Virus record (IMG/VR): IMGVR_UViG_3300036860_000214
Length of the DNA: 64,000 nucleotides
Source of the DNA: an uncultured virus (IMG/VR IMGVR_UViG_3300036860_000214)
Lineage: Duplodnaviria > Heunggongvirae > Uroviricota > Caudoviricetes
Direction: 5' to 3' (one strand)
The notes under the pieces: generated by a model
The model's database searches: none
Seen by the model: only the letters and a program-made list of their open reading frames with translations
Told to the model about the DNA's origin: nothing
Shown: in pieces, positions 1 through 64,000 of the stretch
Layout: the number at the start of each line of letters is the position of its first letter
Position numbering within the stretch: position 1 is the stretch's first letter
Position numbers and translations under genes: made by a program

Positions 1-620
1 TGGGTGGCCGGCGGGTCGTGCCGGTCGTAGACGCGCTGCCTCGCGCCGACGAGTAGCGGCTGGTTATCCCGTGTCCAGTCAGCTCGGAGGCAGCCGCAGG
101 AGGTCGTGTGGCCTCTGCGGAGGTCGTTACCGGAGACGGTCGTGATTGCGTCGCAGTCGCAGTAACAGACCCAGAGGGCTTGCCGCTGTTTGGTCGAGCC
201 GGCGCGGGCCTTGACAACGAGCCGGCCGAACCGCTGGCCCGTCATGTCTCGCAGCAGAACCGGCCGCAGCCCGGCCATTGCGGCATGCTCGGTGTTGCCC
301 TTCGGCGTCACCCATTCCAGGTTGCCCAACCGGTTGTTGGCCTTGTCCCCGTCCTTGTGGTTGCACTCCTGGCCCTCCGGCTTGGGGCCAATGAATGCCG
401 TCAGGATGAGCTGATGGACGAAGTACTTGCGGCTTCGTCCGCCCCGACGCAGGTTGACGGCCCGATAGCCCTTCTTGGTCAGGGAACCCGCAAGGAGCGG
501 CTCGGCGTGCCCACCTCTTGGCCTAGCAGCGACCCGTCGCACCCGGCCCTGGTCGCTGACCTCGTACCAGCCTTCCCAGCCGACGACAGATCGCCACGTC
601 TCGGGGGTAGCATCAGCCAT
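1..620 (-). CDS. NUMOD4 + HNH homing endonuclease with C-terminal Cys-rich domain; runs off the window edge and is absent from the ORF track
   Basis: Manual translation from ATG 620 (SD GGAGG): MADATPETWRSVVGWEGWYEVSDQGRVR...VHQLILTAFIGPKPEGQECNHKDGDKANNRLGNLEWVT...FGRLVV...WVCYCDC...SCGC. Confidence 0.9.
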   Translation of the reverse strand, partial: MADATPETWRSVVGWEGWYEVSDQGRVRRVAARPRGGHAEPLLAGSLTKKGYRAVNLRRGGRSRKYFVHQLILTAFIGPKPEGQECNHKDGDKANNRLGNLEWVTPKGNTEHAAMAGLRPVLLRDMTGQRFGRLVVKARAGSTKQRQALWVCYCDCDAITTVSGNDLRRGHTTSCGCLRADWTRDNQPLLVGARQRVYDRHDPPAT

Positions 621-706
621 GCTCGGCACCTCCTGGGGTGTCGCGCCACGGCCCGGGCGGCTACCACCGCGCCGGGCCACTCTATGGCCGTATTTTAGCA
701 GGTCAA
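621..706 (-). promoter_or_regulatory. HNH leader motif, copy 1 (extended -10, GC hairpin, SD hairpin)
   Basis: TGACC-TGC-TAAAAT...GAGTGGCCCGG...CCGGGCC...CGACAC-CCCAGGAG-GTGCCG-AGC-ATG. Confidence 0.75.
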
Positions 707-999
707 AGGCCATGTTCCGAATCCGTGTTCGAGGTGGGCTGCTCATCGGCGAAGGCGACTTGGCGGATCTCGAACACCAGCCTGCGCAGGTCCGCCAGCG
801 TCGGCCCGAAGGGCGACGTTTCGAGCAGCAGCCGGATCTTGGCGAGACGCTCTTGGGCCCGGCGTGTTGCTCGCAGCTCGGCGACCAGGTTCAGCCCCCA
901 GCGTGCGCATTCCTTCAGCGCCGACCCCGGCTCCGCGCGCTCCAGGCGGTAGCGGAACTCGTCGGCGTAGCGGTCCAGGTCGACCCGCTCGGCGCCCAT
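703..999 (-). CDS. Hypothetical phage protein
   Basis: Part of the coupled early operon; its TGA is the TGA of the TGACC motif. Confidence 0.55.
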   Translation of the reverse strand: MGAERVDLDRYADEFRYRLERAEPGSALKECARWGLNLVAELRATRRAQERLAKIRLLLETSPFGPTLADLRRLVFEIRQVAFADEQPTSNTDSEHGL

Positions 1000-1205
1000 C
1001 AGGACCCCCCTCCGCTGTTGTAGTAGGCATCGCTGTCGCGGTAGCCGCCTTCGTAGGCGTCGCGCTCCCACGGGTCCCAGCTCGCGACGTCCATGCGGCC
1101 GTGGCGGGCCTGTGCGTCGTGCCAGCCGTCGTCGTAGGGACTACCGACGCCCTGGTCGCCGTCGTAGTAGGCGTGGCCGTGCTTGCAGGTGAACTGGTTG
1201 AGCAT

Positions 1206-1568
1206 CTACGCCACCTTCCCGTTCCGCTCGGCGACCGCGGCGGCCTTGCGGTACTGGTAGGTGCGCCATGACGCCCGCCGGCAGGTCCAGCAGCGCCGCC
1301 TGCCGCTGCCGTTCTCCAGGTAGACGTTGGCGCCGCTGAGCTTGTGGCCGCGTTTGCAGTGGGTGCGCTGCCTGGGCCGCGGCGGCACCGGCAGATAGCG
1401 CTTGTTGAGGAAGATCAGGATGGGCTGATTGTGGAACGGTGCCCGGATGGCTGGGTCTGGGGTGGCGCAGCCGCAGTCGCAGGGGCCGCCCCACACGAGC
1501 AGGTCGCAGCATTCGCAGTCGGCTTCCCGGCAGGCGCCGCACATGCCAAGCGGCGGGGCGGGGGTCAT
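1206..1568 (-). CDS. Cys-rich protein with a THCKRGH zinc-finger like the C-termini of the HNH proteins here
   Basis: RTHCKRGHKLSGANVYLENGSGRRRCWTCRR; no HNH core visible. Confidence 0.6.
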   Translation of the reverse strand: MTPAPPLGMCGACREADCECCDLLVWGGPCDCGCATPDPAIRAPFHNQPILIFLNKRYLPVPPRPRQRTHCKRGHKLSGANVYLENGSGRRRCWTCRRASWRTYQYRKAAAVAERNGKVA

Positions 1569-1924
1569 GGCGTAGCCCTGCGGTAGCGGCGACCGAGCCG
1601 GAACCCGCCCCGCGCGGCGAGCTTGCGCTCCCGGACCCGCTCGACCTCGTCCCAACCGCCGGGGACGCGGATCTCGGCCAGTGCCCGGACGACCTCGCAG
1701 ACGTCGGCGAGTTCCTCAGCGATCGCAGTGGCGCTGCCGCGGCCGCCGTAGAAGGCGTCCAGCGCTAGGCGGACCTCTCCGGCTTCCTCCTCGAGCTTCT
1801 GGCTGAGCAGCAGTTCCCGCAACGTCCCGTCGGTGCGTTCCAGTTCGGTGCCGCCGTCATCCACGGGCACGAGGTCGCGGATCAGCTTGACGGTCACCGC
1901 GTCGCGGATCAGCTTGACGATCAC
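1565..1924 (-). CDS. MazG-like nucleotide pyrophosphohydrolase
   Basis: KLIRD...KLEEEAGEV...EELADVCEVVRAL...R..KLAARGGF. Confidence 0.8.
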   Translation of the reverse strand: MIVKLIRDAVTVKLIRDLVPVDDGGTELERTDGTLRELLLSQKLEEEAGEVRLALDAFYGGRGSATAIAEELADVCEVVRALAEIRVPGGWDEVERVRERKLAARGGFRLGRRYRRATP

Positions 1925-1927
1925 CGC
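1874..1927. repeat. 27-bp tandem duplication at the start of the MazG-like gene
   Basis: gtcgcggatcagcttgacg(g/a)tcaccgc x2, giving VKLIRD twice. Confidence 0.9.
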
Positions 1928-4176
1928 GTCCCCCTCCCCGCATCGTCGCCGGCCAGGGTCTGGTCGAACGCGGCCTGGTCGGCGGCCTCGGGGTCGGACC
2001 CGGCCGGAGGGGCTTCCCCAAGCTGATCCCCGGCGCTTGCGCGACCGGGCACCTCCGACCGGGACCGTCGGCCCCCACGGCCAGCGGGGGAAGACGCCGG
2101 CCGTGGGGACGTGGAAGCCTCGGTGTTGGGCGGTTCGTGACCGGCGGGGACGTCGGTGTCTCCGGGCCCGGTGACCGAGGCGTTAGTGTCCGAGGCGGCT
2201 CGAGATGACGGCGGGCCCGCCGTCGGGGCCGCGGGCTGCGCATGCCCCCGCCCCACCGCCTCGGACGTGAGGTCCGACCCGGTTTCGCCTGGGGGGGCCT
2301 GGGCTACTCCCGGGTCGGACGTTTCAATGGCACGTGGCGTCACGGCACGGCAGGCATCCAGTAGCACCGTCACCCAGCTCGCCAGGTTGGCGTGGCGCCA
2401 GAAGTCCTCCCAGACCTCGCCGAACGCCTCCACCTCGGCGACCTTGACGGCCTCGCGGTAGCGGTCGGACACGATCTCGCGAGTGACGAGCTCCTTGGCG
2501 GCGGCGACGCTCTCAAGCCCGCGGATGGTGTCCTCGGTGGGGATGCCGCCCTCCACGACCGCGAACCGGCTGATGGTCGCTTCTGGTTCGTCGCGGTCGG
2601 CCTGGGCCATCTCGTCGGTGGTGTAGACGCCGCCGAGTTCATGCGGGAACGTAGCCCGCCACGCCAACGCCTCGGCGCAGTTGCCGCAGCGCATCGAGAA
2701 GCCGTTGCGGCGGACGACGATCTCGCCGGACGGGACGGTGACGCACCACACGCGGCCGCTGGTGTTGTAGGTGAGGGTCAGCCCGGTGCGTCCGCTGGCG
2801 TTGCCCTTGCTGCGCGAGCTGGGCCGGCCCCAGCGGATGACCGGGATGTCGCAGCGGTCGCTGATGGTGAACATCCAGTTCGGCTTGGTGGCGATGTCGG
2901 AAGTGCGCGGCGCCGGCCGGTTGACCGCATAGCCCGCCACGACGCAGGCGACCTCGAACAGCCGGGCGTGGTCCTCCCGCGAGGTGTAGAAGCGGCGGAC
3001 CCCGGTGCGGGCGTTGATGCTGCCGTCGAAGTCGATGAGCGCATCCACGAACACGCGGGCCTGGCGCCGCGAGAGCGCGAGCATGCCAGCGGGGTCGATC
3101 CGCTTGCCGCTGTAGACCCAGCCCGGCACGGCCGACCAGTCGTAGACGAATCGGCGCTTGTCCGAGCGTGTCGTGATAGTCCGCGTCTCGGTCTGCGCCA
3201 CCATGCCTGCGGTCCGGCGGACCTGCTCATCACGGTGGAGGCCGAGCGCCCGCAGGGCCTCGACCTTGCGCTCGCGGGACACCTCGATCTTGAAGCTGGT
3301 GCCAGCGTCCGTCCCGTCGGCGAGGTAGGCGGCGGCCAGGACGAGCGTGGCGTCCTTGACCCGCGACTCAGGCGCGGAGGTCTGGACGGTGCGGGGAATC
3401 CACGAGCGGGGCTTGGTCCTGGCCTGATCGTACAGCTCGGCGGCCGGAACCTTGCCGTGGGTGGTCACCATGTCGTGGTTGGGCGTGACGCAGAAGTTCA
3501 GGTCGTCGCTGAGCAGCGTGACCATCTCGCCGTCATAGGGCTGCACGAACGGGCGGGCACCGGTCGCCCGTAGCCCCCGGTCGGTCACCTGGAGGATGCG
3601 CCCGGTGACTTGGCCGAACGGCTGGAAGCCTTGGTCGGTGAGGACCTCGGTGTCCTCTGAGAAGCACTTGGCGAGCTGCCCGGCGGGCCGGTCGGTCCAC
3701 ATGCGGGTGACGCCGCCGTCGCGCTTGGTCTGCCGGTACTCCCGCCACAGCGCCACCGCCCAGCGTGGCTCGCGGTAGCCCTTGCGCAGCACTCCGAACC
3801 TAGCGGCCGCCGGCGGCGTCTCGGACAGCCAGGCGTCGACCCACTTGCCGTCGGGGCCGCACCAGTAGGGGCCGAGCTGCGCTTCGACCTCGCCGGTCCG
3901 GTGGGCGACCAGCCGGAACCCGTCAATGCCGGGTTCGATGGAGATTTTCGACTCCATCTGGTTCGTGTCGGCGTTCCATTCCTTGCGGCGGATCGCGCGG
4001 ATCTGCTGCGCGAACGGGTCCAGCCCCATTCGCTGCGCGGTGGCCAGAAAGAGCTGCAACTCGTCATCGGAGGCGCCTTTGGGCATGAGCGTCCGCTTGA
4101 GCAGACCGATCTTCTCCTCCGACCACTCACCGATGCTCGTAACCTTGTCGCCCTTTCTTGCAAGCTGCGAGCTCAT
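1921..4176 (-). CDS. bet: Bet/RecT-family single-strand annealing recombinase containing an intein
   Basis: ASDDELQLFLATAQRMGLDPFAQQI...GIDGFRLVAHRTG...MW...QLAK|intein|CAEALAWRATFP..LGGVYTTDEM. Confidence 0.9.
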   Translation of the reverse strand: MSSQLARKGDKVTSIGEWSEEKIGLLKRTLMPKGASDDELQLFLATAQRMGLDPFAQQIRAIRRKEWNADTNQMESKISIEPGIDGFRLVAHRTGEVEAQLGPYWCGPDGKWVDAWLSETPPAAARFGVLRKGYREPRWAVALWREYRQTKRDGGVTRMWTDRPAGQLAKCFSEDTEVLTDQGFQPFGQVTGRILQVTDRGLRATGARPFVQPYDGEMVTLLSDDLNFCVTPNHDMVTTHGKVPAAELYDQARTKPRSWIPRTVQTSAPESRVKDATLVLAAAYLADGTDAGTSFKIEVSRERKVEALRALGLHRDEQVRRTAGMVAQTETRTITTRSDKRRFVYDWSAVPGWVYSGKRIDPAGMLALSRRQARVFVDALIDFDGSINARTGVRRFYTSREDHARLFEVACVVAGYAVNRPAPRTSDIATKPNWMFTISDRCDIPVIRWGRPSSRSKGNASGRTGLTLTYNTSGRVWCVTVPSGEIVVRRNGFSMRCGNCAEALAWRATFPHELGGVYTTDEMAQADRDEPEATISRFAVVEGGIPTEDTIRGLESVAAAKELVTREIVSDRYREAVKVAEVEAFGEVWEDFWRHANLASWVTVLLDACRAVTPRAIETSDPGVAQAPPGETGSDLTSEAVGRGHAQPAAPTAGPPSSRAASDTNASVTGPGDTDVPAGHEPPNTEASTSPRPASSPAGRGGRRSRSEVPGRASAGDQLGEAPPAGSDPEAADQAAFDQTLAGDDAGRGTR
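2680..3666 (-). mobile_element. Intein (329 aa) with LAGLIDADG-type endonuclease
   Basis: Begins CFSEDTEVLT, block B CVTPNHDM, motifs AAAYLADG and ALIDFDG, ends VWCVTVPSGEIVVRRNG...CGN followed by extein Cys. Confidence 0.9.
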
Positions 4177-4699
4177 CGGTTAACTCCTTCACCCGTGCTT
4201 CCAATGCCGCCACGCGGTCGTGCTGGGCCAGCATGTGCAGCCGGCGATGCGCAACGTGCGTCATCGCCTCCAAGTTCTCGGGGCGGTTGTCGTCGCGGAT
4301 GCCGTTCCTGTGGTGGACGTGCCAACCCTCGGGCAGCGGCCTGCCGTTCGCCTGCTCCCAGACCAGGATGTGCTCGCGGACGTAGCCGCGCCTGGAGGCC
4401 TTCGGATGCTCCGGCATGCGCACCATCACGTAGCCGCCAGAGATGTGGCGGCCGCCGTTCCACCGGGGATTGCGCTCGCCAGTGAACCGGCCACTCTTGC
4501 CGAGCAGGATCAGCGAGTCGTCGTGACTGCGCGCCTGAATACCCCACTTCCTGAACCAGTAGTGAACCGCTCCCTGTGTCACGCCGTAGCGTCTGGCGAT
4601 CTCCGGTTGGCTGAGCTTGTCCTCCCAATACAGCCGCATGAGCGTGTCGGGCGTGAGCCCTTTCAGGGCGAACTTGTTGTGTCCCTGGGCCACTGGCAA
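4127..4699 (-). CDS. HNH endonuclease with N-terminal HTH
   Basis: KLSQPEIARRYGVTQGAV; NPRWNGGR; GYVREHILVWE...VHHRNGIRDDNRPENLE. Confidence 0.9.
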   Translation of the reverse strand: MPVAQGHNKFALKGLTPDTLMRLYWEDKLSQPEIARRYGVTQGAVHYWFRKWGIQARSHDDSLILLGKSGRFTGERNPRWNGGRHISGGYVMVRMPEHPKASRRGYVREHILVWEQANGRPLPEGWHVHHRNGIRDDNRPENLEAMTHVAHRRLHMLAQHDRVAALEARVKELTDELAACKKGRQGYEHR

Positions 4700-4825
4700 C
4701 CTCCCTGTTAGTCGTCAGTGGCAGTTTAGCCGATGCACCCGACAAGGTGAGCGTGCGCTTTACCAGTTCCAATTGGTCGCGGGTATACCGATGGCCGGCG
4801 GTCGGAAGTGGCACGAGATTAGCGG

Positions 4826-6410
4826 TCATGCTGACGCCTCCAAGGTCTCGCAGTCGTCTGAGGGCACCCACGCGCGACCCTTCGGCAGGTCCAGCAGCAC
4901 CCACAGCCGGCCGCTGTCCAGCCACAGCCCCCACACGGTGGAGGTGACGGCCTGGTAGGTCACCAGGTCGCCGAGATCGACCCGGCGGATGCGGTGGCGC
5001 ATCTGGCCGATGCCGTTCCAGCCGGCCATTAGTTCATCCCCTGGTTCTCTTGCGCCTCTCGCAGCGCCGCCCAGACCCGCGGCGGCACCGCCACCGACGG
5101 GAGCTGCGCGGCGTCGTTCAGGCGCGCCTGGGTCAGGTCGCGGATGATCCGCTCGGCCTCGCCCAGTTGGACCTCGAGGCGGCCGGCGTAGTCGCGGTAG
5201 GCGAGGAATCGGCGGTTCCAGCGGGCGGTGGTGGCGACCTGGCGGCAGTAGGCGTCAGCGAGCGCCACAGCCTGCCGCCGTGTCCACCAGCGACCCACGG
5301 CGACCCCGACCAGCACGCCGAGCGCCACCAGGGCGCCGACGGCCAGGAACGCGGGCAAGGTCGGGGTCATGGCGCACCGTCCCGATCAAAGCTGTCCAAG
5401 AGTTCGACGAGGCGGTTACGGGCAGCGCGCAGCCCAGTCGCCTCGCCCTTGGCGAAGGCGATCTCGTACTGCTCCTCTTTGTAGGTGTCGCCTGCCGGAT
5501 CAAGCTGGTCCAGGCGATCTTGGCGTCGGCGGGCGTCCCGCTCCCGGGACTCGGCCTCGATCTCCAGGAGTTCCCGGCAGAGTTTCAGTGCAGCGCGCTC
5601 GGCGCCGGTCATGACGACCCACCTCCCGCGCCGGCTTTGGCGGTGGGTGGCGCCTGGGCGGTGACCTGCCGGCACTCCCGGCACCGCGGGTCGTAGACGT
5701 GCTCCCCGTCGGCGCCCTCGGCGTGGCCGGGCGGCGGCTGGTCGTGCCGCTGGGCGGCGAGCAGGTCGAGGGAGTCGCGCACGAACGGAGTCATGGCCGT
5801 CTCCCCGCCGTCGTCGTGGTGGTGACCGGGAGCGCCCGCAGGACCTCGTAGACGCCGAGGAGTGCTTGGTTGGTGGTGCCGACAAGCTCGGGTAGGCAGG
5901 CCTGCCGCAGCTCGTTGACGGCGCCCTCGAGGTGGCCGGCGGCCAGGTTCAGGCGAGTGCGGGCCTTACGGGTGTGGTAGGTGCGGGCGGCGCTGAGGAT
6001 CATGGCGAACGCTCCGGGGCGGGCAGGGCCAGATGCTCGACCAGGGTCGGGTAGCAGCCCTCGTCGAAGTTGCGGACGAAGGCGTAGACGTGCTCGGGGA
6101 ACTCGAACCAGTCGCCGCCACCGAGGTCGACCATGTCCAGGTCGATGGCGACGTAGGCGAGCCCCAACCCGGGGACGCGCCAGCGGACGAAGTTGCCCAG
6201 CGGGCAGTTGGTCGCCTCGCCGCGGCGTCCGGTGATGCCGAGGTTGTGCAGCAGCCGGGCGATCTCGGTGGGGTAGTTGGGCAGGTCGTGTACGGCGTAC
6301 CAGGCGCGCTCGATCGGTGGGACCTCCCGCCACGTCGGCGGCTCGGTGGGTGGGCCGACGTCGATGCGGCGGCGCTCGGTCGGAGCGAGAATCGCGGTCA
6401 TGGTGTCCAC
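4826..6410 (-). other. Run of small coupled hypothetical early genes (e.g. 4826-5029, 5029-5370, 5609-5794, 6000-6410)
   Basis: Short minus-strand ORFs with overlapping stop/start codons; 5029-5370 has an N-terminal TM helix. Confidence 0.55.
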
Positions 6411-7033
6411 CGCCCGACCTGGTTGACGTGCAGCGCCATCGCTTCAGCCTTGACCCGTTGCCGTCGTGCGCGCTCCCACTCCCGATGGCAGGCGCGGCAT
6501 GCACGCGCGCCAGCCTTGGTGATCCGCGTGTTCGCGTCATCAAATGGGTGGCCGCGCTTGCAGTGGGTCTGCGCCGCCGCCTTCGCTGATGGACTCGCCC
6601 CACGCAGCAAGTTCTCTCGGTGGGTTACCAGCTCCAGGTGCGCGGGGCCATAGCCGTCGCCAATGGCCTTCACGCAAAGCTTGGACGTGCAGCCGCGCTC
6701 CTTTACGTGGTCTGGCTCCAACCCTTCGGGGATCAACCCGACCAGTAGCGTGTAGGCATAGCGATGGGCACGGACGCGACGGGTGGGATTGCTGCTCAAC
6801 CAGAAGCGGCCATAACCGTCCCTACTCGTCTGGCCCGTCCACAGCCAGCACCCAGTCCCATCGCCCTTGTCGACCTGCTCCCAGAAGCGATATTCAGGCG
6901 GGCCGATGAGCCTGCGGCGCCTGATGACTCGCGGGTCGCCATATCGCTTCCACGTCCAATAGTGCGGCTCGCAGTAGCCCTTGGCCTTGTGCGGGTTGTC
7001 GCAATCCGGAAGCGAGCAGGTACGCTTCGCCAC
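6398..7033 (-). CDS. HNH endonuclease
   Basis: GTG start 7033; CSLPDC...RFWEQVDK...CWLWTG...AHRYAY...PDHVKERGC...HLELVTHRENLLRG...THCKRGH. Confidence 0.9.
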   Translation of the reverse strand: MAKRTCSLPDCDNPHKAKGYCEPHYWTWKRYGDPRVIRRRRLIGPPEYRFWEQVDKGDGTGCWLWTGQTSRDGYGRFWLSSNPTRRVRAHRYAYTLLVGLIPEGLEPDHVKERGCTSKLCVKAIGDGYGPAHLELVTHRENLLRGASPSAKAAAQTHCKRGHPFDDANTRITKAGARACRACHREWERARRQRVKAEAMALHVNQVGRWTP

Positions 7034-7119
7034 GGCGATCCCTCCCAGGGGGGGTCGTCCACGGCCCGGGGTGTTCCCGCACGCCCGGGCCACTCTGTGG
7101 CCGTATTCTAGCAGGTCAG
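7034..7119 (-). promoter_or_regulatory. HNH leader motif, copy 2
   Basis: TGACC-TGC-TAGAAT-ACGGCCACAGAGTGGCCCGGG...CCCGGGCC...CGACCCCCCCTGGGAGGGATCGCC-GTG. Confidence 0.75.
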
Positions 7120-9460
7120 GGGGCATATTGGCGGCTCCCGCTGCGGCATTCGATCAGGTGCAAGGCGCGTCGCGGGGCCAGCTCCGGCAGGTCATGGGCC
7201 TGGCGGTGGAAGTCGCGGGCGTTGCGGTGTGGCCGGCCCATGTCGACCCAGACCACGTAGCGCAGCGGGTCCGGCCAGGCGATCGGCGTGCCACCGGGCC
7301 GCCAGCCCGGCTCATAGCCGACCGGGTCCTGCTGACCGGGGAACCACAGGTCGACGTCGGCGACGATGCCGCCCACCACGGCCAGCGGGACGAGGGTCGC
7401 GGCGGTCATCGGGCCGCCCACCTGCCGACCGTGGCAGCGTAGCTGCAGAGCGCCTCAGCAACCTGGGCATTCATCGCTGCGCGGGTCGCGTGGTAGTCAC
7501 GGAATCCGTCGGCCTGCGGGTGCGTATCCTCGATCCGCTCGAAGACGCGGGCAGAAGCAATGGCCCGGTCGGCTGCTTCAGCGGCACCGAGCAGCGCGTC
7601 GCGGGCGCTCAGGATGTCGGCGGCCTCCACCCGGCCGTTGGTCGCGCTCATGACGCACCCCCGTCGCTGCCGTGCCGGACCAGCATCCCGGCCTTGACCG
7701 CCAGGGCGTCCTCGGCACGTTCGACCTCGACCAGGAAGCGGAGCGTCGTGATGGCCGTGGCGACGGCGCTCATCCGGCGGGCGACGTCGTCCTGGTACAG
7801 GCCCGCGTCCATGTCGATCAGGGCTTCCTCGGCGGCGAGTTCGGCGGATTTGGCGTTGGAGCGGAACCGGCCGGTGAACGGGTCGCGGCCGCCGGCGACC
7901 TGTCCCATCGACCAGGGTTGGAACCTGCCGGGGTGCTGGGCGGGCAGGGTGTCGCGGTGGACGATGCGCCCGTCGAGGCGGTAGGCGGCCATGGCGGCCA
8001 CCTCGGGGTTCTCGTGCCACCAGTGGTCGACGATCTCGTCGAAGGCGACCTCGCCGCCGCAGTCGGTGCAGGTGGCGATCTCGGTGATGAGTGGCCGACC
8101 CGACCCGGCGGCGTCGCTGCCAGCGTCCGCCCGGGACGCGACTCCCGGGGCCGGAGCGGCGGGCGCCATCCCCATGGCTTGGCCCGGGACCTCCGCCGGG
8201 GTCGGGTCGGCCTTCGGTGCCGCGCCAGTGGGGGCTGGGGCGGCGGGGTCCAGTTCCTGTCGAAGTTGCAGCGTCCTGCGCTGATCGGCCTCGAACGTCG
8301 TCTCGCTACCTGGGTCGATTCGGTGGACCATGCGGGCTACACTCCCCCTTGACTTGAGGCGCTGCCTTCTCGGTTCGCTCCCGTTGGCGGCGCCTCGGGC
8401 GTTCACGGACCGGTTGCCTGCTGCCCCACCTCCTTGCGGACCCCGGGCCAGCCGTCGTCCAGCCAGGCACCCAGCGCGGCGTGCAGCTCCATCACCGCGT
8501 CGCGATCCAGCAGTGCTGCGCGGCCGCCGCCGGTCGTGCGGTGGAACACCTTGACGAGCAAGTCGTCGGTGATCGGCCGGACATGGCGGGCGGTCACCTG
8601 CAGGACGGTGTTGTCCCGCTCCAGGTGCTCGAACAGACACGGCGTCACGGTGCCGCCTCCTTGTTGGCCGGCAGCCGCCGGGCGAACTCCGCTAGCAGTT
8701 CAGGCGGAACCACCCAAACCTCCGGGAGCGGGTCGGTGGAGAGGAAACGCCGCAGGGCGTCCTCGAACTGGTCGGACAGGGCCCGCGCCGGCGGGGTCCG
8801 CGGCGGGCGGGTCGGGGCTGAGCGGGTCGGTCCCGGGTCAGTGGGACGCCGGCGCGGGCGGCGGGTCATGGGATCGCCCCGACGGCCAGGCTCACCAGCC
8901 ATACCAGCACCACGGCCGCCGAGATCAGCCCGAGCGCGCTATCCCACTTCACGTACTCGACTTGGGCGCGGGTCGCCCTGGCGTCGCGCAGCGGGTCGGG
9001 GGTCGGGGTCATGGCGCACCGGCCTGGTCGGGTCGGTTGATCTCGTGTGCCTCTAACTGCCAGCCACCGCGTGGTGTCTCCTCAGTGCATGGCTGGCAGA
9101 ACGGGAACAGCAGATCGTTATCGCCAAAGCCGAGCGAGCCGAGCCCCTGGCGTTGGCCCCATTCATCCAGCCCGACGTGGATGTGCGGCTGGCCGCTGCC
9201 GATGGGTTCGCCACAGCCGAAGCAGATGTGATTAGCCTCGTGGGTCATCGACCCACCTCCCGCGACCCGCGGCGGGCGCCGACCCGGCAGGCGACCACGA
9301 CCACCCCGGTCACCGGACCCGCCTCCCGCTGTAGGCGCGCCACAACACGACGCAGGCGGCCTCTACCCCGACGACCACCCAGCCGCCGAGCAGCGCCGTC
9401 GCCGCCATCGACACCAGCAGCACCGCCGAGACGGCGAGGTTGTGGAGGGTCGCGGGGTCC
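7116..9460 (-). other. Run of small hypothetical early genes (e.g. 7116-7421, 7648-8331, 8403-8648, 9009-9248)
   Basis: Coupled short ORFs with no recognisable family. Confidence 0.5.
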
Positions 9461-9461
9461 A

Positions 9462-9851
9462 TCAGTCGGCCGCCCTTCCCTGCGCCCAGTCCCAGCAGAA
9501 CTTCCGGACTAGGTCGGGGTCGGCGTAGCGCCATCCGGTGGGATTCGGATACCAGAGCATTTCGCTGATGCCCTCGTTGTGACCGCGGAAGCACAGCACC
9601 GTGGTATCCGCCACCCTGCTGAGGGCATGAAACGCCCTGGTCTGCCCGTGATGCAGGCCGCCGTAGCGACCCTTCTCTTCAAGGAACAGGAAACGGTCGG
9701 CGCCACCGTCGGCCAGGTGGACCATGCCATCGATGTCGGTCGGCTCGATGCCACGCGGGAAGCAGCCCTTCAAAAAGGCCCAGTCCGGCAGCCGGTTGTC
9801 CTTGTAGCAACCGCTGACCTCGCAGTCCCACCGCAGCGTCATGGCTGCCAC
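9462..9851 (-). CDS. Putative PD-(D/E)xK nuclease-fold protein
   Basis: PTDIDG...FLFLEEK...GQ pattern. Confidence 0.55.
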   Translation of the reverse strand: MAAMTLRWDCEVSGCYKDNRLPDWAFLKGCFPRGIEPTDIDGMVHLADGGADRFLFLEEKGRYGGLHHGQTRAFHALSRVADTTVLCFRGHNEGISEMLWYPNPTGWRYADPDLVRKFCWDWAQGRAAD

Positions 9852-10786
9852 CGCCTCACGACGGCGCCGAACTGGGCGAAGTGGGTCAGGAAGCAGGCCG
9901 GGTCAGGGCCGAGGTAGGCGAACACCGACCCGTGCGTCGAGGTGGTCGTCTTGGCGCGGCCGGCAGAGTCGAAGTCGATGCGGTGGTCGGTGAAGCACAA
10001 GGCATGGCCCCAAAGCGGCTGAAACCAGTCGGTGTCGGTGCAGTGGGCGTTGACCAGCGCGACTGCGGCGGTGACGTTGCCGGCCTGGCGCTCATCAACC
10101 AGCTTGGTGACGAACTCGCCGGCCAGCCGGCCGTAAGGCGGGTTCAGAAACACGCGGCCGCGCCAGGGGTGCGCCAGGCCGTCGTCGTGCTTGGTGAGGA
10201 TGCGGGTTGCCTTGACGATCTGGTTGGCCGCCTCGGATGAGGCTGGGTCGAGGTCGATGCCGCCGAGGACCTCGCGGGCGGCGTCCAGGTAGCGGACCGG
10301 GGTGTACCACTCGTTCTCGGTGGAGGCGACCAGCCGCGCGCCTGTCTCGCCGGGATAGGCGTAGGCCAGCACACCGTAGGTGGTGATCTCGCCTTCGCCA
10401 TCTGGGTCGTCCAGGACGGCGCGGATATAGCCCTCGAAGGTGGGCTCGGGAATGCGGGCGATCTCCTGCCAGCGGCGCGCCTCCCGTTCCTTCAGGCCGG
10501 CCTCTTTGACCGTGGCCTGATACTCGGAAATGGGGGCAACGTCGCCGCCATTTCCGGATGGCCGTCCGGCTTCACCGCGCTCCAGCGGCTCAAGCAAGTG
10601 GCCGCCTTTGCGCTTGCCCTGGAGCTTGGCGGCGGCGATGCGGTTCTGCTCCTCGTGCTGGAGCCCGACCTGCTTGGCCAGGGTGTGGAGCGCCTCGAGC
10701 TTGCCGACGACGGCGGCGACCTCGGGCACGGTCCGGGCCTGTTCGATGGCCTGGGCCTCGGCGGGTAGGGCGGCCAGCTCGGTCAC
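9839..10786 (-). CDS. Phage DNA N6-adenine methyltransferase with N-terminal helical extension
   Basis: NEWYTP...GGIDLDPAS...DDGLAHPWRGRVFLNPPYG. Confidence 0.9.
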   Translation of the reverse strand: MTELAALPAEAQAIEQARTVPEVAAVVGKLEALHTLAKQVGLQHEEQNRIAAAKLQGKRKGGHLLEPLERGEAGRPSGNGGDVAPISEYQATVKEAGLKEREARRWQEIARIPEPTFEGYIRAVLDDPDGEGEITTYGVLAYAYPGETGARLVASTENEWYTPVRYLDAAREVLGGIDLDPASSEAANQIVKATRILTKHDDGLAHPWRGRVFLNPPYGRLAGEFVTKLVDERQAGNVTAAVALVNAHCTDTDWFQPLWGHALCFTDHRIDFDSAGRAKTTTSTHGSVFAYLGPDPACFLTHFAQFGAVVRRWQP

Positions 10787-11043
10787 GAGGCCGCCTTTCC
10801 GGGGTCGACGGAGTTGAGAGCCTCGGCGAGTAGTTCGTTCGCCGGCTCAGTCAGCAGCTCATCGAGCGGCACGCCGAGGGCGTCGGCGAGGGCGCGCACA
10901 GTGGACAGCGGTGGCTCCTTCACCCCGCGCGTGCCCGTCTCGTAGTTCGAGATCGTCTTGCTGGTCAGACCGACGCGGCGTGCCAGCTCGTCCTGGCTCC
11001 AGCCCTTCGCCTCGCGTAGCTGCTTGACGCGCTGTCCGATCAA
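10783..11043 (-). CDS. XRE/Cro-CI HTH regulator heading the early operon
   Basis: RVKQLREAKGWSQDELARRVGLTSKTISNYETG...LADALGV. Confidence 0.9.
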   Translation of the reverse strand: MIGQRVKQLREAKGWSQDELARRVGLTSKTISNYETGTRGVKEPPLSTVRALADALGVPLDELLTEPANELLAEALNSVDPGKAAS

Positions 11044-11076
11044 GGGGGCTCCTTCGGTCTGCCACTTGGTAGACGC

Positions 11077-11157
11077 ACGCTAGAACAGCCGTGCTAGGCT
11101 GTCAAGGCGACAGCCGAAGATGGTTGGCCTTGACGGACAGTCCCACACCTGTATCAT
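11077..11157. promoter_or_regulatory. Divergent sigma70-type promoters and candidate operator (lysis/lysogeny switch)
   Basis: Leftward TTGACA-17-TAGCGT (11105-11077); rightward TTGACG-16-TATCAT (11130-11157); inverted repeat ACAGCC-N6-GGCTGT at 11085-11102 with further GACAGCCG half-sites. Confidence 0.7.
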
Positions 11158-11205
11158 CAGCACACGTGTTCCACTGACAGCCGGTCCAGCAAGGAGGACG
11201 ACGCG

Positions 11206-11631
11206 ATGGGAGCGCGAGAGTTCGGCCGCTTGGTCGAGCAAGCCATGGCCAAGAAGGAGATGTCTCAGGCCAGACTCGCCGTGCTGGTGGGCATCTTGCC
11301 GGAGGGCAGGGTGCTCAATGAGACCCAGATCCGCCGCATTCGTGAGGGCAGCCGGCGGCTTGACGAGGTGCTCGTCAGCCGGCTGATCGGCCTGCTCGAC
11401 CTCGACCCGGCCGAAGCCTGGCACGCGGCCGGGCTCTGGCCGCAAGGGCTCGACCCCGAGGATCTGCGAGACATCTCGGAACTACGGGCGGCCCGCCTGA
11501 CGGCGGCGAGTCGGGCCGCGTCGCCTGAGGGGGCTTCGCTCGCCGCCCCCATCTCTTCTTCGTCCGATCCTGAGGACCTTATGCGCGCTTGTGCGCCATC
11601 CGCAGGTCAGACCCTGCCTGAGGCGGCCTAA
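11206..11631 (+). CDS. HTH protein, probable immunity repressor
   Basis: FGRLVEQAMAKKEMSQARLA...QIRRIREGSRR; divergent from the XRE gene and upstream of the integrase. Confidence 0.65.
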   Translation: MGAREFGRLVEQAMAKKEMSQARLAVLVGILPEGRVLNETQIRRIREGSRRLDEVLVSRLIGLLDLDPAEAWHAAGLWPQGLDPEDLRDISELRAARLTAASRAASPEGASLAAPISSSSDPEDLMRACAPSAGQTLPEAA

Positions 11632-12704
11632 TGCCGGTCGCGCTTGTCCCCCTTGTGGCCGACACGCAATCGGCAGAACTAGGGAGCCTCGTGACGTTTC
11701 GGCCGCCTGGGGCGTATACCACATTGCGCGCAGCCGCATGGGGGGGGATGCGGATGACGGTCCCATCCGCACGGACAGCCTGGAAGCTCTACGAGGAAGA
11801 TCTGGCGCTCGGCCGCCTCGGCAAGCGCCGCCGCCCCAAGACCATCGCCGGCTACCAGTTCGTCATACTGGACTTCTGGGCCTATATCCACCCGATCCCC
11901 TGGACCCACATCACCCCCGGGGACCTGGACCGCTACCTCTGCCGTCCCGCCCGCCAGGGAGGCCGCCGGCCCGGCGCCCCCCTGGCGCCGAACTCCCGCT
12001 CGCTGTACTCCGGCGCGATCTGCGCGTTCTACGACTGGTCGGTCCAGCGCAAACTGCTGAAGCGCAACCCCTTGGAGGGAGTGCGGCCGGAGCCGAAAGT
12101 CGAGCCGCCCGCGCGGGGGCTGGAGCTGGAGCAGATCGGGGCGCTGCTGGCCGCCACCGCCCACCGCCCCCGCACCCACCTCGCGGTCGCGCTGGCGTTC
12201 TTCGCGCTGCTACGAAGTGGGGAGATCAGCCGGTTGCGGGTCGAGGACGTCGACCTCCGCGCCGGCGTCATGGTGATCCACGGCAAGGGCGGCGCCATCG
12301 ACGCGATCCCGGTCCACTTCCGGCTGCGGCCCCTGCTGGCCCGGTTCCTGGACGGCCGGCCACCGACCGGGCCGGTGATCGAGTCGCTGACCCAACCCGG
12401 CCGCCACGTCAGCTCGAGAACGGTGTCGCGGCTGATCGGCCAGGCGATGGTCGACCTCGGCTGGTCGGAATCGGCCCATGTGCTTCGCCACTCGGCTGCC
12501 TACCTCATTTTGGAGGCGACCGGCAACGTGTACGCGGTGTCGCGGTTGCTGCGCCACCGTCGGCTGAGCAGTACCGAGAGGTACGTGCGTCTCTTCGACC
12601 GGCGGCTCGCCGCCGACCTGGCCCGCCTGCCCGACCCGCGGCATGGCGACCCGGCCCGGCCCGACCCGCGTCGGGGTGGGTCGCGGGAGGTGCCGCATGG
12701 CTGA
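11631..12704 (+). CDS. int: Tyrosine recombinase/integrase, XerC/D-sized (start may be nearer 11748)
   Basis: Catalytic R (LLRSGEI), K (HGKGG), HxLRH (HVLRHS), LLRH and Y (TERYV). Confidence 0.92.
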   Translation: MPVALVPLVADTQSAELGSLVTFRPPGAYTTLRAAAWGGMRMTVPSARTAWKLYEEDLALGRLGKRRRPKTIAGYQFVILDFWAYIHPIPWTHITPGDLDRYLCRPARQGGRRPGAPLAPNSRSLYSGAICAFYDWSVQRKLLKRNPLEGVRPEPKVEPPARGLELEQIGALLAATAHRPRTHLAVALAFFALLRSGEISRLRVEDVDLRAGVMVIHGKGGAIDAIPVHFRLRPLLARFLDGRPPTGPVIESLTQPGRHVSSRTVSRLIGQAMVDLGWSESAHVLRHSAAYLILEATGNVYAVSRLLRHRRLSSTERYVRLFDRRLAADLARLPDPRHGDPARPDPRRGGSREVPHG

Positions 12705-13122
12705 TCTCAGCGAGCTGGGTCCACCGCCGAACCCGACCCGGGTCGTCGCCAACCCCGAGTTCGACAACTGGGTCGAGCGGGCCGCGATCCTGCTGTGCAT
12801 CGAGGCGCATGAGGCCGACGGCATCCCCTGCCTCGACCACCTGCACCAAGCCCGCCAGGAAGCACACACGGTGCGGCTGCGCATCTCCGACCCGCGCCAG
12901 CGCGCCACCAAGGAGCGCTGACCATGCCCGACGACCTCACGGCAGCAGGGACCGTGTTCTACCAGCAGTGGCCCATCATCGGCGGCCAGATCCGTGTCGA
13001 GATCCGCACCTCGCGGACCCTGCTCGGCGACGAGTTCATTGAGGTCGGCAAGGTCATGGGCGAGGTCGAGCGCCTCGCCGACATGCTCGCCGGCGGCGGC
13101 CCCGAGGCTGAGGACTCCTGAC

Positions 13123-13359
13123 ATGCCGTCCAGACGGGTCGACCCGGCCAGCGACCGGCCCCGCTACCTGCGAACCAGCCAGGTCGCGGAGCTGCTGAGC
13201 GTGTCGCGGGAGACGGTCACCCGCTGGGCCGCCGCCGGCAAGCTCCCGGTCATGAAGACCCTCGGCGGCCACCGCCGCTTCCCGGAGGCGGAGATCCTGG
13301 CGCTGCTCGAGAAGCTGACCCACACGTCCGAGTGGGACACGAGGAGGCTGCATCCATGA
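13123..13359 (+). CDS. BldC-like/excisionase-family MerR-type HTH protein
   Basis: LRTSQVAELLSVSRETVTRWAAAGKLPVMKTLGGHRRFPEAEILALL. Confidence 0.85.
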   Translation: MPSRRVDPASDRPRYLRTSQVAELLSVSRETVTRWAAAGKLPVMKTLGGHRRFPEAEILALLEKLTHTSEWDTRRLHP

Positions 13360-15763
13360 CCGGTCCGGAGTTGGACCTGCTGGAGGGTGGCGGCGGCAAT
13401 GCCGACCTGTACGCCGGCCTGCTGCGCGGCGGCGGCCGGGCCGTGCATGCCAGCCGCTGCGAGAACCCCTATGGGCAGTTCGGCCGCGCCCCGTTCATGG
13501 TGACCGCGGCCGCCGACTACGTGAGCCGCCTGGCCGTTCAGGCCAGGACCAAGGCCCGCGGCCAGTTGATCGGCAAGGTCGACTATCAGCGCTACTACGC
13601 CCTGCGGGTACCCCGGTGACCGCGACCCGCCGCGTCAAGGTCGCCTGCGCCGGCCTGCCCCGTACCTGAGAGGACACCTGATGCTCGACCCGAAGGGCCA
13701 AGCTCTCGAAGAGATCAAGGAGCGCGCCAGCGAATTGGAGGACGTGAGCTACCAGCTCGTCCAGCTCGCCGACCTCGGCTACGAGTGGGTTCGCCCCTAC
13801 GTCGTGAAGGTGCGCCGCCTGATCGATGACCTCTTTGCGGAGGCTGAGGACAAGCTGGGACCGGACCCGCAGGACGTGGCCGAAGCCGCCTACGAGCGTT
13901 CGCTGGAGCTGGGCTGATGACCGAGCACTTCACCGCCGGGAATCCAACCTTCCACCGTCACCACAGCCCGGTCGTCGGCTTCGCCCCGCTCGACCACGGC
14001 CATGATGGTGGTGACCTGAACCACGGCCACGGCGACCTCGGGTATGTGTGCTCGGCCAAGATCCCCGACGAGCGTGGCGAGCGCATCACCGCCGCCTTCG
14101 TCGACCCTTGCCGGAGTTCCTACCTCGAAGCCATCGACCACGAGCGGGGGTACGGCGCCTGATGGGGGTCGAGCGCTCCACTACCGGGAACCGCCCACCG
14201 CGCGTCAAGGTCGCCTGCGCCGGCCTCCCGGTCGTGACCCGCGGTCGGGAGGACCCGACCGACTATGACGAGCTGCCGTCGTGCGGCTGGTCGGGGGAGC
14301 GCGCCGCCGGCCCGGGTGCCACCCGTCGCCCCTGCAAGCAATGCGGCGGACGGGTCGAGCTGGTCGGGCGCACCCCGGACCCGACCCTGGACCTGGTCGC
14401 CCGGAGGAGGCTGCACGGATGATGCGTACCCCGCCAACACCGCCGAAGCAGGCCATCGACCGGGGTCACCGGCCCGAGTGGGACCCGCCCGCCGCCCTCA
14501 CTGCCGCGGAGCGATGGACCTGTCCCTACTGTGGTGATGCGGTCCTTCGGTACGGCAACGTCATCTACGGCTCCGCGACCGAGCGGGACTGCCCGGCCCG
14601 AGTCGCTGAGGCGGTGGCGCCGTGACCCCGCGACCCTGCACCTGGCCTGACGGCGGACGGGGCGTCCCATGACCGAGATGCGGGGCAACTGGGAAGACGA
14701 CCGATCCACGCTCGGCTGGGTCCGCATGCCGTTCGAGCGGACCTGCCATCTCTGCCGCCGCGGTGTCATGCACACCAAGGCCGAGCACGACCTGGTGTAC
14801 CCGGCCGACCGGGAGGCCCTGCTCGACTGGGAGCGGGAGGAGGAGCGGCGACAGGCCAAGGCGGACGAGGAGCTGCTGGAGCGGTTCATCGCTGATGGCA
14901 TGACCGAGGACGAGGCCGCCGACGAGCTGTGGCGGTGGATGGCGCAGGGCCGGGGCCTGGTCGAGCCGGGGCCGCGACCGTGACCGAGCAGGCGACCCGT
15001 GACCTGCCCCAGCCCGAGCCGGAGAAGAGGTATCGGACGCCTTCACAGGAGGCGCGCTGCGCGCCGGGTGGCCGCCGCTGCGACCACCCGCCGGTCGCCG
15101 ACATATTCCGAGGTTCCTACCGGCCCCGCTGGTACGGCATCTGCGCCGACCATCTCCGCAGGCTCAACCGCGAGGTTCGCGACGGGCGGGTCTGGTGGCT
15201 GGGCTACCCGGAGGGCGAGGGCTGATGCTCGAGGGCGCCGCGATCCTGCTGGCCGGCATGGTGCTCGGCCACTGGCTGAGTCGCCGCATCCTGAACCTGC
15301 GGCTGCGGGGCCTCGGCAAGCTGCCACCCAAGCCGGTGTGCTCGTGCAAGCACGCGCCGAGCTTCCACGACCCGAAGACCAAGCACTGCCATTACCGGTG
15401 GAAGGCGCAGGTGAACCTCATCGACACCTGGGTGACGTGCGACTGCCGCCGCTACGACGGCCCAGAGCCGCTGCCGGAGTTCTACGCCCCGGAGCTCAAC
15501 CCATGAGGCGCGTCCTAGTCGTCCTGCTCGGCCTCGGCCTGGCCGAGCTCAGTGGTGCCGCCGACCGGGATCGGCCCCCCGTCCCGGCGGCGGCGCCTTC
15601 CCTCATCACCGGCCACGAGTTCGAGCCGTGGCGGTACGAGAGCGGCAAGGTGATCTGCCAGTACTGGGACCCGGCCCACCCCACGCGGGGGATCTGCGAC
15701 CGGCCTAAGAGCGAGCACGCCCGGGTCCCGATCGACGAGGAGGCCGCTCAGGCCGATTCGTGA
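13356..15763 (+). other. Run of small coupled hypothetical genes (e.g. 13681-13917, 13917-14162, 14669-14983, 15225-15506)
   Basis: Short, often Cys-rich ORFs with stop/start overlaps. Confidence 0.5.
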
Positions 15764-16320
15764 GTCCGGTCGTACATGCGGTACAGGGTCGGGGTGAACC
15801 CGGCCAGGTGCCAGCCCCACGGCCCCTCCAGCGCGGCGGCCAGAGTGGCGTCGCCGGCGGCGCCAAGCTGGAACGCCAGATGCCGCAGGCCATGCAGGAG
15901 CACGTCCCAGTGGCGCACTTCCGGGGCCTCGGCGGCGCCGTGGGTGGGCGGCTTGCCGACCGCCTGGGCGACCCGGGTGCTGACCGGTCGGGCCTCCGGC
16001 CAGCGTGACCGCACAGAACCGGCGCAGCGGATGACGGCCATGTAGGTGAGCACGGCTGCGGCGCCGTCGACCCGCGAGGACGTCTGGTGCAGCAGGGCGG
16101 TGTCGCCGAGCATCTGGTTGCGGATGAGCTCCAGCTCGAGGTCGGCATGGGGGTCGCCGTCGGCGGCGATGGGTGGGGTGGCCAGCGGCCAGGTGCCGGT
16201 GAGTAGCCAGATGCCCTGCTCATCGGCGGCCAGTGGCCAGACCTCGGCGGTGACGTGCATGAGTCGGGACGGTTCGGGCGGGCTACCGTGCTGCCAGCGG
16301 TCGAGTTCGGTCGCGGACAT
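15748..16320 (-). CDS. Degenerate NUDIX-like fold protein
   Basis: VTAEVWPLAADEQGIWLL...LLHQTSSRVD...VLTYMAV; no intact Nudix box. Confidence 0.45.
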   Translation of the reverse strand: MSATELDRWQHGSPPEPSRLMHVTAEVWPLAADEQGIWLLTGTWPLATPPIAADGDPHADLELELIRNQMLGDTALLHQTSSRVDGAAAVLTYMAVIRCAGSVRSRWPEARPVSTRVAQAVGKPPTHGAAEAPEVRHWDVLLHGLRHLAFQLGAAGDATLAAALEGPWGWHLAGFTPTLYRMYDRTHESA

Positions 16321-16322
16321 GG

Positions 16323-16637
16323 CTACTGCTCCTTCCGTGCGTCCAGCGCAGCCTGCAAGAGCTGGGACGCGCGCTGGCGGGACCGTGGCTGCGACCGGCT
16401 GATGCGGCTGGCCAGCTCGGTCAGGCTCATCTCCTCGCTTGACCAGATCCGCTCGACCTGCTCGGCGCGGAGCCGGCTGGCCTGCTCGTCGTAGACCTTG
16501 CGGACGCCGGTGGCCAGTTCGTCGGCGCGGTCGAACGCCTCCTGCGGGTCGCTGATGTTCTCGATGATGGCGGCTGCCTCCTCGTAGGCCCGTCGAATTG
16601 CGTCCAGGGCCTGGGCGACTGCCTGCTCGCCGGTCAT
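16323..16637 (-). CDS. Small regulator with C-terminal HTH
   Basis: LRAEQVERIWSSEEMSLTELASRI..SRQRASQLL; divergent from the 16740-19484 operon. Confidence 0.6.
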   Translation of the reverse strand: MTGEQAVAQALDAIRRAYEEAAAIIENISDPQEAFDRADELATGVRKVYDEQASRLRAEQVERIWSSEEMSLTELASRISRSQPRSRQRASQLLQAALDARKEQ

Positions 16638-16669
16638 ACGACCAGTGTATGTAGTCTGTAAATAGGCCC

Positions 16670-16722
16670 TTGCATGCGCCCATGTTCCACCGTATGCTGC
16701 CCGAGTGCAAGTACCCCTTGCA
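16670..16722 (+). promoter_or_regulatory. Promoter and palindromic operator of the accessory operon
   Basis: TTGCAT-17-TATGCT followed by TGCAAG-N5-CTTGCA. Confidence 0.55.
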
Positions 16723-17067
16723 CACTAGGAAGGGGAGCCATGGACATGGGCTGGGCGGGCCTGTCCCCGGCCGAGCAGCAGACGGCCATCTACGGCGGCG
16801 TCATCGGGTTCGGCTCGGCCATGGCGACCTACGCGCTGTTCGGGTACCGCTGGCTGCGTCGCCAGTGGCGTACCCGCAAGCGCCGCAAGACCCGGACCAA
16901 GGGGCGGCGTTGATGCGCGGCTACGTCTGCACCGGCTGCGGCCTCCGGTATGAGTGTCGCGGGGATGCACGAGCCTGCGCCCAGGGCGATCGCCGCGAGC
17001 GGCAACGCCGCTGGCGGGGGCAGGTTCCTAACCGACCGCAGTATCGCGGGTGGGGATGGCGCCGCCG

Positions 17068-17754
17068 ATGACGCCCGACCGTCCCCGGAGCGCCGGCACG
17101 ACCTCGGCGCTGCTGCTGATCGTGCTGCTGGCCGCCGACCTCCGCGGCCTGGTCGACGTCGGCGCGGTGGCCGGCGGGGTCGTGCATCTGGGTGGCGCGG
17201 TTGCCGTCGGGGTGCTGGACGGCTACGACGCCGTGCTGGCCAGCGCCTGGCCATCTACGCCGCCGAAGGCCAAGCGCCGCCGCCGGCGGGCCAAGGTTGT
17301 ACGGTCGGATTCGCCGCCGCCGAACTCACCAACCTCTGCCGGCATCCCCCCCACCTACCTGCGCCTGTACCGGGAGGCAGGCGCAGGTGAGCGGTGGTGC
17401 ACCCAGGCCGGCGACTGCTACGACGCCTGGGCCGTGCTGGCCAGCATCGGCAACATCGAAAGCGTCCACGGTCAGTCCCGGGCCCCGGGGGTGCGGTCGG
17501 GCGTCAACGCCTTCGGCTGCTGCGCCGGCCCGATGCAGTTCAACCTCCGCAACGGCCCGCCGTCGACCTGGGACACCTGGGGCCGCGGCAACGTGTACGA
17601 CCCGCGCGATGCCATCCCCGCGGCCGCGCGGAAGCTGCGGGGCGACGGCGCCCGCCGCGACCTCGACGGCGCCCTGCTCGCCTACAACGCGAGCTGGGGC
17701 TACGTGAACGATGTCAAGGCGCAAGCGCGCCGCTACCACCAGCAAGGAGCGTGA
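17068..17754 (+). CDS. Membrane-anchored lytic transglycosylase (SLT-like)
   Basis: IPPTYLRLYREAG...WAVLASIGNIESVHG...AGPMQF...YDPRDAIPAAARKL...ALLAYN. Confidence 0.85.
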   Translation: MTPDRPRSAGTTSALLLIVLLAADLRGLVDVGAVAGGVVHLGGAVAVGVLDGYDAVLASAWPSTPPKAKRRRRRAKVVRSDSPPPNSPTSAGIPPTYLRLYREAGAGERWCTQAGDCYDAWAVLASIGNIESVHGQSRAPGVRSGVNAFGCCAGPMQFNLRNGPPSTWDTWGRGNVYDPRDAIPAAARKLRGDGARRDLDGALLAYNASWGYVNDVKAQARRYHQQGA

Positions 17755-17757
17755 TCC

Positions 17758-18225
17758 ATGCCGCATTCTTCCCAGACCTACGACCCCGGGGGCCGTCCCG
17801 CCGGTGGTCGCCTCGGTCGCCTCGGCGTGCGCCGCAACCAGCTCACCGGTGCGCTGGCGCTGGTCATCGGCGGCCTGGTGATGATGACCCTTGGCCCCGG
17901 CCGCGGCCTGCTCGTCCTCGGCCTGACCTGGGTGCTGGTGCGCTTCCTGGCCAGCCACCGCGACGACGGCGGCCGCCGCCAGCAGGTCCGGTCCATGGTC
18001 GAGTACGCCGCCGTGGCGGCGCTGGTGGTCGCGGTGCTGACCGCCATGCCGGCGCCCGCCCCGCCCAAGGCCAAGGCGCCGCCCCGCCGGCCAGCAGCCA
18101 CTGAGCGCGCCCAGGTCGACCCGTGGGGCATGTGGCGCACCCGCTGGGACAAGTTCGTCGACCGGGTCAGCACCAAGGCGCCCGTCATCCAGTTCGGCAC
18201 CGACGCCAAGGAAGGCCACCGATGA
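17758..18225 (+). CDS. Membrane protein
   Basis: Three hydrophobic segments. Confidence 0.6.
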   Translation: MPHSSQTYDPGGRPAGGRLGRLGVRRNQLTGALALVIGGLVMMTLGPGRGLLVLGLTWVLVRFLASHRDDGGRRQQVRSMVEYAAVAALVVAVLTAMPAPAPPKAKAPPRRPAATERAQVDPWGMWRTRWDKFVDRVSTKAPVIQFGTDAKEGHR

Positions 18226-18271
18226 TCTCCGGTCATGTAATTACGCCGCTGTGCTTCCTGGGAGGCCGCTG

Positions 18272-19045
18272 ATGTGGTCGTCGCTCCCCTCCAACCTGCG
18301 CGCCGTGCTCGGCACCGCGCTGTTGCTCGGCATCGGCGTTGCCGTCGCCGCGTTCGCCCTGTCGTTCTTCGCGCTGCGCGCGGCCGCCTCCAACCCCGCA
18401 CTCGGCTGGGGCGCCAACCACGCCTGGCTGTTCCCCATCGGCATCGACATGGCGCTGGTGTTCTTCGAGGTGCTGCTGATCGGCGCCTCGATGGTCCGCA
18501 TCCACGACAAGAACGGCGACGTCGTCCCATACCCGCGGGTGATCCCGTTCGCGCTGGTGCTGGCCGCCGGCGCCGCCACCCTGTATTTCAACGCCGAGCG
18601 AGTTCCCGAGCAGGTCCGACCGGTCGCGCTGGCGGTCCCGGTCGCGTCCATCCTGGTCACCCTCGGCCTGGCGTACCTGCTCAAGATGCTCGCGGCGGCG
18701 TCCGGCGTCGAGGCGATCCACCTGGCGCCACCGACCGCCAACCCGCGACCGATCGTCCGGTCGTCCGACATCCTGCACGCCGATGCCGTGCGGGTGCCGG
18801 TGGGGGAGATGCCAACGTCAGATAGGTCGAGAACCGGGGCAAACCGGACAGTGGGGGAGCGGCCTGGTGGGGGAGAGCGCGGCGCCACGACCCGGGCCAT
18901 CGAGGCGGTCGTGGCCGACCTCGACCCGACCGAGCTGACCGAGATCGGCGACCAGGGTGTGGTCGGGTTGGTCGAGGAGCGGTATGGGTTGCTGACCACG
19001 CCCGGCTACGTCAACAAGGTGCGCCGCAACGGGGCGCACACATGA
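18272..19045 (+). CDS. DUF2637/SpdA-like four-TM protein
   Basis: AFALSFFALRAAA...AWLFPIGIDMAL; four TM helices plus C-terminal tail. Confidence 0.7.
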   Translation: MWSSLPSNLRAVLGTALLLGIGVAVAAFALSFFALRAAASNPALGWGANHAWLFPIGIDMALVFFEVLLIGASMVRIHDKNGDVVPYPRVIPFALVLAAGAATLYFNAERVPEQVRPVALAVPVASILVTLGLAYLLKMLAAASGVEAIHLAPPTANPRPIVRSSDILHADAVRVPVGEMPTSDRSRTGANRTVGERPGGGERGATTRAIEAVVADLDPTELTEIGDQGVVGLVEERYGLLTTPGYVNKVRRNGAHT

Positions 19046-19235
19046 CCGCGCGGCGCGGCACGTTCCGCAGCCGCTTCACCGACACCGAATGGGCGATCTA
19101 CAAGGCCGGCAGGTGCTGCTGGCAGACCGCCTACGGCACGCCGCACATCAGGTACTGCCGCAAGCGCAGCAAGCGGGGTCAGCGATTCGGGTTCTGCGCC
19201 CAGCACGACCGCGAACTGGTCGAGGGGCGTGGCTG

Positions 19236-19484
19236 ATGGGGCCACTGCTGCCCGTCGAGATCCAGCCTTGGTACGAGCAGGCGGCCTGCCGTGGTACTAA
19301 CGCCGACTGCTTCTTTCCCGAGAAGGGCGGCAGCACCCGGGCCGCCAAGCGGATCTGCCAGACCTGCCAGGTGACGGCCGAGTGCCTGGACTACGCGCTC
19401 GACAACGACGAGCGGTTCGGCATCTGGGGCGGCCTGTCCGAGCGCGAACGGCGGCGGCTCAAGCGGCGCCATCGGGTGGCGTAG
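19236..19484 (+). CDS. whiB: WhiB-family Fe-S transcription factor, close to WhiB/WhiB2
   Basis: AACRG...FFPEKGGSTRAAKRICQTC...CLDYALDNDERFGIWGGLSERERRRLKR. Confidence 0.95.
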   Translation: MGPLLPVEIQPWYEQAACRGTNADCFFPEKGGSTRAAKRICQTCQVTAECLDYALDNDERFGIWGGLSERERRRLKRRHRVA

Positions 19485-19510
19485 GATGCCGCTGTCCCCG
19501 CGTTCCCCGC

Positions 19511-19538
19511 GTTCCCCATAAATTTGATTATGTCAACC
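19511..19538. other. dif-like XerC/XerD recombination site
   Basis: GTTCCCCATAA-ATTTGA-TTATGTCAACC, an 11-6-11 arrangement forming an AT-rich intergenic island. Confidence 0.75.
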
Positions 19539-19571
19539 AACCGGACGTATCCGACAGCAGAAGGATAGCAC

Positions 19572-20021
19572 ATGGGCGCTCCCCCGACCGACCGCGAACG
19601 CCTCGCCCTGGCCTTCGATAACCTGCGCCGCCGTGGCTACCTTGCCCCGGTGGAGTTCGCCTGGACGGAGTGCTGCGCGTCCTGCGCGATGGCCCACCTC
19701 GACCACCTTGATCCTGACCACGCGGCCCGCGGGTTCGTGTTCTGGCACATCCAGAAGGATGACGCCGCCTTCATCGAGCCGGACGGCCAGCCCTACCCCG
19801 AGCGGTTCGCCGACCGCGACGAGGAGTGGCTGGAGGCCCACGCCGAGGAGGTGGATGCCGCGCTGCTGGATGAGCGGCTGAACCACTGGACGACGCTGCG
19901 GGCGCCGCTGTGGCTGCACTGGGGCGGCGACCGTTACACCATCGTCCGCACGCTGCGCCGGCACGGCTTGCATGCCAAACTGCCACCCGATCCGGATGTC
20001 TGCATCGAGGTCCACCCGTGA
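19572..20021 (+). CDS. DUF6891-like protein
   Basis: LALAFDNLRRRGYLA...CCASCA...GFVFWHIQ.D...LWLHWG...LRRHGL. Confidence 0.55.
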   Translation: MGAPPTDRERLALAFDNLRRRGYLAPVEFAWTECCASCAMAHLDHLDPDHAARGFVFWHIQKDDAAFIEPDGQPYPERFADRDEEWLEAHAEEVDAALLDERLNHWTTLRAPLWLHWGGDRYTIVRTLRRHGLHAKLPPDPDVCIEVHP

Positions 20022-20885
20022 CCGACCCGCCCGCCTCGCGTCCCGCGCCGGTTCCCGACCCGCCCCACGACCCGGCGGTGGCACTGAAGGCGCGACTGGA
20101 CGAGCTGGTGGCTGACGTGCAGCTTGCCCCATGGGCCTGCAACTGCGGCGAGATCCATGGCGAGGCCGCAACCGTCCGTGAGGTCCGTATCCCCGACCCC
20201 GACAGCATCCCCTACTGGTACATGTGGACGCTGGAGATGACAGGCGCCCACGGACAGCGGGCCAACTGGACGACCGGGCTGTCATCGGTGCTGGACTGGC
20301 GGATGGTAGAGGCCATGTTCGCCGAGTACTTCCCGGCGGGACGATGACCGACCCGCCCCGCGACCCCGCGGACGGCTGGGAGGCGCGCATGGCCGAACGT
20401 GCCACCGCCCGACGCGCTGAGCAGGAAGAGGCTGAACGGCAGCTCTTAGCCCGTCAGCGACCACCCGACCGGTCGACCTGGCCCGTCCCTGAGCACCTGA
20501 AGGGCTACAGCGCCCGAGACGTGTTCCTGTGGTACGTGATGGATGGCTGGCGCCGCATCCTCGGCGGCGAACCGAAGGTGCTGTTCGACCACGACTTCGG
20601 CTTCCATGTCATCAGCGACGGCATCTGGCAACTGAAGCTCGCGGACCTTGATGAGTTCCCTGACGAGCGATTCCCGGAGTTGGGGCCGTGACCGACCCGC
20701 CCAACGACCCCGACCCACTGGCCGAACTGACCCAGGAGGAACGGGAGTTCGTCATCTGGGCGCTCGGCTACGTCGAGGGTGCCGCGCTGGAGATGCACGA
20801 CGACCGGACCGGCTACCGGGCCAGCGTCATCGCCGAGAAGCTGAAGCACCCGCCGCAAAGCGAAACGAGCCGCCCCGCCCCGTAG
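20018..20885 (+). other. Three coupled hypothetical genes (20018-20347, 20344-20691, 20688-20885), each starting MTDPP
   Basis: RTGACCGACCCGCCC at 20018, 20344 and 20688. Confidence 0.75.
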
Positions 20886-20952
20886 GGCAGAACGGCTCGC
20901 AGTCCGCGATCTCGCACCGGCCGTACCGTAGCACGACCCGCCGACAGCCGGG

Positions 20953-21192
20953 CTACTCCCGCGGCAGGTCGTGGTCCTTGACCGGCCGGCGGGCGAACAG
21001 CGTCGGCGCCACCGTCTTCACCGGTGCGTTGTTGACCTTGTAGACCCCGGCGACGGTGCCGGCCGCCAGCAGCAGCCCGACCCACGGCCGGTACTGGGTC
21101 GGGATCGATTCCTGCGGGACCAGCAGGACCAGAGCGACGGCGAAGCCGAGCGCGGCGGTGATGGCCTTGCGGACCCTCCCGATTCGCCTCAT
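20953..21192 (-). CDS. Holin-like two-TM protein
   Basis: RKAITAALGFAVALVLL...WVGLLLAAGTVAGVYKVNN; at the end of the lysis region. Confidence 0.65.
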   Translation of the reverse strand: MRRIGRVRKAITAALGFAVALVLLVPQESIPTQYRPWVGLLLAAGTVAGVYKVNNAPVKTVAPTLFARRPVKDHDLPRE

Positions 21193-21561
21193 GGTCCGCC
21201 CCACCGGATGCGCGTGCCGTTCGCGTTCGAGGGGCCGGTGGTCTCCATGCCGGCCACCCACCGCATGATCTTCCACATGGTCAGTTCCCTCCCCTGGCGT
21301 GCTGCCGCTGCCGCATGCGCTGCTCGACCCGGGCCGCCAGCCGGTCCAGCGAGTCGTCGCTGAGCTGGTCGATCCAGGCGTCCGGCATGTCAGACCCGGT
21401 GGTGATCCTGATTGGGAACGATGTGGGCGGTGGCATCCCAGGACCGCTGGAGAACGGCGCCGCCAGCGGCTGGGTGAGCCGGACGCAGGTGTGCGCGGGG
21501 CCACTTGGGTCGAGCGAAACGACGTGGCCGCAGGTCTGGCAGATGTAGGTCCCGTGCATGG

Positions 21562-21933
21562 TCACTCTCCTCGGTCCACGAACCCCTTGTCGACCAGGTA
21601 CTTGTTGAGCTCGGCGCCGTTGGTGGCGGTCACGACCCCGACGTAGCGGATGAAGGTCCGGCGCTCATGGATCTCGGTGAGCACCCCGCTCCCGGCGGTC
21701 TGGAACGTCTCCAGCGCCACCAGGCTGGTCGGGGCGTGCTCGGCCAGCCACAGCACGGTGTCGTTGCGGGCCGCGATGCCGTCCGGCTCCCGCAGCTCGG
21801 GGGCGCGGACGCCGCGCAGCCGTACCCACACATAGGCGTGGGTGGAGAAGCCGAGATCGACGTCCAGGCGCAGGGTATCGGCATCATGCACCTCGACGAC
21901 CCTGGCGACCGGGTAGCGCCGCGACGTCGCCAT
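21562..21933 (-). CDS. Thermonuclease (SNase-like)
   Basis: ARVVEVHDADTLRLDVDLGF...VRLRGVRAPE...FIRYVG...LNKYLVDKG. Confidence 0.85.
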   Translation of the reverse strand: MATSRRYPVARVVEVHDADTLRLDVDLGFSTHAYVWVRLRGVRAPELREPDGIAARNDTVLWLAEHAPTSLVALETFQTAGSGVLTEIHERRTFIRYVGVVTATNGAELNKYLVDKGFVDRGE

Positions 21934-22096
21934 CAGCCCGCCTTTAGGTACTTGTCGTGGTGGGCCGTGTTGTGACTGGTGTGGGCCTGGCAGCGCACAC
22001 ACCAGGTCGTGGCGCCCGTGAGGTTGCCGAGCGCCAGGGTCCAGCCCACCGGGGTGGTCATGGTCGCCTCGTACCAGTTGCCGCTCATGCTGGCGC

Positions 22097-22993
22097 TCAT
22101 GCCGGCGGCGCCGGGGGCAGCTCCACCACCGCGTCGTAGATCTCCCCGACCGCGTCGAACAGCCACGCCTGGGAGGGTCGGATCTGCGGACCGGTGGCGT
22201 CGGGGTGGAGGCCGCCGAAGCCGGCGCGCGCCACATCGGTGACGGCGCGGCGCAGCGCGGCCTGGCCGCGGTCGGATTCCAGGGCGTCCAGCAGCTCATC
22301 TTGGGTCACGTCGTCCTCCTTGGGTAGCAGGATGGGCCGCCAGTCCAGCGCCCCCGGATCGCCGTGGTCGTTCTCGGCGGCGTGCATGTGGCCCAGCCAG
22401 CCGGTGTAGCGCTCCCACGCGGCCGGGCCCAGGCGCACAGGGCTGTCGCCGAATGACTCCGGGTAGGTCAGGAACTGCACGGTGCAGACCCGGGGCACAC
22501 CCCATTCGGCCTCCAGCCACTGCGCGAGGTCGGCTAGGCCGTCTTCTATCGGCGGCTTCAGGCCGTGCATGTCGATGAGGTCAGCGCGGTCAACGATCTC
22601 GACCTGGCAGCGGGTGATCCGATTGGTCTGGACGCCCCCGCTTTCGTTGCGCAGCGCCCGGGCGGCGCGGGTGAATGGGATGTGTTGACGGGCGACGAAC
22701 CGGCCACCCTCCACGTGCACCGTCAGGTGGGGAAAGCTCCCAGTCGCATACCCGGGCCAGCCGTCGGTCTCGGTCGAATGCCAGAGTCCCTTGCCGGGGC
22801 CGTCGAGCATCGACCCGCCGTCGGTATTGGCGCGCTGGATGCGCTCGTCGGCGCGCGGCCAGTATGGCGGGCCCTCCCCTACCAGGGCGAAGTCGGCGGA
22901 CGGGGCGGCGAAGATCGGGCCATTGTCGGACCAGCCGATGAAACCGGGCTCAGTGCGAACGGCCTGGAAGTCGGTCGGGGTGAAGTCGGGCAC
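22097..22993 (-). CDS. Endolysin, N-acetylmuramoyl-L-alanine amidase type (start uncertain)
   Basis: KGLWHSTET...PHLT...QHIPFTRAARAL...QVEIV...WLGHMHAAENDHGDPG. Confidence 0.85.
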   Translation of the reverse strand: MPDFTPTDFQAVRTEPGFIGWSDNGPIFAAPSADFALVGEGPPYWPRADERIQRANTDGGSMLDGPGKGLWHSTETDGWPGYATGSFPHLTVHVEGGRFVARQHIPFTRAARALRNESGGVQTNRITRCQVEIVDRADLIDMHGLKPPIEDGLADLAQWLEAEWGVPRVCTVQFLTYPESFGDSPVRLGPAAWERYTGWLGHMHAAENDHGDPGALDWRPILLPKEDDVTQDELLDALESDRGQAALRRAVTDVARAGFGGLHPDATGPQIRPSQAWLFDAVGEIYDAVVELPPAPPA

Positions 22994-23459
22994 GGCGCTC
23001 CCGCTCTCGTTCACGATGGCATCTGCGACAGTGGCGTCGGCCCAGCTTGGTTCGATGGGTGTTCGCCGCGTCGTAGGGGTGGCCCTTGGGGCAGTAGGTT
23101 TTGCGTGCATGTCGGGCGCTCATGCCGGTGCCGCGCAGGATGTTCTCCCGCTGGGTCACTAGCTCCAGATGCGCCGGCCCGTGCTCGTCGGCGATGGCCT
23201 TGACGCAGGACCGGACTCGACAGAGATGATCCGGCTCCAATCCTTCGGGGACCGGGCCGACGAGAAGCTGGATGGCGAAGCGGTGAGCCGGCACCGCGTT
23301 ACTTTCCCGGCCTCCGACTCGGAAGCTCCCATAGCCTGTGCCAGCCTTGGCGCCCGTCCACATCCAGCATGGCCCTAGTTCAGGGCGGTGCTTGGGGATG
23401 GGACCGCGCTTGTCGACCTTGACCCAAAACCGGACGGCGGGCGGGGTACGCTTTGCCAC
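22950..23459 (-). CDS. HNH endonuclease, paralog of 6398-7033
   Basis: RFWVKVDK...CWMWTG...AHRFA...PDHLCRVRSCV...HLELVTQRENILRG...YCPKGH. Confidence 0.9.
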   Translation of the reverse strand: MAKRTPPAVRFWVKVDKRGPIPKHRPELGPCWMWTGAKAGTGYGSFRVGGRESNAVPAHRFAIQLLVGPVPEGLEPDHLCRVRSCVKAIADEHGPAHLELVTQRENILRGTGMSARHARKTYCPKGHPYDAANTHRTKLGRRHCRRCHRERERERRARLHPDRLPGRSH

Positions 23460-23544
23460 GTCGGCACTCCTTCCGCGAGTGTCGTCCTGGCCCCGGGCGG
23501 TAGCACGCGCCGGGGCCGCTTCTGTGCCTATTCTAGCAGGTCAG
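23460..23544 (-). promoter_or_regulatory. HNH leader motif, copy 3
   Basis: TGACC-TGC-TAGAAT...GCGGCCCCGG...CCGGGGCC...CGACACTC-GCGGAAG-GAGTGCCG-AC-GTG. Confidence 0.75.
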
Positions 23545-23548
23545 GGGG

Positions 23549-23803
23549 CTAATCGGCATCAAAGATGTAGATGCCAGGTCCGCTGCCCTCGGCTGCGTCG
23601 ATCCAGACGATGCGGGTCCGGCCGTTGTGGCCGTGGATGATCTCGACCTTCTCCATGGAGTCGGCGAGCTGGTCGGTCTGGTGCTCGGTCATCCACCGGT
23701 AGGCGACCCGGCCGTCGGAGAACTGGACGCCCTCGACGACCGTGCCGGTGCCGCTGATGCCGGTCTCGTCCTCGTCGCGGACCAGGATGAATCGCCGGTG
23801 CAT
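23549..23803 (-). CDS. Conserved actinophage hypothetical protein
   Basis: RRFILVRDEDETGISGTGTVVEGVQFSDG...HGHNGRTRIVW. Confidence 0.75.
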   Translation of the reverse strand: MHRRFILVRDEDETGISGTGTVVEGVQFSDGRVAYRWMTEHQTDQLADSMEKVEIIHGHNGRTRIVWIDAAEGSGPGIYIFDAD

Positions 23804-24234
23804 CAGTTCTCCACGGCGGTGCCGTGCTGCGCAGAGCGATCCAGGGGGGTCTGGTTGCGCGGGGGTCTGGCGCCCCACTGGGCGCGGGTGACGAGGTTCA
23901 CGCGGTCGCCTCAACCAGCGCAGCCGGCATCTCCATCGGCTCGCCAGGGAACACGCAGCGGCGCTCCTCGGGCACCCATTCCGACCCGGGCATGGTGCAG
24001 TCGGGCCGCAGCGGATGCACCTGGAGGGCGTGCCAAGGTTCGAGGGCCTCGGCGGCGTGCCGGTCGCAGGCGACGGCGTTCTCGCAGGTGGCGTCCCAGA
24101 TGATGTGCCAGGCGCCGGGCTTGCCGCAGAGCTGCGACCACTCCCCTCCGATGGCGCGCTGGCAGGTTCGGGCGTCCCAGCCCTGCTGCGGGCCGAGGGG
24201 TGGCAGGTTCTCAGCGGCCGACATGACGCTCCTA

Positions 24235-24675
24235 TCAGTGTGGCAAACATGGCCGGAGGGTCGACCCCGGATGGCTCGTTGACGGCGGCGTGGTGCAGGG
24301 CCGGCTGGTCGTCGGCACCGTGACCGTGGTCGTCAGCTCGACCGTCGATGGCGGCGCGGTGGGTGCCGGGACTGGGAATGTCACTGTCGGCCCAGGCGGG
24401 CCGGGCGGGCCGGGAATCCCCTGGGCCCCGGGGGGCCCCGGTGGCCCAGGGGGAATGCCGCCCACCGTCGTCGTTGGCCCACCCGGCCGGGTCGTCCCCG
24501 TGGTCGCGCCGGTCGTGGCCGCCGAGCTCGGCGTCGCGGTGGGGGCCGTGAGCGTGGTCGGCACCCACCCGTCGGTCGACGGGCCCTGCGAGGCGACCAC
24601 CGCCGACACCCCCACCAGCAGCACCGCCGCCGGCAGCCAGAGGTAGGCGGGCGGGTCGCGGGGCCGGGCGCTCAT
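24235..24675 (-). CDS. Membrane-anchored Thr-rich collagen-like protein
   Basis: N-terminal TM; GPPGPPGAQGIPGPPGPPGP; Thr-rich flanks. Confidence 0.7.
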   Translation of the reverse strand: MSARPRDPPAYLWLPAAVLLVGVSAVVASQGPSTDGWVPTTLTAPTATPSSAATTGATTGTTRPGGPTTTVGGIPPGPPGPPGAQGIPGPPGPPGPTVTFPVPAPTAPPSTVELTTTVTVPTTSRPCTTPPSTSHPGSTLRPCLPH

Positions 24676-24823
24676 GGCGCTGCCAGTCCTTCACGAAGCA
24701 GGGGCGTGGCAACGTGCGCGACGTCATGGATGTTGCCTGCCACGATCAGATAGCCGCAGTGGGCGCATTCCAAGACGGCGTCCGTGGAGCCCACGTCGTA
24801 CCAGATGAGTGGCCCCGGGCATC

Positions 24824-25174
24824 TCATGGCGTGTCCGCCTCCTCGGGCGGGACCGGTATCCCAGCGGCCCGCAACGCCAACACCAGCGCGTCGACCCGGC
24901 GGCGCTCACGGGCCAGGTCGCGCTCGAGCAGCAGGATGTGCTCCAGCCGCTGCGCAAGCTGGCGGCGCTGTTCGGCCGCTCCCGCCTCATAGATCGATCG
25001 GGCAGTGTCGAAGGCGAGCTGGTCGGCGCGGCGGGCGTCCAGCCCTTGGGCGTACCGCTGGGTCGCCTGGGTCTCCTCGCGCGCCTGCTTGGCCTGGTTC
25101 CAGACCAGCACGCCCGGGAGGATGCCGATCAGTGCGACCAGGACCCCAGGCATCCACGACGCCACATCATCCAT
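24824..25174 (-). CDS. TM plus coiled-coil protein of the lysis cassette
   Basis: N-terminal TM followed by heptad-like helix. Confidence 0.6.
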   Translation of the reverse strand: MDDVASWMPGVLVALIGILPGVLVWNQAKQAREETQATQRYAQGLDARRADQLAFDTARSIYEAGAAEQRRQLAQRLEHILLLERDLARERRRVDALVLALRAAGIPVPPEEADTP

Positions 25175-25622
25175 CTCCCGATCTCGGCGCCTCCGGCTGC
25201 GGTGCCTCCGGCCATCCTGCGATCACGAGGACGAACCCGCCGAAGGTCGCCCAGATGAGGCCACCGATGATCGCCCTGGGCGCCTGCGGCCCGATCGCCA
25301 GGATCGTGAGTGTCGCCCACACCCACAGTAGGCTGATTTGGGCCGCGAACGCCCACCGATCATCCCGCATCCACGCCTGTACCAGGCACAGTAGGCCGAC
25401 CGCCAGCCATGCCGCCGCCCAGACCAGCGGGTCGACGTAGAGGATGACCCGGTAGGACGGCGCGGCGCGGAGCTGGGCCTGCTGGACCGGGTCGGCGAGG
25501 CTCTGCGCGAACGCCAGGTCGAGAGTTGCGAACCACCCTAACGCGGCGCCGCGGCGGCCCAGGCGGCGGGTCGCGGCCCGGGTCGCGCGGCCAGCGAAGG
25601 AGAGCGAGCGGCGCAGCGTCAT
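25167..25622 (-). CDS. Four-TM membrane protein of the lysis cassette
   Basis: RRLGRRGAAL...WAAAWLAVGLLCL; multiple TM segments. Confidence 0.7.
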   Translation of the reverse strand: MTLRRSLSFAGRATRAATRRLGRRGAALGWFATLDLAFAQSLADPVQQAQLRAAPSYRVILYVDPLVWAAAWLAVGLLCLVQAWMRDDRWAFAAQISLLWVWATLTILAIGPQAPRAIIGGLIWATFGGFVLVIAGWPEAPQPEAPRSGDG

Positions 25623-26122
25623 GCGGCGCCGCAATCCTCGACCAGGATCTGGCAGGGGTAGGTCGCATCGGCCTGGATGACGCAGGTACCGGTGCCATCG
25701 ACCCGCCCACCGGTGAGCTTGTAGGTGTGGGACGCCGCGGTCGGGTTGGGGATGTACACCCAGAAGTCAAAGCCGTCGGTGCCGGTGCCGCCGCTCTCGG
25801 AGCGGACGGTACGCTCCTGGAGCTGGGTGGAGCCTTCCTTGATGCGGAACACGAAGATGTCGGTCGCCACGGAGAACTGTAGGCCGCGGACCACCACCGA
25901 CACCCTCAGCAGCCGCGAGCTGTCAACCGGGGTGAATGCCGCCGCAGTGACGATGTCGGTCTCGGAGCTGGAGAAGGCGCTGGTGTTGGTGGTGCGCTGC
26001 CCGTACTTGACGGTGTCCTGCTTGTCCTTGAGGTAGGTGAGGTTGTTCTTGACCTGCGGGTCCCAGTAGCTGGAGGTGACGAGTTGGCCGAGTGTGGGCG
26101 TGGCCGGTGTCGTCCAGGTCAA
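25619..26122 (-). CDS. Minor tail protein
   Basis: TTG start, MTWTTP...QVKNNLTYLK, beta-rich; follows the tail-tip gene. Confidence 0.7.
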   Translation of the reverse strand: MTWTTPATPTLGQLVTSSYWDPQVKNNLTYLKDKQDTVKYGQRTTNTSAFSSSETDIVTAAAFTPVDSSRLLRVSVVVRGLQFSVATDIFVFRIKEGSTQLQERTVRSESGGTGTDGFDFWVYIPNPTAASHTYKLTGGRVDGTGTCVIQADATYPCQILVEDCGAA

Positions 26123-26138
26123 GGGTTAGACTCCTCAT

Positions 26139-26336
26139 ATGTCGGTCGAGACGGCGTTCCTGGAATGCTCTTGCGGGGCTGCGCTCATGTGGCCGGATGG
26201 AAGCAAGGTCGACCGCGTCCAGCTCGCCGACTTCCTCGCCTGGCATAGCGGCGATGGCCATGAATTGACCGTTGGCCTCGGCTACGAGTCCGACATGGAA
26301 GCCGGAGATCCCGCCCGGCTGTACCCCCCGCGCTAG
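26139..26336 (+). CDS. Antisense leaderless mini-gene 1 (Cys/His protein)
   Basis: TAGACT-6nt-ATG; stop shares CTAG at 26333-26336. Confidence 0.75.
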   Translation: MSVETAFLECSCGAALMWPDGSKVDRVQLADFLAWHSGDGHELTVGLGYESDMEAGDPARLYPPR

Positions 26337-29300
26337 AGGGCAACGCGGGTGGTCTGCCCGAACTCGCCATAGCCGGCGGTGCCGAACGCCCAGACCGCGA
26401 GCCCGTCGGCGGGTGAGCAGTTGAGCTCGATCGTCCACTCGCCGGTGCGGCGGTCCAGCCGCTCGGTCCAGCCTTCCACGAACACGTCCAGCGTCGAGGA
26501 TGGCGCCTGGGTGGGGAGGTTGGACAGCCGGACCATGCTGGACAGCTCCAGGGTGAGGATGGCGGCGACCTTGGCCGGGTCCTGGCGGGCCAGCCGCAGC
26601 AGCGACACGGTGAGGTTGGGCACCCGCGGGCGGGGGTCGCCGTAGGTCGAGGTGCGCCACTGCGCCAGCGCCGCAGCGGCGTCGTCGGTTTCGCTGACGA
26701 TCTCCGCAGAGTCGCGGGCCAGCCCGTACTCGTCGATGGAGGCTTGGTTGACGGAGCGGCCGCCGCCGCCGCCGGCGCGGGTGACGGTCATGTCGTTGAC
26801 CAGCCCGAAGTCGTCGCCGGGGAAGCCGAGGCCGACCTGGATGTGGCTGGCGGCGCCGTCCAGGGTGAGCGCGGGGGTCTGGTTGTAGCGCCGCGAGCGC
26901 CGCTGGAACGCGAGCTTGCCCTGGGCGTTGCAGAAAAGGACGCTCTGTTCGGTGCGCTCGACTTCCCGCATCGCCTCAAGGGGCTGCTTGGCCTGGGTGG
27001 CTTGGCCGCCGACGGTGGAGTCCCCGGTGTCCAGGGCGCGGTCGGCGGCGGGCAGGGCGATCCAGTCGGCGATGCGGCCGATGCGCTGGTCGGTGCGCTC
27101 CCCCTGAAGCCCATCGTGGCCGGCCTGGAACTGCTGGCCGATGCGGGTGGCCGATAACGCCGTGGCGTACCCGGCGATGTGGGACAGGGTGCCGGCGTAG
27201 GTGCCGGCGAAGCTGCCGTCGTGGGAGCCGCCCAGGTCCACGCGGGTCCAGACGGGCAGGGCCTGGTAGGTGAAGGTGGCGGTGTTGACCTGCGCGCCGT
27301 CGACGTACAGCCTCGCGGTCACCGTCGTCCCCGACCGTGACAGGGTGATGGCGGCGTGGTGGGTGCCGCCGTCGTTGTAGCTGTCCGGGGAGGTGTTGCC
27401 GGCGACCTGGTCGCCGCCGCCGGTGAAGCCCCACTGGACCCGCCCGTCCAGCCAGACCGCCAGGGTGAGGGCCTCCCCGGCGGAGGTGGTCAGCGAGCAG
27501 ATCGGCATGGCGTTGGGTGAGGGTGTCGCCGTGGTGGCGAACCATGCTGTTAGGGTCGTCGCCGTGCTCGACCAGGTGCCGGCGAGTGGCCCGAACAGGT
27601 AGATGCCGTTGGTCTGGCTGACCGGGGCGAACACCGCGGCCGAGAGGCCGTCGGTGCCGGGGCCGGTGCCTTGCCCGAAGGAGATGGTGCCGCCGGTGGA
27701 GTCGAAGGTGTGGCGGATCTGGGTGGCGCCCTGGGTGGTGGCGGCGACCGACGCCGCCGACGTCGACCCGTCCGGTTCCGCCAGGGGGTAGTAGGCCAGC
27801 GGGGTGTCGCGGAGGGTTTCTTCCTCGAGCATGGAGCGGAGCTCGCCGACGCCGGCGAGCCGCTTCAGCCGGTCGGTCGCGCTGATCAGCGCCTCGGCGT
27901 GGGCGGCGGAGCTGGTGATCCAGGCGGTCGGCCAGGCGTCGACATGGCCGTCGAACCGCACATAGCCGGTGCCGTTGAAGGTCTCCGACCAGCGCAGCCG
28001 CCGCCCGACCTTCACGTTGCTCCCGTAGGGTCCGCTGGTGCGGCCCATGGTGAAGCGGCCGTCGGCGTTGTTCAGCCGCAGCCGGATGGTGCCGGGCTGG
28101 ACCTCGCTGAACTCGTCGGGGCGGCCGTAGCCACGCTCGATCGGCCACCGCACGTACGGGGTGATGTCGGTCCAGGTCGGGGTCGGCGCCATCGGCTGGG
28201 TGTCGAAGGCGACCTCGATCCGCTGGGTGGGGAACCCGACCGCAGGCGCCCCCGACGCCGCCACCGACATGCTCTCAACGGCCGCGCCAGCATCGCTGAG
28301 GGTCTTCGGCACCGCGCCGGTCGCCACCGACAGCGTGTCGGCGCCGGTGCCGGTGTCGGTGAGGCTGGGGTTGGCAGCGACGTTGCTGGGCAGGATCGCC
28401 AGTTGCCCACAGATCCCGGTGCTTGTGACCGGCACCGTGGCCGTGTAGCTGCCGTGGCTGCCGGGCGCGACTGGGTTGGCGTTCAGCGAGGCGACCAGGC
28501 CGCCGGCGCCCGGGTTGGCGCCGGAGTTCACCGAGACGGTGGCCTCGGTCGAATGGGTGCCGGGCGGGGTACCGTAGTTCACACCGCCGTTGCCGGAGGC
28601 GTCGGCCCACCGGAACAGCCAGGCGGTGAGCAGGAACGCCTCGGGCGCGGTGGTGGTGACCGCCGCGGCGGCGTGGCTGGTCCCCGATGCCGTCGCGGTC
28701 AGTGACGCCTGCGCGTGCTCGGGGGTGGTGCCGTCGGCACCCCGGAGCAGCACCATCAGCCCCGAGGGGCGCACGCCCTGGCTGATGACCCAGGTCGGGT
28801 CAGGCTCGCCGGCCTGCAGGACCTTGGAGAACCGCCAGCCGACCTGGACGGTGGAGTTGGCGACCGGGCCCTCCTCCAGCACCCACCCGGCCGGCACGGT
28901 CGACATCGTCGGGTTGCTGTTGGTGGACAGCCACACCTCCGCGAGATCGCCCTGCTGCCAGCCCGTCGGCAGCACGAACGGGATCGACGAGGAGGTGACG
29001 GTGGCGCCGTCGCGGGCCAGCGCGACCCCGGCGACGAACACCGGCCCGGTCGACTGCCCCGCCTCGCTTGCGTCCTTGAGCGCCTGGAACGCGACCCCGT
29101 CCACCGACGGGGGGTCGTCGATGATGTTGGTGCGGGCGTCGAAATACCTGATCTCGGTGACGTTGCGGCTGGCGAGGTCGGGGAGGATGCCGCGGATCGC
29201 GTCGATGGTCTGCGCGCGGTGGCTGTTCGTCCCCCGGTTGACCCCACCGAGGTCCGCGCCCCATTCGGTGAACGCCTGCGGCTTGTCCAGGTAGGACCAG

Positions 29301-30652
29301 TTCCGGTTGGCGGTGGCGTTGGTGACCAGGAACTCGAGGTCCTCCAGCCATTTCGTCGCCAGCGTCGCCGGGGGGGTGGTGGCGATGATGTAATCTTGCT
29401 GGGCGACGACATCGACCAGGCCGTCCATCACGCCATCATTGCCGTACAGCGTGATCATGCCCTGGCCGGGACCCGAGAAGAAGTTGCTCGGATTGCTGTG
29501 GCTGTTCTGCCACACCAGCACCCAGACCACGTTGGTGACCGGGACGAGGTTGAAGCGGGTCCGCACCCGGTTCCACATGCCGCGGTAGTCGGCGGCGGTC
29601 CACCCCGCCCCACCGCCGTGGCTGGCGTGGTCGTCCTCGGGTTCGTGGTGGATCGTCAGCCACACGGTGCGTGGCGCGACCGAGGCGATCGAGGCGGCCG
29701 CGGCGTCGAGCTGGGTGTCGCGCAGCCCGGACGCGACGTCGGCCCAGGTGGACCCGCTGCCGCTGACCGCCATCGGCTTCCAGTAGACGTGCAGCAGCTT
29801 GCCGGCGTTGATCTTGGCGACGACCGGGGCCGATAGCGGTACCTCACCGGCCCCGAAGTACTGCGCCCAGTGGCCCTGCACCGGCCCGTAGATCGCCTCG
29901 CGGCCCGCCAGGGCGTTCTCCCATGACACCCCGTCGCGGTCGGCCCACAACCCGACCTTGGGGTAGATCGCCCCGCCGCCACCGCCACCGCCACCCCCGC
30001 CGCCGGTGGCGTTCTCCTTCACCAGCCACGTCAGGCCGCCGCCGGCCGAGGTGGAGATGTTGGACTCGGTGAACGGCCCCCAGGTGGTGGACGCGCCACC
30101 AACCGACCCGTTCGAGTCGGCTAGGTGCAGCGAGGTCGCCCCGGACCCGGTGCGCTGGAGGTCCTGCCGCTCCGTCAGGCCGCTGGCGGGGGTCCAGGCG
30201 GTCGGGTCGGTGCCGCGGCACCCGACCGCCGCCACGCCCCAGGTGCCCGCCACCGTCGACACCGAGGAGGGGGCGGTGTAGCTGGTCCCGGCGGTGTCGT
30301 GCGCCTGGAACGTGAGGTCGTCGATCCAGTCCGACGGGAACCCGTTGGAGGAGTGGAGGACGAAGCCCTCGACGATGACCTTGTTGGCCGCCGACACGGT
30401 GAACGTCTGGGTGGTACCGGAATCGGAGGCGGTGACGGCGTCCTTGGTCCAGGCGTAGAAGCGGGCGTTGCCGGCGTCGGCGGGGAACCCCGACCGCACC
30501 GACCACCCGGCCGGGGCGGTGATGGTCTGGGAGCTGGAGCAGATCCCGACCGCGCCGACGGCGTCGCCGAAGGAGATCCCGGCGGGGAGGACGGGGGCGG
30601 GATTGCCACTGGAGACGCCGGCGCCGAACGTCCCGACGAGCGAGATGGTCAA
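26333..30652 (-). CDS. Large tail-tip/minor tail protein with GH26-like hydrolase, beta-sandwich repeats and LamG domain
   Basis: 1439 aa directly after the TMP; HHEPED and FTEWG clan-A Glu motifs; PLAYYPL...YNDGGTHHAA...LYVDG; WTDITPYVR. Confidence 0.8.
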   Translation of the reverse strand: MTISLVGTFGAGVSSGNPAPVLPAGISFGDAVGAVGICSSSQTITAPAGWSVRSGFPADAGNARFYAWTKDAVTASDSGTTQTFTVSAANKVIVEGFVLHSSNGFPSDWIDDLTFQAHDTAGTSYTAPSSVSTVAGTWGVAAVGCRGTDPTAWTPASGLTERQDLQRTGSGATSLHLADSNGSVGGASTTWGPFTESNISTSAGGGLTWLVKENATGGGGGGGGGGGAIYPKVGLWADRDGVSWENALAGREAIYGPVQGHWAQYFGAGEVPLSAPVVAKINAGKLLHVYWKPMAVSGSGSTWADVASGLRDTQLDAAAASIASVAPRTVWLTIHHEPEDDHASHGGGAGWTAADYRGMWNRVRTRFNLVPVTNVVWVLVWQNSHSNPSNFFSGPGQGMITLYGNDGVMDGLVDVVAQQDYIIATTPPATLATKWLEDLEFLVTNATANRNWSYLDKPQAFTEWGADLGGVNRGTNSHRAQTIDAIRGILPDLASRNVTEIRYFDARTNIIDDPPSVDGVAFQALKDASEAGQSTGPVFVAGVALARDGATVTSSSIPFVLPTGWQQGDLAEVWLSTNSNPTMSTVPAGWVLEEGPVANSTVQVGWRFSKVLQAGEPDPTWVISQGVRPSGLMVLLRGADGTTPEHAQASLTATASGTSHAAAAVTTTAPEAFLLTAWLFRWADASGNGGVNYGTPPGTHSTEATVSVNSGANPGAGGLVASLNANPVAPGSHGSYTATVPVTSTGICGQLAILPSNVAANPSLTDTGTGADTLSVATGAVPKTLSDAGAAVESMSVAASGAPAVGFPTQRIEVAFDTQPMAPTPTWTDITPYVRWPIERGYGRPDEFSEVQPGTIRLRLNNADGRFTMGRTSGPYGSNVKVGRRLRWSETFNGTGYVRFDGHVDAWPTAWITSSAAHAEALISATDRLKRLAGVGELRSMLEEETLRDTPLAYYPLAEPDGSTSAASVAATTQGATQIRHTFDSTGGTISFGQGTGPGTDGLSAAVFAPVSQTNGIYLFGPLAGTWSSTATTLTAWFATTATPSPNAMPICSLTTSAGEALTLAVWLDGRVQWGFTGGGDQVAGNTSPDSYNDGGTHHAAITLSRSGTTVTARLYVDGAQVNTATFTYQALPVWTRVDLGGSHDGSFAGTYAGTLSHIAGYATALSATRIGQQFQAGHDGLQGERTDQRIGRIADWIALPAADRALDTGDSTVGGQATQAKQPLEAMREVERTEQSVLFCNAQGKLAFQRRSRRYNQTPALTLDGAASHIQVGLGFPGDDFGLVNDMTVTRAGGGGGRSVNQASIDEYGLARDSAEIVSETDDAAAALAQWRTSTYGDPRPRVPNLTVSLLRLARQDPAKVAAILTLELSSMVRLSNLPTQAPSSTLDVFVEGWTERLDRRTGEWTIELNCSPADGLAVWAFGTAGYGEFGQTTRVAL

Positions 30653-30669
30653 GGGCTATGCTCCCGGCC

Positions 30670-30870
30670 ATGGATGAACGGCTGGACGAACTCAAGGCGC
30701 GGCTCGAGCAACTTCAGGCCCATGAGCGGCTCTACCTGGAATGGGCCGATGGCCTGCCCCATGGCCTTGACCCGATACGGGCTGAGCAAGATGGCGTCCG
30801 GGTTGTCCCGAGTGCCGTCCGGGAACTGTTCCGAGCGGTGGCGGACGGCCGCATCACCGCCTGGGACTAG
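30670..30870 (+). CDS. Antisense leaderless mini-gene 2
   Basis: TATGCT-7nt-ATG; stop shares CTAG at 30867-30870. Confidence 0.75.
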   Translation: MDERLDELKARLEQLQAHERLYLEWADGLPHGLDPIRAEQDGVRVVPSAVRELFRAVADGRITAWD

Positions 30871-33423
30871 CTGAGCCCGAGCGCGACCCGGCCCTGGCGG
30901 CGCTTCTTGGCGAGCAGGCCGGTGTGGATGTCGTCCACGGCGACCACCGGCGGCCGCCGCTCCAGCGCCCGCACGATCGCGTCAGCGAGGCGGTCGTAGT
31001 CGATCCCGCCGCCGCGGTTCAGCGGGATGACGGCCTCTGGGCCGCGCTCGCCGACGCCGATGACGGTCGGCTTGGTGAAGATGCCGCCCTCGCCGTACCA
31101 GTGCGGCGACCGCGACAGCCACGCGCCGTAGGCGGCCGACGGCGACCCGTACCGCTGCTTGATGTACCGCAGCCCTGCGGCGATCTGCCCCACGGGGCTT
31201 GAGGTCTTGGTGGCCCCGACCGACGCCCAGGTCGAGTTGAGGAACTGGAACAGCCCGTACGCGGTGGAGGTGGGGTTCTGGGCGTTGGGGTTCCACCCTG
31301 ATTCGTTCTGCACAAGGGTCCGCAGGGCGTTCCACTGGGTACCGGTCCAGCCGTAGCCGGCGGCCATCCGCTGCGCGAGCTTCTGGAGGTTGCCGCTGGT
31401 GCCGCCCTGGCCGATCCCGGCGAAGATGCCGCCGAACCAGTCGACGACGTCGCCGCCGATGGACTTGACGATCGCCTGGAGGCTGCTGCGGGTGGTGACC
31501 AGCCCGCGGACCAGCCCGAGGATGATGTTGCGTCCGAGCCCCGCCATGACCGTGGACGGCGAGGCGATGCCGAACAGATCCTTGATGCCGCCGACGATGT
31601 AGTCCTTGACGCTGCGCAGCACCCCACCGATGGCGCCGAGCGCACCGCGAATGCCGCCGACCAACCCGGAGATCAGGCTGCGACCGGCGCGGATCAACCA
31701 GCCACCAGCGGCCCGGAACGGCCGCGTCAGGTCACTGATGACGATGCCGGCTTCCCGGCCCACGAGGCCAAGCGCCGACGCGATCCCGCGGACCAGCCCG
31801 CGGATCGCGTCGATGCCATGACGGATCAGCCAGCCCGCCGCTCCCCGGAACGGCCTCGTGACCGCGGCGATGACCCGGCCGATGTCCTTGACAACCTGGG
31901 CGATCTCCTCGCCGATCCCGGCGGCCAGGAGGCGGATCATCCGCGCGCCGAGCTTGCGGAACGCCTCAGCGCGTAGCGAGATCCACGCGCCCAGGTCGCC
32001 GATCCGCCCCCGGACGGTCTTGGCAGCGGTCGGGAAGACCCGCTCCATGCCTTCCCGGAGTCCCTGACTGATCAGGCCGCCGAGCTTGGCGGCGGCCTGG
32101 CGCAGCGGCGCGGTCGCCGACTCCAGGATGCGGAACAGGGGCGCGAAGGCACGCGCGAACGGGATCTTCTCCAGGATCTTGGCGATGGTGCCGCCGAGCT
32201 TGCCGAAGGGGATGAAGGCCAGCAGCGCGCCGATGGCTGCCCCCGGGTGCTCCTTGGCCGTCTTGAACAGCGCATCCAGCAAGGCGTCGAAGAAGCCCAA
32301 CGCGAATGGCACCGCGACGAAGACGGCTTCCTTGCCGACCTTGAACCAGTCCACCCCGCCGAAGGCGCGTCTGATGAGGTCGATGCCGTTGCCGATGGCT
32401 TGGCGGAGGATGTTGCCGATGATCCCGCCGAGCTGGCCCCAGTCCCCGGTCTTGAGACCCACCTGGAACCCGACGATCACGGCGTTGGCGGTGCCCTTGA
32501 TGCGGGCGGCGAGGTTGCGGCCGAAGATCTTGGCGTCCAGCTTGAAAGTGTCGAACCCCTCCTGGATGCCGCCGGTCAGGCCGCTCACCGCTGGCCCGAC
32601 CGCGTCGCTAAGCCGTCTGGCGAATCGCTCGACCCCGGGGATCAGGGTCTTGGTCAGGAAGCCGAAGACGCCGACGAGCGCCGGCAGCAGCACGGCGCCG
32701 ATCCGCTCCTTGATGTTGCCCATCAGGACGCTGAACCGCTGCCACGGGTCCGCAGCGGCGGCGGCGGCACCACCGAACTCCGACTTCAGCTCGCCCAGGA
32801 TGATCTTCTGGGCGCCCATCTTGTCGCCCGCCTCGACCAGCGCCTTGATCTGGTCCTTCTGCTTCTGCGTGAACGTGACGCCGACTCGGGTCAGGGCGGT
32901 GATGCCCTTGATCGGGTCGTTGAGGGCTTTGCCGACCTGGATGGTGGCCTTCTCCAGGCCCTGCTGGCTGACCTCCCCCTGGTGCATGGCGGCGGTCATG
33001 TCCAGGATGACCGCGCTGGCCTGGTCGAAGATCCGGTTGCCCTTGCCGACCTCGTTGCGGATGCCCTTGAAGGTCAGCAGCATGTTCGCGCCAGCAGCGA
33101 TGACCTCGTCGTCGACGCCGACGAGGTTGGACAGGCGGGTGGCGAGCCGATCCACGCCTTTGGCGGAGATATTGGCGACGCCGCCGGTGGCCTTGATGAC
33201 CGCGGCGGTCTGCCGGCCGACCTTCTGCGCCTCCCGCGCCTCGTCGATCGCGTCCTTGAAGAACCCAGCGATCTGGATACCAGCAAACGCGCCGCCGATG
33301 AGCGCACCGGTCTTCAGCGCCAGCCCGCCGAACCGCTTGAATTTCCCTCCGGTCTGGTCGAGCGTGCGGCCGAGGGTGCGATCTCTACCCAGGAGGTCGA
33401 AAGCGGAGAGCTCTATCAGCCAT
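30867..33423 (-). CDS. Tape measure protein with C-terminal lytic transglycosylase; apparent 1-nt frameshift near 33400
   Basis: GKALNDPIKGITALTRVGV; ESGWNPNAQNPTSTAYGLFQFL; ATG 33423 hits TAG after 12 codons unless one T of TTT is removed. Confidence 0.85.
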
Positions 33424-33446
33424 CTCCCCGCATCACCTCCTCGGCG

Positions 33447-33983
33447 TTACATCGTTCGGCCCTGCCGCTTGCGCTCCCTGTGCCGCCGCTTGCGCTCCCG
33501 GTCCTGCTTGCGCACGCAGGTGCGGCAGTGCCGGTGCCCCTCTGGGTCGCGGTAGGTGTTCTCGGGGCTGTACGGATGCCCCTCGGGGCAGTGGGTCTTG
33601 GCCTGCTGCCGCGCAGCGACCGCAGCACCGCCCTGGCCGCGGCGGTTGTTCTCGGCCGTGGTGGCTGGCTCAAGGTGGGCCGTGTTCTGGCAGCGTCGGT
33701 GCAGACACGCCGAGCCGCCGGGGCATGCCGGATCGGCGTTGTGGCACTGATGGTCGAGCTTCAACCCCTCAGGGATGGGGCCGACCACCTGCTGGTAGAT
33801 CCAGCGATGGGCCAAGATCGGTCTGCCGTGCCTGACCGCGAAGTAGCCGTAGCCATTGCGGAGGATGGCGCCCGTCCACGGCCAGCACTCGTCGGGGCCG
33901 CCCCGGTCGACCTTCGCCCAGAAGCGTTCCTGGGCGGTCGGGACCGGATCGGATGGACGGCTTCCCGGGATACCCTTCGGCAT
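33447..33983 (-). CDS. HNH endonuclease
   Basis: RFWAKVDR...CWPWTG...AHRWIY...LDHQCHN...HLEPATTAENNRRG...THCPEGH. Confidence 0.9.
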   Translation of the reverse strand: MPKGIPGSRPSDPVPTAQERFWAKVDRGGPDECWPWTGAILRNGYGYFAVRHGRPILAHRWIYQQVVGPIPEGLKLDHQCHNADPACPGGSACLHRRCQNTAHLEPATTAENNRRGQGGAAVAARQQAKTHCPEGHPYSPENTYRDPEGHRHCRTCVRKQDRERKRRHRERKRQGRTM

Positions 33984-34065
33984 GTCGGCACGCTCCAGTC
34001 GTGTCGGCCAGGCCCCCGGCGATGCCCGTCGCGCGGGGGCCACTCATAAGCATTTTACCAGGTCA
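33984..34065 (-). promoter_or_regulatory. HNH leader motif, copy 4
   Basis: TGACC-TGG-TAAAAT...GAGTGGCCCCC...GGGGGCC...CGACACG-ACTGGAG-CGTGCCG-AC-ATG. Confidence 0.75.
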
Positions 34066-34081
34066 ACGCCACTATCCGCGG

Positions 34082-34545
34082 TCAGCCATACGCCTCGCGC
34101 TCCATCAGCTCCACCCGCACCGCGTACTCCTCCAACGTCAGCTCGCGTCGCTGGTCGGGCGTCAGCCGCCAGAAACGGTCGAAGGCGGCCTCGCCTTCGA
34201 GCTGGTCGCGCCGTTCCCGCTGGAGTCGGAGCTGGCGGGTGACGGGGGTCTCGTAGGGTCCAGCGGCCCGGCCTCCGCCTCGTCGTCGTCGGCGAAGGCA
34301 TCGAACAGCGTCCCCAGGTCGTACTCGCCGGCCTGCTCGAACGTCGCCGCCGGGTCCTGGCGGCGGAGCTCGACCCACACGAGCCCCTGCATGGTGTCCA
34401 TGCCGAGGTCGCCGGACTGGAGCTCCCCGGCGATGCGGCGGCCCAGCAGCTTCTCGACCTCGGCCAACTCCCGCAGCTTCAGCCTCGCCGGGTCGATCTT
34501 GTGCAGCTTCCCGGGCGGCGCCGGGACCTGCCCGTTGTCGGTCAT
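34082..34545 (-). CDS. Tail assembly chaperone pair (G: 34162-34545; T portion ends at 34082 in another frame)
   Basis: Position before the TMP; ...LDPT followed by a Ser-rich tail; second frame FWRLTPDQRRELTLEEY. Confidence 0.65.
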
Positions 34546-35057
34546 CTGGCCCTCGCGATCTGGGTGAACACCGCCGCCACCGCGCGCTCCACCTCCCGGC
34601 GGGCGCGCGCCTCGTCCGGCTTCACGGCGGCGTAGAACTGCGGGAACGGTCGCTGGTCAACCCACACGTCCCGGTTGCCGAACACCGGGTGCCGCCAGCG
34701 GCCCGCACGTCGGTCCACGGCGTGGCCGAGTCCCTCAGCGAGTCCAGGCAGCCCCTTCATCTGGTCGGGCATCCGGCGCCCGTCGGTGCGGATGCGGATG
34801 CCGGCTTCCTTGCCGGATAGCCGCACCTGCCCGCGGGTGGCTGACGCCAGCAGCCGCCGCAGGCTCCGGCCCTTCCGGCCGCGGTGGCCCTGCGACGGCG
34901 CCGACAGCCATGCGGCCTTGACCTTGGCGACCATCGGCGCGATCTCGCGGCGCAACTCGCGGGTGAGGTTGCGGCGCAGATCCTTGCCGTTGGCGGCCTG
35001 CCGCAACGCCCGGGAGACAGCCTTCAGGTCGCCGGCGTCCTTTACCTCGAACCGCAT
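34542..35057 (-). CDS. HK97 gp10-like tail completion protein
   Basis: Arg-rich; GRWRHPVFGNRDVWVDQ; position. Confidence 0.6.
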   Translation of the reverse strand: MRFEVKDAGDLKAVSRALRQAANGKDLRRNLTRELRREIAPMVAKVKAAWLSAPSQGHRGRKGRSLRRLLASATRGQVRLSGKEAGIRIRTDGRRMPDQMKGLPGLAEGLGHAVDRRAGRWRHPVFGNRDVWVDQRPFPQFYAAVKPDEARARREVERAVAAVFTQIARAR

Positions 35058-35129
35058 GGGCCGATGAGCCTCCTCGACGTAGGCCGTTCGCAGGATGCGC
35101 GGGTAGCGGGGGCGCGTATGCTCAGCGCC

Positions 35130-35303
35130 ATGAGATGGTTCGTGTTCTTCGCGCTCATGGCGCTGAGCTGGCAGGGCGTCAAGTTGCTGCCCTGGCCGGG
35201 CTGGGCGCAGATCGTCGTCCTGCTGGCAGTCAACCTCGTGGTCGGCGCGCTGCTATGGCCCAGCGATCAGGCCGAGCAGCAACCCGGGCAGGAACCGCGC
35301 TAG
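35130..35303 (+). CDS. Antisense leaderless mini-gene 3 (two-TM protein)
   Basis: TATGCT-7nt-ATG; MRWFVFFALMAL...; stop shares CTAG at 35300-35303. Confidence 0.75.
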   Translation: MRWFVFFALMALSWQGVKLLPWPGWAQIVVLLAVNLVVGALLWPSDQAEQQPGQEPR

Positions 35304-35704
35304 CCGACCCGCTGGAACGGCGTGGCGGCCGAGAACGACCCGGAGAACTCCCCGGCGCCGTCGACACCGGCGTTGAAGCTGGCGTCCCAGAACGCGGTCC
35401 CGAACCAGTAGGAGCCGGCCACGTTCAGGTTGGGGTAGATGTAGGTCTTGCGACTGAGGCCGTCGGCGGCGGCGGTGAACAGCACCGCGCTGTCGTCGGT
35501 CATGAACCCGCCGGCCTCGCCGGAGGCGTCGGGCAGCCCGGCGACGTACACCTTGCTGGTGTCCCCCAGCGCGGTGACCTCGACCTTGTCGGTGGTGGCC
35601 GACAGCGACCAGGTGGCCACGAACGGCAGCGGCGACGCCTGCGCCACGTCGGTCGCGCCCACGTAGACCCTGCCGAACCGGCCGTGGAACCTTGCGTTTG
35701 CCAC
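35300..35704 (-). CDS. Major tail tube protein
   Basis: WSLSATTDKVEVTALGDTSKVYVAGLPDASG...YIYP. Confidence 0.85.
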   Translation of the reverse strand: MANARFHGRFGRVYVGATDVAQASPLPFVATWSLSATTDKVEVTALGDTSKVYVAGLPDASGEAGGFMTDDSAVLFTAAADGLSRKTYIYPNLNVAGSYWFGTAFWDASFNAGVDGAGEFSGSFSAATPFQRVG

Positions 35705-35713
35705 TGCATCCTC

Positions 35714-36782
35714 CTATCGGGTGACCGGCTGTCGGTCGAGCAGCTCCAGCAGGCGCTTGGCTGCGGCGGTGAACGTCCTATCTTGGATGGCGTCGCGGGC
35801 CTGCCGGGCGGCCAGGTCCCGCGAGCGGGGGTGGTTGAGCGCCCAGCGGACCTGCTCACTTGCCTCTTCCGGCCCCGAGAAGGTCGGCAGCATTCCCAGC
35901 AGCTCGTCGCCTTCGGGTCGCGGGTCTCTGGCAAACCAGCATCCGGTGGCGGCGAGCTCGACCTCGCGGGGTCCCATCGCCCACCCGGCCGCCAGCTCGG
36001 GCCGTTCGGCCTCGCGGCGGTACAGGTTCAGCGAGGTCAGGCCGCTGCGGTAGATGTCGGCGGTCTGGGCGTTGTCGACGCACTCCTGCGGGTCGGTGGC
36101 CAGCCAGCGGCGCAGCGGCGACCCGTCGTCCAGGGCCTGCCAGTTGCCCGCCAGCAGCACATTCAGGCCATCGAGATCCATGGCTTCCAGGAACCGGACC
36201 CGTGAGGCGAACCCGGTCCCGACGAAGCAGAACTCGCTGGCCATCTCGGCGACCGCCGGACCCGGGTGGTGCAGGGCGGGTCGGTAGCAGTGCGGCTGGT
36301 AGTAGGCGGGACCGAGTTGCCGATAGGCGTCCAGGTTGGTCGGATCGTTGACGATGCTCACATCAGCGTGGGCGGCCCGGTTGAGCTGCTCGTCCTCCTG
36401 ATACGGGCTCTCGGTGAGCAACAGCACGACCCGCATCCCGCGCGACCGCAGCAGGTCCAGAAGCTGGGTCGGGACGAAGAACGCCGACACGACCAGGACG
36501 ACGTGGGGCCACCACTGGAACGCGGCGCCGAGCATCCCGTGGACGGCCAGGGTGATCGCCTGCTCGTGGCCGAACGGCTTGCGGAGCTTCAGGGTCCCGT
36601 CGGGGAGCTTGCCGACCTCCTGGTACAGGCTGTCGAACACGGCCAGCCGGTCGTCCAGGTTGAACACCTGGACCTGCTCGCCGAGCTCCCGCAGCGCCTC
36701 CGTCCAGCCGATATGCACGTCGGCGACGGAGAAGTCAGTTTGGCCCGGGGTGGACTACGAGCCATCGCCGGGCCAAGATCAC
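35714..36782 (-). CDS. CgeB/YkvP-like GT-B glycosyltransferase; 4-nt insertion near the 5' end
   Basis: FCFVGTGFASRVRFL...IYRSGLTSLNL...GPREVELAATG...RTF; HPGPN-[TGAC]-FSVADV. Confidence 0.8.
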
Positions 36783-36786
36783 CCCC

Positions 36787-37071
36787 ATGAGCTTGTGGAT
36801 CGTATGGAACGGCTGGGTGGGCGCCGCCTCAACCGGTGCGCTGGTGGAGGCACCTGATCGTGAGGCCGCGCTGGCGGCTGGCTCTGCGGCGCTGCGTGCA
36901 GAGGCCGAGCAGCCAGCGGTCGGCCGCGACGGGCCGACCTACCCGGAGTCCTACTGGCATCCCGGGCGACTCACCGTTGAGCGTGTCTCGCTGCCACTGG
37001 TTGGCAGCTTCGACATACCCACCGATGACGCAGCCGAAGAGATCGCCGACTGGCTCACGCGGAACCGTTAG
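36787..37071 (+). CDS. Antisense leaderless mini-gene 4
   Basis: CAAGAT-7nt-ATG; stop overlaps TTAG at 37068-37071. Confidence 0.7.
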   Translation: MSLWIVWNGWVGAASTGALVEAPDREAALAAGSAALRAEAEQPAVGRDGPTYPESYWHPGRLTVERVSLPLVGSFDIPTDDAAEEIADWLTRNR

Positions 37072-37481
37072 GCCAGCACGCTCACCAGGAACTCGGCGCC
37101 GAGATACTCCACCCCATGCCACGCCACCGGCCCGGCGTTGGCCACGCTGGTGACCGTCGCCGCGTCGCACACCCCGCCGAGCGTCGGCGCGGCGCCGACT
37201 GCGGCGTAGACCGAGTCGGCGCCGCTCACGTCCAGGTAGCCGTCCAGGGCGTCCTGGGCGACCCCGCCGTCGGCGAGGGAATGCAGCAGCAGGATCGAGA
37301 AGGTGTAATCGTGGCTGGTGCCGCCCATGCTGGTGCTGTAGGTGATCGCCGGGGAGCCCATGCGGATCACCGCGCCCGGGGTCTCCACCTGCCCGGGGGC
37401 ATCCTCGTAGATGCCTTTGAGGCTGGCGATGGTCTCCAGGCGGTCGGTGAGGCCGGCGCGGAGCTGGGCGAGGGTGGCCGT
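37068..37481 (-). CDS. Tail terminator-like protein with apparent ACG start
   Basis: AAGGAG-6nt-ACG, then ATLAQLRAGLTDRLETI...QDALDGYLD...TLGGV. Confidence 0.7.
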   Translation of the reverse strand, partial: TATLAQLRAGLTDRLETIASLKGIYEDAPGQVETPGAVIRMGSPAITYSTSMGGTSHDYTFSILLLHSLADGGVAQDALDGYLDVSGADSVYAAVGAAPTLGGVCDAATVTSVANAGPVAWHGVEYLGAEFLVSVLA

Positions 37482-37495
37482 GGGATACTCCTTGC

Positions 37496-37729
37496 ATGTT
37501 CTCGACAGGTATGTTCTGGGCTGGCTTCTTCTCCGGCATCGCCGTACTGCTTGGGCTTGCGGCTTGCGCGCTTGCGCTCGCCTACCGGTTCAGCCCCGAA
37601 GGCCGGGAAGGCGCGGCCATCAGGGACCGGCTCCGCGCGGAAGGCGTCCAAGCGCGCAGCGAGCTACGGCAGCAGCGGTGGAACAAGGTCCGCGAGGAAC
37701 TCCGGCGGGAAGGGAACCTCCCGACCTAG
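37496..37729 (+). CDS. Antisense leaderless mini-gene 5 (single TM)
   Basis: GATACT-6nt-ATG; stop shares CTAG at 37726-37729. Confidence 0.7.
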   Translation: MFSTGMFWAGFFSGIAVLLGLAACALALAYRFSPEGREGAAIRDRLRAEGVQARSELRQQRWNKVREELRREGNLPT

Positions 37730-38640
37730 GCGAACCCGGTGGGGATGCGGTAGGGCGTCAGCAGACCGACCACGTCGGCATCCTCGCGCGTGATGCGAAT
37801 GGGGCCGAACTCCAGGCCGCCGGCCTCGTTCCCGAACGGCGCATCGGGCCGCCGGTTCAGCCTGATGGCCTTCAGCAGCGTGGCCTCGCGGACGGGATCG
37901 GGGATCTGCGACCAACCGTGACGCGCGGTCACCTGCAACGTCGGCCGGCTGCCGTAGCCGAGCGGGTACGGGAACGTCTTGGACCCCACCGCCACCAGCC
38001 GGTTCCACCGGTACGCCCCGCCGTTGCCGGCGGCGTTCAGCGGCTCGAGCTGGAAGTCGGTATCGATGGTCCAGGTCGTCTCGAACACCCCGTCACCGTC
38101 GCTGTCGGTCTTCACGACCAGCCCCGTCGTCGAGCCGATGTCGTCCACCGACGCGCACCACAGGTCGCGGGTGCGGTAGGTGCGGGAGGTCGGGATCGGG
38201 TCGAGCCAGAACCGGTGGAGCGGCCGGGAGCACCAGTCGTCCACCGCGCGGGACGCCGACCGGAGCCGCTGCTCGAGCTTGCCGGCGTCCAGCCGCAGCG
38301 CGGTGTCGTCCTTGAGGGCCTCCCGCAGCTCCCCCACCGTCGCGTACAGCGTGCCGGCCAGGTTCGGCTCGACCAGGAACGACCCGTCCTCCGCCGTGGT
38401 CGCCGCACCGGTCGCCGTCCACCGGTAGATCCACTCCCCCGCCTGGTCGGGCGCGACCGGGGCCGTGTAGACGCCGGTCGACTGGTTGGTGATCGACGCG
38501 GCCGGGTGGGTGCCGTCCGGGGCCGTCAGCGTCAGGGTCACGGTGGCGTTGGTGAGCGTCTCCACGCCGGTCACCGGGTCCTTGACCTTGACGGTGAACT
38601 TCAGCGAGACCGAGTCGCCGAGGTCGTAGGTGCTGGGCAT
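37726..38640 (-). CDS. Head-tail connector (gp6-like) fused to an N-terminal Ig-like domain
   Basis: YATVGELREAL...ASRAVDDWC...TARHGWSQIPDPVREATL...DADVVGLLTPY. Confidence 0.8.
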   Translation of the reverse strand: MPSTYDLGDSVSLKFTVKVKDPVTGVETLTNATVTLTLTAPDGTHPAASITNQSTGVYTAPVAPDQAGEWIYRWTATGAATTAEDGSFLVEPNLAGTLYATVGELREALKDDTALRLDAGKLEQRLRSASRAVDDWCSRPLHRFWLDPIPTSRTYRTRDLWCASVDDIGSTTGLVVKTDSDGDGVFETTWTIDTDFQLEPLNAAGNGGAYRWNRLVAVGSKTFPYPLGYGSRPTLQVTARHGWSQIPDPVREATLLKAIRLNRRPDAPFGNEAGGLEFGPIRITREDADVVGLLTPYRIPTGFA

Positions 38641-38672
38641 AGACTTCCTCGCACACGAGGGGAGGTGGCAGG

Positions 38673-38912
38673 GTGTTCGAGGGTCCCGTAACGGCGATGT
38701 TCACCGAGAACGGAATCGTGCTGCATGGCCTGCCGGGCGGCCGCCTCCAGCTAGCCGTCGGTCACTCAGCCGGCCTGCACCACGAGCACTACGTCGTACA
38801 GATTCAGGTCGTCACCCATGACCAAGCCAAGGCGGCACCGCGGGATCTGATGGCGGTGCATGAGTACCGCGACGAGTCCGGAACTCGCGTGACCTGGGGC
38901 GGGCCTCCCTAG
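38673..38912 (+). CDS. Antisense mini-gene 6
   Basis: TAGACT at 38640, GGAGG, GTG start; stop shares CTAG at 38909-38912. Confidence 0.65.
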   Translation: MFEGPVTAMFTENGIVLHGLPGGRLQLAVGHSAGLHHEHYVVQIQVVTHDQAKAAPRDLMAVHEYRDESGTRVTWGGPP

Positions 38913-39778
38913 AGCTTGTCGCGCTCCGGGCCGTAGCGGGCCACGATCTCCTCAGCCCAGGCCAGCAGGTCAACGGCGCGCTGGCCGGACGGCTGGTGAA
39001 CGGCCCATAGCTCCAAGTTGGTCAGACGGTTATCCGCCCGGACGCCGTTGCGGTGGTGGACGTTCTCGCCAGGGAGCAACTCGCGACCCAAGTGCCGCTC
39101 CATGACCAGGATGTGCTCCTTCACCCGGCCTCGCGGCGGCCCGACGTTGATCTCGACGTAGCCCTCGTCGTTGACTCGGCGGTGGTTGGTCGGATCACGG
39201 ACGATGCTCTCCTTGCGCCAAGCGTACTGGCAGGCGCGCGAGCAGAACCGCTTGGGGCTCAGGGGTCGCCGCTTGCCCTTCGGTAGCGGGACGCGGAACT
39301 CCGTCTTGCACCACTCGCAGGCTCGCGTCCCAGCGCGGCAATCCTGGGTACAGAACCGCTGGGCCGGGCCGGTCGAAGTGAACTGCTTGCCGCATCGGGT
39401 GCAGATCTTTGCTTGGCGGTTGCCACCCGGCCATCGGGTATGTCGGGGGATGTCGAACTCGCGCAGGTGGTACTCGACCGAGCCCTTTGAGCAGCCGACC
39501 TCATCAGCGATGTCTTGCGCTGCTCGACCCAACTCGGCGTACTGCTGGCGGAGCCAGGCGGCGTCGTGGAGCTGCGGGTACTTGCTGCTGTTGCTCGTCA
39601 GGTTCTTCGACTTGATCGGCACACGATGCTTGAGCAGGTAGTGCCGGACGAGTCCGGGGTCGCAACCGACCTCGGCGGCGATGTGCTTGATGGGCCGGTC
39701 CAGCGCGACATGCTGCTGGTAGAGCCAGTCTCGGTCGTTCAGCTCGGGGTATTTGCTGCCGTTGGGGTTCGGAGGCAT
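38909..39778 (-). CDS. HNH endonuclease with two HTH repeats and Zn fingers; leaderless
   Basis: SKYP.L.D..WL.QQ...IA.EVGC x2; EHILVMERHLGR...VHHRNGVRADNRLTNLELW; TAAAAT-6nt-ATG. Confidence 0.9.
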   Translation of the reverse strand: MPPNPNGSKYPELNDRDWLYQQHVALDRPIKHIAAEVGCDPGLVRHYLLKHRVPIKSKNLTSNSSKYPQLHDAAWLRQQYAELGRAAQDIADEVGCSKGSVEYHLREFDIPRHTRWPGGNRQAKICTRCGKQFTSTGPAQRFCTQDCRAGTRACEWCKTEFRVPLPKGKRRPLSPKRFCSRACQYAWRKESIVRDPTNHRRVNDEGYVEINVGPPRGRVKEHILVMERHLGRELLPGENVHHRNGVRADNRLTNLELWAVHQPSGQRAVDLLAWAEEIVARYGPERDKL

Positions 39779-39804
39779 ACACCGATTTTATCGCAAAGCA
39801 TCGT

Positions 39805-40455
39805 CTATGTCATGTCGATGTTGAACGTCGCAGTCCATGTCTGGCCTGAGGCTTTTGTCCCTTGTGCGGAGACCAGCCGGTTGAGCAGGTTGGAGGCGGC
39901 GCCGTTGTCGGCATCGGCCCCGCCGGCATCGACCCCGGCTTCGGCCCAGGCGAAGTTGGCGACGCCGGTCCCGAACGTGGACACGAACGCCAGCCGCCGC
40001 ACCGCCGACCCGGTGCCGACGGTCGGGGCGCCGGTCACCTGCTTCCAGTAGCGGTTGGACCCGGCCGCGGTGGACGCAGACAGGTCGGTCTGGGATGAGG
40101 CGGCGGCGGCGGTGGCGGTCCCGACGCCGATCCGGGCGTTGGCGGAGGCGTAGGTGGTGCCGCCGCCAGCGATGGCGAGGAGGAGCACACGGTCCCAGCC
40201 GCCGGTGACCAGCAGGTTCGGCCCATCGGTCGTCTCCGAGTAGGGGCGGACGCCGTAGCGGTGGAAGTCGACGGGGCCGGGCTGGATGAACCCGCGCTGG
40301 CCGGCGCGGGCACCGCCGAGCTTGCGGGACACCCAACTGGCGGCATCATCATCCCACCGGGCGACGGTCAGCATGCCGTGGGCGCGGCCGCTTTCGCTCC
40401 CGGACAGGCCGACGTGGATGCCGAACGCCTCAGCGGCGCGGCCGGACTCGCTCAT
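39805..40455 (-). CDS. Probable virion structural protein
   Basis: NLLVTGG...IGVGT...FGTGVANFAWAEAGV...LLNRLV..GTKASGQTW. Confidence 0.7.
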   Translation of the reverse strand: MSESGRAAEAFGIHVGLSGSESGRAHGMLTVARWDDDAASWVSRKLGGARAGQRGFIQPGPVDFHRYGVRPYSETTDGPNLLVTGGWDRVLLLAIAGGGTTYASANARIGVGTATAAAASSQTDLSASTAAGSNRYWKQVTGAPTVGTGSAVRRLAFVSTFGTGVANFAWAEAGVDAGGADADNGAASNLLNRLVSAQGTKASGQTWTATFNIDMT

Positions 40456-42023
40456 CCTGCACAGACCTCCTCGTAGATGTCCCGCCAGCGGGTCCAGCCC
40501 TGCTGGATGGTGTGACCGCGGGCGACTTCCTTGGCCTTGGCGCCCATCTCGATCCGGGCGGCCTCGTCGTTGACGAGTTCCGTCAACCTGGCCCGCCACT
40601 GGTCGGGGGTGCGCACCAGATACCCGGTGACGCCGTCGATGACGAACTCCCGGTAGGGCTCCAGGTCGCTAGCGACCACCGGGATGCCGAGCGCGGCATA
40701 CTCCAGCGCCTTGATCGGGGTGCGTGCCCGGTTGAACGGGGTGTCCCGCAGCGGGACCACACCGATGTCGCCGTCGATGGCGGCGTAGTAGCTCCAGACG
40801 TTCGGCTGCCATCCGGTGAAGCGGCCGCGGTCGCCGAAGATGGGTCGGTAGTCGAACCCGAGCATATGCCAGTCGACCTGCGGGTCGGCGTCCAGCAGGC
40901 CCTTGACGGGGTCGCGGACCAGCTCGAGGTCCTGGAGGTGGTTGGCACCGCCCGCCCAGCACAGCGTGACCCGCTCCCGCCGGGGCCGCTCCAAGGCGAG
41001 CAGGTCCTCGTGGATGAAGTTGGGGACGACCACGATCCGGTCGTTGTAGGGGCGGTAGACCTCGGCCAGCGTCTCCGTGGAGGTGGTGACCAGGTGGCTG
41101 GCCCGCAGGCACGCCTTGATCTGCTCGCGGGTCTCCGGGTCGAGCAGGTGCGGGGCGCCGGAGGGGTCGGGTTCCAGCAGGTTGTCGTCGACCTCGTAGA
41201 CGGTGCGGGTGAGCTCCCCCCACCGCCGCCACCGTCGGGTGCCGAGCTCGCCGGCGGGCCGCTGGCGGGCGAGCAGGTCGAACTCCTCCACGATCTCGTC
41301 GTCGGGGAGGATGCGATGCTCGCCGGGGTCGGGGATCGCGACCTGATGGCCGGACCAGCGGGCGAGCTGGGTCCAGGGCTGCCAGAACCGGTAGTAGCCG
41401 CACCCGTCCGGTTCAGCGGGCATGCCCAGCCACTTGCGCACCGGGTTCGGCATCGGGGTGACGCCTGGCACATCCGCAAGGAGGTCGGTATGGAGGGCGT
41501 GGTCAACCAGTTCGCGGCCGTACCACGGCTTCGGCATGCGGGCCTTGCAGAACACCCCGGGGTACTCGGGGTCGTCCATCACGACCAGGGGCTCCAGCAG
41601 CAGTCGCTGAAGGATCTCAGCCATGGCCTGCTGGGTGTAGCGCCAGCGGTCGGGCGGGTGATGGTAGGCGAACCCGGGCGAACGGGTCGTCCACACGAGC
41701 ACCCCGCCGGGGCGCAGCACCGCGACCATGTTGGCGATGGCGGCCTGCCAGTCCTCGGCGTGCTCCAGCATCTCGGTGCTGATGACCACGTCGAAGCTAT
41801 CCGGGCCGAACGTGGCCGCCAGGTCGACGGCGTCCAGCACCCGGTCGACCCCGGGCCCGTCGACCACGTCGACGCCGACGTAGCTGGCCGGGCCGCGGGC
41901 CATGACGAACGGCCGCACCGACCCGTTCACATCCAGCGAGCCGACCTCGAGGACGTCCTTGCCGGCGACCTCGCCGCCTTGGAGGGCACCGTAGGCGAAG
42001 AATCCGAGCACCGACCCGTGCAA
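40452..42023 (-). CDS. SAM methyltransferase fused to GT4-like glycosyltransferase
   Basis: TTG start; DVLEVGSLDVNGS...FDVVISTEMLEH...LRPGG; DGCGYYR...YEVDD...DIGVVPLRDTPFN...IKALEYAALGIPVVAS. Confidence 0.88.
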   Translation of the reverse strand: MHGSVLGFFAYGALQGGEVAGKDVLEVGSLDVNGSVRPFVMARGPASYVGVDVVDGPGVDRVLDAVDLAATFGPDSFDVVISTEMLEHAEDWQAAIANMVAVLRPGGVLVWTTRSPGFAYHHPPDRWRYTQQAMAEILQRLLLEPLVVMDDPEYPGVFCKARMPKPWYGRELVDHALHTDLLADVPGVTPMPNPVRKWLGMPAEPDGCGYYRFWQPWTQLARWSGHQVAIPDPGEHRILPDDEIVEEFDLLARQRPAGELGTRRWRRWGELTRTVYEVDDNLLEPDPSGAPHLLDPETREQIKACLRASHLVTTSTETLAEVYRPYNDRIVVVPNFIHEDLLALERPRRERVTLCWAGGANHLQDLELVRDPVKGLLDADPQVDWHMLGFDYRPIFGDRGRFTGWQPNVWSYYAAIDGDIGVVPLRDTPFNRARTPIKALEYAALGIPVVASDLEPYREFVIDGVTGYLVRTPDQWRARLTELVNDEAARIEMGAKAKEVARGHTIQQGWTRWRDIYEEVCAG

Positions 42024-42039
42024 GCTGTACCCTTTCGGT

Positions 42040-42207
42040 ATGACTCTGGTGCTGCCGGTCCTGGTTCTGCTGGTGGCGGTCGGCCTGGTTGTTGGCGTCG
42101 GCGGCGAGATCAGCCCCGCCGCGTGGATCGAGGGGTTGCTGCTGACGGCGCTGCTCATCACTGGCTGCGTCGGGTTCGCCCTCTACGCGGCCGCGCATCA
42201 CTGGTAG
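42040..42207 (+). CDS. Antisense leaderless mini-gene 7a (two-TM protein; absent from the ORF track)
   Basis: TACCCT-6nt-ATG; MTLVLPVLVLLVAVGLVV...LLLTALLITGCVGFALY. Confidence 0.65.
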   Translation: MTLVLPVLVLLVAVGLVVGVGGEISPAAWIEGLLLTALLITGCVGFALYAAAHHW

Positions 42208-42279
42208 CGGGCTGATGCGCTGCCGACGCTGCGGATTCCCGATGGTGCATGCCACCGACGCCGGCACCTGGTACTACGT

Positions 42280-42537
42280 GTGCCTCGGCTGCGGCATCTA
42301 CCTTGGGCCATTCCCGAAGGTGTGGAAGGTATGAACCTGCTGATGCGCTGGCAGTTGTGGCGCGACCGCCTCGTCAACCGGCCGATCATCGTCAAGTCCC
42401 GCCCCGGCACCCCCGCCGAGATGGGCTTTGATGAGCACGGCCGCAGGACGCTGGCAGACGGCCGCGTGCTCCAGATCCTTCCGACCTCCACCTGCGGCTG
42501 TGACTTCTGCCGTTCCTGGGGCGACTGGCCGAGCTAG
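42280..42537 (+). CDS. Antisense mini-gene 7b (start uncertain)
   Basis: C-terminal CGCDFC; stop shares CTAG at 42534-42537. Confidence 0.6.
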   Translation: MPRLRHLPWAIPEGVEGMNLLMRWQLWRDRLVNRPIIVKSRPGTPAEMGFDEHGRRTLADGRVLQILPTSTCGCDFCRSWGDWPS

Positions 42538-43949
42538 AGCACCTGCGCCTGCCACGCGACGGTCGTGCCCGCCCCGCCTGGCGCTGCTTTGAGGTTGAGG
42601 GTGAAGTCGGTGGATGTGATGGCGCTCACCCAGGCATGCCCGGCCGCCAGGGGGTCGGCGGCGAACTGGAGCGAGAAGTCCTTGGCCGCCGGGGTCACCG
42701 ACAGGCCATGGGCGACTCCGGTGACGGAGGTGATCGCCGCGCCGAAGGCGACCGTGCCGCTGGACTCGGTGACCCAGTTGATGTTCTGGCGGATGATCGC
42801 CGGCAGCGAGGTCGACCCGGCGTTGTTGACCGCCGCCGTCCCGAACGAAGACGCGGCGGTGAACACGTTGCCCGTGATCAGGGTGTTCTGCGCGGCGGTG
42901 GACGCGAGGTTGACGCCGTAGCGGGCCTCGTTGGTCACCCCGCTCTTGACGCCGATGGCGTTGCCGACGATCACCGTCCGACCGACGCCGTTCCCGGATG
43001 GGCCCTGGACGATGACGTTGTCGTAGGTGTTGTTGCTGCTGTCGCCGTTGCTGGAGATCCCACACCCGAGGATCTGGATGTCGGAGAAGCCGCCGTTGGT
43101 GGAGTCGATGTTGATACCGTGCTGGCCGGCGCCCTCGATCTTGCACGCCTCGATCTTGGTTCGGCTGCCGCCACCGTCGAAGAAGACGTTGTAGCGGGTC
43201 GCGTCATACAGGTGGCAACCGGTGATCTGGAGGCTGCCGGCCTTGATGAGCACCGAGTCCTGGTTGTTGTAGACAACCGAGCCGATCATGTGGCCGTCGG
43301 CGCTGAAGCTGTCGTAGTAGACCCCGGCGGCGGCGTTGTCGCCGGCCTGGATGGTGCGCAGCACGGTGTCGTAGAGGTCCCAGGTGGCGTAGCCGAGCAG
43401 GTGGAACCCCGCGCCGCTCATGCGATGCACATGGACATGGTCGACTAGCCCGCGGTTGGAGCGGTACAGGATGCCGTCGACGCCGGAGCCGACGGTACCG
43501 CCGTCCAGGGTGAAGTCGCGCAGGGTGACGCCATACAGGGGCCGGTCATCGGCGACCCGCTGCACCCGGATCGCCTGGCTGCCGGTGAACCCCGCGCCGA
43601 CCTCGATCCTGGCGCCGACGGCATCCTGGGTGGCGCCGACCCGCTGCCCGGTGCCGGCACCGACCAGCATGGTGGCTTCCTGCTGGATGAGCAGCGGGGC
43701 GGTGATCTTGTAGCGGCCCCATGGCAGATACACGACCCCGCCGGTGGCGGGGACCGCGGCCAGGGCGGCGTTGATGGCACCGGTGTCGTCGGTGGACCCG
43801 TCCCCGACCGCGCCGAAATCCTGATCGACGACGAACAGGGGGCCGGTGTTGAACGCCTCATGCAGCCGCGGATGATGCCCGGCGGTGCCGAGATGATGGC
43901 CTGCGGCACCGCCGGCGATCGACAGCGGCAGCGGGTTGGTGTACGGCAC
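42534..43949 (-). CDS. Right-handed beta-helix (pectate-lyase-like) tailspike/depolymerase
   Basis: DFGAVGDGSTDDTGAINAALAA...GGVVYLPWGRY; Asn/Gly beta-helix repeats. Confidence 0.85.
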   Translation of the reverse strand: MPYTNPLPLSIAGGAAGHHLGTAGHHPRLHEAFNTGPLFVVDQDFGAVGDGSTDDTGAINAALAAVPATGGVVYLPWGRYKITAPLLIQQEATMLVGAGTGQRVGATQDAVGARIEVGAGFTGSQAIRVQRVADDRPLYGVTLRDFTLDGGTVGSGVDGILYRSNRGLVDHVHVHRMSGAGFHLLGYATWDLYDTVLRTIQAGDNAAAGVYYDSFSADGHMIGSVVYNNQDSVLIKAGSLQITGCHLYDATRYNVFFDGGGSRTKIEACKIEGAGQHGINIDSTNGGFSDIQILGCGISSNGDSSNNTYDNVIVQGPSGNGVGRTVIVGNAIGVKSGVTNEARYGVNLASTAAQNTLITGNVFTAASSFGTAAVNNAGSTSLPAIIRQNINWVTESSGTVAFGAAITSVTGVAHGLSVTPAAKDFSLQFAADPLAAGHAWVSAITSTDFTLNLKAAPGGAGTTVAWQAQVL

Positions 43950-43958
43950 CGGCGCCCC

Positions 43959-44135
43959 TCAGTAGATGTCGGCGTAGAGGTCCGAGTAACCACCATCGGC
44001 TGGCGGCAGCGTCGTGGTCGTCGTGGTCGTCGTGGGGGCGGGGCCGTGCTGATGGCCGGGCTTGTGGTGCGCCCAGGCCGGCGTGGCAGCCAGCACGAGC
44101 AGGCCAGCAGCGGCGAGGAACGCGCGGCGGGTCAC
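43959..44135 (-). CDS. 58-aa putative Tat-exported poly-Thr peptide (absent from the ORF track)
   Basis: MTRRAFLAAAGLLVLAATPAWA-HHKPGHQHGPAP-T8-LPPADGGYSDLYADIY. Confidence 0.7.
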   Translation of the reverse strand: MTRRAFLAAAGLLVLAATPAWAHHKPGHQHGPAPTTTTTTTTLPPADGGYSDLYADIY

Positions 44136-44206
44136 TGCTGTCGCCCTCCGACCTCGGCGCCTTGGAGGGCGCCATAGGCGAAGAACCCGAGGACGGACCC
44201 GTGCAT
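44132..44206 (-). pseudogene. Truncated 5' copy of the methyltransferase-GT gene
   Basis: MHGSVLGFFAYGALQGAEVGGRQQ*; 49/56 nt identical to 41968-42023. Confidence 0.85.
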
Positions 44207-44220
44207 CTACACTCCTGGCT

Positions 44221-44517
44221 ATGGGAAAGCGAGTCAGTAGCTACGACCCCGACGCGCGGCTGCCAGGCGTCGGCTCGATTTACGTCTGGGAACTCGACCA
44301 GCCACATGCCCGTGATCTCATCCGGGTCACGGAGGTCTTTTGGAACGGCGAGGAGTGGTGGGTTCGCACGGAGACACTCATGCGAGGCCCCTCGCATATG
44401 CTGTTCGGGACGCCAGCACCCGCCAGTTATCTGAATGACCTGAGCCGCTTCTGGGAGGCCGTCACGCCGGTTCGGGAGACGAGGACGCCACGACCGACCA
44501 CGGCGGTTAGCGCCTAG
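44221..44517 (+). CDS. Antisense leaderless mini-gene 8
   Basis: TACACT-7nt-ATG; stop shares CTAG at 44514-44517. Confidence 0.75.
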   Translation: MGKRVSSYDPDARLPGVGSIYVWELDQPHARDLIRVTEVFWNGEEWWVRTETLMRGPSHMLFGTPAPASYLNDLSRFWEAVTPVRETRTPRPTTAVSA

Positions 44518-46439
44518 CGCTGCGACGCCTCGCCGCTTGAGGCCAGTTGCAACACGGCCTCCCCGGTCGTCTGCGGCTGGACGGTCGCCTCCCCGGTGGA
44601 GGCGGGCTGGGTGGTGGCGACCCCGACCGCCCAGAACACCGGCACGACCGTCGCCACGACCAGGGTGTCGGCGCCGGCGGATTGGTCCGCCAGGGCCACC
44701 AGGACGGCCGCTGCGGCGGTTTCAGCAGCCGTCGCGAGGTCCGACAGGGTGACGGCGGCAGCGACCCGGAGAACGTCTCCAGCGGTCCCCGAGTCGGCGA
44801 GGGTCTTGGCCTGGGTGACCGCCAGGGCGTCGGCGCCGGTACCCGTGTCGGCGAGGGTGCGGGTCTGGGCGACCGCGAGGCTGTCAGCGGTGGCCCCGGA
44901 CTCGGCGAGCGGGACCGCCGCGGCGACCTGGAGGGTGTCGGCGGCGGCGCCCTGGTCGGTGAGGTTCTTGGGGATGACGAGCTGGTCGCTGGCGGTGCCG
45001 CTGTCGCCAAGGGTGACCGCGGCGGCGACCTGGAGGGTCTCCTGCGACCCGTAGACATCGGTGTAGAGGTCGCTGTAGGGGTCGCCCCAGGCGGTGCCCT
45101 GCTCCGTCAGGGTGACCGCCGCGGCGACGGTGAGCGTCTGGGTGGCGGTGCCGCTGTCGGCGAGGGTCTTCTGGACGCTCTGGTCGACCGAGATGGCGTC
45201 GGTGGCGCTGCCGGCCTGGGTCAGCGTGACCGCAGCGGCGACGCTCAGGGTCTCGGTGCCGCTGCTCTGCTCGCCGAGGGGAACCGCAGCGGCCACCTGG
45301 AGCGCGTCGCCGGCGACCCCGGCGTCGGTGAGGGTCTTGGGGACCGCGACCTGGAGGGCGTCGGTTCCAGCGCCGCTGTCGGTCAGGGTGACGGCGGCCG
45401 TGACGGTGAGCTGGTCGGCGCCCACCCCGGCCTCGCCGAGCGTGACCGTGGCCGCGACCTGGAGGGCATCCGCGCCAACGCCCTGGTCGGTGAGGGTGTG
45501 GGCCTGGGTGACCTGGAACGTGTCAGCGCCGGCACCGCTGTCGGCGAGTGCGACGGCGGCGGCGACGCTGAGGCTGTCGGTGCCGCTGCCGGATTCGGTC
45601 AGGGCGACGGCGGCGCTGACCTGGAGCGCGTCGGCGGTCGAGCCGGCATCGGGGAGGGTCTTGGACTCCGCGCCGCCGGTGAGCAGCCCCCGAACCAGGA
45701 CCGACATCCCCGACGCGCTGACCGCGTTGTCGGCAGTCGCGGTCTGCACCCCGGTCGCATTGGTGTCGTTGACGGCCAGCGAGCACACCGAGACGCTGGC
45801 GTTGGAGGAGCCGACGACGGCGCTGGAGACGTCGACCTCTTCGGTCGTCATCCCCGCCGGCTTGGTGTAGGTGACCGCGACCGAGGCGGTGGGGTTGCGG
45901 CCGGTGTGGCCGGTCAGCAGCAGCGTCCCGGCGTTGGCGGGTGTCAGCGACGGCGCATCGACCGAGGTGGTGGTGGCCGCCGGGCCGTTGTCGCTGGCGC
46001 CGGCGACGTCCTCGAACGCGGCGGTGTCGACCCCGGCGATCGCCAGGGACGCGGCGGCGAACCGGCCCGACGAGAAGCTGATGGTGACGCTGCCGCCGCC
46101 ACCCGACAGCGTGGTGTCCTTGCGGAAGCACGCACTCTCGGCGCTGGTGCTGTTCTCGCTGTCAAATTGGCCGACCACCGCGGTGTAGCCCGTCGGGGTG
46201 GTGATCGCGCCGGCGGAGGCGGTGAGCTCGCAGAAGATGTAGTGGACGTCGCCGGCCTGCGCGCCCGAGGGGATCGGCACCGCCCCGCTGGTCTCGGTGA
46301 TCGAGGAGGCGTAGCTGGTCTTGTCGCGGACGCTCGGGGGGGTCCGCGCGCCACCGGCGACCGGTGCGCGCAGCAGCCGCGACCCGAGCCGGCCGCGGAG
46401 CGGCCGCGGCCTGGTGGGCACTCGGCGGGGCGCAGGCAT
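44514..46439 (-). CDS. Thr/Ser/Ala-rich fibre-like protein with about 18 copies of an 18-aa repeat
   Basis: LTDSGAGTDALQVAAAVT-type repeats after an N-terminal beta-sandwich. Confidence 0.75.
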   Translation of the reverse strand: MPAPRRVPTRPRPLRGRLGSRLLRAPVAGGARTPPSVRDKTSYASSITETSGAVPIPSGAQAGDVHYIFCELTASAGAITTPTGYTAVVGQFDSENSTSAESACFRKDTTLSGGGGSVTISFSSGRFAAASLAIAGVDTAAFEDVAGASDNGPAATTTSVDAPSLTPANAGTLLLTGHTGRNPTASVAVTYTKPAGMTTEEVDVSSAVVGSSNASVSVCSLAVNDTNATGVQTATADNAVSASGMSVLVRGLLTGGAESKTLPDAGSTADALQVSAAVALTESGSGTDSLSVAAAVALADSGAGADTFQVTQAHTLTDQGVGADALQVAATVTLGEAGVGADQLTVTAAVTLTDSGAGTDALQVAVPKTLTDAGVAGDALQVAAAVPLGEQSSGTETLSVAAAVTLTQAGSATDAISVDQSVQKTLADSGTATQTLTVAAAVTLTEQGTAWGDPYSDLYTDVYGSQETLQVAAAVTLGDSGTASDQLVIPKNLTDQGAAADTLQVAAAVPLAESGATADSLAVAQTRTLADTGTGADALAVTQAKTLADSGTAGDVLRVAAAVTLSDLATAAETAAAAVLVALADQSAGADTLVVATVVPVFWAVGVATTQPASTGEATVQPQTTGEAVLQLASSGEASQR

Positions 46440-46465
46440 CGGCGGCTCCCGTTGAGGCTAGGCGG

Positions 46466-48916
46466 CTAGTTCGAGTCCCATGACCAGTACACGTCGGCGA
46501 TCTGGCCGGTGCCGGTGATCGGCATGAGCACGAACCCGTTGGCGACCCCCGACGGGAGCCACAACCCGCGACCGCCGAACGTCCAGATGATCCCCGACCC
46601 GATCGACGCACCGATCGCGGCGCGGCGGATCTCCCCACCCACCAGCGTCGGCGCCACGGTGTGGGTGTCGCGCGGGTCGCCCTTGGCGGTGAAGTTGCCG
46701 TCGTTCTCCTCGTAGACGACGGTCTGCGCGGCGCCCTGGGTGCCGGTGGAGGTGACCCGCTTGAGGGAACACTCGAACGCGGTGACAGTGGTGTTGGTCA
46801 CCCCGACCTCCACCAGCCACAGCCCACCGGTCGAGGAGGCGTAGAGGCTGGCCATCGGCAGGGTCGCCGACCCGGCTCCGGCGGTGCGCCATGCGGCGGC
46901 TTGTCGACCCACGATCTAGCCTCCCGGGAGGATCAAGGACGGGTTGGTCGGGGCGTAGCCGCCGACGATGACGTGCTGCTCGGACGGCCGCGGGGAGCGG
47001 TGCAACTGGGCGACCGGGCCCCCAGTCGGCGGGTCGGTCTCCCAGAACGCCACCGACGCCCCGACGAAATCGTCGGCGGTCGATGCCGTCCACCCCGCCC
47101 CCAGCGACCCCGCCGTGGCGAGGGTGCGGCGGGCCCAGCCGCGGCCCTGCGCGCCGTAGTCCTCGAACCCCGGGGTGGGCGCCAGCGTCCAGCTCGCCGC
47201 CGGGGTGTTGGTCATCGAGGTGAGGCCGGAGTGGATGCCGAGGTAGGCGACCACGCCCGAGTTCAAACTGGCGTGGGTCCAGGACGGGTTGGCGACGCTC
47301 GCGGACAGGCCGCTGCCGTCGCTGTCGACCGCGACGACCTTGCCGGCGGCGACGGTCATGGTGGAGATCGCCGCGCGGAGGCTGGTGGTGCCAGTGCGGG
47401 TCACCCGGACGGTCTGCGCGCCGGACGGGAACACGTTGGAGTCGCCGGCCCAGTAGATGTAGACGCCGCCGGCCTCGGTCGACTCGGTGTCGAACCGGCG
47501 GCGGGTGAGCGCCACCGCGCCGCCGGAGATGCCGTAGACGACGCTGGTGACCAGGTCGCTGGCGGAGTTCCCGACGATGATGACGCAGACGCCGTTGGGG
47601 GTGCTGGCCGGGGTGATCGAGGTGTCGTAGCTCCCCGCGACCGTGTTGGCGATGCCGAGGATCTCGGAGTCGTGCGCGATCGCCATCGCTTAGATGACCT
47701 CAGGGGGTGAGACCGGCTGGCTGGCGGCGTACACGCCCAGCAGCGCGTAGTAGCTGTCACCGGCGGCTGGGGCGCTGGTGTTGACCGTGGCGGTGCATTC
47801 GTAGGTCGCCCCGGCGCTGGTGCCGAACGCCCACGACCAGGACACGTCCAGCTCCTGGTTGGTCAGGCTCAGCCGGGCCTCGTCCCGCTCGACGAACCCG
47901 CCCGTGTGGCCGGAGAAGTTGAGGGTCATGCCGGGTGCGGACGCCTGGTGGGTGGTGAGGTGGGTGGCGAGCGCGACGATCTCGCCGCGGTTGGTCGCCG
48001 GGGTGGTCCCGGTCGACAGGGTGGCCACCGACGCGCCGCTGGCGCTGTTCTGACTGTAGGTCTCGAACGGGCCGACCGGCTCCAGGCCGAGGTCCCATTC
48101 GGTCACCCGCCATGCCCACACCCGCGCGCCGATCGGGTCGGTCCACTGCCACGTCGACTCCCCCGCAGGGATCGGGGAGCAGCGGAACACCCACAGGACC
48201 GCTGCGGCGGGGATGGCGGAGCAGTCGAATTCCCACCCGTCCGGCATCCCCGGCCACACGATCGGGCCGTACATCTCCACGATCACGGACCCGCCGCCCT
48301 GGGTCGGGGTGTCCAGGGTGACGTCCACGGTCTGCTGGCCGGCACCACCGACGGTGCCGGTCTTGGCCTGGATCGCGTTGGCGGCGGAGAGGGTCATCTA
48401 CGGCGCAGTGCCGCACCAGGGCGCCACGAACGACCCGGCGAACGACCCACCCGACGGGAAGCTCAGGCTGGCGCTGCCCTCGTACTGGGTCGAGTCCATG
48501 CGGGTGAAGCTGACGGTGCCCGAGGTGGCCGCGATGTCGTTGCCGAGCCCGCCGCCCGCCTTGGCCTTCATGAAGTAGGCGCGGACGGTGCGGGTGACGC
48601 CGTCGCTGGTGGTCTGCTGGACGTCCGGGACCGTGAAGGTGAGCGGCAGGTCGCCGGCGGGTGGGTAGACGGGCGCGCAGTCCGGCAGCGGCGCCCAGCC
48701 GAGCAGCACCAGCCGGATCGTCAGCTCGTTGGCGACATACGGGCTGCCGGTGGCGCAGGCGTTGGCGCAGTCCGACAGCAGCACGACGTGGTTCCACTGT
48801 GCCTGCACCCCACCCGCCGGGCACAGCAGGCCACCGAAGTTGCCGGCGTAGGCGTCCTGGAGGCCGGTGAGGCTGTTGCCGCTGACCGTGCCAGTCGGGT
48901 TGGTCACGCTACCCAT
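46466..48916 (-). other. Four beta-rich putative virion accessory proteins (46466-46912, 46916-47686, 47690-48397, 48398-48916)
   Basis: Consecutive Gly/Thr/Ser-rich ORFs in the late operon. Confidence 0.6.
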
Positions 48917-49106
48917 CAGGTGGAGGTTCCTCCCAGGTCGGGGGTGGGTAGAGATGCGGGCGGGTCGGGTGCCGGCAGCAGGACCGCCACCGGACGGCAT
49001 CGGACGTTCGGTGGCGACCCGCGTCGGCGCCCGGCCACTGGCATGCCGGCCGGGGCGGGCAGCCAGGCGGGCTCGACCTGACCGCCGCCCCGGGCCAGTT
49101 CGGGGG

Positions 49107-49856
49107 CTACTGGCCGATTCTCGTCAGGCCCTCATACTCGATCGCCTGCACCGGCGTGTACGCCGACAGCGGCGTGAACCGGTGCACCACCAGCACCTCG
49201 GGAATCGGCGGGACGACCCCGCAGACCGCGCCGAGCTTGTCGAGGAAGATCCCGTCGGAGTGGTAGCAGGTGCTGGGCTCCTCGGGGAGCCACGGGTCGC
49301 CGATCTGGTCGAGCAGGCTGGTCCGCCAGGCCACCTGCGCGCCGTCGACCTGGCAGTCGAACGACGCGCCGAACTTCTGCTCGGTCGCTGGCCGGGCTGC
49401 GACCATCGTCTCGACCCCGTCGGCGTCCAGGGTGGCGACGAGCTGGGAGCACCATACCGCCCCGACTTGCGGGAACCGGTCGAGGTAGCCGGCCATCACC
49501 TCGACGAACTGCGGCAGGTAGCGGTCGTCGTCGTAGAAGGTCGCCATGTACCGCCCGCGGACCAGGCCCCGACGGATCGCCTGGTTGGTCGCCCACCCGA
49601 CCGGGCATTTCGTTGCCTTCAGGTCGGGGCCTTCGCCGGTGAACGTCCACTCCACCAGCGGATGGGTGCGGTAGGTGCGCCAGATCCGCGCCATCGCCGC
49701 CGCCGCTTCGCCGGGTTCACCGCGCCACTGGCCCGAGTCGACGACCAGGAGCTGGAGGTCCTGGCTGGTCTGGGCCAGGACGCTGTTGATCGCCTCGCGG
49801 AGGTACGGCCCCTTCATGTGGCTACAGAGCAGGATCGTCATCGCCGGAGCGGTCAT
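49107..49856 (-). CDS. GT2-family glycosyltransferase
   Basis: YLREAINSVLAQTSQDLQLLVVDSG...RGRYMATFYDDDRY. Confidence 0.88.
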   Translation of the reverse strand: MTAPAMTILLCSHMKGPYLREAINSVLAQTSQDLQLLVVDSGQWRGEPGEAAAAMARIWRTYRTHPLVEWTFTGEGPDLKATKCPVGWATNQAIRRGLVRGRYMATFYDDDRYLPQFVEVMAGYLDRFPQVGAVWCSQLVATLDADGVETMVAARPATEQKFGASFDCQVDGAQVAWRTSLLDQIGDPWLPEEPSTCYHSDGIFLDKLGAVCGVVPPIPEVLVVHRFTPLSAYTPVQAIEYEGLTRIGQ

Positions 49857-50806
49857 GCCGCCAGGGCCTCCAGGTCGTGGGCGACCAGCCGCCGGACGAT
49901 CTCGGCGAACTTGACCGACGGCACCCACCCGAGCCGTTCCCGGGCCCGGGCCGCATCGCCCTGGAGATGGTCGACATCGGCGGGACGGTACAGGGCTGGG
50001 TCGCGGCGCAGATGCCGCGGCCAGTCCAGCCCGGCCTCGTCGAACGCGCGGCGGGCGAGCTCACCGACGGTGTGCGCCTGCCCCGTCGCCAGGACGTAGT
50101 CACCGGGAATCTCCTGAGCGGCGATCAGCGGCAGCGCTGCCACGTACTCCGGTGCCCAGCCCCAGTCGCGGCGGGCATTCAGGTTCCCGAGCACCAGATG
50201 CTGCTGCTGGCCGCGGGCGATCCTGGCGGCCGCCATGGTGACCTTGCGGGTGACGAACTCCTCACCGCGCCGCGGCGACTCGTGGTTGAACATGATCGCC
50301 GTCGAGGCGTGCAGGCCGTAGGACTCGCGGTAGTTCACCGTCGTGTGGTGCGCGAACGCCTTGGCGACCCCATAGGGCGACCTGGGCCGGAACGGTGTCC
50401 CCTCATGCTGGGGCGCGGGCGCGGCGCCGAACATCTCCGACGAGCTGGCCTGCACCAGCCGGATGTGCGGGTCCATCTGCCGGATCGCCTCCAGCAGCCG
50501 CAGCACTCCCAGCCCGGTGACCTCGGTCATCAGGGTCGGCTGCTGCCAACTCATGCCGACGAAGGTGACCGCGCCGAGGTTGAACACCACCTCCGGCTTG
50601 GACTCCTCCAGTGCGTGGCGAAGGCTCGAGGCGTCCAGCAGATCCCCGTCGACCAGCCGCAGACCCGGCACCAGGCCCTGGATCCAGGCGCGCTTGGGGT
50701 TGGCCTGCCCGCGGATTATACCCCACACCTCGTGGCCGTCGGCGGCGAGCTGCTCAGCGAGGTAACTCCCATCCTGGCCGGTCACCCCGATGACGAGGGC
50801 TCTCAC
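49853..50806 (-). CDS. gmd: GDP-mannose 4,6-dehydratase
   Basis: GVTGQDGSYLAE...QASSSEMFG...PRSPYGVAK...FNHESPRRGEEFVTRK...GNLNARRDWG. Confidence 0.95.
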   Translation of the reverse strand: MRALVIGVTGQDGSYLAEQLAADGHEVWGIIRGQANPKRAWIQGLVPGLRLVDGDLLDASSLRHALEESKPEVVFNLGAVTFVGMSWQQPTLMTEVTGLGVLRLLEAIRQMDPHIRLVQASSSEMFGAAPAPQHEGTPFRPRSPYGVAKAFAHHTTVNYRESYGLHASTAIMFNHESPRRGEEFVTRKVTMAAARIARGQQQHLVLGNLNARRDWGWAPEYVAALPLIAAQEIPGDYVLATGQAHTVGELARRAFDEAGLDWPRHLRRDPALYRPADVDHLQGDAARARERLGWVPSVKFAEIVRRLVAHDLEALAA

Positions 50807-51075
50807 CGGGCTGCCCCGTCCTGGATCAACCGGGCGCCCTCAGCGCCGGCGCGGAGCTCGACCGACAGCCCGAGCAGCGTCAGCCCGTCGCCTCGGGGGG
50901 TCGGCAGGGCGAACGGCGGGACCTCGGGGGCGAACAGATCACGCAACATCTGCCACATCTCGCCGTCCATGACCCAGTGTCGCCGCTGCCGCTCCGCCAG
51001 CGGCACCGAGTACATCTCCTCGAACAGCACCCGCAGGATCATTTCCCGGTCGACCTGCTCACCAGTGGTGCTCAC
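50803..51075 (-). CDS. Hypothetical protein resembling a capsid-protein segment
   Basis: HWVMDGEMWQMLR...TLLGLSV. Confidence 0.5.
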   Translation of the reverse strand: MSTTGEQVDREMILRVLFEEMYSVPLAERQRRHWVMDGEMWQMLRDLFAPEVPPFALPTPRGDGLTLLGLSVELRAGAEGARLIQDGAAR

Positions 51076-52280
51076 AGCAGCACCGGGACCGGGATCGGAA
51101 CCAGGAACCGGCCACCGCGCTCCAGGAACGCCCGCTCCCGGTGGATGACGCCGGGCAGGTAGTTCCACGCCAGCAGCAGGTAGACATCGGGCGGCTCCCG
51201 GTCGCCGGGCGCGACGACGGGGATGTGGGTGCCGGGGGCGTAGCGGCCGATCTTGGCGGGGGTCAGATCCTCGATGTACTCCAGCAGGCTGGCACCGATG
51301 CTGCAGGCGTTCAGGAGCGTGGTCGACTTGGCGGTGGCGCCATACCCGGCCAGCCGGCGCCCTGCCCGCCGTTCAGCCATGACGAGGCTGGCCAGCCGGC
51401 CGCGAAGGTACTCGACCCGCCCGGCGAAGCTCTTGTAGGCACTCATACCGACCAGGCCGAGACGTTCCCGCTCGTACCAGACGCCCTCGGGTTCCTTGAG
51501 GTCGTGGCCGCGTAGCAGCGCCACCCGGATGCTCCCGCCCTGCTGCTCGGTCCAGTCGACCTTGGCGATCCGCAGCCCAGCCCTCGCGCACACCTGCCAC
51601 AGCGACCATAGCGAGAAGTAGAACCGGTGCTCGTGGTAGACGTGGTCGAACTGGTTGCCGGCCAGCAGGTCCGCCAGGTACTGCACCTCCACCACTGCCA
51701 CGCCGTCGGGCGCGAGCAGGTCGACGATGCCGCCGAAGAAGTCGTCGAGGTCGGCGACGTGGGCGGCGACGTTGCGGGCGATGACGAGCCCGGCCGGGCC
51801 GACCTCCTCACGGATCTTCGCGGCGGCAGCCCGGCCGAACGGTTCGACGTAGCGGTCCAGCAGCCAGGCGAACGTCTGCAGCATCGGCCCTTCCGCCGGG
51901 TCGATCCCGACCACCGGACAGCCGGCCGCGTGGAAATGGCGCAGCAGGTCGCCGTCGTTGCAGGCGATCTCAACCGTCAGCCGCTTGGCCTGCTCCGGGT
52001 AGGTGGCCAGCAGCTCGGCGGCCAGCGCCTGATGCTCGGCGACCTTCGACGGCGACGCCCCCGAGTAGAACCCATAGCTCACATCCCAGAGCAGCTCATC
52101 GGGGACGACCTCCAGGAGCTGCACCAGCCAGCAGGCGCGGCACACCGCGACCTCGAGCGGCCAGGTGTCCTCGGGTTCGTCGGGGGTGGCGGGGAACCGG
52201 TCGGCCAGCGGCGTGGAGCCGAGGTCGAGGAACACCTCGAGCTGATCGCTGCCGCAGCCGCCGCATCGGTCGCGTTGCAT
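51072..52280 (-). CDS. NDP-hexose 3-C-methyltransferase
   Basis: CGGCG...FLDLGSTPLAD...CRACWLVQL...EIACNDG...FDHVYHEH...GYGATAKSTTLLN...LLLAWNY. Confidence 0.92.
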   Translation of the reverse strand: MQRDRCGGCGSDQLEVFLDLGSTPLADRFPATPDEPEDTWPLEVAVCRACWLVQLLEVVPDELLWDVSYGFYSGASPSKVAEHQALAAELLATYPEQAKRLTVEIACNDGDLLRHFHAAGCPVVGIDPAEGPMLQTFAWLLDRYVEPFGRAAAAKIREEVGPAGLVIARNVAAHVADLDDFFGGIVDLLAPDGVAVVEVQYLADLLAGNQFDHVYHEHRFYFSLWSLWQVCARAGLRIAKVDWTEQQGGSIRVALLRGHDLKEPEGVWYERERLGLVGMSAYKSFAGRVEYLRGRLASLVMAERRAGRRLAGYGATAKSTTLLNACSIGASLLEYIEDLTPAKIGRYAPGTHIPVVAPGDREPPDVYLLLAWNYLPGVIHRERAFLERGGRFLVPIPVPVLL

Positions 52281-52364
52281 GCATGCCTCCGCAGGCTGTG
52301 GGGAGGGCTGGGCCGGACAGCTTGCGGAGGCGCCGAACCGGCCCGCCCTCCCATCCTTGTCGTG

Positions 52365-52541
52365 CTACTCCTTCGGCTTGCCTTTCGCCTTCGGTTCCGG
52401 CGTCGCTGGTGCCTCCGGGACCTTGAACTCCTCGACGTAGCCCTCGACGATCTTGGGGTCGCCCTCGGCTAGCACCGATCCCTCCTGCACGAACTGGTTG
52501 CCAGCCCAATAGGACTGGTTGGCGCGTACTAGCCCTGCCAT
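52365..52541 (-). CDS. 58-aa hypothetical protein (absent from the ORF track)
   Basis: MAGLVRANQSYWAGNQFVQEGSVLAEGDP...KPKE*. Confidence 0.6.
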   Translation of the reverse strand: MAGLVRANQSYWAGNQFVQEGSVLAEGDPKIVEGYVEEFKVPEAPATPEPKAKGKPKE

Positions 52542-53545
52542 CCTGCGACCTCCTCATAGGCGTCCCGCCAGAGCTTCCAGCCGCTCTGGATCGTCCAGCC
52601 GTGGGCGACCTCTCGGCCCTTGGCGCCAAGTTCCGTCCGGGCGGCCTCATCGTTGATGAGCTCCCGCAGCCGCGCCGCCCACTGCTCCGACGTCGAGACG
52701 AGGTAGCCGGTGACGCCGTCGACGACCAGGTCGCGGTAGGCGGGGCAGTCCGACGCGATCACCGGCACCCCCAGCGCCATGTACTCCAGCGCCCGGATAT
52801 GGGACTTCGAGGCGTTGAACGGGGTGTCGGCCAGCGGCGCCAGGCCGATGTCGAAGTCGTTGGCCTTGAAGTACCCCCACACATCCGGCTTCCACGGCGT
52901 GAACCGGGTCGGGCGGTCCAGCTTCAGCACCGGGGAGTAGTCGATCCCCAGGAAGTGCACATCCACATCCGGGTGCGCGTGCAGGACCTCGCGGACAGGG
53001 TCGGCGATCTCGGTCCAGTCGCGCAGGTGCGACATGCCACCCGACCAGCCGACCGTCAGCCGCTCCCGGCGGGGCCGGGTCACATACAGCGCGTCGGCGT
53101 CGAAGTGGTTGGGGAGGACCACCACGTTGGGGTTGAGCTTGCGCATCTGGGTGGCCAGCGGCTCGGTCGATACCGTTACCAGGTCCGAGATGCGGATGCA
53201 GGTCTTGAACGACTCCCGGACCAGCGGCTCGAACCAGTGGTGCAGCCCCGACCACGTGTCGGGCTGGAGCACGTCGTCGTCGATCTCGTAGACGAGCAGC
53301 ACCTTGCCCTTCCACCGCTGCCACAGCGCCATGCCGTCGGGGCCGCAGAACCGCTGCCCGACGATCATGTCGATCTCTTCGACCTGCTCGTCGTCGGGGG
53401 TGAACTTCACCCCCGGCTCCGGCAGCAGGATGCGATGCTCGGTCCCGCGGGCGAGATGCTGGTAGGGCAGGTAGTACCGGTAGTAGCCGGACCCGTCGGC
53501 CTGGTGGGGGTAGCCGAGGATCGTGAGCTGGTCGGATTGGGTCAC
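52529..53545 (-). CDS. GT4-like glycosyltransferase, paralog of the GT domain in 40452-42023
   Basis: DGSGYYR...YEIDDD...GWSGG..H...DIGLAPLADTPFN..KSHIRALEY..LGVPVIAS. Confidence 0.9.
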   Translation of the reverse strand: MTQSDQLTILGYPHQADGSGYYRYYLPYQHLARGTEHRILLPEPGVKFTPDDEQVEEIDMIVGQRFCGPDGMALWQRWKGKVLLVYEIDDDVLQPDTWSGLHHWFEPLVRESFKTCIRISDLVTVSTEPLATQMRKLNPNVVVLPNHFDADALYVTRPRRERLTVGWSGGMSHLRDWTEIADPVREVLHAHPDVDVHFLGIDYSPVLKLDRPTRFTPWKPDVWGYFKANDFDIGLAPLADTPFNASKSHIRALEYMALGVPVIASDCPAYRDLVVDGVTGYLVSTSEQWAARLRELINDEAARTELGAKGREVAHGWTIQSGWKLWRDAYEEVAGWQG

Positions 53546-53851
53546 GAGGTCGCCCCGGGGTCGGCCTCGAAGGTGCGGCCCGGGTTGGCGGTCGCCAGCC
53601 GCACCGCCTCATCGATGGTGTCGACTCTGCGGACGACCTCGACGGTGGTCGTCCCGGCCATGACGAGCACGCGGGCGCCAAGCGGCTCAACTACCGACCG
53701 CACCGCATCGGCGAGGTCCTCGGCATCGCGCCGCCGCGTATCGGCGGGGAGGCGGATGACGAGGACGTCCCCCGGTTCGAGGGTGTGGACGCTGGCGAGG
53801 AGCTGCTCGCGGGTGACTTCGGTTTCGGGCATGCGGTCTCCCATGACACCG

Positions 53852-53883
53852 GAGGCGGGTCAGCATGGGATCTGACCCGCCTC
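53852..53883 (-). terminator. Strong hairpin downstream of the capsid/EndoVII genes
   Basis: GAGGCGGGTCAG-8nt-CTGACCCGCCTC, a perfect 12-bp stem without a U-tract. Confidence 0.55.
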
Positions 53884-53908
53884 ACGGCGGCCTTGTTGAA
53901 GGGGGTGG

Positions 53909-54493
53909 TTACGCGCCGCGCGCTACATACCGCGCTGCGGCGGCGATGATCTCCGGGTCGTCCTTGAGCAGACCGATGGCCCGGTTGCAGTGCTCGCACA
54001 GCAGCCCACGAACCCGGCCGGTCACATGATCGTGGTCGACAGGCCAATGCCAGCTTGACCGGTTGGGTTTCCCAGCATGCTTGCCGCCAGGCTCGGTGGT
54101 CTTGCAGATGGCGCAACAGCGCCCCTGCGCCTCGAACAGCTCCGCATACTGCTCGGGCGTGAGGTCGTAGAGCTTCTTGAGCACGTGGCGGCGCTTGTAA
54201 TCCGGCTTGTCCCAGATGGCCTCGCCGAACGGCATCCTCCGCCGTGCCGGTTCTCCCGGCGAGCCTGTCTTGAGGAGACGCGCCCGGTGCATTGGGCAGT
54301 AGGTCGCGTCATGCTCGCGGAGCTGGTCGCAGCCCAGCAGCTTGCAGCGGCGCTCGCCGGTCTCGTACTGGCGGATCGGTGCAGTCAGATCCAAGCCGTT
54401 CTCAGCCCGGTACTTATGCGTCGAGCAGAAGCCCTTGGCCTTGTACCGACGGTTACAGCCATCGGCGGAGCAGGTACGCTCGCTCATGGTCAT
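53909..54493 (-). CDS. Endonuclease VII-family homing endonuclease
   Basis: YDLTPEQYAELFEAQGRCCAIC...VDHDHVTGRVRGLLCEHCNRAIG. Confidence 0.92.
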   Translation of the reverse strand: MTMSERTCSADGCNRRYKAKGFCSTHKYRAENGLDLTAPIRQYETGERRCKLLGCDQLREHDATYCPMHRARLLKTGSPGEPARRRMPFGEAIWDKPDYKRRHVLKKLYDLTPEQYAELFEAQGRCCAICKTTEPGGKHAGKPNRSSWHWPVDHDHVTGRVRGLLCEHCNRAIGLLKDDPEIIAAAARYVARGA

Positions 54494-54585
54494 TGCCCTC
54501 CTCGACAGGGTGGTGGCCCGAGGCCGGGAGGGCTGTCACTCTCCCGGCCTCACCATCTTACTCCATCTTTTGGCGCCCCGCCTCC

Positions 54586-55980
54586 TTACTGGATGAGCAG
54601 CGCTTGCAGGGCGTTTGCCGTTGAGGCATCTGCGCCTACGCGCCAGAAGGCGAACCAGCCGGCTTCTGCAGTTGGCAAGTTAGCTGTGGCGGCGGCGGTC
54701 ACCATCGGGTTATAGAGGACCCGCATCCCGATCCGGTCCACGATGATGTACTGCTCGAAGTCGCCGTACAGCAGGACCTTGGACGCCGACGCGGTGCCGG
54801 CCGACAGCGAGCTGGACTCGTAGACCGGCTGGCCGAGGAGCTGCTCGGGGGTGCCCTGGCCGAGGTTGGCCCAGAACGAGCTGCCCCCGGCGGTGTCGAA
54901 CTGCCTTGTCTTGTTGATGTAGAAGAGGTTGGCGAGCCACGCCGCGCGGCGGCTGTTGCGGAACCGCGGCCCCAGGCGGCCCTGGAGGGTGTAGACGTCG
55001 CCGACGGCGTAGGCGGTCGCGGCGGCGGTGTTGCCGGTCGTCGCGGCCGTCATGGCGCCCTTGGGGATGTTGCCGGTGCCGACCCCGGTGGCGAACGCCG
55101 ACTCCTCCAGGCGGTCCTTGGCGTCGGCGAACAGCCGCGGGAGCTGCAGGCCGAGGTCGGAGTCCTCCAGGGACTCGTAGGAGCCGAACACCCACGCCTG
55201 CGCGCGCTTGGGGGTGATCTGGATCTGCCCGACGCTCGGCGACTGGTCAGAGGCGGCGGTTGCCTCACCGACGAACGCGGCGTTGACGCCGGCGGAGGAG
55301 ACGCCGTTCCAGGTGTTGGAGGTGGTCTGCTCGACCCGGGAGATCCGCCGGTAGGGGTTCATGCTGCCGGCATTGGTGAGGATGATGGTGGGGTCCAGCA
55401 CGAACGGGAGCATGAACCCCAGGGAGCCGGTGCCGAGGGTGGTGGACCGCTGGCCCATCCCCTCGGGGTCCTGCAGGTAGGCGCGGAACTGCTCGTAGTA
55501 CTCCTGCGATCCGGTGAGCAGGATGTGCTTGGCGACGCCGGGGACGGTGGTGGCGAGCTGGCTGGCGCGCTCGGCGTGCTCGTCGGGGAAGTCGACGAAT
55601 CCGGCGCGGCTCACCCACTCGATCGCGTCGTGGGCGCGGGAGCGGATCTCCGAGGCGCGCATCCGCCCCGTCGGCCCGCTGGACCGCACCGACTCCATGT
55701 CGTCGAACGGGTCGCGCTTGTTGCGGTAGACCTGCTCGGGTGCCTGCCGGTCGGAGCCGGGCTCGGTGGCGTCGTCGTCCTTGGCGGCGGCGGCGATCAG
55801 GTTGAGCTTCTCGGCGCGGGTCGCCAGCGGGACGCGCCGCTCCTCCAGCCGGTCATACTCGTCGACGAGGGTGTCGACGTAGTCGCCGGAGTGCTCCTCG
55901 ACCTCGGCGGGGTTGTCCTCGATCTTCTTCAGTTCGGCGCGGATCGCCTCCTGCCGATCGAGGATCTCTCTGAGATTCAC
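54586..55980 (-). CDS. HK97-fold major capsid protein with N-terminal delta domain
   Basis: GTG start 55980; GFMLPFVLDPTII...AAFVGE...LLGQPVYESS...YGDFEQYIIVDR...FAFWRVG. Confidence 0.92.
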   Translation of the reverse strand: MNLREILDRQEAIRAELKKIEDNPAEVEEHSGDYVDTLVDEYDRLEERRVPLATRAEKLNLIAAAAKDDDATEPGSDRQAPEQVYRNKRDPFDDMESVRSSGPTGRMRASEIRSRAHDAIEWVSRAGFVDFPDEHAERASQLATTVPGVAKHILLTGSQEYYEQFRAYLQDPEGMGQRSTTLGTGSLGFMLPFVLDPTIILTNAGSMNPYRRISRVEQTTSNTWNGVSSAGVNAAFVGEATAASDQSPSVGQIQITPKRAQAWVFGSYESLEDSDLGLQLPRLFADAKDRLEESAFATGVGTGNIPKGAMTAATTGNTAAATAYAVGDVYTLQGRLGPRFRNSRRAAWLANLFYINKTRQFDTAGGSSFWANLGQGTPEQLLGQPVYESSSLSAGTASASKVLLYGDFEQYIIVDRIGMRVLYNPMVTAAATANLPTAEAGWFAFWRVGADASTANALQALLIQ

Positions 55981-56213
55981 TTCGAGCCTCCTTGCCCGGC
56001 CGGACCGTCGTGGCCCGGCCGGAGCGCTTTCGTGACCCGCATCTGCCGAAGCCGCCGCAGCAGCTTCCGTCTGGCCTCCAGCCGTTCGTACTCGTCCAGG
56101 AGCTCGTCGGCGAGGTCGCCGCGTGGCCCGTCGGTGACGGGTCCGTCGGCGGCGAGCCCGCGCAGCTCGGCGCGGATCGCCTCCTGCCGATCTGCGATCT
56201 CCCGGGGGTTCAT
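55977..56213 (-). CDS. Free-standing paralog of the capsid N-terminal (delta) segment
   Basis: MNPREIADRQEAIRAEL...DEYERLE versus VNLREILDRQEAIRAEL...DEYDRLE. Confidence 0.75.
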   Translation of the reverse strand: MNPREIADRQEAIRAELRGLAADGPVTDGPRGDLADELLDEYERLEARRKLLRRLRQMRVTKALRPGHDGPAGQGGSK

Positions 56214-57661
56214 CCGGGCTGGTCGCCCGAGGCGCTGCCACGGCGGGTCGCCAGCGCCTCGGCGGCGCGGGTGACGACCGGTGGCGGCAGCAGACCGGGA
56301 CGGTCGGCCTTGAGCGCGCGGATGCGCGTCACAAGCTGGTCATGCCGGCTCGAGTGCTCCTCCTCCTCAGAGGGGGGCGAGTCGTCGGCGACGAGTCCCG
56401 AATCGTCGGGAGCGTCGGGGGATGGCTGGTCGTCCGACGAGTCCGCGTCCTGCGGAGCGTCGGGGGGAGCGTCATCCCGGAGCAGGGTGGCGAGTTGCGC
56501 ACGCTCGCCGGGGGCCAGGCTGGAGAGCAGCTGCGCGGCCAGGCCAGCGCGCATCCCGACCACTGCCGCCTCGGCGTAGGCGGGGAACGGGGTCGGGCCG
56601 TACTCCCGCAGCGTCGATTCCATCCGCCGGACCGTGACCAGCTCCCCGCCCGGGCCGGGACGGAACCCGCCGCGGGGTATCCGGGTGATGGGGCGGCCGG
56701 TGTGGTCGGTCGCCGACGACCGCAGGTACATGCCCTGGAAGCTGTAGCCATCGATGGCGCCCTCGCGGATCAGCTCAAGGACCTCGTCGGCCAGCGCGGT
56801 GCGGTGGTAGCGGGTCAGCGTCCACAGCCCGCGGGCATCGGCCTTGACCTCCATCGGCGACCCGATCGGGACCGACCCCCGCTCCGAGGGGGTCCGGTAG
56901 ATCGTCATGCCGTGGTTGTAGAAGACCCCGACGCGCCAGCCGGTGCGGCCGCCCGCAGGGGCGGCATCGCTGATGGCGCGGTTGAACATGACGCGGTCGT
57001 TGACCTCGAGGTAGTGGCCGTCCTGGTCGTGGATCTCGGCGGGGGTATCGAACACCGCCGCGTAGGCCTCCACGGTGCGGCCGTCACCGCCGGCGCGGAT
57101 GCGGATGTCCTCCAGCGGGAACGAGCGGACATAGGGGTGCAGGCCGTCGAGCAGCTGGTCGGTGCGGCTGCCCGTCGCGCTCATCCCTGCTGCGGTCATG
57201 AGGCCCTCCGGGGGGTCTTCGTTGAGGTCGTTGCGGTAGAGGCTGACGAGCTTGCGGGCGGCGGCGCGCTTCTTGTCCGGGGAGACACCCGTCACCGCCC
57301 CGACACCGTGGCCGCCGCCGGCGGCATGCACCGCGTTGCGGTTCAGCGCGCCGCTGGGTTCGCGGACGGGGAGCTTGTAGCGCTGCTTGCCCGCGCCTTC
57401 GCCGGTGTCGATCAGGCACGCGCGGGCCCACTGCTCGTCGGTGTAGTCCGCTTGGGTGAAGTCCGACCAGGGCCGGTTGGACACGGCCACGGCTGCCCTC
57501 CTGGATGCTTGCGGCTCGGCCGCGTACAGGGCGGCCATCTGGCGTTCTGCGGCCTCACGGGTGGCGTGGCAGCGGCCGTCCACCGACCCGTCGGCGTCCT
57601 TGATGACCCCGAACGGCTTGGACGCCGGACACTGGGATGTCTCATCGACGTGGTAGGGCAT
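56210..57661 (-). CDS. HK97-type prohead protease with N-terminal extension
   Basis: GRTVEAYAAVFD...FYNHG...DARGLW...IDGYSF...EYGPTPFPAYAEA. Confidence 0.9.
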   Translation of the reverse strand: MPYHVDETSQCPASKPFGVIKDADGSVDGRCHATREAAERQMAALYAAEPQASRRAAVAVSNRPWSDFTQADYTDEQWARACLIDTGEGAGKQRYKLPVREPSGALNRNAVHAAGGGHGVGAVTGVSPDKKRAAARKLVSLYRNDLNEDPPEGLMTAAGMSATGSRTDQLLDGLHPYVRSFPLEDIRIRAGGDGRTVEAYAAVFDTPAEIHDQDGHYLEVNDRVMFNRAISDAAPAGGRTGWRVGVFYNHGMTIYRTPSERGSVPIGSPMEVKADARGLWTLTRYHRTALADEVLELIREGAIDGYSFQGMYLRSSATDHTGRPITRIPRGGFRPGPGGELVTVRRMESTLREYGPTPFPAYAEAAVVGMRAGLAAQLLSSLAPGERAQLATLLRDDAPPDAPQDADSSDDQPSPDAPDDSGLVADDSPPSEEEEHSSRHDQLVTRIRALKADRPGLLPPPVVTRAAEALATRRGSASGDQPG

Positions 57662-57664
57662 CGC

Positions 57665-59176
57665 TCAGCCCACCCCGGCCGGGACCGGGGGCTTGCCGTT
57701 GCTCGCGGCGATGGCGCGGAGCCCACCGGGGCTCAGGTTGGCGCCGGCCTGGTTCAGCAGCGCCCTGGCTTCCTCAGCCGACAGCACCACGCCGACCCCG
57801 AGGTAGACCTTCTGGACCATCTCGACGAGGTTGCGGGCCTGCTCGGCGGGGGTCGCCGGGGTCTGTCCGTCGCCCTCACCCGGCCGGATGAGCTGCACGC
57901 TGGTCAATCCGGTGTGCCGCAGCAGGGTCTCGTCCTCGGTGTTAGCGGCCTCCACCGCCGACGCGGGCTCGAACCCGGCCTCCACGTACTGGCGGATCGT
58001 CTGGGCCTTGACGAACTGGACCTGGGCGCGGTCGGCGGCGTCCTCGCGGAGGAACGCGATCTGGCTCTCGTCGAACCACAGCCTGGCGCCCCGGTTGGGT
58101 GGCGGCACGATCGCCTGAAGCGACCCGCAGACGTTGCGCCACAGCGGCCGTAGGGTCGTGTCGGCGGTGACCCGCCGGGCAGCGCCGAAGTTCCCCGCGT
58201 TCAGCGAGCTGCCCTGGAGGCCCTCCGACAGCCCAGCGATCACGGGATGGATGCCGGCGGCGGCGGCGATCCTCGTCTCGCCCTTGCCCTGGGTGTTGGA
58301 GAAGTCCAGTTGGGCGAGGTCCTTGCCGGCCACCGTCACATCCGCGCCGCCGCCGAGGTAGAGGGTGCGGTAGGCGTTGCGCCACCCGACGTTCTCCCGG
58401 TCCATCTTGGACACGAACTTCTCGAACGCCTCCTGTGACACCGAGGCGTCAAATGACACGACGAGCTGGGGGGTGGCGCCGTTGCGGAAGAACCCGAGCT
58501 TGTGTTCGGTGGTGGCCTGGTCGCCCTCGATCTCCCGGATCACCGGCGTCAACCACGACATCCCCCGGAACCGTGCCATGGGGTCGGGCTTGGGCGCGAA
58601 GTGGGCGAACTCCGACCGCGTCAGCGCCTCCGGCTCGGTCGAGCCATCCTTGGGGTCGTAGATGAGGCCGATCAGGTTGGCGTCGAGCTGGCTGGCGCTC
58701 TGCACCGGCCGGCCGTTGCGGTCCCCCATGACCAGCGTCACCCAGTCGGGACGCAGCAGACGAATCTGGTCGGAGTCGTCGGCGGTGCGGGCCGGGTAGG
58801 CGTTGCCACCCAGGTCGGCGTGCAGTAGCGCCTTAGCGAGCAGGTCCCCGGTCGTGGCATGCGGCCACGGCTGTTCGAGGATGTCCAGGTCGGGGGTGGA
58901 GAACAGGCGGCCCGGCTTGCCGGCGTTGAACGCCTGCCAGATGAACCACGCCTCCGAGAAGATGTCGACGCGCTTGGACTCCACCGCGAACACCACCGCG
59001 TTGGCCTTCAGCGCCCCCTCGACCAGACCCGCGAAGTTGGCCTCGATGCCCTCCTGGTCGACCTGCCCCGAGGTGCCGACCGCGAAGTAGCCGCCCATGC
59101 CGAGCTGGAACGGGTCGGGGTCGGTCGGGAACGGCCAGGAGAACCCGCGGCGGGCGTGCTGCAGCAGGTTCGTCAC
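57665..59176 (-). CDS. HK97-family portal protein
   Basis: LGGNAY...LLRPDWV...FRGMSWL...FFRNGATP...IAAAAGIHP. Confidence 0.92.
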   Translation of the reverse strand: MTNLLQHARRGFSWPFPTDPDPFQLGMGGYFAVGTSGQVDQEGIEANFAGLVEGALKANAVVFAVESKRVDIFSEAWFIWQAFNAGKPGRLFSTPDLDILEQPWPHATTGDLLAKALLHADLGGNAYPARTADDSDQIRLLRPDWVTLVMGDRNGRPVQSASQLDANLIGLIYDPKDGSTEPEALTRSEFAHFAPKPDPMARFRGMSWLTPVIREIEGDQATTEHKLGFFRNGATPQLVVSFDASVSQEAFEKFVSKMDRENVGWRNAYRTLYLGGGADVTVAGKDLAQLDFSNTQGKGETRIAAAAGIHPVIAGLSEGLQGSSLNAGNFGAARRVTADTTLRPLWRNVCGSLQAIVPPPNRGARLWFDESQIAFLREDAADRAQVQFVKAQTIRQYVEAGFEPASAVEAANTEDETLLRHTGLTSVQLIRPGEGDGQTPATPAEQARNLVEMVQKVYLGVGVVLSAEEARALLNQAGANLSPGGLRAIAASNGKPPVPAGVG

Positions 59177-59453
59177 GGGCTACCGTCCACCGGATACAGC
59201 AACAGGAATGACACCGCCATGACGAGACCGCCGAGCATCAGCGCCCAGCCGAGGCCGAACTGCACCCCGACACCCCACGCGGCCACCGCGACGCCGCCCG
59301 AATAGCCGACGCGGGCGCGCACCAGATGGGACGCCCGGCGGGCGCGGTCCCACAGCCGCCGGCCCACACGCGCGGGGCGTTCCAGCATGGCTCGGGGGTC
59401 CAGCAACAGCGGACGGCGAAGCGGGAGCTGGCGCACTGCCATCGGTTCGCCTC

Positions 59454-61077
59454 CTACCGGTACGCCGCCCATGGGGCAGCCGCTGCTGGTTCCGCCTCGA
59501 ACAGCCCGGCCGCTAGCGCGTCGATGCGGGCCGCGTCTGCGAGCACCCCGGCCACCGCACCGTCGATCTTGCGGGGGGAATGCGGGCGGTCCTTCTGCAA
59601 CACGAACGGGCGCGCCTCGCCGTCGTCGACCCGCAGCCGCACGTACAGCTTGTGCGCGTTGGCGACATGGCGGGCCAGCCGCGGGTCGCCGTCGTGGGTC
59701 AGCTCACCGGAACGGATGCCGGCGTCGGCGGCCAGCACCGCCGGCGCGAACCGGCCCGCCGAGTTGGTCGGGAACTCCGCGACCACGTCCTTGCCGTACC
59801 GCTCCGCCCAGGTCGCTAGCCACGCCCGGTACTCCCGCGGGTCGCCGTAGAACCGCGGCACCCGCCACCTGGCGAAGGTGTCGGCGACGGCTTGGTCGAC
59901 CTCGGCCTGCGGCACCACCCAACCATCGCCGGTCCGCCCGGGTGTCCGCTCCCACATGGCGATCACGAACCAGTGGCGGTCGCGGGTGCAGCCCAGCAGC
60001 GTGGTCGAGTCCCGACTGATCGACCCGTCGAACCCGACCGTGATCGGCTCGCCATCGGCCACTGTCACCGTTGGGTCGGCCCGGGCCGCCCACACCTGCG
60101 GGTCGACCCAACGCGCCGCGCCGGCGCGGCGCTGGTTCAGGAAGTAGCGGCGCTGCTCGTTCTCATCAAACCGCGGATCTCGGATCTCGGCCATCAGCCG
60201 CGGCAGGTCCATGACCCCGGCGAACGGGCCGTAGCCGTGATGGAGCTCGGCCAGCAGCGCCCGGTCGTCGCCAAGATCGGGGACCGCGTCGTCGGCGGCA
60301 CCCTTGTGGTCCAGCAGTAGCCGCGGCAGGGCGCCCTTGGCGTGCTCGACGTGGGTGTCCTCAGCGACCGACACCTCGCCGGGCGCGTACATGGTGGAGG
60401 TCTGGAGCATCCAGCCTTGGCTGTCGCGGCGCTTGGCGGTGTTGCGCCGCACCATCCGGTACATGCTCCGCAGCTCCGGCAGCACGTACAGGTGGGTCTC
60501 GTCGGCTTCCCCTCGATCTAGCCACCGCGAAGGTCTCCTTGCCGCCGTCCTTGGCGGCCGAGCTCGCGGTGCTAGGTCGAATCTCACCTCCCCCGGGCAG
60601 ATACACCCGCGTGGAAGTCTGCCAGTCTCGCCCGAGGTCGACGCCGCCAAACATCTCGGGGTGAGTGTCGCGGGCGACCTCCAGCATGTAGGCCACGTTG
60701 GCGTAGGTGTTCCCGGCCTGCCCTTCCTCAGTAGCGAGGGCCCGCACAAACGGATACCGCACCGAGCGGCCGACCGGCTCCCCGGCCGCGTCCCAGCCGT
60801 CGAACCGGACCGGGCCCCTGGCCTCCGCGCAGACCAGCATCCCGGCCAGCTCCGACTTCGCCCGCCCCTTCGGCCGACTCAGCAGCGCCTCGTCGTAGAC
60901 CCGCCTCCCGGTCACCGGGTCTAGGGCATAGGCGCGCAGCAGGAACGCGGTCAGCTCGTCATCTAGGCGGATCGGGGTACCCTGCACGTCGCCCGGGCCA
61001 TGCACCAGGTAGGCTTCAATCCACGCCAGGACCTGCCAGCCGAGGGTCGGGCGGCCCTCGGGGTCGACGTCACGCAC
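59454..61077 (-). CDS. terL: Terminase large subunit, split by a 16-nt insertion at Walker B (60507-60522)
   Basis: RPKGRAKS Walker A; KETFAV[insert]ADETHLY; GFDGS nuclease motif; RKIDGAVA. Confidence 0.9.
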
Positions 61078-61498
61078 CGCCGGCCAGCCGCTGGCGGCGG
61101 TCCTCCAGCGACGAGACGTTCCCCTCGCCACCCTGGGCCACCGGTTCAGCAGTCGGCTGGCCGACCGTCCACAGCAGCAGCCGCATCGCCTTCGGCGTCA
61201 GCCCAAGCTCCGTCTCCAGCTTGCTCGCCTGCGCCTGGATCGCTGCCGCCGATCCGGGCCGCTCAGCACGGAGCATGATCCGGCAGTAGCGCGCCACCGT
61301 TCGCGTCCAGCCGAGCTTCACCCACGCGAATGCCTGTGGGGTCCGCCAGAGCTGCGGCCAGGCCTCCTGCTCGGCCTTGGTCCACCGACCGGGCAGCGGC
61401 CAGGCCGGGACCTCGCCCTGGTAGCCCTCGGCAGGAAGCTCGAGCGGGCCGACCCGCGGCTTGTGGCCATGCGGCTCGAAGCTCGGAACCTGGGGCAT
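61070..61498 (-). CDS. terS: Terminase small subunit
   Basis: VPAWPL...WPQLWRTPQAFAW...ELGLTPKAMRLLLW; directly upstream of terL. Confidence 0.85.
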   Translation of the reverse strand: MPQVPSFEPHGHKPRVGPLELPAEGYQGEVPAWPLPGRWTKAEQEAWPQLWRTPQAFAWVKLGWTRTVARYCRIMLRAERPGSAAAIQAQASKLETELGLTPKAMRLLLWTVGQPTAEPVAQGGEGNVSSLEDRRQRLAGGA

Positions 61499-61776
61499 GA
61501 CCCTTCACCTCCGCAGCCCGAGACGTCTGATGGGTCGGCACAGCGAGATCGATTGGGCGGGGGCGCGAGAGTCGGACAAGACGGACGTGCCGGCCCCGCC
61601 CCCCTACCCTCCCGCTCAGGCTCCGCGTTTGCTGGCCGTCCATGCGGCGGCCCAGAACCCCAGGCCGAGGCTGAACAGGACCACGTCGCCGCCCTTGACG
61701 CCGATGGCGTCTGCGAAGAACGACAGCGCGGCGAGCACACCGAGGATGACGGTGAGAATCGGCACGGGTGCCGTGG

Positions 61777-61953
61777 CTACTTGTCGGTGCCGAACGGCGG
61801 GCAGTGGTCCTGGCCGCTGGCCTGGCACTGGGTGGAGCCGTTGTTGGAGTGGCCGCTGTTGCCGGCCGGGGGGTCGGCGAGGGCGGCGGACAGGCCGATG
61901 GCGGACAGGGCGAACAGGGCGACGCCGACGACGGCGATGCGCGCCTTGGTCAT
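61777..61953 (-). CDS. 58-aa secreted peptide with two Cys
   Basis: MTKARIAVVGVALFALSAIGLSAALA-DPPAGNSGHSNNGSTQCQASGQDHCPPFGTDK. Confidence 0.6.
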   Translation of the reverse strand: MTKARIAVVGVALFALSAIGLSAALADPPAGNSGHSNNGSTQCQASGQDHCPPFGTDK

Positions 61954-62128
61954 GGTGATCTCCTGAGGTGCTTGCGACCGAGAAGTACCCGGCCGAGGAC
62001 GACGATGATGAGGGGTCGCCAGTAGATGTGGCCGTAGGTTCGGTAGCCGATGTGGGTGCCGTAGGTGCCGCCGTACCACTTGCGGCGGAACTCGATGTCC
62101 GGCTTGCGGTAGGCCCGCTGCGCCTCGC

Positions 62129-62470
62129 TCACGGGTTCCTCCTGACGGTGGCACCACTGCTTGAATTGTGACGCCTACAGAGGGTGACCAGCGGGCCAGC
62201 CTCAGCCTCAGCGATGGGGACACCTGCTGCCTCCGCTGCCGCCACGTCGATGAGGTGCCCTGCGGTTAGGTCCTCGGTGGCGCCGCACCCCGGCCACTGG
62301 CAGAAGGGCACGGCTTGCACCTGCTGGCGGCGGCGCTGCTGCTCGATATGGCTGCGGCGGGTGGGGCGCTTGGCGTCCTTGGCCTGCTGCTTGGCGCGCT
62401 CATGGATGGCGCAGCGAGGCCTGCCGGGAAGGGCCCAGCGGAAGCACTCCAAGCACCTGCGTAAGGCCAT
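62129..62470 (-). CDS. Terminase-associated HNH protein (HK97 gp74-like)
   Basis: RRCLEC...RCAIH...PFCQWPGC..EDLTAGH...LCRRHNS; upstream of terS. Confidence 0.75.
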   Translation of the reverse strand: MALRRCLECFRWALPGRPRCAIHERAKQQAKDAKRPTRRSHIEQQRRRQQVQAVPFCQWPGCGATEDLTAGHLIDVAAAEAAGVPIAEAEAGPLVTLCRRHNSSSGATVRRNP

Positions 62471-62555
62471 GGGCACACTCCGCTGAGTACGAAATCTAGC
62501 GTGATTGTCAAGTTGCGGGGCGCTGACCAGGGACCGTGTTCCCAAACTCGGACAT

Positions 62556-64000
62556 TCACGTCCCGGTCTCTTGGGTGCGGGCCGGCCAGTTCGCCGCCTC
62601 ATGGGACCGCCTCGCCCACCGGTCGACTAACTGCGCCAACTCGGTGTGCCACCCGGCACGGAGCTTCTGGAGGTCACGGACCAGCGGGTCGGCGAGCTCG
62701 GGTCGCAGCCGGGGGCGGTTGTTGCGGCGGTCCTCCTCGTCGGTGCCCCAGTCCAAGCGCTCTTCGACGGGGCGACCCAGGCCGTGGCGGCCGATGGTGT
62801 GGCGGCCGATGGTGCCGCCGCCTTCGGGACTGCGTTCGCCGCCGGGGCCGAACATGGCGGCGTGCTTGGCGTGCTCCAGCTCGGTGTCCAGCCACAGCAG
62901 CAGGTCCAGCAGGGTCGCCACGTCGGGGAACCCGTTGGGGTTGTTGCGGCTGTGGTGCCGCATGGCGAGCTCTTCCAGGTGGCCCTGGGCGTTGGCGAGC
63001 TGGTCGGTGGTGGGTCGGGTCAGGGTTGGGCCTCCGCTTCCTTGACATCGCGCTCGATCTGGTCGGCGGCGCGCTGGAGCGCCCTGGCGAACCGCCGTGC
63101 CACCCTCGGCGGCAGGTACTTGTAGTCGGTGCCGTGGCGCCACATGACGGCGGGGGGCTTGGGGCCACCGGCCCGGGTCGGCATGCCGGGCCAGCGGGAC
63201 ACGAACACGGCCAGATGCCCCTGGGCGGGGCCGAGGATGGTGGCGACCTCGGTGTCGCGCTGCCAGCCACTCACGACCCGCCTCCGTCCTCGGCCAGGTG
63301 CGCCGCGTGCAGCTCCAGCACCAGGTGCGGATCGGGGCCGGCGAGCGCGCCGTGGGCGCCATTCAGGTCCCAGTCGAACGTGCCCAGGAACGGCCCGAGC
63401 TGCACCCGGACCGGGAGGGTGTCCGGCAGGTCGGGGTCGTTGATGATCTCCCGCAGGTCGGCGACGGTGGCGGTCATGGCGCCACCTGCGACCCGTAGCG
63501 GGCGACCAGCGCCCGCACGGTGGTTTCCAGCGCGGCCAGGGACGACTCGGCGACCGCGACCTTCCCGGATGGCAGCTCCAGGCGGATGGCGATGGATGGC
63601 GCGCCGGAGCGCATGCCGCCCTCCAACGCGGCCATGCCGATGCGGGTGCCGCAGTAGACGACGCCGCTTTGGCGAAGGTCCTCCCAGGCGTTGTCGCCTT
63701 CGATCTTCAGGTCGATCACGGGGTTGCTCATCAGAGCGGGTCCTCCGGGTCGTCGTCGTCCAGGTCCTCGTCGGGTGGGGCGAGGGCGAGCTGCGGCGTA
63801 GGCCATGAACCGCGACAGGTCGGCGTTGACCCAGGCGAGCTGCCGCTGGTGGTCGGCGCAGTCGGTACGGGTGCATTCCTGGAGGCGGTCGAACTCCGGC
63901 CGGTCGCCGAACTCGGCCACGAACACGGCGCCGCACCGGGTGGGGTTCATCCGCCGCACCGCCCCTGCTCGCTCAGCGCCTGGATGCGCCGCAGGATGTG
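62556..64000 (-). other. Small hypothetical genes (e.g. 63020-63274, 63271-63477, 63474-63731)
   Basis: Coupled short minus-strand ORFs. Confidence 0.5.

Follow-up and report, generated by a model that had tools for sequence, protein, structure and literature searches.

A host-type Xer site, which on the evidence of its sequence is real, conserved and optional, is present in integrase-bearing actinophages, among them the tailed phage analyzed here (G000). The function that we tentatively favor, giving it not quite an even chance, is that host XerC and XerD recombine phage circles with each other and not with the chromosome. The G000 record comprises 64,506 bp, and all positions are numbered as in the window, which is the whole stretch of 64,000 nucleotides that was analyzed.

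A dif-type site between phage genes

The site occupies positions 19511-19538 and reads GTTCCCCATAA-ATTTGA-TTATGTCAACC, an 11-6-11 layout. It is a real site of the predicted dif type for XerC/XerD, with two 11-bp arms, an inner dyad and a 6-bp center. The predicted XerC-binding arm, GTTCCCCATAA (19511-19521, plus strand), has 8-10 of 11 bases in common with the left arm of all five chromosomal difs of the likely host class. The predicted XerD-binding arm, TTATGTCAACC (19528-19538, plus strand), agrees at 9-10 of 11 bases with the difs of that class and with both other phage sites described below. Between them lies the predicted strand-exchange region, the center ATTTGA (19522-19527, plus strand), which differs from every host center seen.

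The first-pass annotation had placed a dif-like sequence in an AT-rich intergenic patch between whiB and the next operon, with phage genes on both sides and a recombinase about 7 kb away. The sequence and the patch after whiB are confirmed; the site overlaps the 28-mer of lowest GC in the genome (9/28 G+C, start 19512). Phage genes do flank it on either side in the window annotation, and the recombinase gene ends 6.8 kb before it. The site is also intergenic, 26 bp past the whiB stop (19484) and 33 bp ahead of the next start (19572), but the "next operon" does not hold, as the next gene shares the strand of whiB. The site is single-copy and non-coding, and it is single in the two related phages (G001 and G131:C311) as well.

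The pattern ATAA-N6-TTATG occurs at one place in the 64,506-bp record, its two matches being both strands of one site, and none of 100 dinucleotide shuffles of the window yields two such matches (mean 0.00). We scored the genome with a two-arm matrix made from the arms of seven chromosomal difs of the G029 class, which were chosen by the dif pattern, so that their inner positions agree by construction. With this matrix the site scores 33.9 bits versus 7.6 bits for the next best match (its own reverse strand), which bears out the prediction of a dif-type site. The maximum in 500 triplet-shuffled genomes was 19.2 bits, and the score of the site is within about 1 bit of the weakest self-score of a host dif (range 34.9-40.6). 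Its XerD arm is the best in the genome when scored by itself (18.9 versus 11.4 bits).

A KOPS-like motif, in its E. coli form, shows no polarity around the site (9 toward and 8 away), and no promoter or terminator pattern was found at the site; TTGACA is present there on the minus strand. A tandem repeat of about 2.6 copies of a 9-base unit (19494-19517) runs into the XerC arm. The other two phage sites are instead preceded, at a distance of a few bases, by CTCTC, as are several host difs.

Chromosomal dif sites and the likely host

Predicted actinobacterial difs have the form NNNNCCGATAA-N6-TTATGTCAAGT or close to it, judging by the 60 rows inspected among the 66 of a published table (PMC3025954). 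The G000 site resembles the chromosomal difs of Actinomycetota tabulated there, where XerC, XerD and FtsK resolve chromosome dimers, in its 11-6-11 layout, in being single and intergenic, and in the XerD arm TTATGTCAA, as found in most of the rows inspected. It differs from chromosomal difs in that it lies in a phage, has a center that begins with A (as in no host dif examined) and lacks a polarized KOPS-like motif.

Scanning 401 Actinomycetota genomes with the dif pattern, we found it in 218, and many of the high-G+C genomes have CCCATAA where others have CCGATAA. In the class of genome G029 (22 genomes), all five chromosomal matches have a left arm of the form CCCCATAA, as does G000, and the Cs fall outside the search pattern. 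The AACC end, also outside the pattern, is shared with G000 by four of the five. A search allowing one mismatch adds two chromosomal difs, for a total of 7 of the 22 genomes. The single dif-pattern match in a further genome of the class, G131, sits on phage contig C311; it was therefore counted as a phage site and is included in neither matrix. The difs of the G029 class are flanked by ordinary metabolic genes, and the gcvP neighborhood found beside the difs of G029 and G074 recurs beside that of G229. In G196:C104 there is a second dif-like sequence (16556-16583) about 480 bp from the main dif and on the same strand, which could be the trace of an element at dif.

ATTTGA matches the centers of the five class difs at none of the three XerC-side bases and at no more than one of the three on the XerD side. 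Its first base, A, begins none of the centers in two sets of genome-derived difs (0/23 and 0/7, with three genomes common to both sets) and none of the 60 rows inspected by eye among the 66 of the published table (PMC3025954). Centers within the host class also vary among species (1-6 of 6 bases in common), and with a chromosomal dif recovered in just 7 of 22 class genomes, the center of the true host may still match.

As anticipated by the first-pass annotation, matching the site to predicted actinobacterial difs also points to a host group through the arms. The likely host belongs to the uncultured Actinomycetota class of G029, a class picked once its dif arms had been seen. In all 22 genomes of this class, whiB is 76-87% identical in nucleotide sequence to that of G000, compared with 70-80% for the best phage records. 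Close homologs of the DUF2637 and transglycosylase genes of G000 are also found in the class, the DUF2637 protein being 77% identical in G542. Two related circular phage contigs, C311 and C315, are binned in one actinobacterial genome, G131. The XerD model scores above its curated cut-off in four of the five host-class genomes tested, and four of the five have a second Xer paralog at 297-323 bits.

No integrase match was found in the 21 genomes of the class of G148 at E 1e-40, but this search is no control for the host assignment because the cut-off would also miss C311 (1e-33). Among 185,579 species genomes, no relative of the integrase exceeds about 32% identity across the protein. Two public soil-metagenome runs contain the G000 phage, and the record may derive from one of them.

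Sites in related phages

Conservation in relatives, which the first-pass annotation had named as a way of checking the site, was found in G001 and in G131:C311. G001 (60,242 bp) has an integrase 93% identical to that of G000, and its site, ATGGTTGATAA-TCCTCA-TTACGTTAACC, lies exactly 26 bp past its whiB stop. This is the sole TAA-N6-TTA in G001, and within the 21 kb examined it overlaps the 28-mer of lowest GC. The G000 and G001 sites have 16 of 28 bases in common, against only 8 in the next 28 bases. A 1.9-kb block comprising cro, the repressor gene (rep) and the integrase gene (int) is 92% identical between the two phages, yet their centers share 2 of 6 bases. On account of this block, the two phages probably have one host range.

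Contig G131:C311 (60,043 bp) is circular by a 141-bp end overlap, has a full tailed-phage gene set and was binned with a member of the G029 class. Its site, CTCCCCCATAA-TAAACA-TTATGTAAACC, is located between genes, 1.1 kb past an integrase gene whose product is 34% identical to that of G000. The orientation to the rep-int operon is the same in all three phages, and the neighbors differ (after whiB in two, 1.1 kb after int in the third). Agreement across the three sites is highest in the XerD arms, at 9-10 of 11 bases, compared with 5-9 of 11 in the XerC arms and 1-3 of 6 in the centers. XerD-arm scores range from 17.8 to 21.3 bits in the three phages. Two of them also have a complete XerC arm of host type (13.3 and 16.1 bits); that of G001 is degenerate (3.8 bits, versus 14.9-18.2 in hosts).

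The site is optional among cro-rep-int relatives, being found in three of five. No site was detected in the complete circular relative G131:C315 (44,790 bp, 141-bp end overlap; best 6.5 bits) or in G008 (73% complete; best 12.0 bits). Twelve close metagenome contigs of 1-7 kb end short of the site region. Among capsid relatives, TAA-N6-TTA occurs in 2 of 20 records, G003 and G021, and G009 and G013 have none. A candidate in G003 (13.2-16.7 bits) was dropped because it is inside a primase-polymerase gene, as was a match in L327 inside an ORF. The named phage collection yielded only whiB matches and chance matches.

The cro-rep-int cassette and the phage recombinase

The integration cassette of G000 consists of a Cro-like HTH gene (10783-11043, minus strand; Pfam HTH_3, E 4.9e-18) divergent from a predicted repressor gene (11206-11631, plus strand) and a tyrosine recombinase gene (11754-12704, plus strand; longest frame starting at 11631). 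The recombinase matches PF00589 only and has no arm-binding domain, and its R, H-x-x-R-H and Y motifs appear intact. It is not XerC or XerD: against the respective models it scores 82 and 60 bits, far short of the 335 and 330 that serve as cut-offs. Among solved structures it is closest to 5vfz "Gp33" (E 1.1e-20, versus 5.1e-6 for XerD 1a0p), probably the Brujita integrase. Tyrosine recombinases are encoded in G000, G001 and C311.

The last approximately 25 codons of the repressor gene are conserved at the DNA level and end in AA. G000 and G001 have repressors with 96% identity, and across 10 loci (two of which look identical) repressors diverge widely except in this tail, which ends in AA in nine and VA in one. 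The AA end is also found in G008 and not in C311, whose repressor homolog has an HTH. The joining of divergent repressor heads to one conserved tail and integrase in these 10 loci suggests that immunity specificity is swapped.

In BPs-type integration-dependent immunity, as set out in passages of three papers, the repressor gene contains attP, and its product loses a degradation tag upon integration (PMC3694055, PMC4557955, PMC8138268). The G000 cassette has the layout of this type, with divergent cro and rep-int in a unit of about 2 kb and an arm-less integrase, and by analogy the repressor tail likely contains the attP of the integrase, which would agree with the conservation of this tail in DNA sequence. 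Divergent cro and rep-int, an arm-less tyrosine recombinase and a repressor tail ending in AA are shared with the mycobacteriophages BPs, Brujita and Charlie. In contrast to these, for which the published passages covered mention no dif site, G000 has the site and also an excisionase-type HTH gene 0.4 kb past int. A search with the repressor tail found no attB, the matches in 46 of 401 genomes being at chance level (best E 2e-4), and the run contigs show no junction there. A contig break at 11580-11609 in run X1 was considered as a junction and is uninformative, there being no partner contig.

Possible functions of the site

Recombination of phage circles with each other by host XerC and XerD is suggested because the site copies both arms of the likely-host dif and has a center unlike any host dif seen. 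The host recombinases would bind the site on phage DNA, and a crossover between two identical site copies on a dimeric phage molecule would give back monomer circles. Activation of XerD could come from FtsK or a phage factor. Since both copies are identical, any center would do for dimer resolution, and one unlike that of the host would limit unwanted exchange with the chromosome. RecT, represented in G000 by a RecT-family annealing protein (1921-4176, minus strand; PF03837, E 2.7e-16), or host recombination would generate the circle dimers. The benefit would arise while the genome is circular, namely once it has entered the cell, once it has been excised, or during a carrier state without integration. 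Late in infection, by contrast, multimer resolution would counter concatemer packaging, a point against this function.

Consistent with self-resolution, the arms and orientation are kept in three related phages while the center freely changes, and the phage has a separate integrase cassette. Contigs from the two runs (19430-20981 and 19418-20051) cross the site unbroken. A parallel is provided by provirus G450, whose integrase gene lies at the end of the record and whose dif-like site is found 10 kb further in, with phage genes on either side. The absence of the site from C315 and G008 and the degenerate XerC arm of G001 count against self-resolution. A match to the XafT family, considered as a possible Xer activator, was rejected (17.7 bits, cut-off 70), and no other activator was found. 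Neither ParA/ParB nor plasmid replicon genes were detected in the 106 ORFs of the window (from a record short by at least 3.6 kb), in G001 or in the 67 ORFs of C311. With no partition genes found, a stable plasmid prophage like P1 is unsupported. Among the three functions that the first-pass annotation had proposed (integration at the host dif, dimer resolution in a plasmid-like prophage, or serving the phage recombinase), self-resolution fits best, but its pairing with a classical plasmid prophage finds no support.

Integration at the host dif would make the site an IMEX-type attP, at which host XerCD insert the phage into the chromosome by full or one-strand exchange, in addition to the route through the integrase. 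We consider this unlikely, though with appreciable weight. All phage dif mimics described in the sections available of three papers are attPs (PMC5357621, PMC7062461, PMC12715192), and the dif motifs of gokushoviruses vary most in the center and nevertheless integrate, according to the pertinent part of one of them (PMC7062461). The G000 site is identical to the G229 dif at 23 of 28 bases, including four XerD-side center bases, a center end found only in G229 and one other genome of its class (n=113). The center and XerD arm of G001 are one base off the dif of G148 and G135 (TCCTCA versus TCCTCC), and the C311 center has two of three XerC-side bases in common with G103 and G196. However, G148 and G229 are outside the likely host class and were picked for their resemblance to the sites. 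The idea is also weakened because ATTTGA fits none of the seven class difs known (0/3 XerC-side bases in the 5/5 compared), and exchange on each side requires matching center bases, as described for VGJ-phi and TLC-phi in the relevant passages of PMC5357621. Moreover, the centers of the sister phages differ despite the 92%-identical rep-int block. The two runs show no junction at the site, though contigs drop rare forms, and no related prophage bordered by dif, as the first-pass annotation had envisaged, was found, the related genomes seen being all free or fragments. The phage furthermore carries its own integrase cassette, whereas IMEX elements have no integrase.

A role in binding only is quite improbable in our estimation: XerD, with or without XerC, would act as a roadblock without exchange, for example by unloading SMC-type complexes or affecting transcription. 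The XerD arm is the conserved one, the center is free and the left arm of G001 is degenerate; XerD-only sites with a degenerate center unload SMC in Bacillus and Staphylococcus, according to passages of PMC9226527. On the other hand, XerD alone would not need the complete XerC arm of host type that is retained at two of the three sites, no link of SMC to the phage was found, and the site lacks a promoter or terminator pattern. It is more doubtful still that the site replaces a host dif that the integrase inserts into and destroys, the prophage providing a spare one a few kb in from its border. By analogy with phages that carry a spare tRNA in tRNA-dependent lysogeny (described in part of PMC10865867), such dif-dependent lysogeny, which we likewise hold to be doubtful, would have its attP in the repressor gene, and an internal dif with a private center would keep the lysogen chromosome resolvable while leaving XerCD unable to excise the prophage. 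A spare dif requires host arms and any center, as observed, and the site is 1-7 kb from int in a fixed orientation. The invariant CTTATG in the conserved repressor tail would also be a XerC-like arm on the opposite strand, but with 11.5 bits this arm comes fifth in the genome, no better than chance matches, and is unseen in the G008 and C311 repressor tails; nor was an attB found in the 401 genomes (best E 2e-4) or a tail junction in the run contigs. Very little probability goes to a core site for the arm-less recombinase of the phage itself, the weakest idea of the first-pass annotation. The enzyme is Xer-sized and without an arm-binding domain, and three of the five cro-rep-int relatives have the site, but the enzyme probably does not act on the site, because the arms track the host and not the enzyme: the G000 and G001 enzymes are 93% identical and their left arms agree at 5 of 11 bases, whereas the C311 enzyme is 34% identical and its left arm agrees at 9 of 11. 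In addition, the complete circle C315 has the cassette with its enzyme and no site (best 6.5 bits), and the BPs-type layout points to an attP inside rep. Equally remote is an origin by chance in an AT-rich patch, or an operator or promoter that has nothing to do with Xer. Intergenic palindromes rich in AT are frequent and TTGACA is found on the minus strand, but none of the 500 shuffled genomes attains even 22.9 bits, the site has no promoter pattern, and agreement at only 16 of 28 bases between phages with 96%-identical repressors is unlike an operator.

Occurrence in IMG/VR and relation to known systems

A first IMG/VR scan (pattern CATAA-N6-TTATGTCAA) gave 120 loci, of which none exceeds 65% G+C and none is a relative. 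Another scan, with one pattern of host-type arms, gave 120 loci from 21 of 64 parts, from which about 370 stretches are estimated. These loci have 72 different centers. In 107 of the 120 the free arm position is occupied by G, and in 94 the pattern is followed by T, as in real difs. Several sites are found amid phage genes, for example after terS (L370), before terS (L335) and in the gap between terL and primase genes (L348, L375). Among 27 dif-bearing records that are long or high in G+C, six encode a tyrosine recombinase and four a ParA-type ATPase.

In the literature covered on dif, Xer and phages, most of it from outside subscription journals, mimics are described only in inoviruses, double jelly-roll phages, microviruses and islands (PMC12715192, as far as its available text goes). 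Like the IMEX attPs (those of CTX-phi, VGJ-phi, TLC-phi, the gonococcal island, dif-type double jelly-roll phages and gokushoviruses), the G000 site is a dif mimic in a mobile genome, with the variable center or one degenerate arm seen among them. Those elements are non-tailed or islands, have no integrase and are dif-bordered, whereas G000 is a tailed phage in the 60-70 kb range with its own integrase cassette and no dif border found. The site also resembles the Xer multimer-resolution sites of plasmids (cer and psi, with pdif as a look-alike in sequence), in that host XerCD are predicted to act between the element's own copies and the center is unlike that of the chromosome. It differs from plasmid Xer sites in having no identified accessory sequences or partition/replicon genes, and there is one site per genome. 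The modules of pdif come in pairs.

Published accounts present phage dif mimics as attachment sites of elements that are small, non-tailed and without an integrase, and here they occur in tailed phages that have one. The combination of a variable center with host-type arms separates the use of host Xer from integration at dif, and a second use of XerCD by phages becomes testable on a 28-bp substrate. The arms acted as a pointer to the host, an uncultured Actinomycetota class that shares whiB and holds two related circular phages. The motif is widespread in IMG/VR, so the answer would extend far beyond G000.

Genome of G000 and neighboring genes

G000, with 70% G+C, encodes a terminase, portal, protease, HK97-type capsid, tape measure and endolysin. 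Its record is classed as linear and estimated as 100% complete, but G002, which is 99.9% identical, extends 3,589 bp past its right end (64506). This extra stretch, by which G000 is short of at least 3.6 kb, includes a DNA methylase.

The whiB gene (19236-19484, plus strand; Pfam PF02467, E 1.4e-25) ends 26 bp before the site, as in G001. Upstream of it are lytic-transglycosylase-like, membrane and DUF2637 genes (17068-19045, plus strand), with an SLT domain in the G001 homolog. The gene after the site (19572-20021, plus strand) encodes a DUF6891 domain (Pfam PF21831, E 2.9e-10) and has no tblastn match in G001 or G131:C311. No tRNA genes were found in the window. Two minus-strand genes at 15748-16637 and the transglycosylase-DUF2637 module at 17068-19045 are common to C311 and present in many copies in host-class genomes. 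Together they presumably resemble a module of actinomycete conjugative elements.

Glycosyltransferases, a GDP-mannose dehydratase, a C-methyltransferase and a SAM methyltransferase are encoded amid structural genes at 35714-53545, and this cluster may glycosylate the virion. AT-rich stretches ending in CAGGTCAA are located at 679, 26113 and 34039. Five or more genes of the HNH type and a single gene for endonuclease VII are distributed over the window (1206-1655, 4127-4693, 6398-7126, 33447-33983, 38909-39778 and 53909-54493). In G001, a LAGLIDADG domain, probably an intein, interrupts the DNA methylase gene (L208, 5149-7548).

Follow-up and report, generated by a model that had tools for sequence, protein, structure and literature searches.

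Eight small antisense add-on units, probably morons in reusable slots, in the late operon of an uncultured soil actinophage

Results

Antisense units among the late genes

The window analysed, a 64,000-nt stretch of DNA from an actinobacterial soil virus, harboured eight small add-on units (U1–U8) antisense to the minus-strand structural genes (Table 1). The phage encoded RecT, a repressor-like/Cro-like pair, a tyrosine recombinase and an excisionase-like gene, and was probably a temperate actinobacterial siphophage. Long contigs from two soil DNA runs, either of which was a possible source of the window, covered most of 25301–45300 with 0 differences, and none of the joints listed for these contigs, which drop rare variants, skipped a unit. 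None of the listed holders of 34001–44000 was an RNA run, which is uninformative as to expression. G001 was the same phage (100%) and gave no independent comparison. Cultured phages yielded no blastn match to 34100–39000 and no tblastn match to U8 or the major tail protein.

The coordinates of all eight plus-strand units in the original prediction were confirmed, except that U7, given as 42040/42280, was better read as three genes (U7a–c), with no GTG start at 42280. The units had also been described as each filling the gap between two late genes. U8 did not lie before an intact late gene but preceded a dead 24-codon copy of a methyltransferase 5′ end and whose junction was carried on this truncated methyltransferase/glycosyltransferase duplicate. 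GC content of the inserts was 0.64–0.69 vs 0.71, a slight drop.

Table 1. Units, junctions and neighbouring features (-10 hexamers and leaderless or leadered starts are predictions; gap is the distance in nt to the start codon)
Feature	Position	Strand	-10-like hexamer (gap)	4-nt overlap	Description
Late operon harbouring the units	24824–60749	-			terminase, portal, protease, capsid, sugar-modifying enzymes, adaptor, terminator, tail
U1 dual-use junction	26120–26138	both	TAGACT 26127–26132		minus strand: TTG start and GAGGAG SD, gene 25619–26122; plus strand: -10
U1 cargo	26139–26336	+	TAGACT 26127 (6)	CTAG 26333	65-aa leaderless orphan with a CxC motif; stop overlaps gene 26333–30652
U2 dual-use junction	30650–30669	both	TATGCT 30657–30662		tail gene 26333–30652: TTG start and SD; other strand: -10
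U2 cargo	30670–30870	+	TATGCT 30657 (7)	CTAG 30867	66 aa, orphan; overlaps tape-measure stop
U3 cargo	35130–35303	+	TATGCT 35117 (7)	CTAG 35300	57 aa, membrane protein; overlaps major tail gene stop
U4 cargo	36787–37071	+	CAAGAT 36774 (7)	TTAG 37068	94 aa; overlaps tail terminator
U5 cargo	37496–37729	+	GATACT 37484 (6)	CTAG 37726	77 aa, membrane protein; degenerate -10
U6 cargo	38673–38912	+		CTAG 38909	79 aa, leadered; overlaps stop of HNH gene
HNH endonuclease	38909–39778	-			free-standing, own promoter; absent together with U6 from matching L124 junction
U7a	42040–42207	+	TACCCT 42028 (6)		55 aa, membrane protein, leaderless
U7b	42215–42334	+			39 aa, putative Zn ribbon
U7c	42331–42537	+		CTAG 42534	68 aa, ATGA-coupled to U7b; overlaps beta-helix tail-spike-like gene
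Truncated methyltransferase/glycosyltransferase 5′-end duplicate	44132–44206	-			24 codons; 89% over 57 nt to 41966–42022
U8 cargo	44221–44517	+	TACACT 44208 (7)	CTAG 44514	98 aa, leaderless

All eight units, each with a -4 overlap, were called by a self-written codon-model gene caller that gave a small bonus to TAnnnT starts. Long antisense ORFs are common in high-GC DNA and a YTAR stop comes free, as would be expected if the units were shadows in neutral spacer DNA. When seven gaps were dinucleotide-shuffled 5000 times each (the multigene U7 was excluded), an in-frame gap-filling ORF occurred in 2.9–19.3% per gap, with a product of 9 × 10⁻⁹ over the seven gaps, and an ORF together with TAnnnT in 0.06–0.34% per gap. 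Relatives lacked spacers at the corresponding junctions, and U4 and U8 belonged to protein families, which refuted the shadow reading for these two units; overall it is very improbable.

Cargo proteins

U4 had two homologues (76% and 69%). U8 belonged to a conserved phage family (80 matches, with close homologues at 79–91% identity) whose members usually lie in co-directional small-gene operons, overlap-coupled in L015, L016, L018, L020, L021 and L023. In fold searches U8 gave no Foldseek match at E 0.001, and its top VIA match was the CarD Tudor-like domain (Z 6.1; 55 aligned at rmsd 1.8), level with many Tudor/SH3 folds; as a lead only, U8 may be a Tudor/SH3-like barrel. For U8 and U5, Atlas matches either had no name or fell under the bar, and the match of U7b to Pfam Zn_Ribbon_TF (E 0.005) was below the cut-off. 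No homologues of U1 and U2 were found in a deep search, and none of U3, U5, U6 and U7 by exact look-up, in profile libraries or in the relative loci; three weak matches of U1 were discarded as long repeat proteins with a common Cys motif. Nothing in the window cargo was above cut-off in Pfam, PHROGs, NCBIfam or PADLOC, and 0 of the 10 cargo proteins matched a PADLOC anti-phage defence profile at E 0.05. Hydropathy agreed with the prediction of three membrane proteins (U3, U5 and U7a).

Slots in related phages

For slots U1–U6, the flanking genes were adjacent in the relatives compared. Junctions in relatives were closed (gap ≤20 nt) in 49/52 cases between adaptor and terminator, 13/14 between TMP and the next gene, 4/4 at the U1 slot, 25/34 between MTP and neck and 30/48 between terminator and GT. 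The flank pairs of U7 and U8 were never found together in relatives, and methyltransferase homologues had an upstream gap of ≤20 nt in 16 of 20 cases. In L124 the U4 site was empty (TGATG) and the U5 site held a different cargo, while in L126 the U5 site was empty; empty sites were mostly TGATG/ATGA, and the U3 slot was the most often filled. Both U5 and its L124 counterpart, and likewise U7 and U8, had the late-gene start and -10 in common, with identity stopping at the ATG and the cargo differing thereafter. By these comparisons the units are shown to be insertions in slots that are empty or otherwise filled in relatives, as foreseen for a dispersed moron system with swappable cargo.

Across 160 relative loci, 95 distinct antisense runs were called by a caller that favours TAnnnT starts and makes some false calls; a -4 overlap was present in 26/95 and TAnnnT in 28/95, vs 0.45% of background starts. 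Among the 86 relative loci of at least 10 kb, 55 were without any unit and none had more than two; the window has eight. Of 119 related phage clusters, between 13 (strict) and 33 (loose) contained units according to a sequence rule. Purifying selection on cargo was supported by dN/dS below 1 (0.24–0.86) in 8/8 homologous cargo pairs in relatives. The cargo of relatives included four lipobox proteins, many membrane proteins, and Phd and RHH/Arc proteins, and in L019 seven coupled genes formed an antisense cassette that lay between tail genes and had these same junctions.

Promoter-end junctions

A -10-like hexamer had been placed 6–7 nt before the ATG in seven of the eight units. The positions stood, but TAnnnT fitted at leaderless spacing in only five; the boxes of U4 and U5 were degenerate, and their promoters may be weak or decaying. 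U6 is read as leadered, having an SD of its own (GGAGG) and TAGACT at 38640. These predicted promoters were above chance by shuffling. The glycosyltransferase TTG start sits inside the -10 of U4, the terminator gene next to U5 appears to start at ACG 37481, and the L124 counterpart of the U5 -10 is TAGACT.

The promoter end can be read as a dual-use junction of ~25 bp, with a putative late-strand ribosome site and weak TTG/ACG start on one strand and a -10 and ATG on the other. The U1 junction motif was also found in L124, L180 and L199, and an 18-base junction pattern was repeated in four phages, across four different late genes. A broader junction pattern gave 35 viral matches and was rejected, as 27 were without a long gene start and looked like chance. 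In relatives, enrichment after leaderless inserts was significant neither for SD (14/22 vs 375/872, p 0.08) nor for TTG (2/22 vs 26/872, p 0.15).

The immunity-region repeat ACAGCCG was absent from the unit promoters, so nothing suggests that the units are switched off in the lysogen. The units might instead be early-lytic accessory genes, moved from early operons and active in the first minutes of infection, not lysogen-protecting. The co-directional U8 operons of six relatives point this way, as do the L019 cassette and a homologue in L018 of the L047 cargo; since U8 relatives are mostly found in co-directional accessory operons, expression in early infection is as plausible as in the lysogen. 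Arguing against it are the repressor-like/Cro-like, recombinase and excisionase-like genes, the absence of ACAGCCG at the promoters, and lipoprotein and membrane cargo, which is typical of exclusion genes. A purely early-lytic role is thus a possibility of some weight, though we lean against it.

Stop overlaps and insertion targets

As predicted, a 4-nt overlap was present at every unit (Table 1). YTAR ended 12 of the 36 late genes; eight of these 12 bore a unit, and 0 of the other 24 did. Because all its bases belong to the late gene, the tetramer is offered automatically. CTAG as a special junction grammar was not sustained: it is the commonest (28%) of convergent 4-nt overlaps in bacteria, followed by TTAG/CTAA beside TTAA, according to excerpts of bioRxiv 10.64898/2026.09.10.750558 and PMC2174442, and a target-duplication test was null. 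The window differs in that the same CTAG/TTAG forms are repeated eight times in one operon. For the slot after the major tail gene, TAG/TAA stops were enriched where the slot was filled (18/23 vs 37/82, p 0.008). The U5-slot cargo of L124 extended past the adaptor stop, indicating that the -4 overlap is not obligatory.

Cassettes could have been inserted at CTAG/TA by a site-specific or transposase-like machine, for which the recurring 18-base pattern speaks, or units could have been carried by HNH endonucleases through homing, as HNH2 and an L199 homologue each have a CTAG end that abuts antisense cargo, the point at which DNA similarity ceases. However, the two ends of 22 units (one row, L199, being one base out of register) resembled each other no more than permuted pairs did (p 0.43 and 0.52); empty sites were mostly not CTAG, and those in L124 and L126 lacked it, against insertion sequences or MITEs with CTAG or TA targets; and an HNH gene adjoined only one of the eight units. 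Such machinery is quite improbable. The by-eye idea that the 'TA' of the -10 is a copy of the stop 'TA' by target-site duplication failed the permutation.

Terminators and antisense transcription

No U-tract terminator was present at any unit end, in line with the original prediction, and no outlying hairpin was found in the 150 nt after each unit (z -0.7 to +0.9). In excludon-type antisense control, the opposite operon is lowered by a long antisense RNA. Eight terminator-less convergent promoters might damp leaky late transcription, the antisense RNA or promoter being the main product and the proteins passengers. The absence of terminator-like hairpins favours this, as does the P22 ant moron, for which PMC2629481 suggests an influence on transcription reading into the tailspike gene. 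Nevertheless, the units are dispensable, given the many relative loci without any, the cargo is under purifying selection, the predicted transcripts begin just past the late-gene SD and leave it uncovered, and Rho could stop them quickly; RNA as the main product is therefore improbable. The missing terminator does not disqualify the units as morons, since these are defined by a promoter, an operator and/or a terminator (PMC2920897 and PMC2629481, in part).

Discussion

We consider it probable that the units are morons in reusable slots between late genes, gained by an inferred capture mechanism. Illegitimate recombination would place small genes of the phage accessory pool in reverse at the boundary between two genes. 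Such an insert would persist only if it gave back a ribosome site to the downstream late gene, whose translation is coupled where the site is empty, and if the cargo start codon coincided with +1 of a TAnnnT promoter, all that leaderless expression in actinobacteria would require; a single ~25-bp junction could serve both conditions. Deletion would trim the 3′ end to the first antisense stop available, the upstream late gene's YTAR, and phages would swap filled slots through recombination within the late genes on either side (phage RecT). While the late operon is silent, in the lysogen and in early infection, the cargo would be transcribed by the host housekeeping sigma factor. The three membrane proteins would most likely have envelope or exclusion roles, and soluble cargo would modulate host or phage.

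A bolder proposal, speculative and rather unlikely, is that CAAGGGYTAnRCTCC-N4-5-ATG, the junction, serves as a portable plug working both ways (SD and TTG of the late gene on one strand, -10 and leaderless ATG on the other) and is copied between different late genes, so that any small gene joined at the ATG would be expressed at once with virion assembly intact. The late operon of a large family of uncultured soil actinophages would then be a gene-capture array, and terminator-less antisense RNA tiling it would keep the prophage quiet.

Such junctions would offer phages a minimal route for gene addition inside a translationally coupled operon, ~25 bp supplying promoter, ribosome site and start. 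Applied to uncultured actinophages, the rule (antisense orientation, YTAR overlap and TAnnnT 6–7 nt ahead of ATG/GTG) points to candidate genes for expression in the lysogen and yields a ready list of small exclusion/defence candidates.

HK97 gp15 is an example of a temperate-phage moron. In available descriptions, the units resemble such morons in insertion between conserved genes, variability, hotspot slots, a predicted own promoter and membrane, TA or regulator cargo. They differ in that eight lie within 18 kb, all antisense and predicted leaderless with no terminator found, in a promoter fused with the downstream late-gene SD and start, and in a GC drop that is only slight; they are, as read from sequence, an extreme leaderless, terminator-less variant of moron. 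A literature search, with subscription papers largely outside its scope, gave no report of an actinophage late operon with several leaderless antisense morons. In actinobacterial data, a TANNNT -10 and 5′ ATG/GTG are enough for expression (PMC4633059 and PMC4895711, in part), which agrees with the predicted leaderless expression from host promoters; the -10/start arrangement is the same, but theirs is in chromosomal genes and ours is a prediction. The Tab moron of Pseudomonas phage JBD26 is likewise a small opposite-strand gene within the late operon and has a promoter of its own, there for prophage expression and here predicted (PMC10884400, in excerpt). Tab, however, has one locus, an anti-Tab partner and proven defence, whereas no homology or partner came to light for our cargo, which is unrelated from slot to slot. 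The P22 'ant moron' slot, as partly described in PMC2629481, similarly holds different gene sets at one late-operon position, with a possible effect on late read-through; P22-like phages have this single slot, whereas the present family uses many, with no repressor/antirepressor circuit in the units of the window. Moron genes are known, and what is unusual here is the density of antisense units.

Phage and late operon

The window covered nearly the whole phage (its proteins are recorded on 64,506 bases), with a GC content of ~70%, and its sequence was contained in two soil DNA runs with zero differences in long contigs (either may be its source). The nearest cultured relatives of the portal were in Rhodococcus and Gordonia phages (~45%). 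The phage carried RecT, a tyrosine recombinase and an excisionase-like gene, as well as a Cro-like HTH gene opposed by a probable repressor, and therefore it was probably temperate. The minus-strand late operon extended from terminase through the tail genes and contained several sugar-modifying enzymes; such genes among virion genes suggest glycosylation of the virion. Features of the window are listed in the table.

Features of the window and late-strand starts at the unit junctions
Feature	Position	Strand	Remark
Late-strand start, U1, U2, U4 and U7		-	TTG
Late-strand start, U3, U6 and U8		-	ATG
Late-strand start, U5 (tail terminator gene)	37479-37481	-	apparently ACG, 6 nt past AAGGAG
Free-standing endonuclease genes, late operon	33447-34043, 38909-39778 (HNH2), 53909-54493	-	two HNH, one endonuclease VII type; HNH2 with near-consensus promoter, TAAAAT 6 nt 5′ of ATG
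Short repeats	6600-7132 (early region) and 23131-23557		two in common, 75-78%
Cro-like/repressor-like pair	11043-11206		divergent, three ACAGCCG repeats; tyrosine recombinase and excisionase-like gene next, in repressor's direction
Leaderless two-gene operon	15748-16637	-	opposes neighbours; TACACT 6 nt before ATG; similar-looking pair with CTAG overlap in another viral genome (G006)
Sugar-modification genes	35714-53545	-	glycosyltransferases, GDP-mannose dehydratase, C-methyltransferase, methyltransferase-glycosyltransferase fusion amid virion genes; kept in relatives
Glycosyltransferase start	36700-36776	-	from TTG, stop after 13 codons
Methyltransferase stub and 58-aa ORF	43959-44206	-	dead stub gives SD and GTGA overlap to ORF; ORF with signal-like N-terminus, Thr run and YSDLYADIY tail echoing motif of gene 44514-46439; probably a rearrangement product
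CTAG pair	46458-46469		8 nt apart in short late-gene gap; possibly scar of a lost unit
78-aa ORF	55977-56213		directly before capsid gene; repeats capsid N-terminus (vs 55842-55979, 70% over 138 nt)

Eight antisense units

Eight plus-strand units (U1-U8) had been predicted between minus-strand late genes in 26120..44517; our coordinates agreed, and a codon-model gene caller recovered all eight, each with the expected 4-nt stop overlap. In the proposed control with shuffled sequence, an in-frame gap-filling ORF with this overlap arose in 2.9-19.3% per gap, and the joint figure over seven gaps (U7 excluded) was 9e-9. Of the -10-like hexamers claimed for seven units, five were TAnnnT boxes 6-7 nt before the ATG, but those of U4 and U5 were degenerate, retaining just A and the final T. 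U6 combined TAGACT with a short leader and an SD of its own, and U7 is best read as three genes (U7a-U7c), the last two being ATGA-coupled.

The overlap tetramer was made wholly of late-gene bases. YTAR ended 12 of 36 late genes, and a unit faced eight of these 12 and none of the other 24. CTAG is described as the most frequent convergent overlap in bacteria (bioRxiv 10.64898/2026.09.10.750558; PMC2174442). No terminator was found at the unit ends, and therefore plus-strand read-through into the upstream late gene would be expected.

Insertion slots in relatives

Relatives were fetched via the major tail, glycosyltransferase, adaptor and tape-measure proteins (two fetches being the best 80 of 289 and the best 80 of 476 matches), and 160 loci from ~119 distinct phages were analysed. 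In this presence/absence comparison, suggested in the original prediction, unit junctions were mostly closed or filled by unrelated cargo. Gaps of ≤20 nt were seen at adaptor-terminator (49/52), tape-measure-next (13/14), tail-neck (25/34) and terminator-glycosyltransferase (30/48) junctions and at the U1 slot (4/4). The two closest relatives offered direct empty sites with TGATG coupling (L124 at U4, L126 at U5), and L124 was also without HNH2 and U6. The units were thereby shown to be insertions, and their slots to be reused.

Among 95 distinct antisense runs in the relatives, a -4 overlap was found in 26 (19 CTAG, 4 TTAG and 3 CTAA), TAnnnT in 28 and both in 13, counts that are approximate because the caller favours TAnnnT starts by a bonus and part of the runs are false calls; in the background, TAnnnT preceded 258 of 57,319 antisense ATG/GTG codons. 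An antisense call followed 23 of 105 distinct major tail genes, and a TAG/TAA stop ended 18 of these 23 vs 37 of the 82 without (p 0.008). Most relatives did without such units: 55 of 86 loci of ≥10 kb had none, 28 had one and three had two, so eight in 18 kb was extreme. A more distant phage (G003) carried three units of like build, one being a seven-gene cassette with a U8 homologue.

Putative dual-use junction

The near end of the insert gave the late strand its SD and start codon; read in reverse, these late-gene bases formed the cargo gene's -10 box and spacer. The U5-junction start position was TTG in L124 and ATG in L126. CAAGGGYTAGACTCC-N4-ATG occurred in eight viral stretches; in seven it began a late gene, the ATG being that of an unrelated antisense ORF, and the eighth stretch was unrelated. 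The late genes included the tail terminator (L124 and the L199 phage), a glycosyltransferase (L180) and window gene 25619-26122. A looser pattern gained U2, plus 27 apparent chance matches.

Cargo was shown to be exchanged at the ATG: for U5 vs L124, and for U7 vs U8, identity extended across the late-gene 5′ end and from the -10 box to the ATG, with changes beyond. A switch at this point is the prediction for leaderless genes, because a 5′ ATG or GTG is reported as both necessary and sufficient for leaderless expression in mycobacteria (PMC4633059) and the Streptomyces -10 motif is given as TANNNT (PMC4895711). In the relatives, neither SD nor TTG was significantly enriched after leaderless inserts. 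U8 was attached to a 24-codon dead duplicate of the methyltransferase start, and the L124 cargo extended beyond the adaptor stop. Target duplication at insertion was rejected, since the ends of 22 units were no more alike than those of permuted pairs.

The glycosyltransferase had 4 additional bases near 36738 vs its homologues (L180, HPGPNFSVADVH). This longer form was in both DNA runs, with an X1 contig break at 36686-36725; the gene looks interrupted, or restarting at GTG 36718.

Cargo proteins

U8 had 80 matches (self excluded; 15-member 90% cluster), in which Trp-rich motifs were invariant. Its model (pLDDT 85) was a small beta-barrel similar to Tudor/SH3 domains, with no standout match. 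Co-directional operons of small genes housed at least six of the 10 fetched U8 loci; the two loci L017 and L019 were antisense amid late or lysis genes. U4 had two homologues; searches with U1 and U2 found none, leaving them as orphans. Three membrane proteins were borne out (U3, U5 and U7a, each with at least one hydrophobic segment). No window cargo protein passed the cut-offs of Pfam, NCBIfam or PADLOC; a single weak match was obtained from PHROGs (U5, E 0.026).

Among 41 cargo proteins of the relatives, four had a lipobox, many were membrane proteins and two belonged to the Phd/YefM antitoxin family; RHH/Arc proteins were also present. Some cargo was shown to be conserved, dN/dS being <1 in 8/8 homologous pairs (0.24-0.86; short alignments). 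At L199 (1520-2146), a 208-aa antisense cargo was flanked by the tail terminator and an HNH2-related HNH gene; it carried what we take to be a GIY-YIG-like motif and had no match in NCBIfam.

Proposed mechanism and comparison with known morons

Small genes may be captured out of an accessory-gene pool via illegitimate recombination, an insert surviving only if it restored the late SD and placed a start codon at +1. The 3′ end would be trimmed to an antisense stop already available there, and units would be exchanged through recombination within flanking genes. The host housekeeping sigma factor would transcribe the cargo during late-operon silence.

The reading of the units as morons was supported: across the relatives, they fit the comparative definition (insertion, with variable cargo), morons being defined in PMC2920897 and PMC2629481. 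This arrangement was not found described for actinophages in the literature covered, which left out most subscription papers. Tab is reported as an antisense moron within a late operon with proven defence (PMC10884400); the likeness lies in the antisense position in a late operon, whereas proven defence is a feature of Tab. Compared with known morons, the units of the window differed in their number (eight), in a predicted leaderless and terminator-less build, and in a putative promoter fused to the ribosome site of the neighbouring gene.
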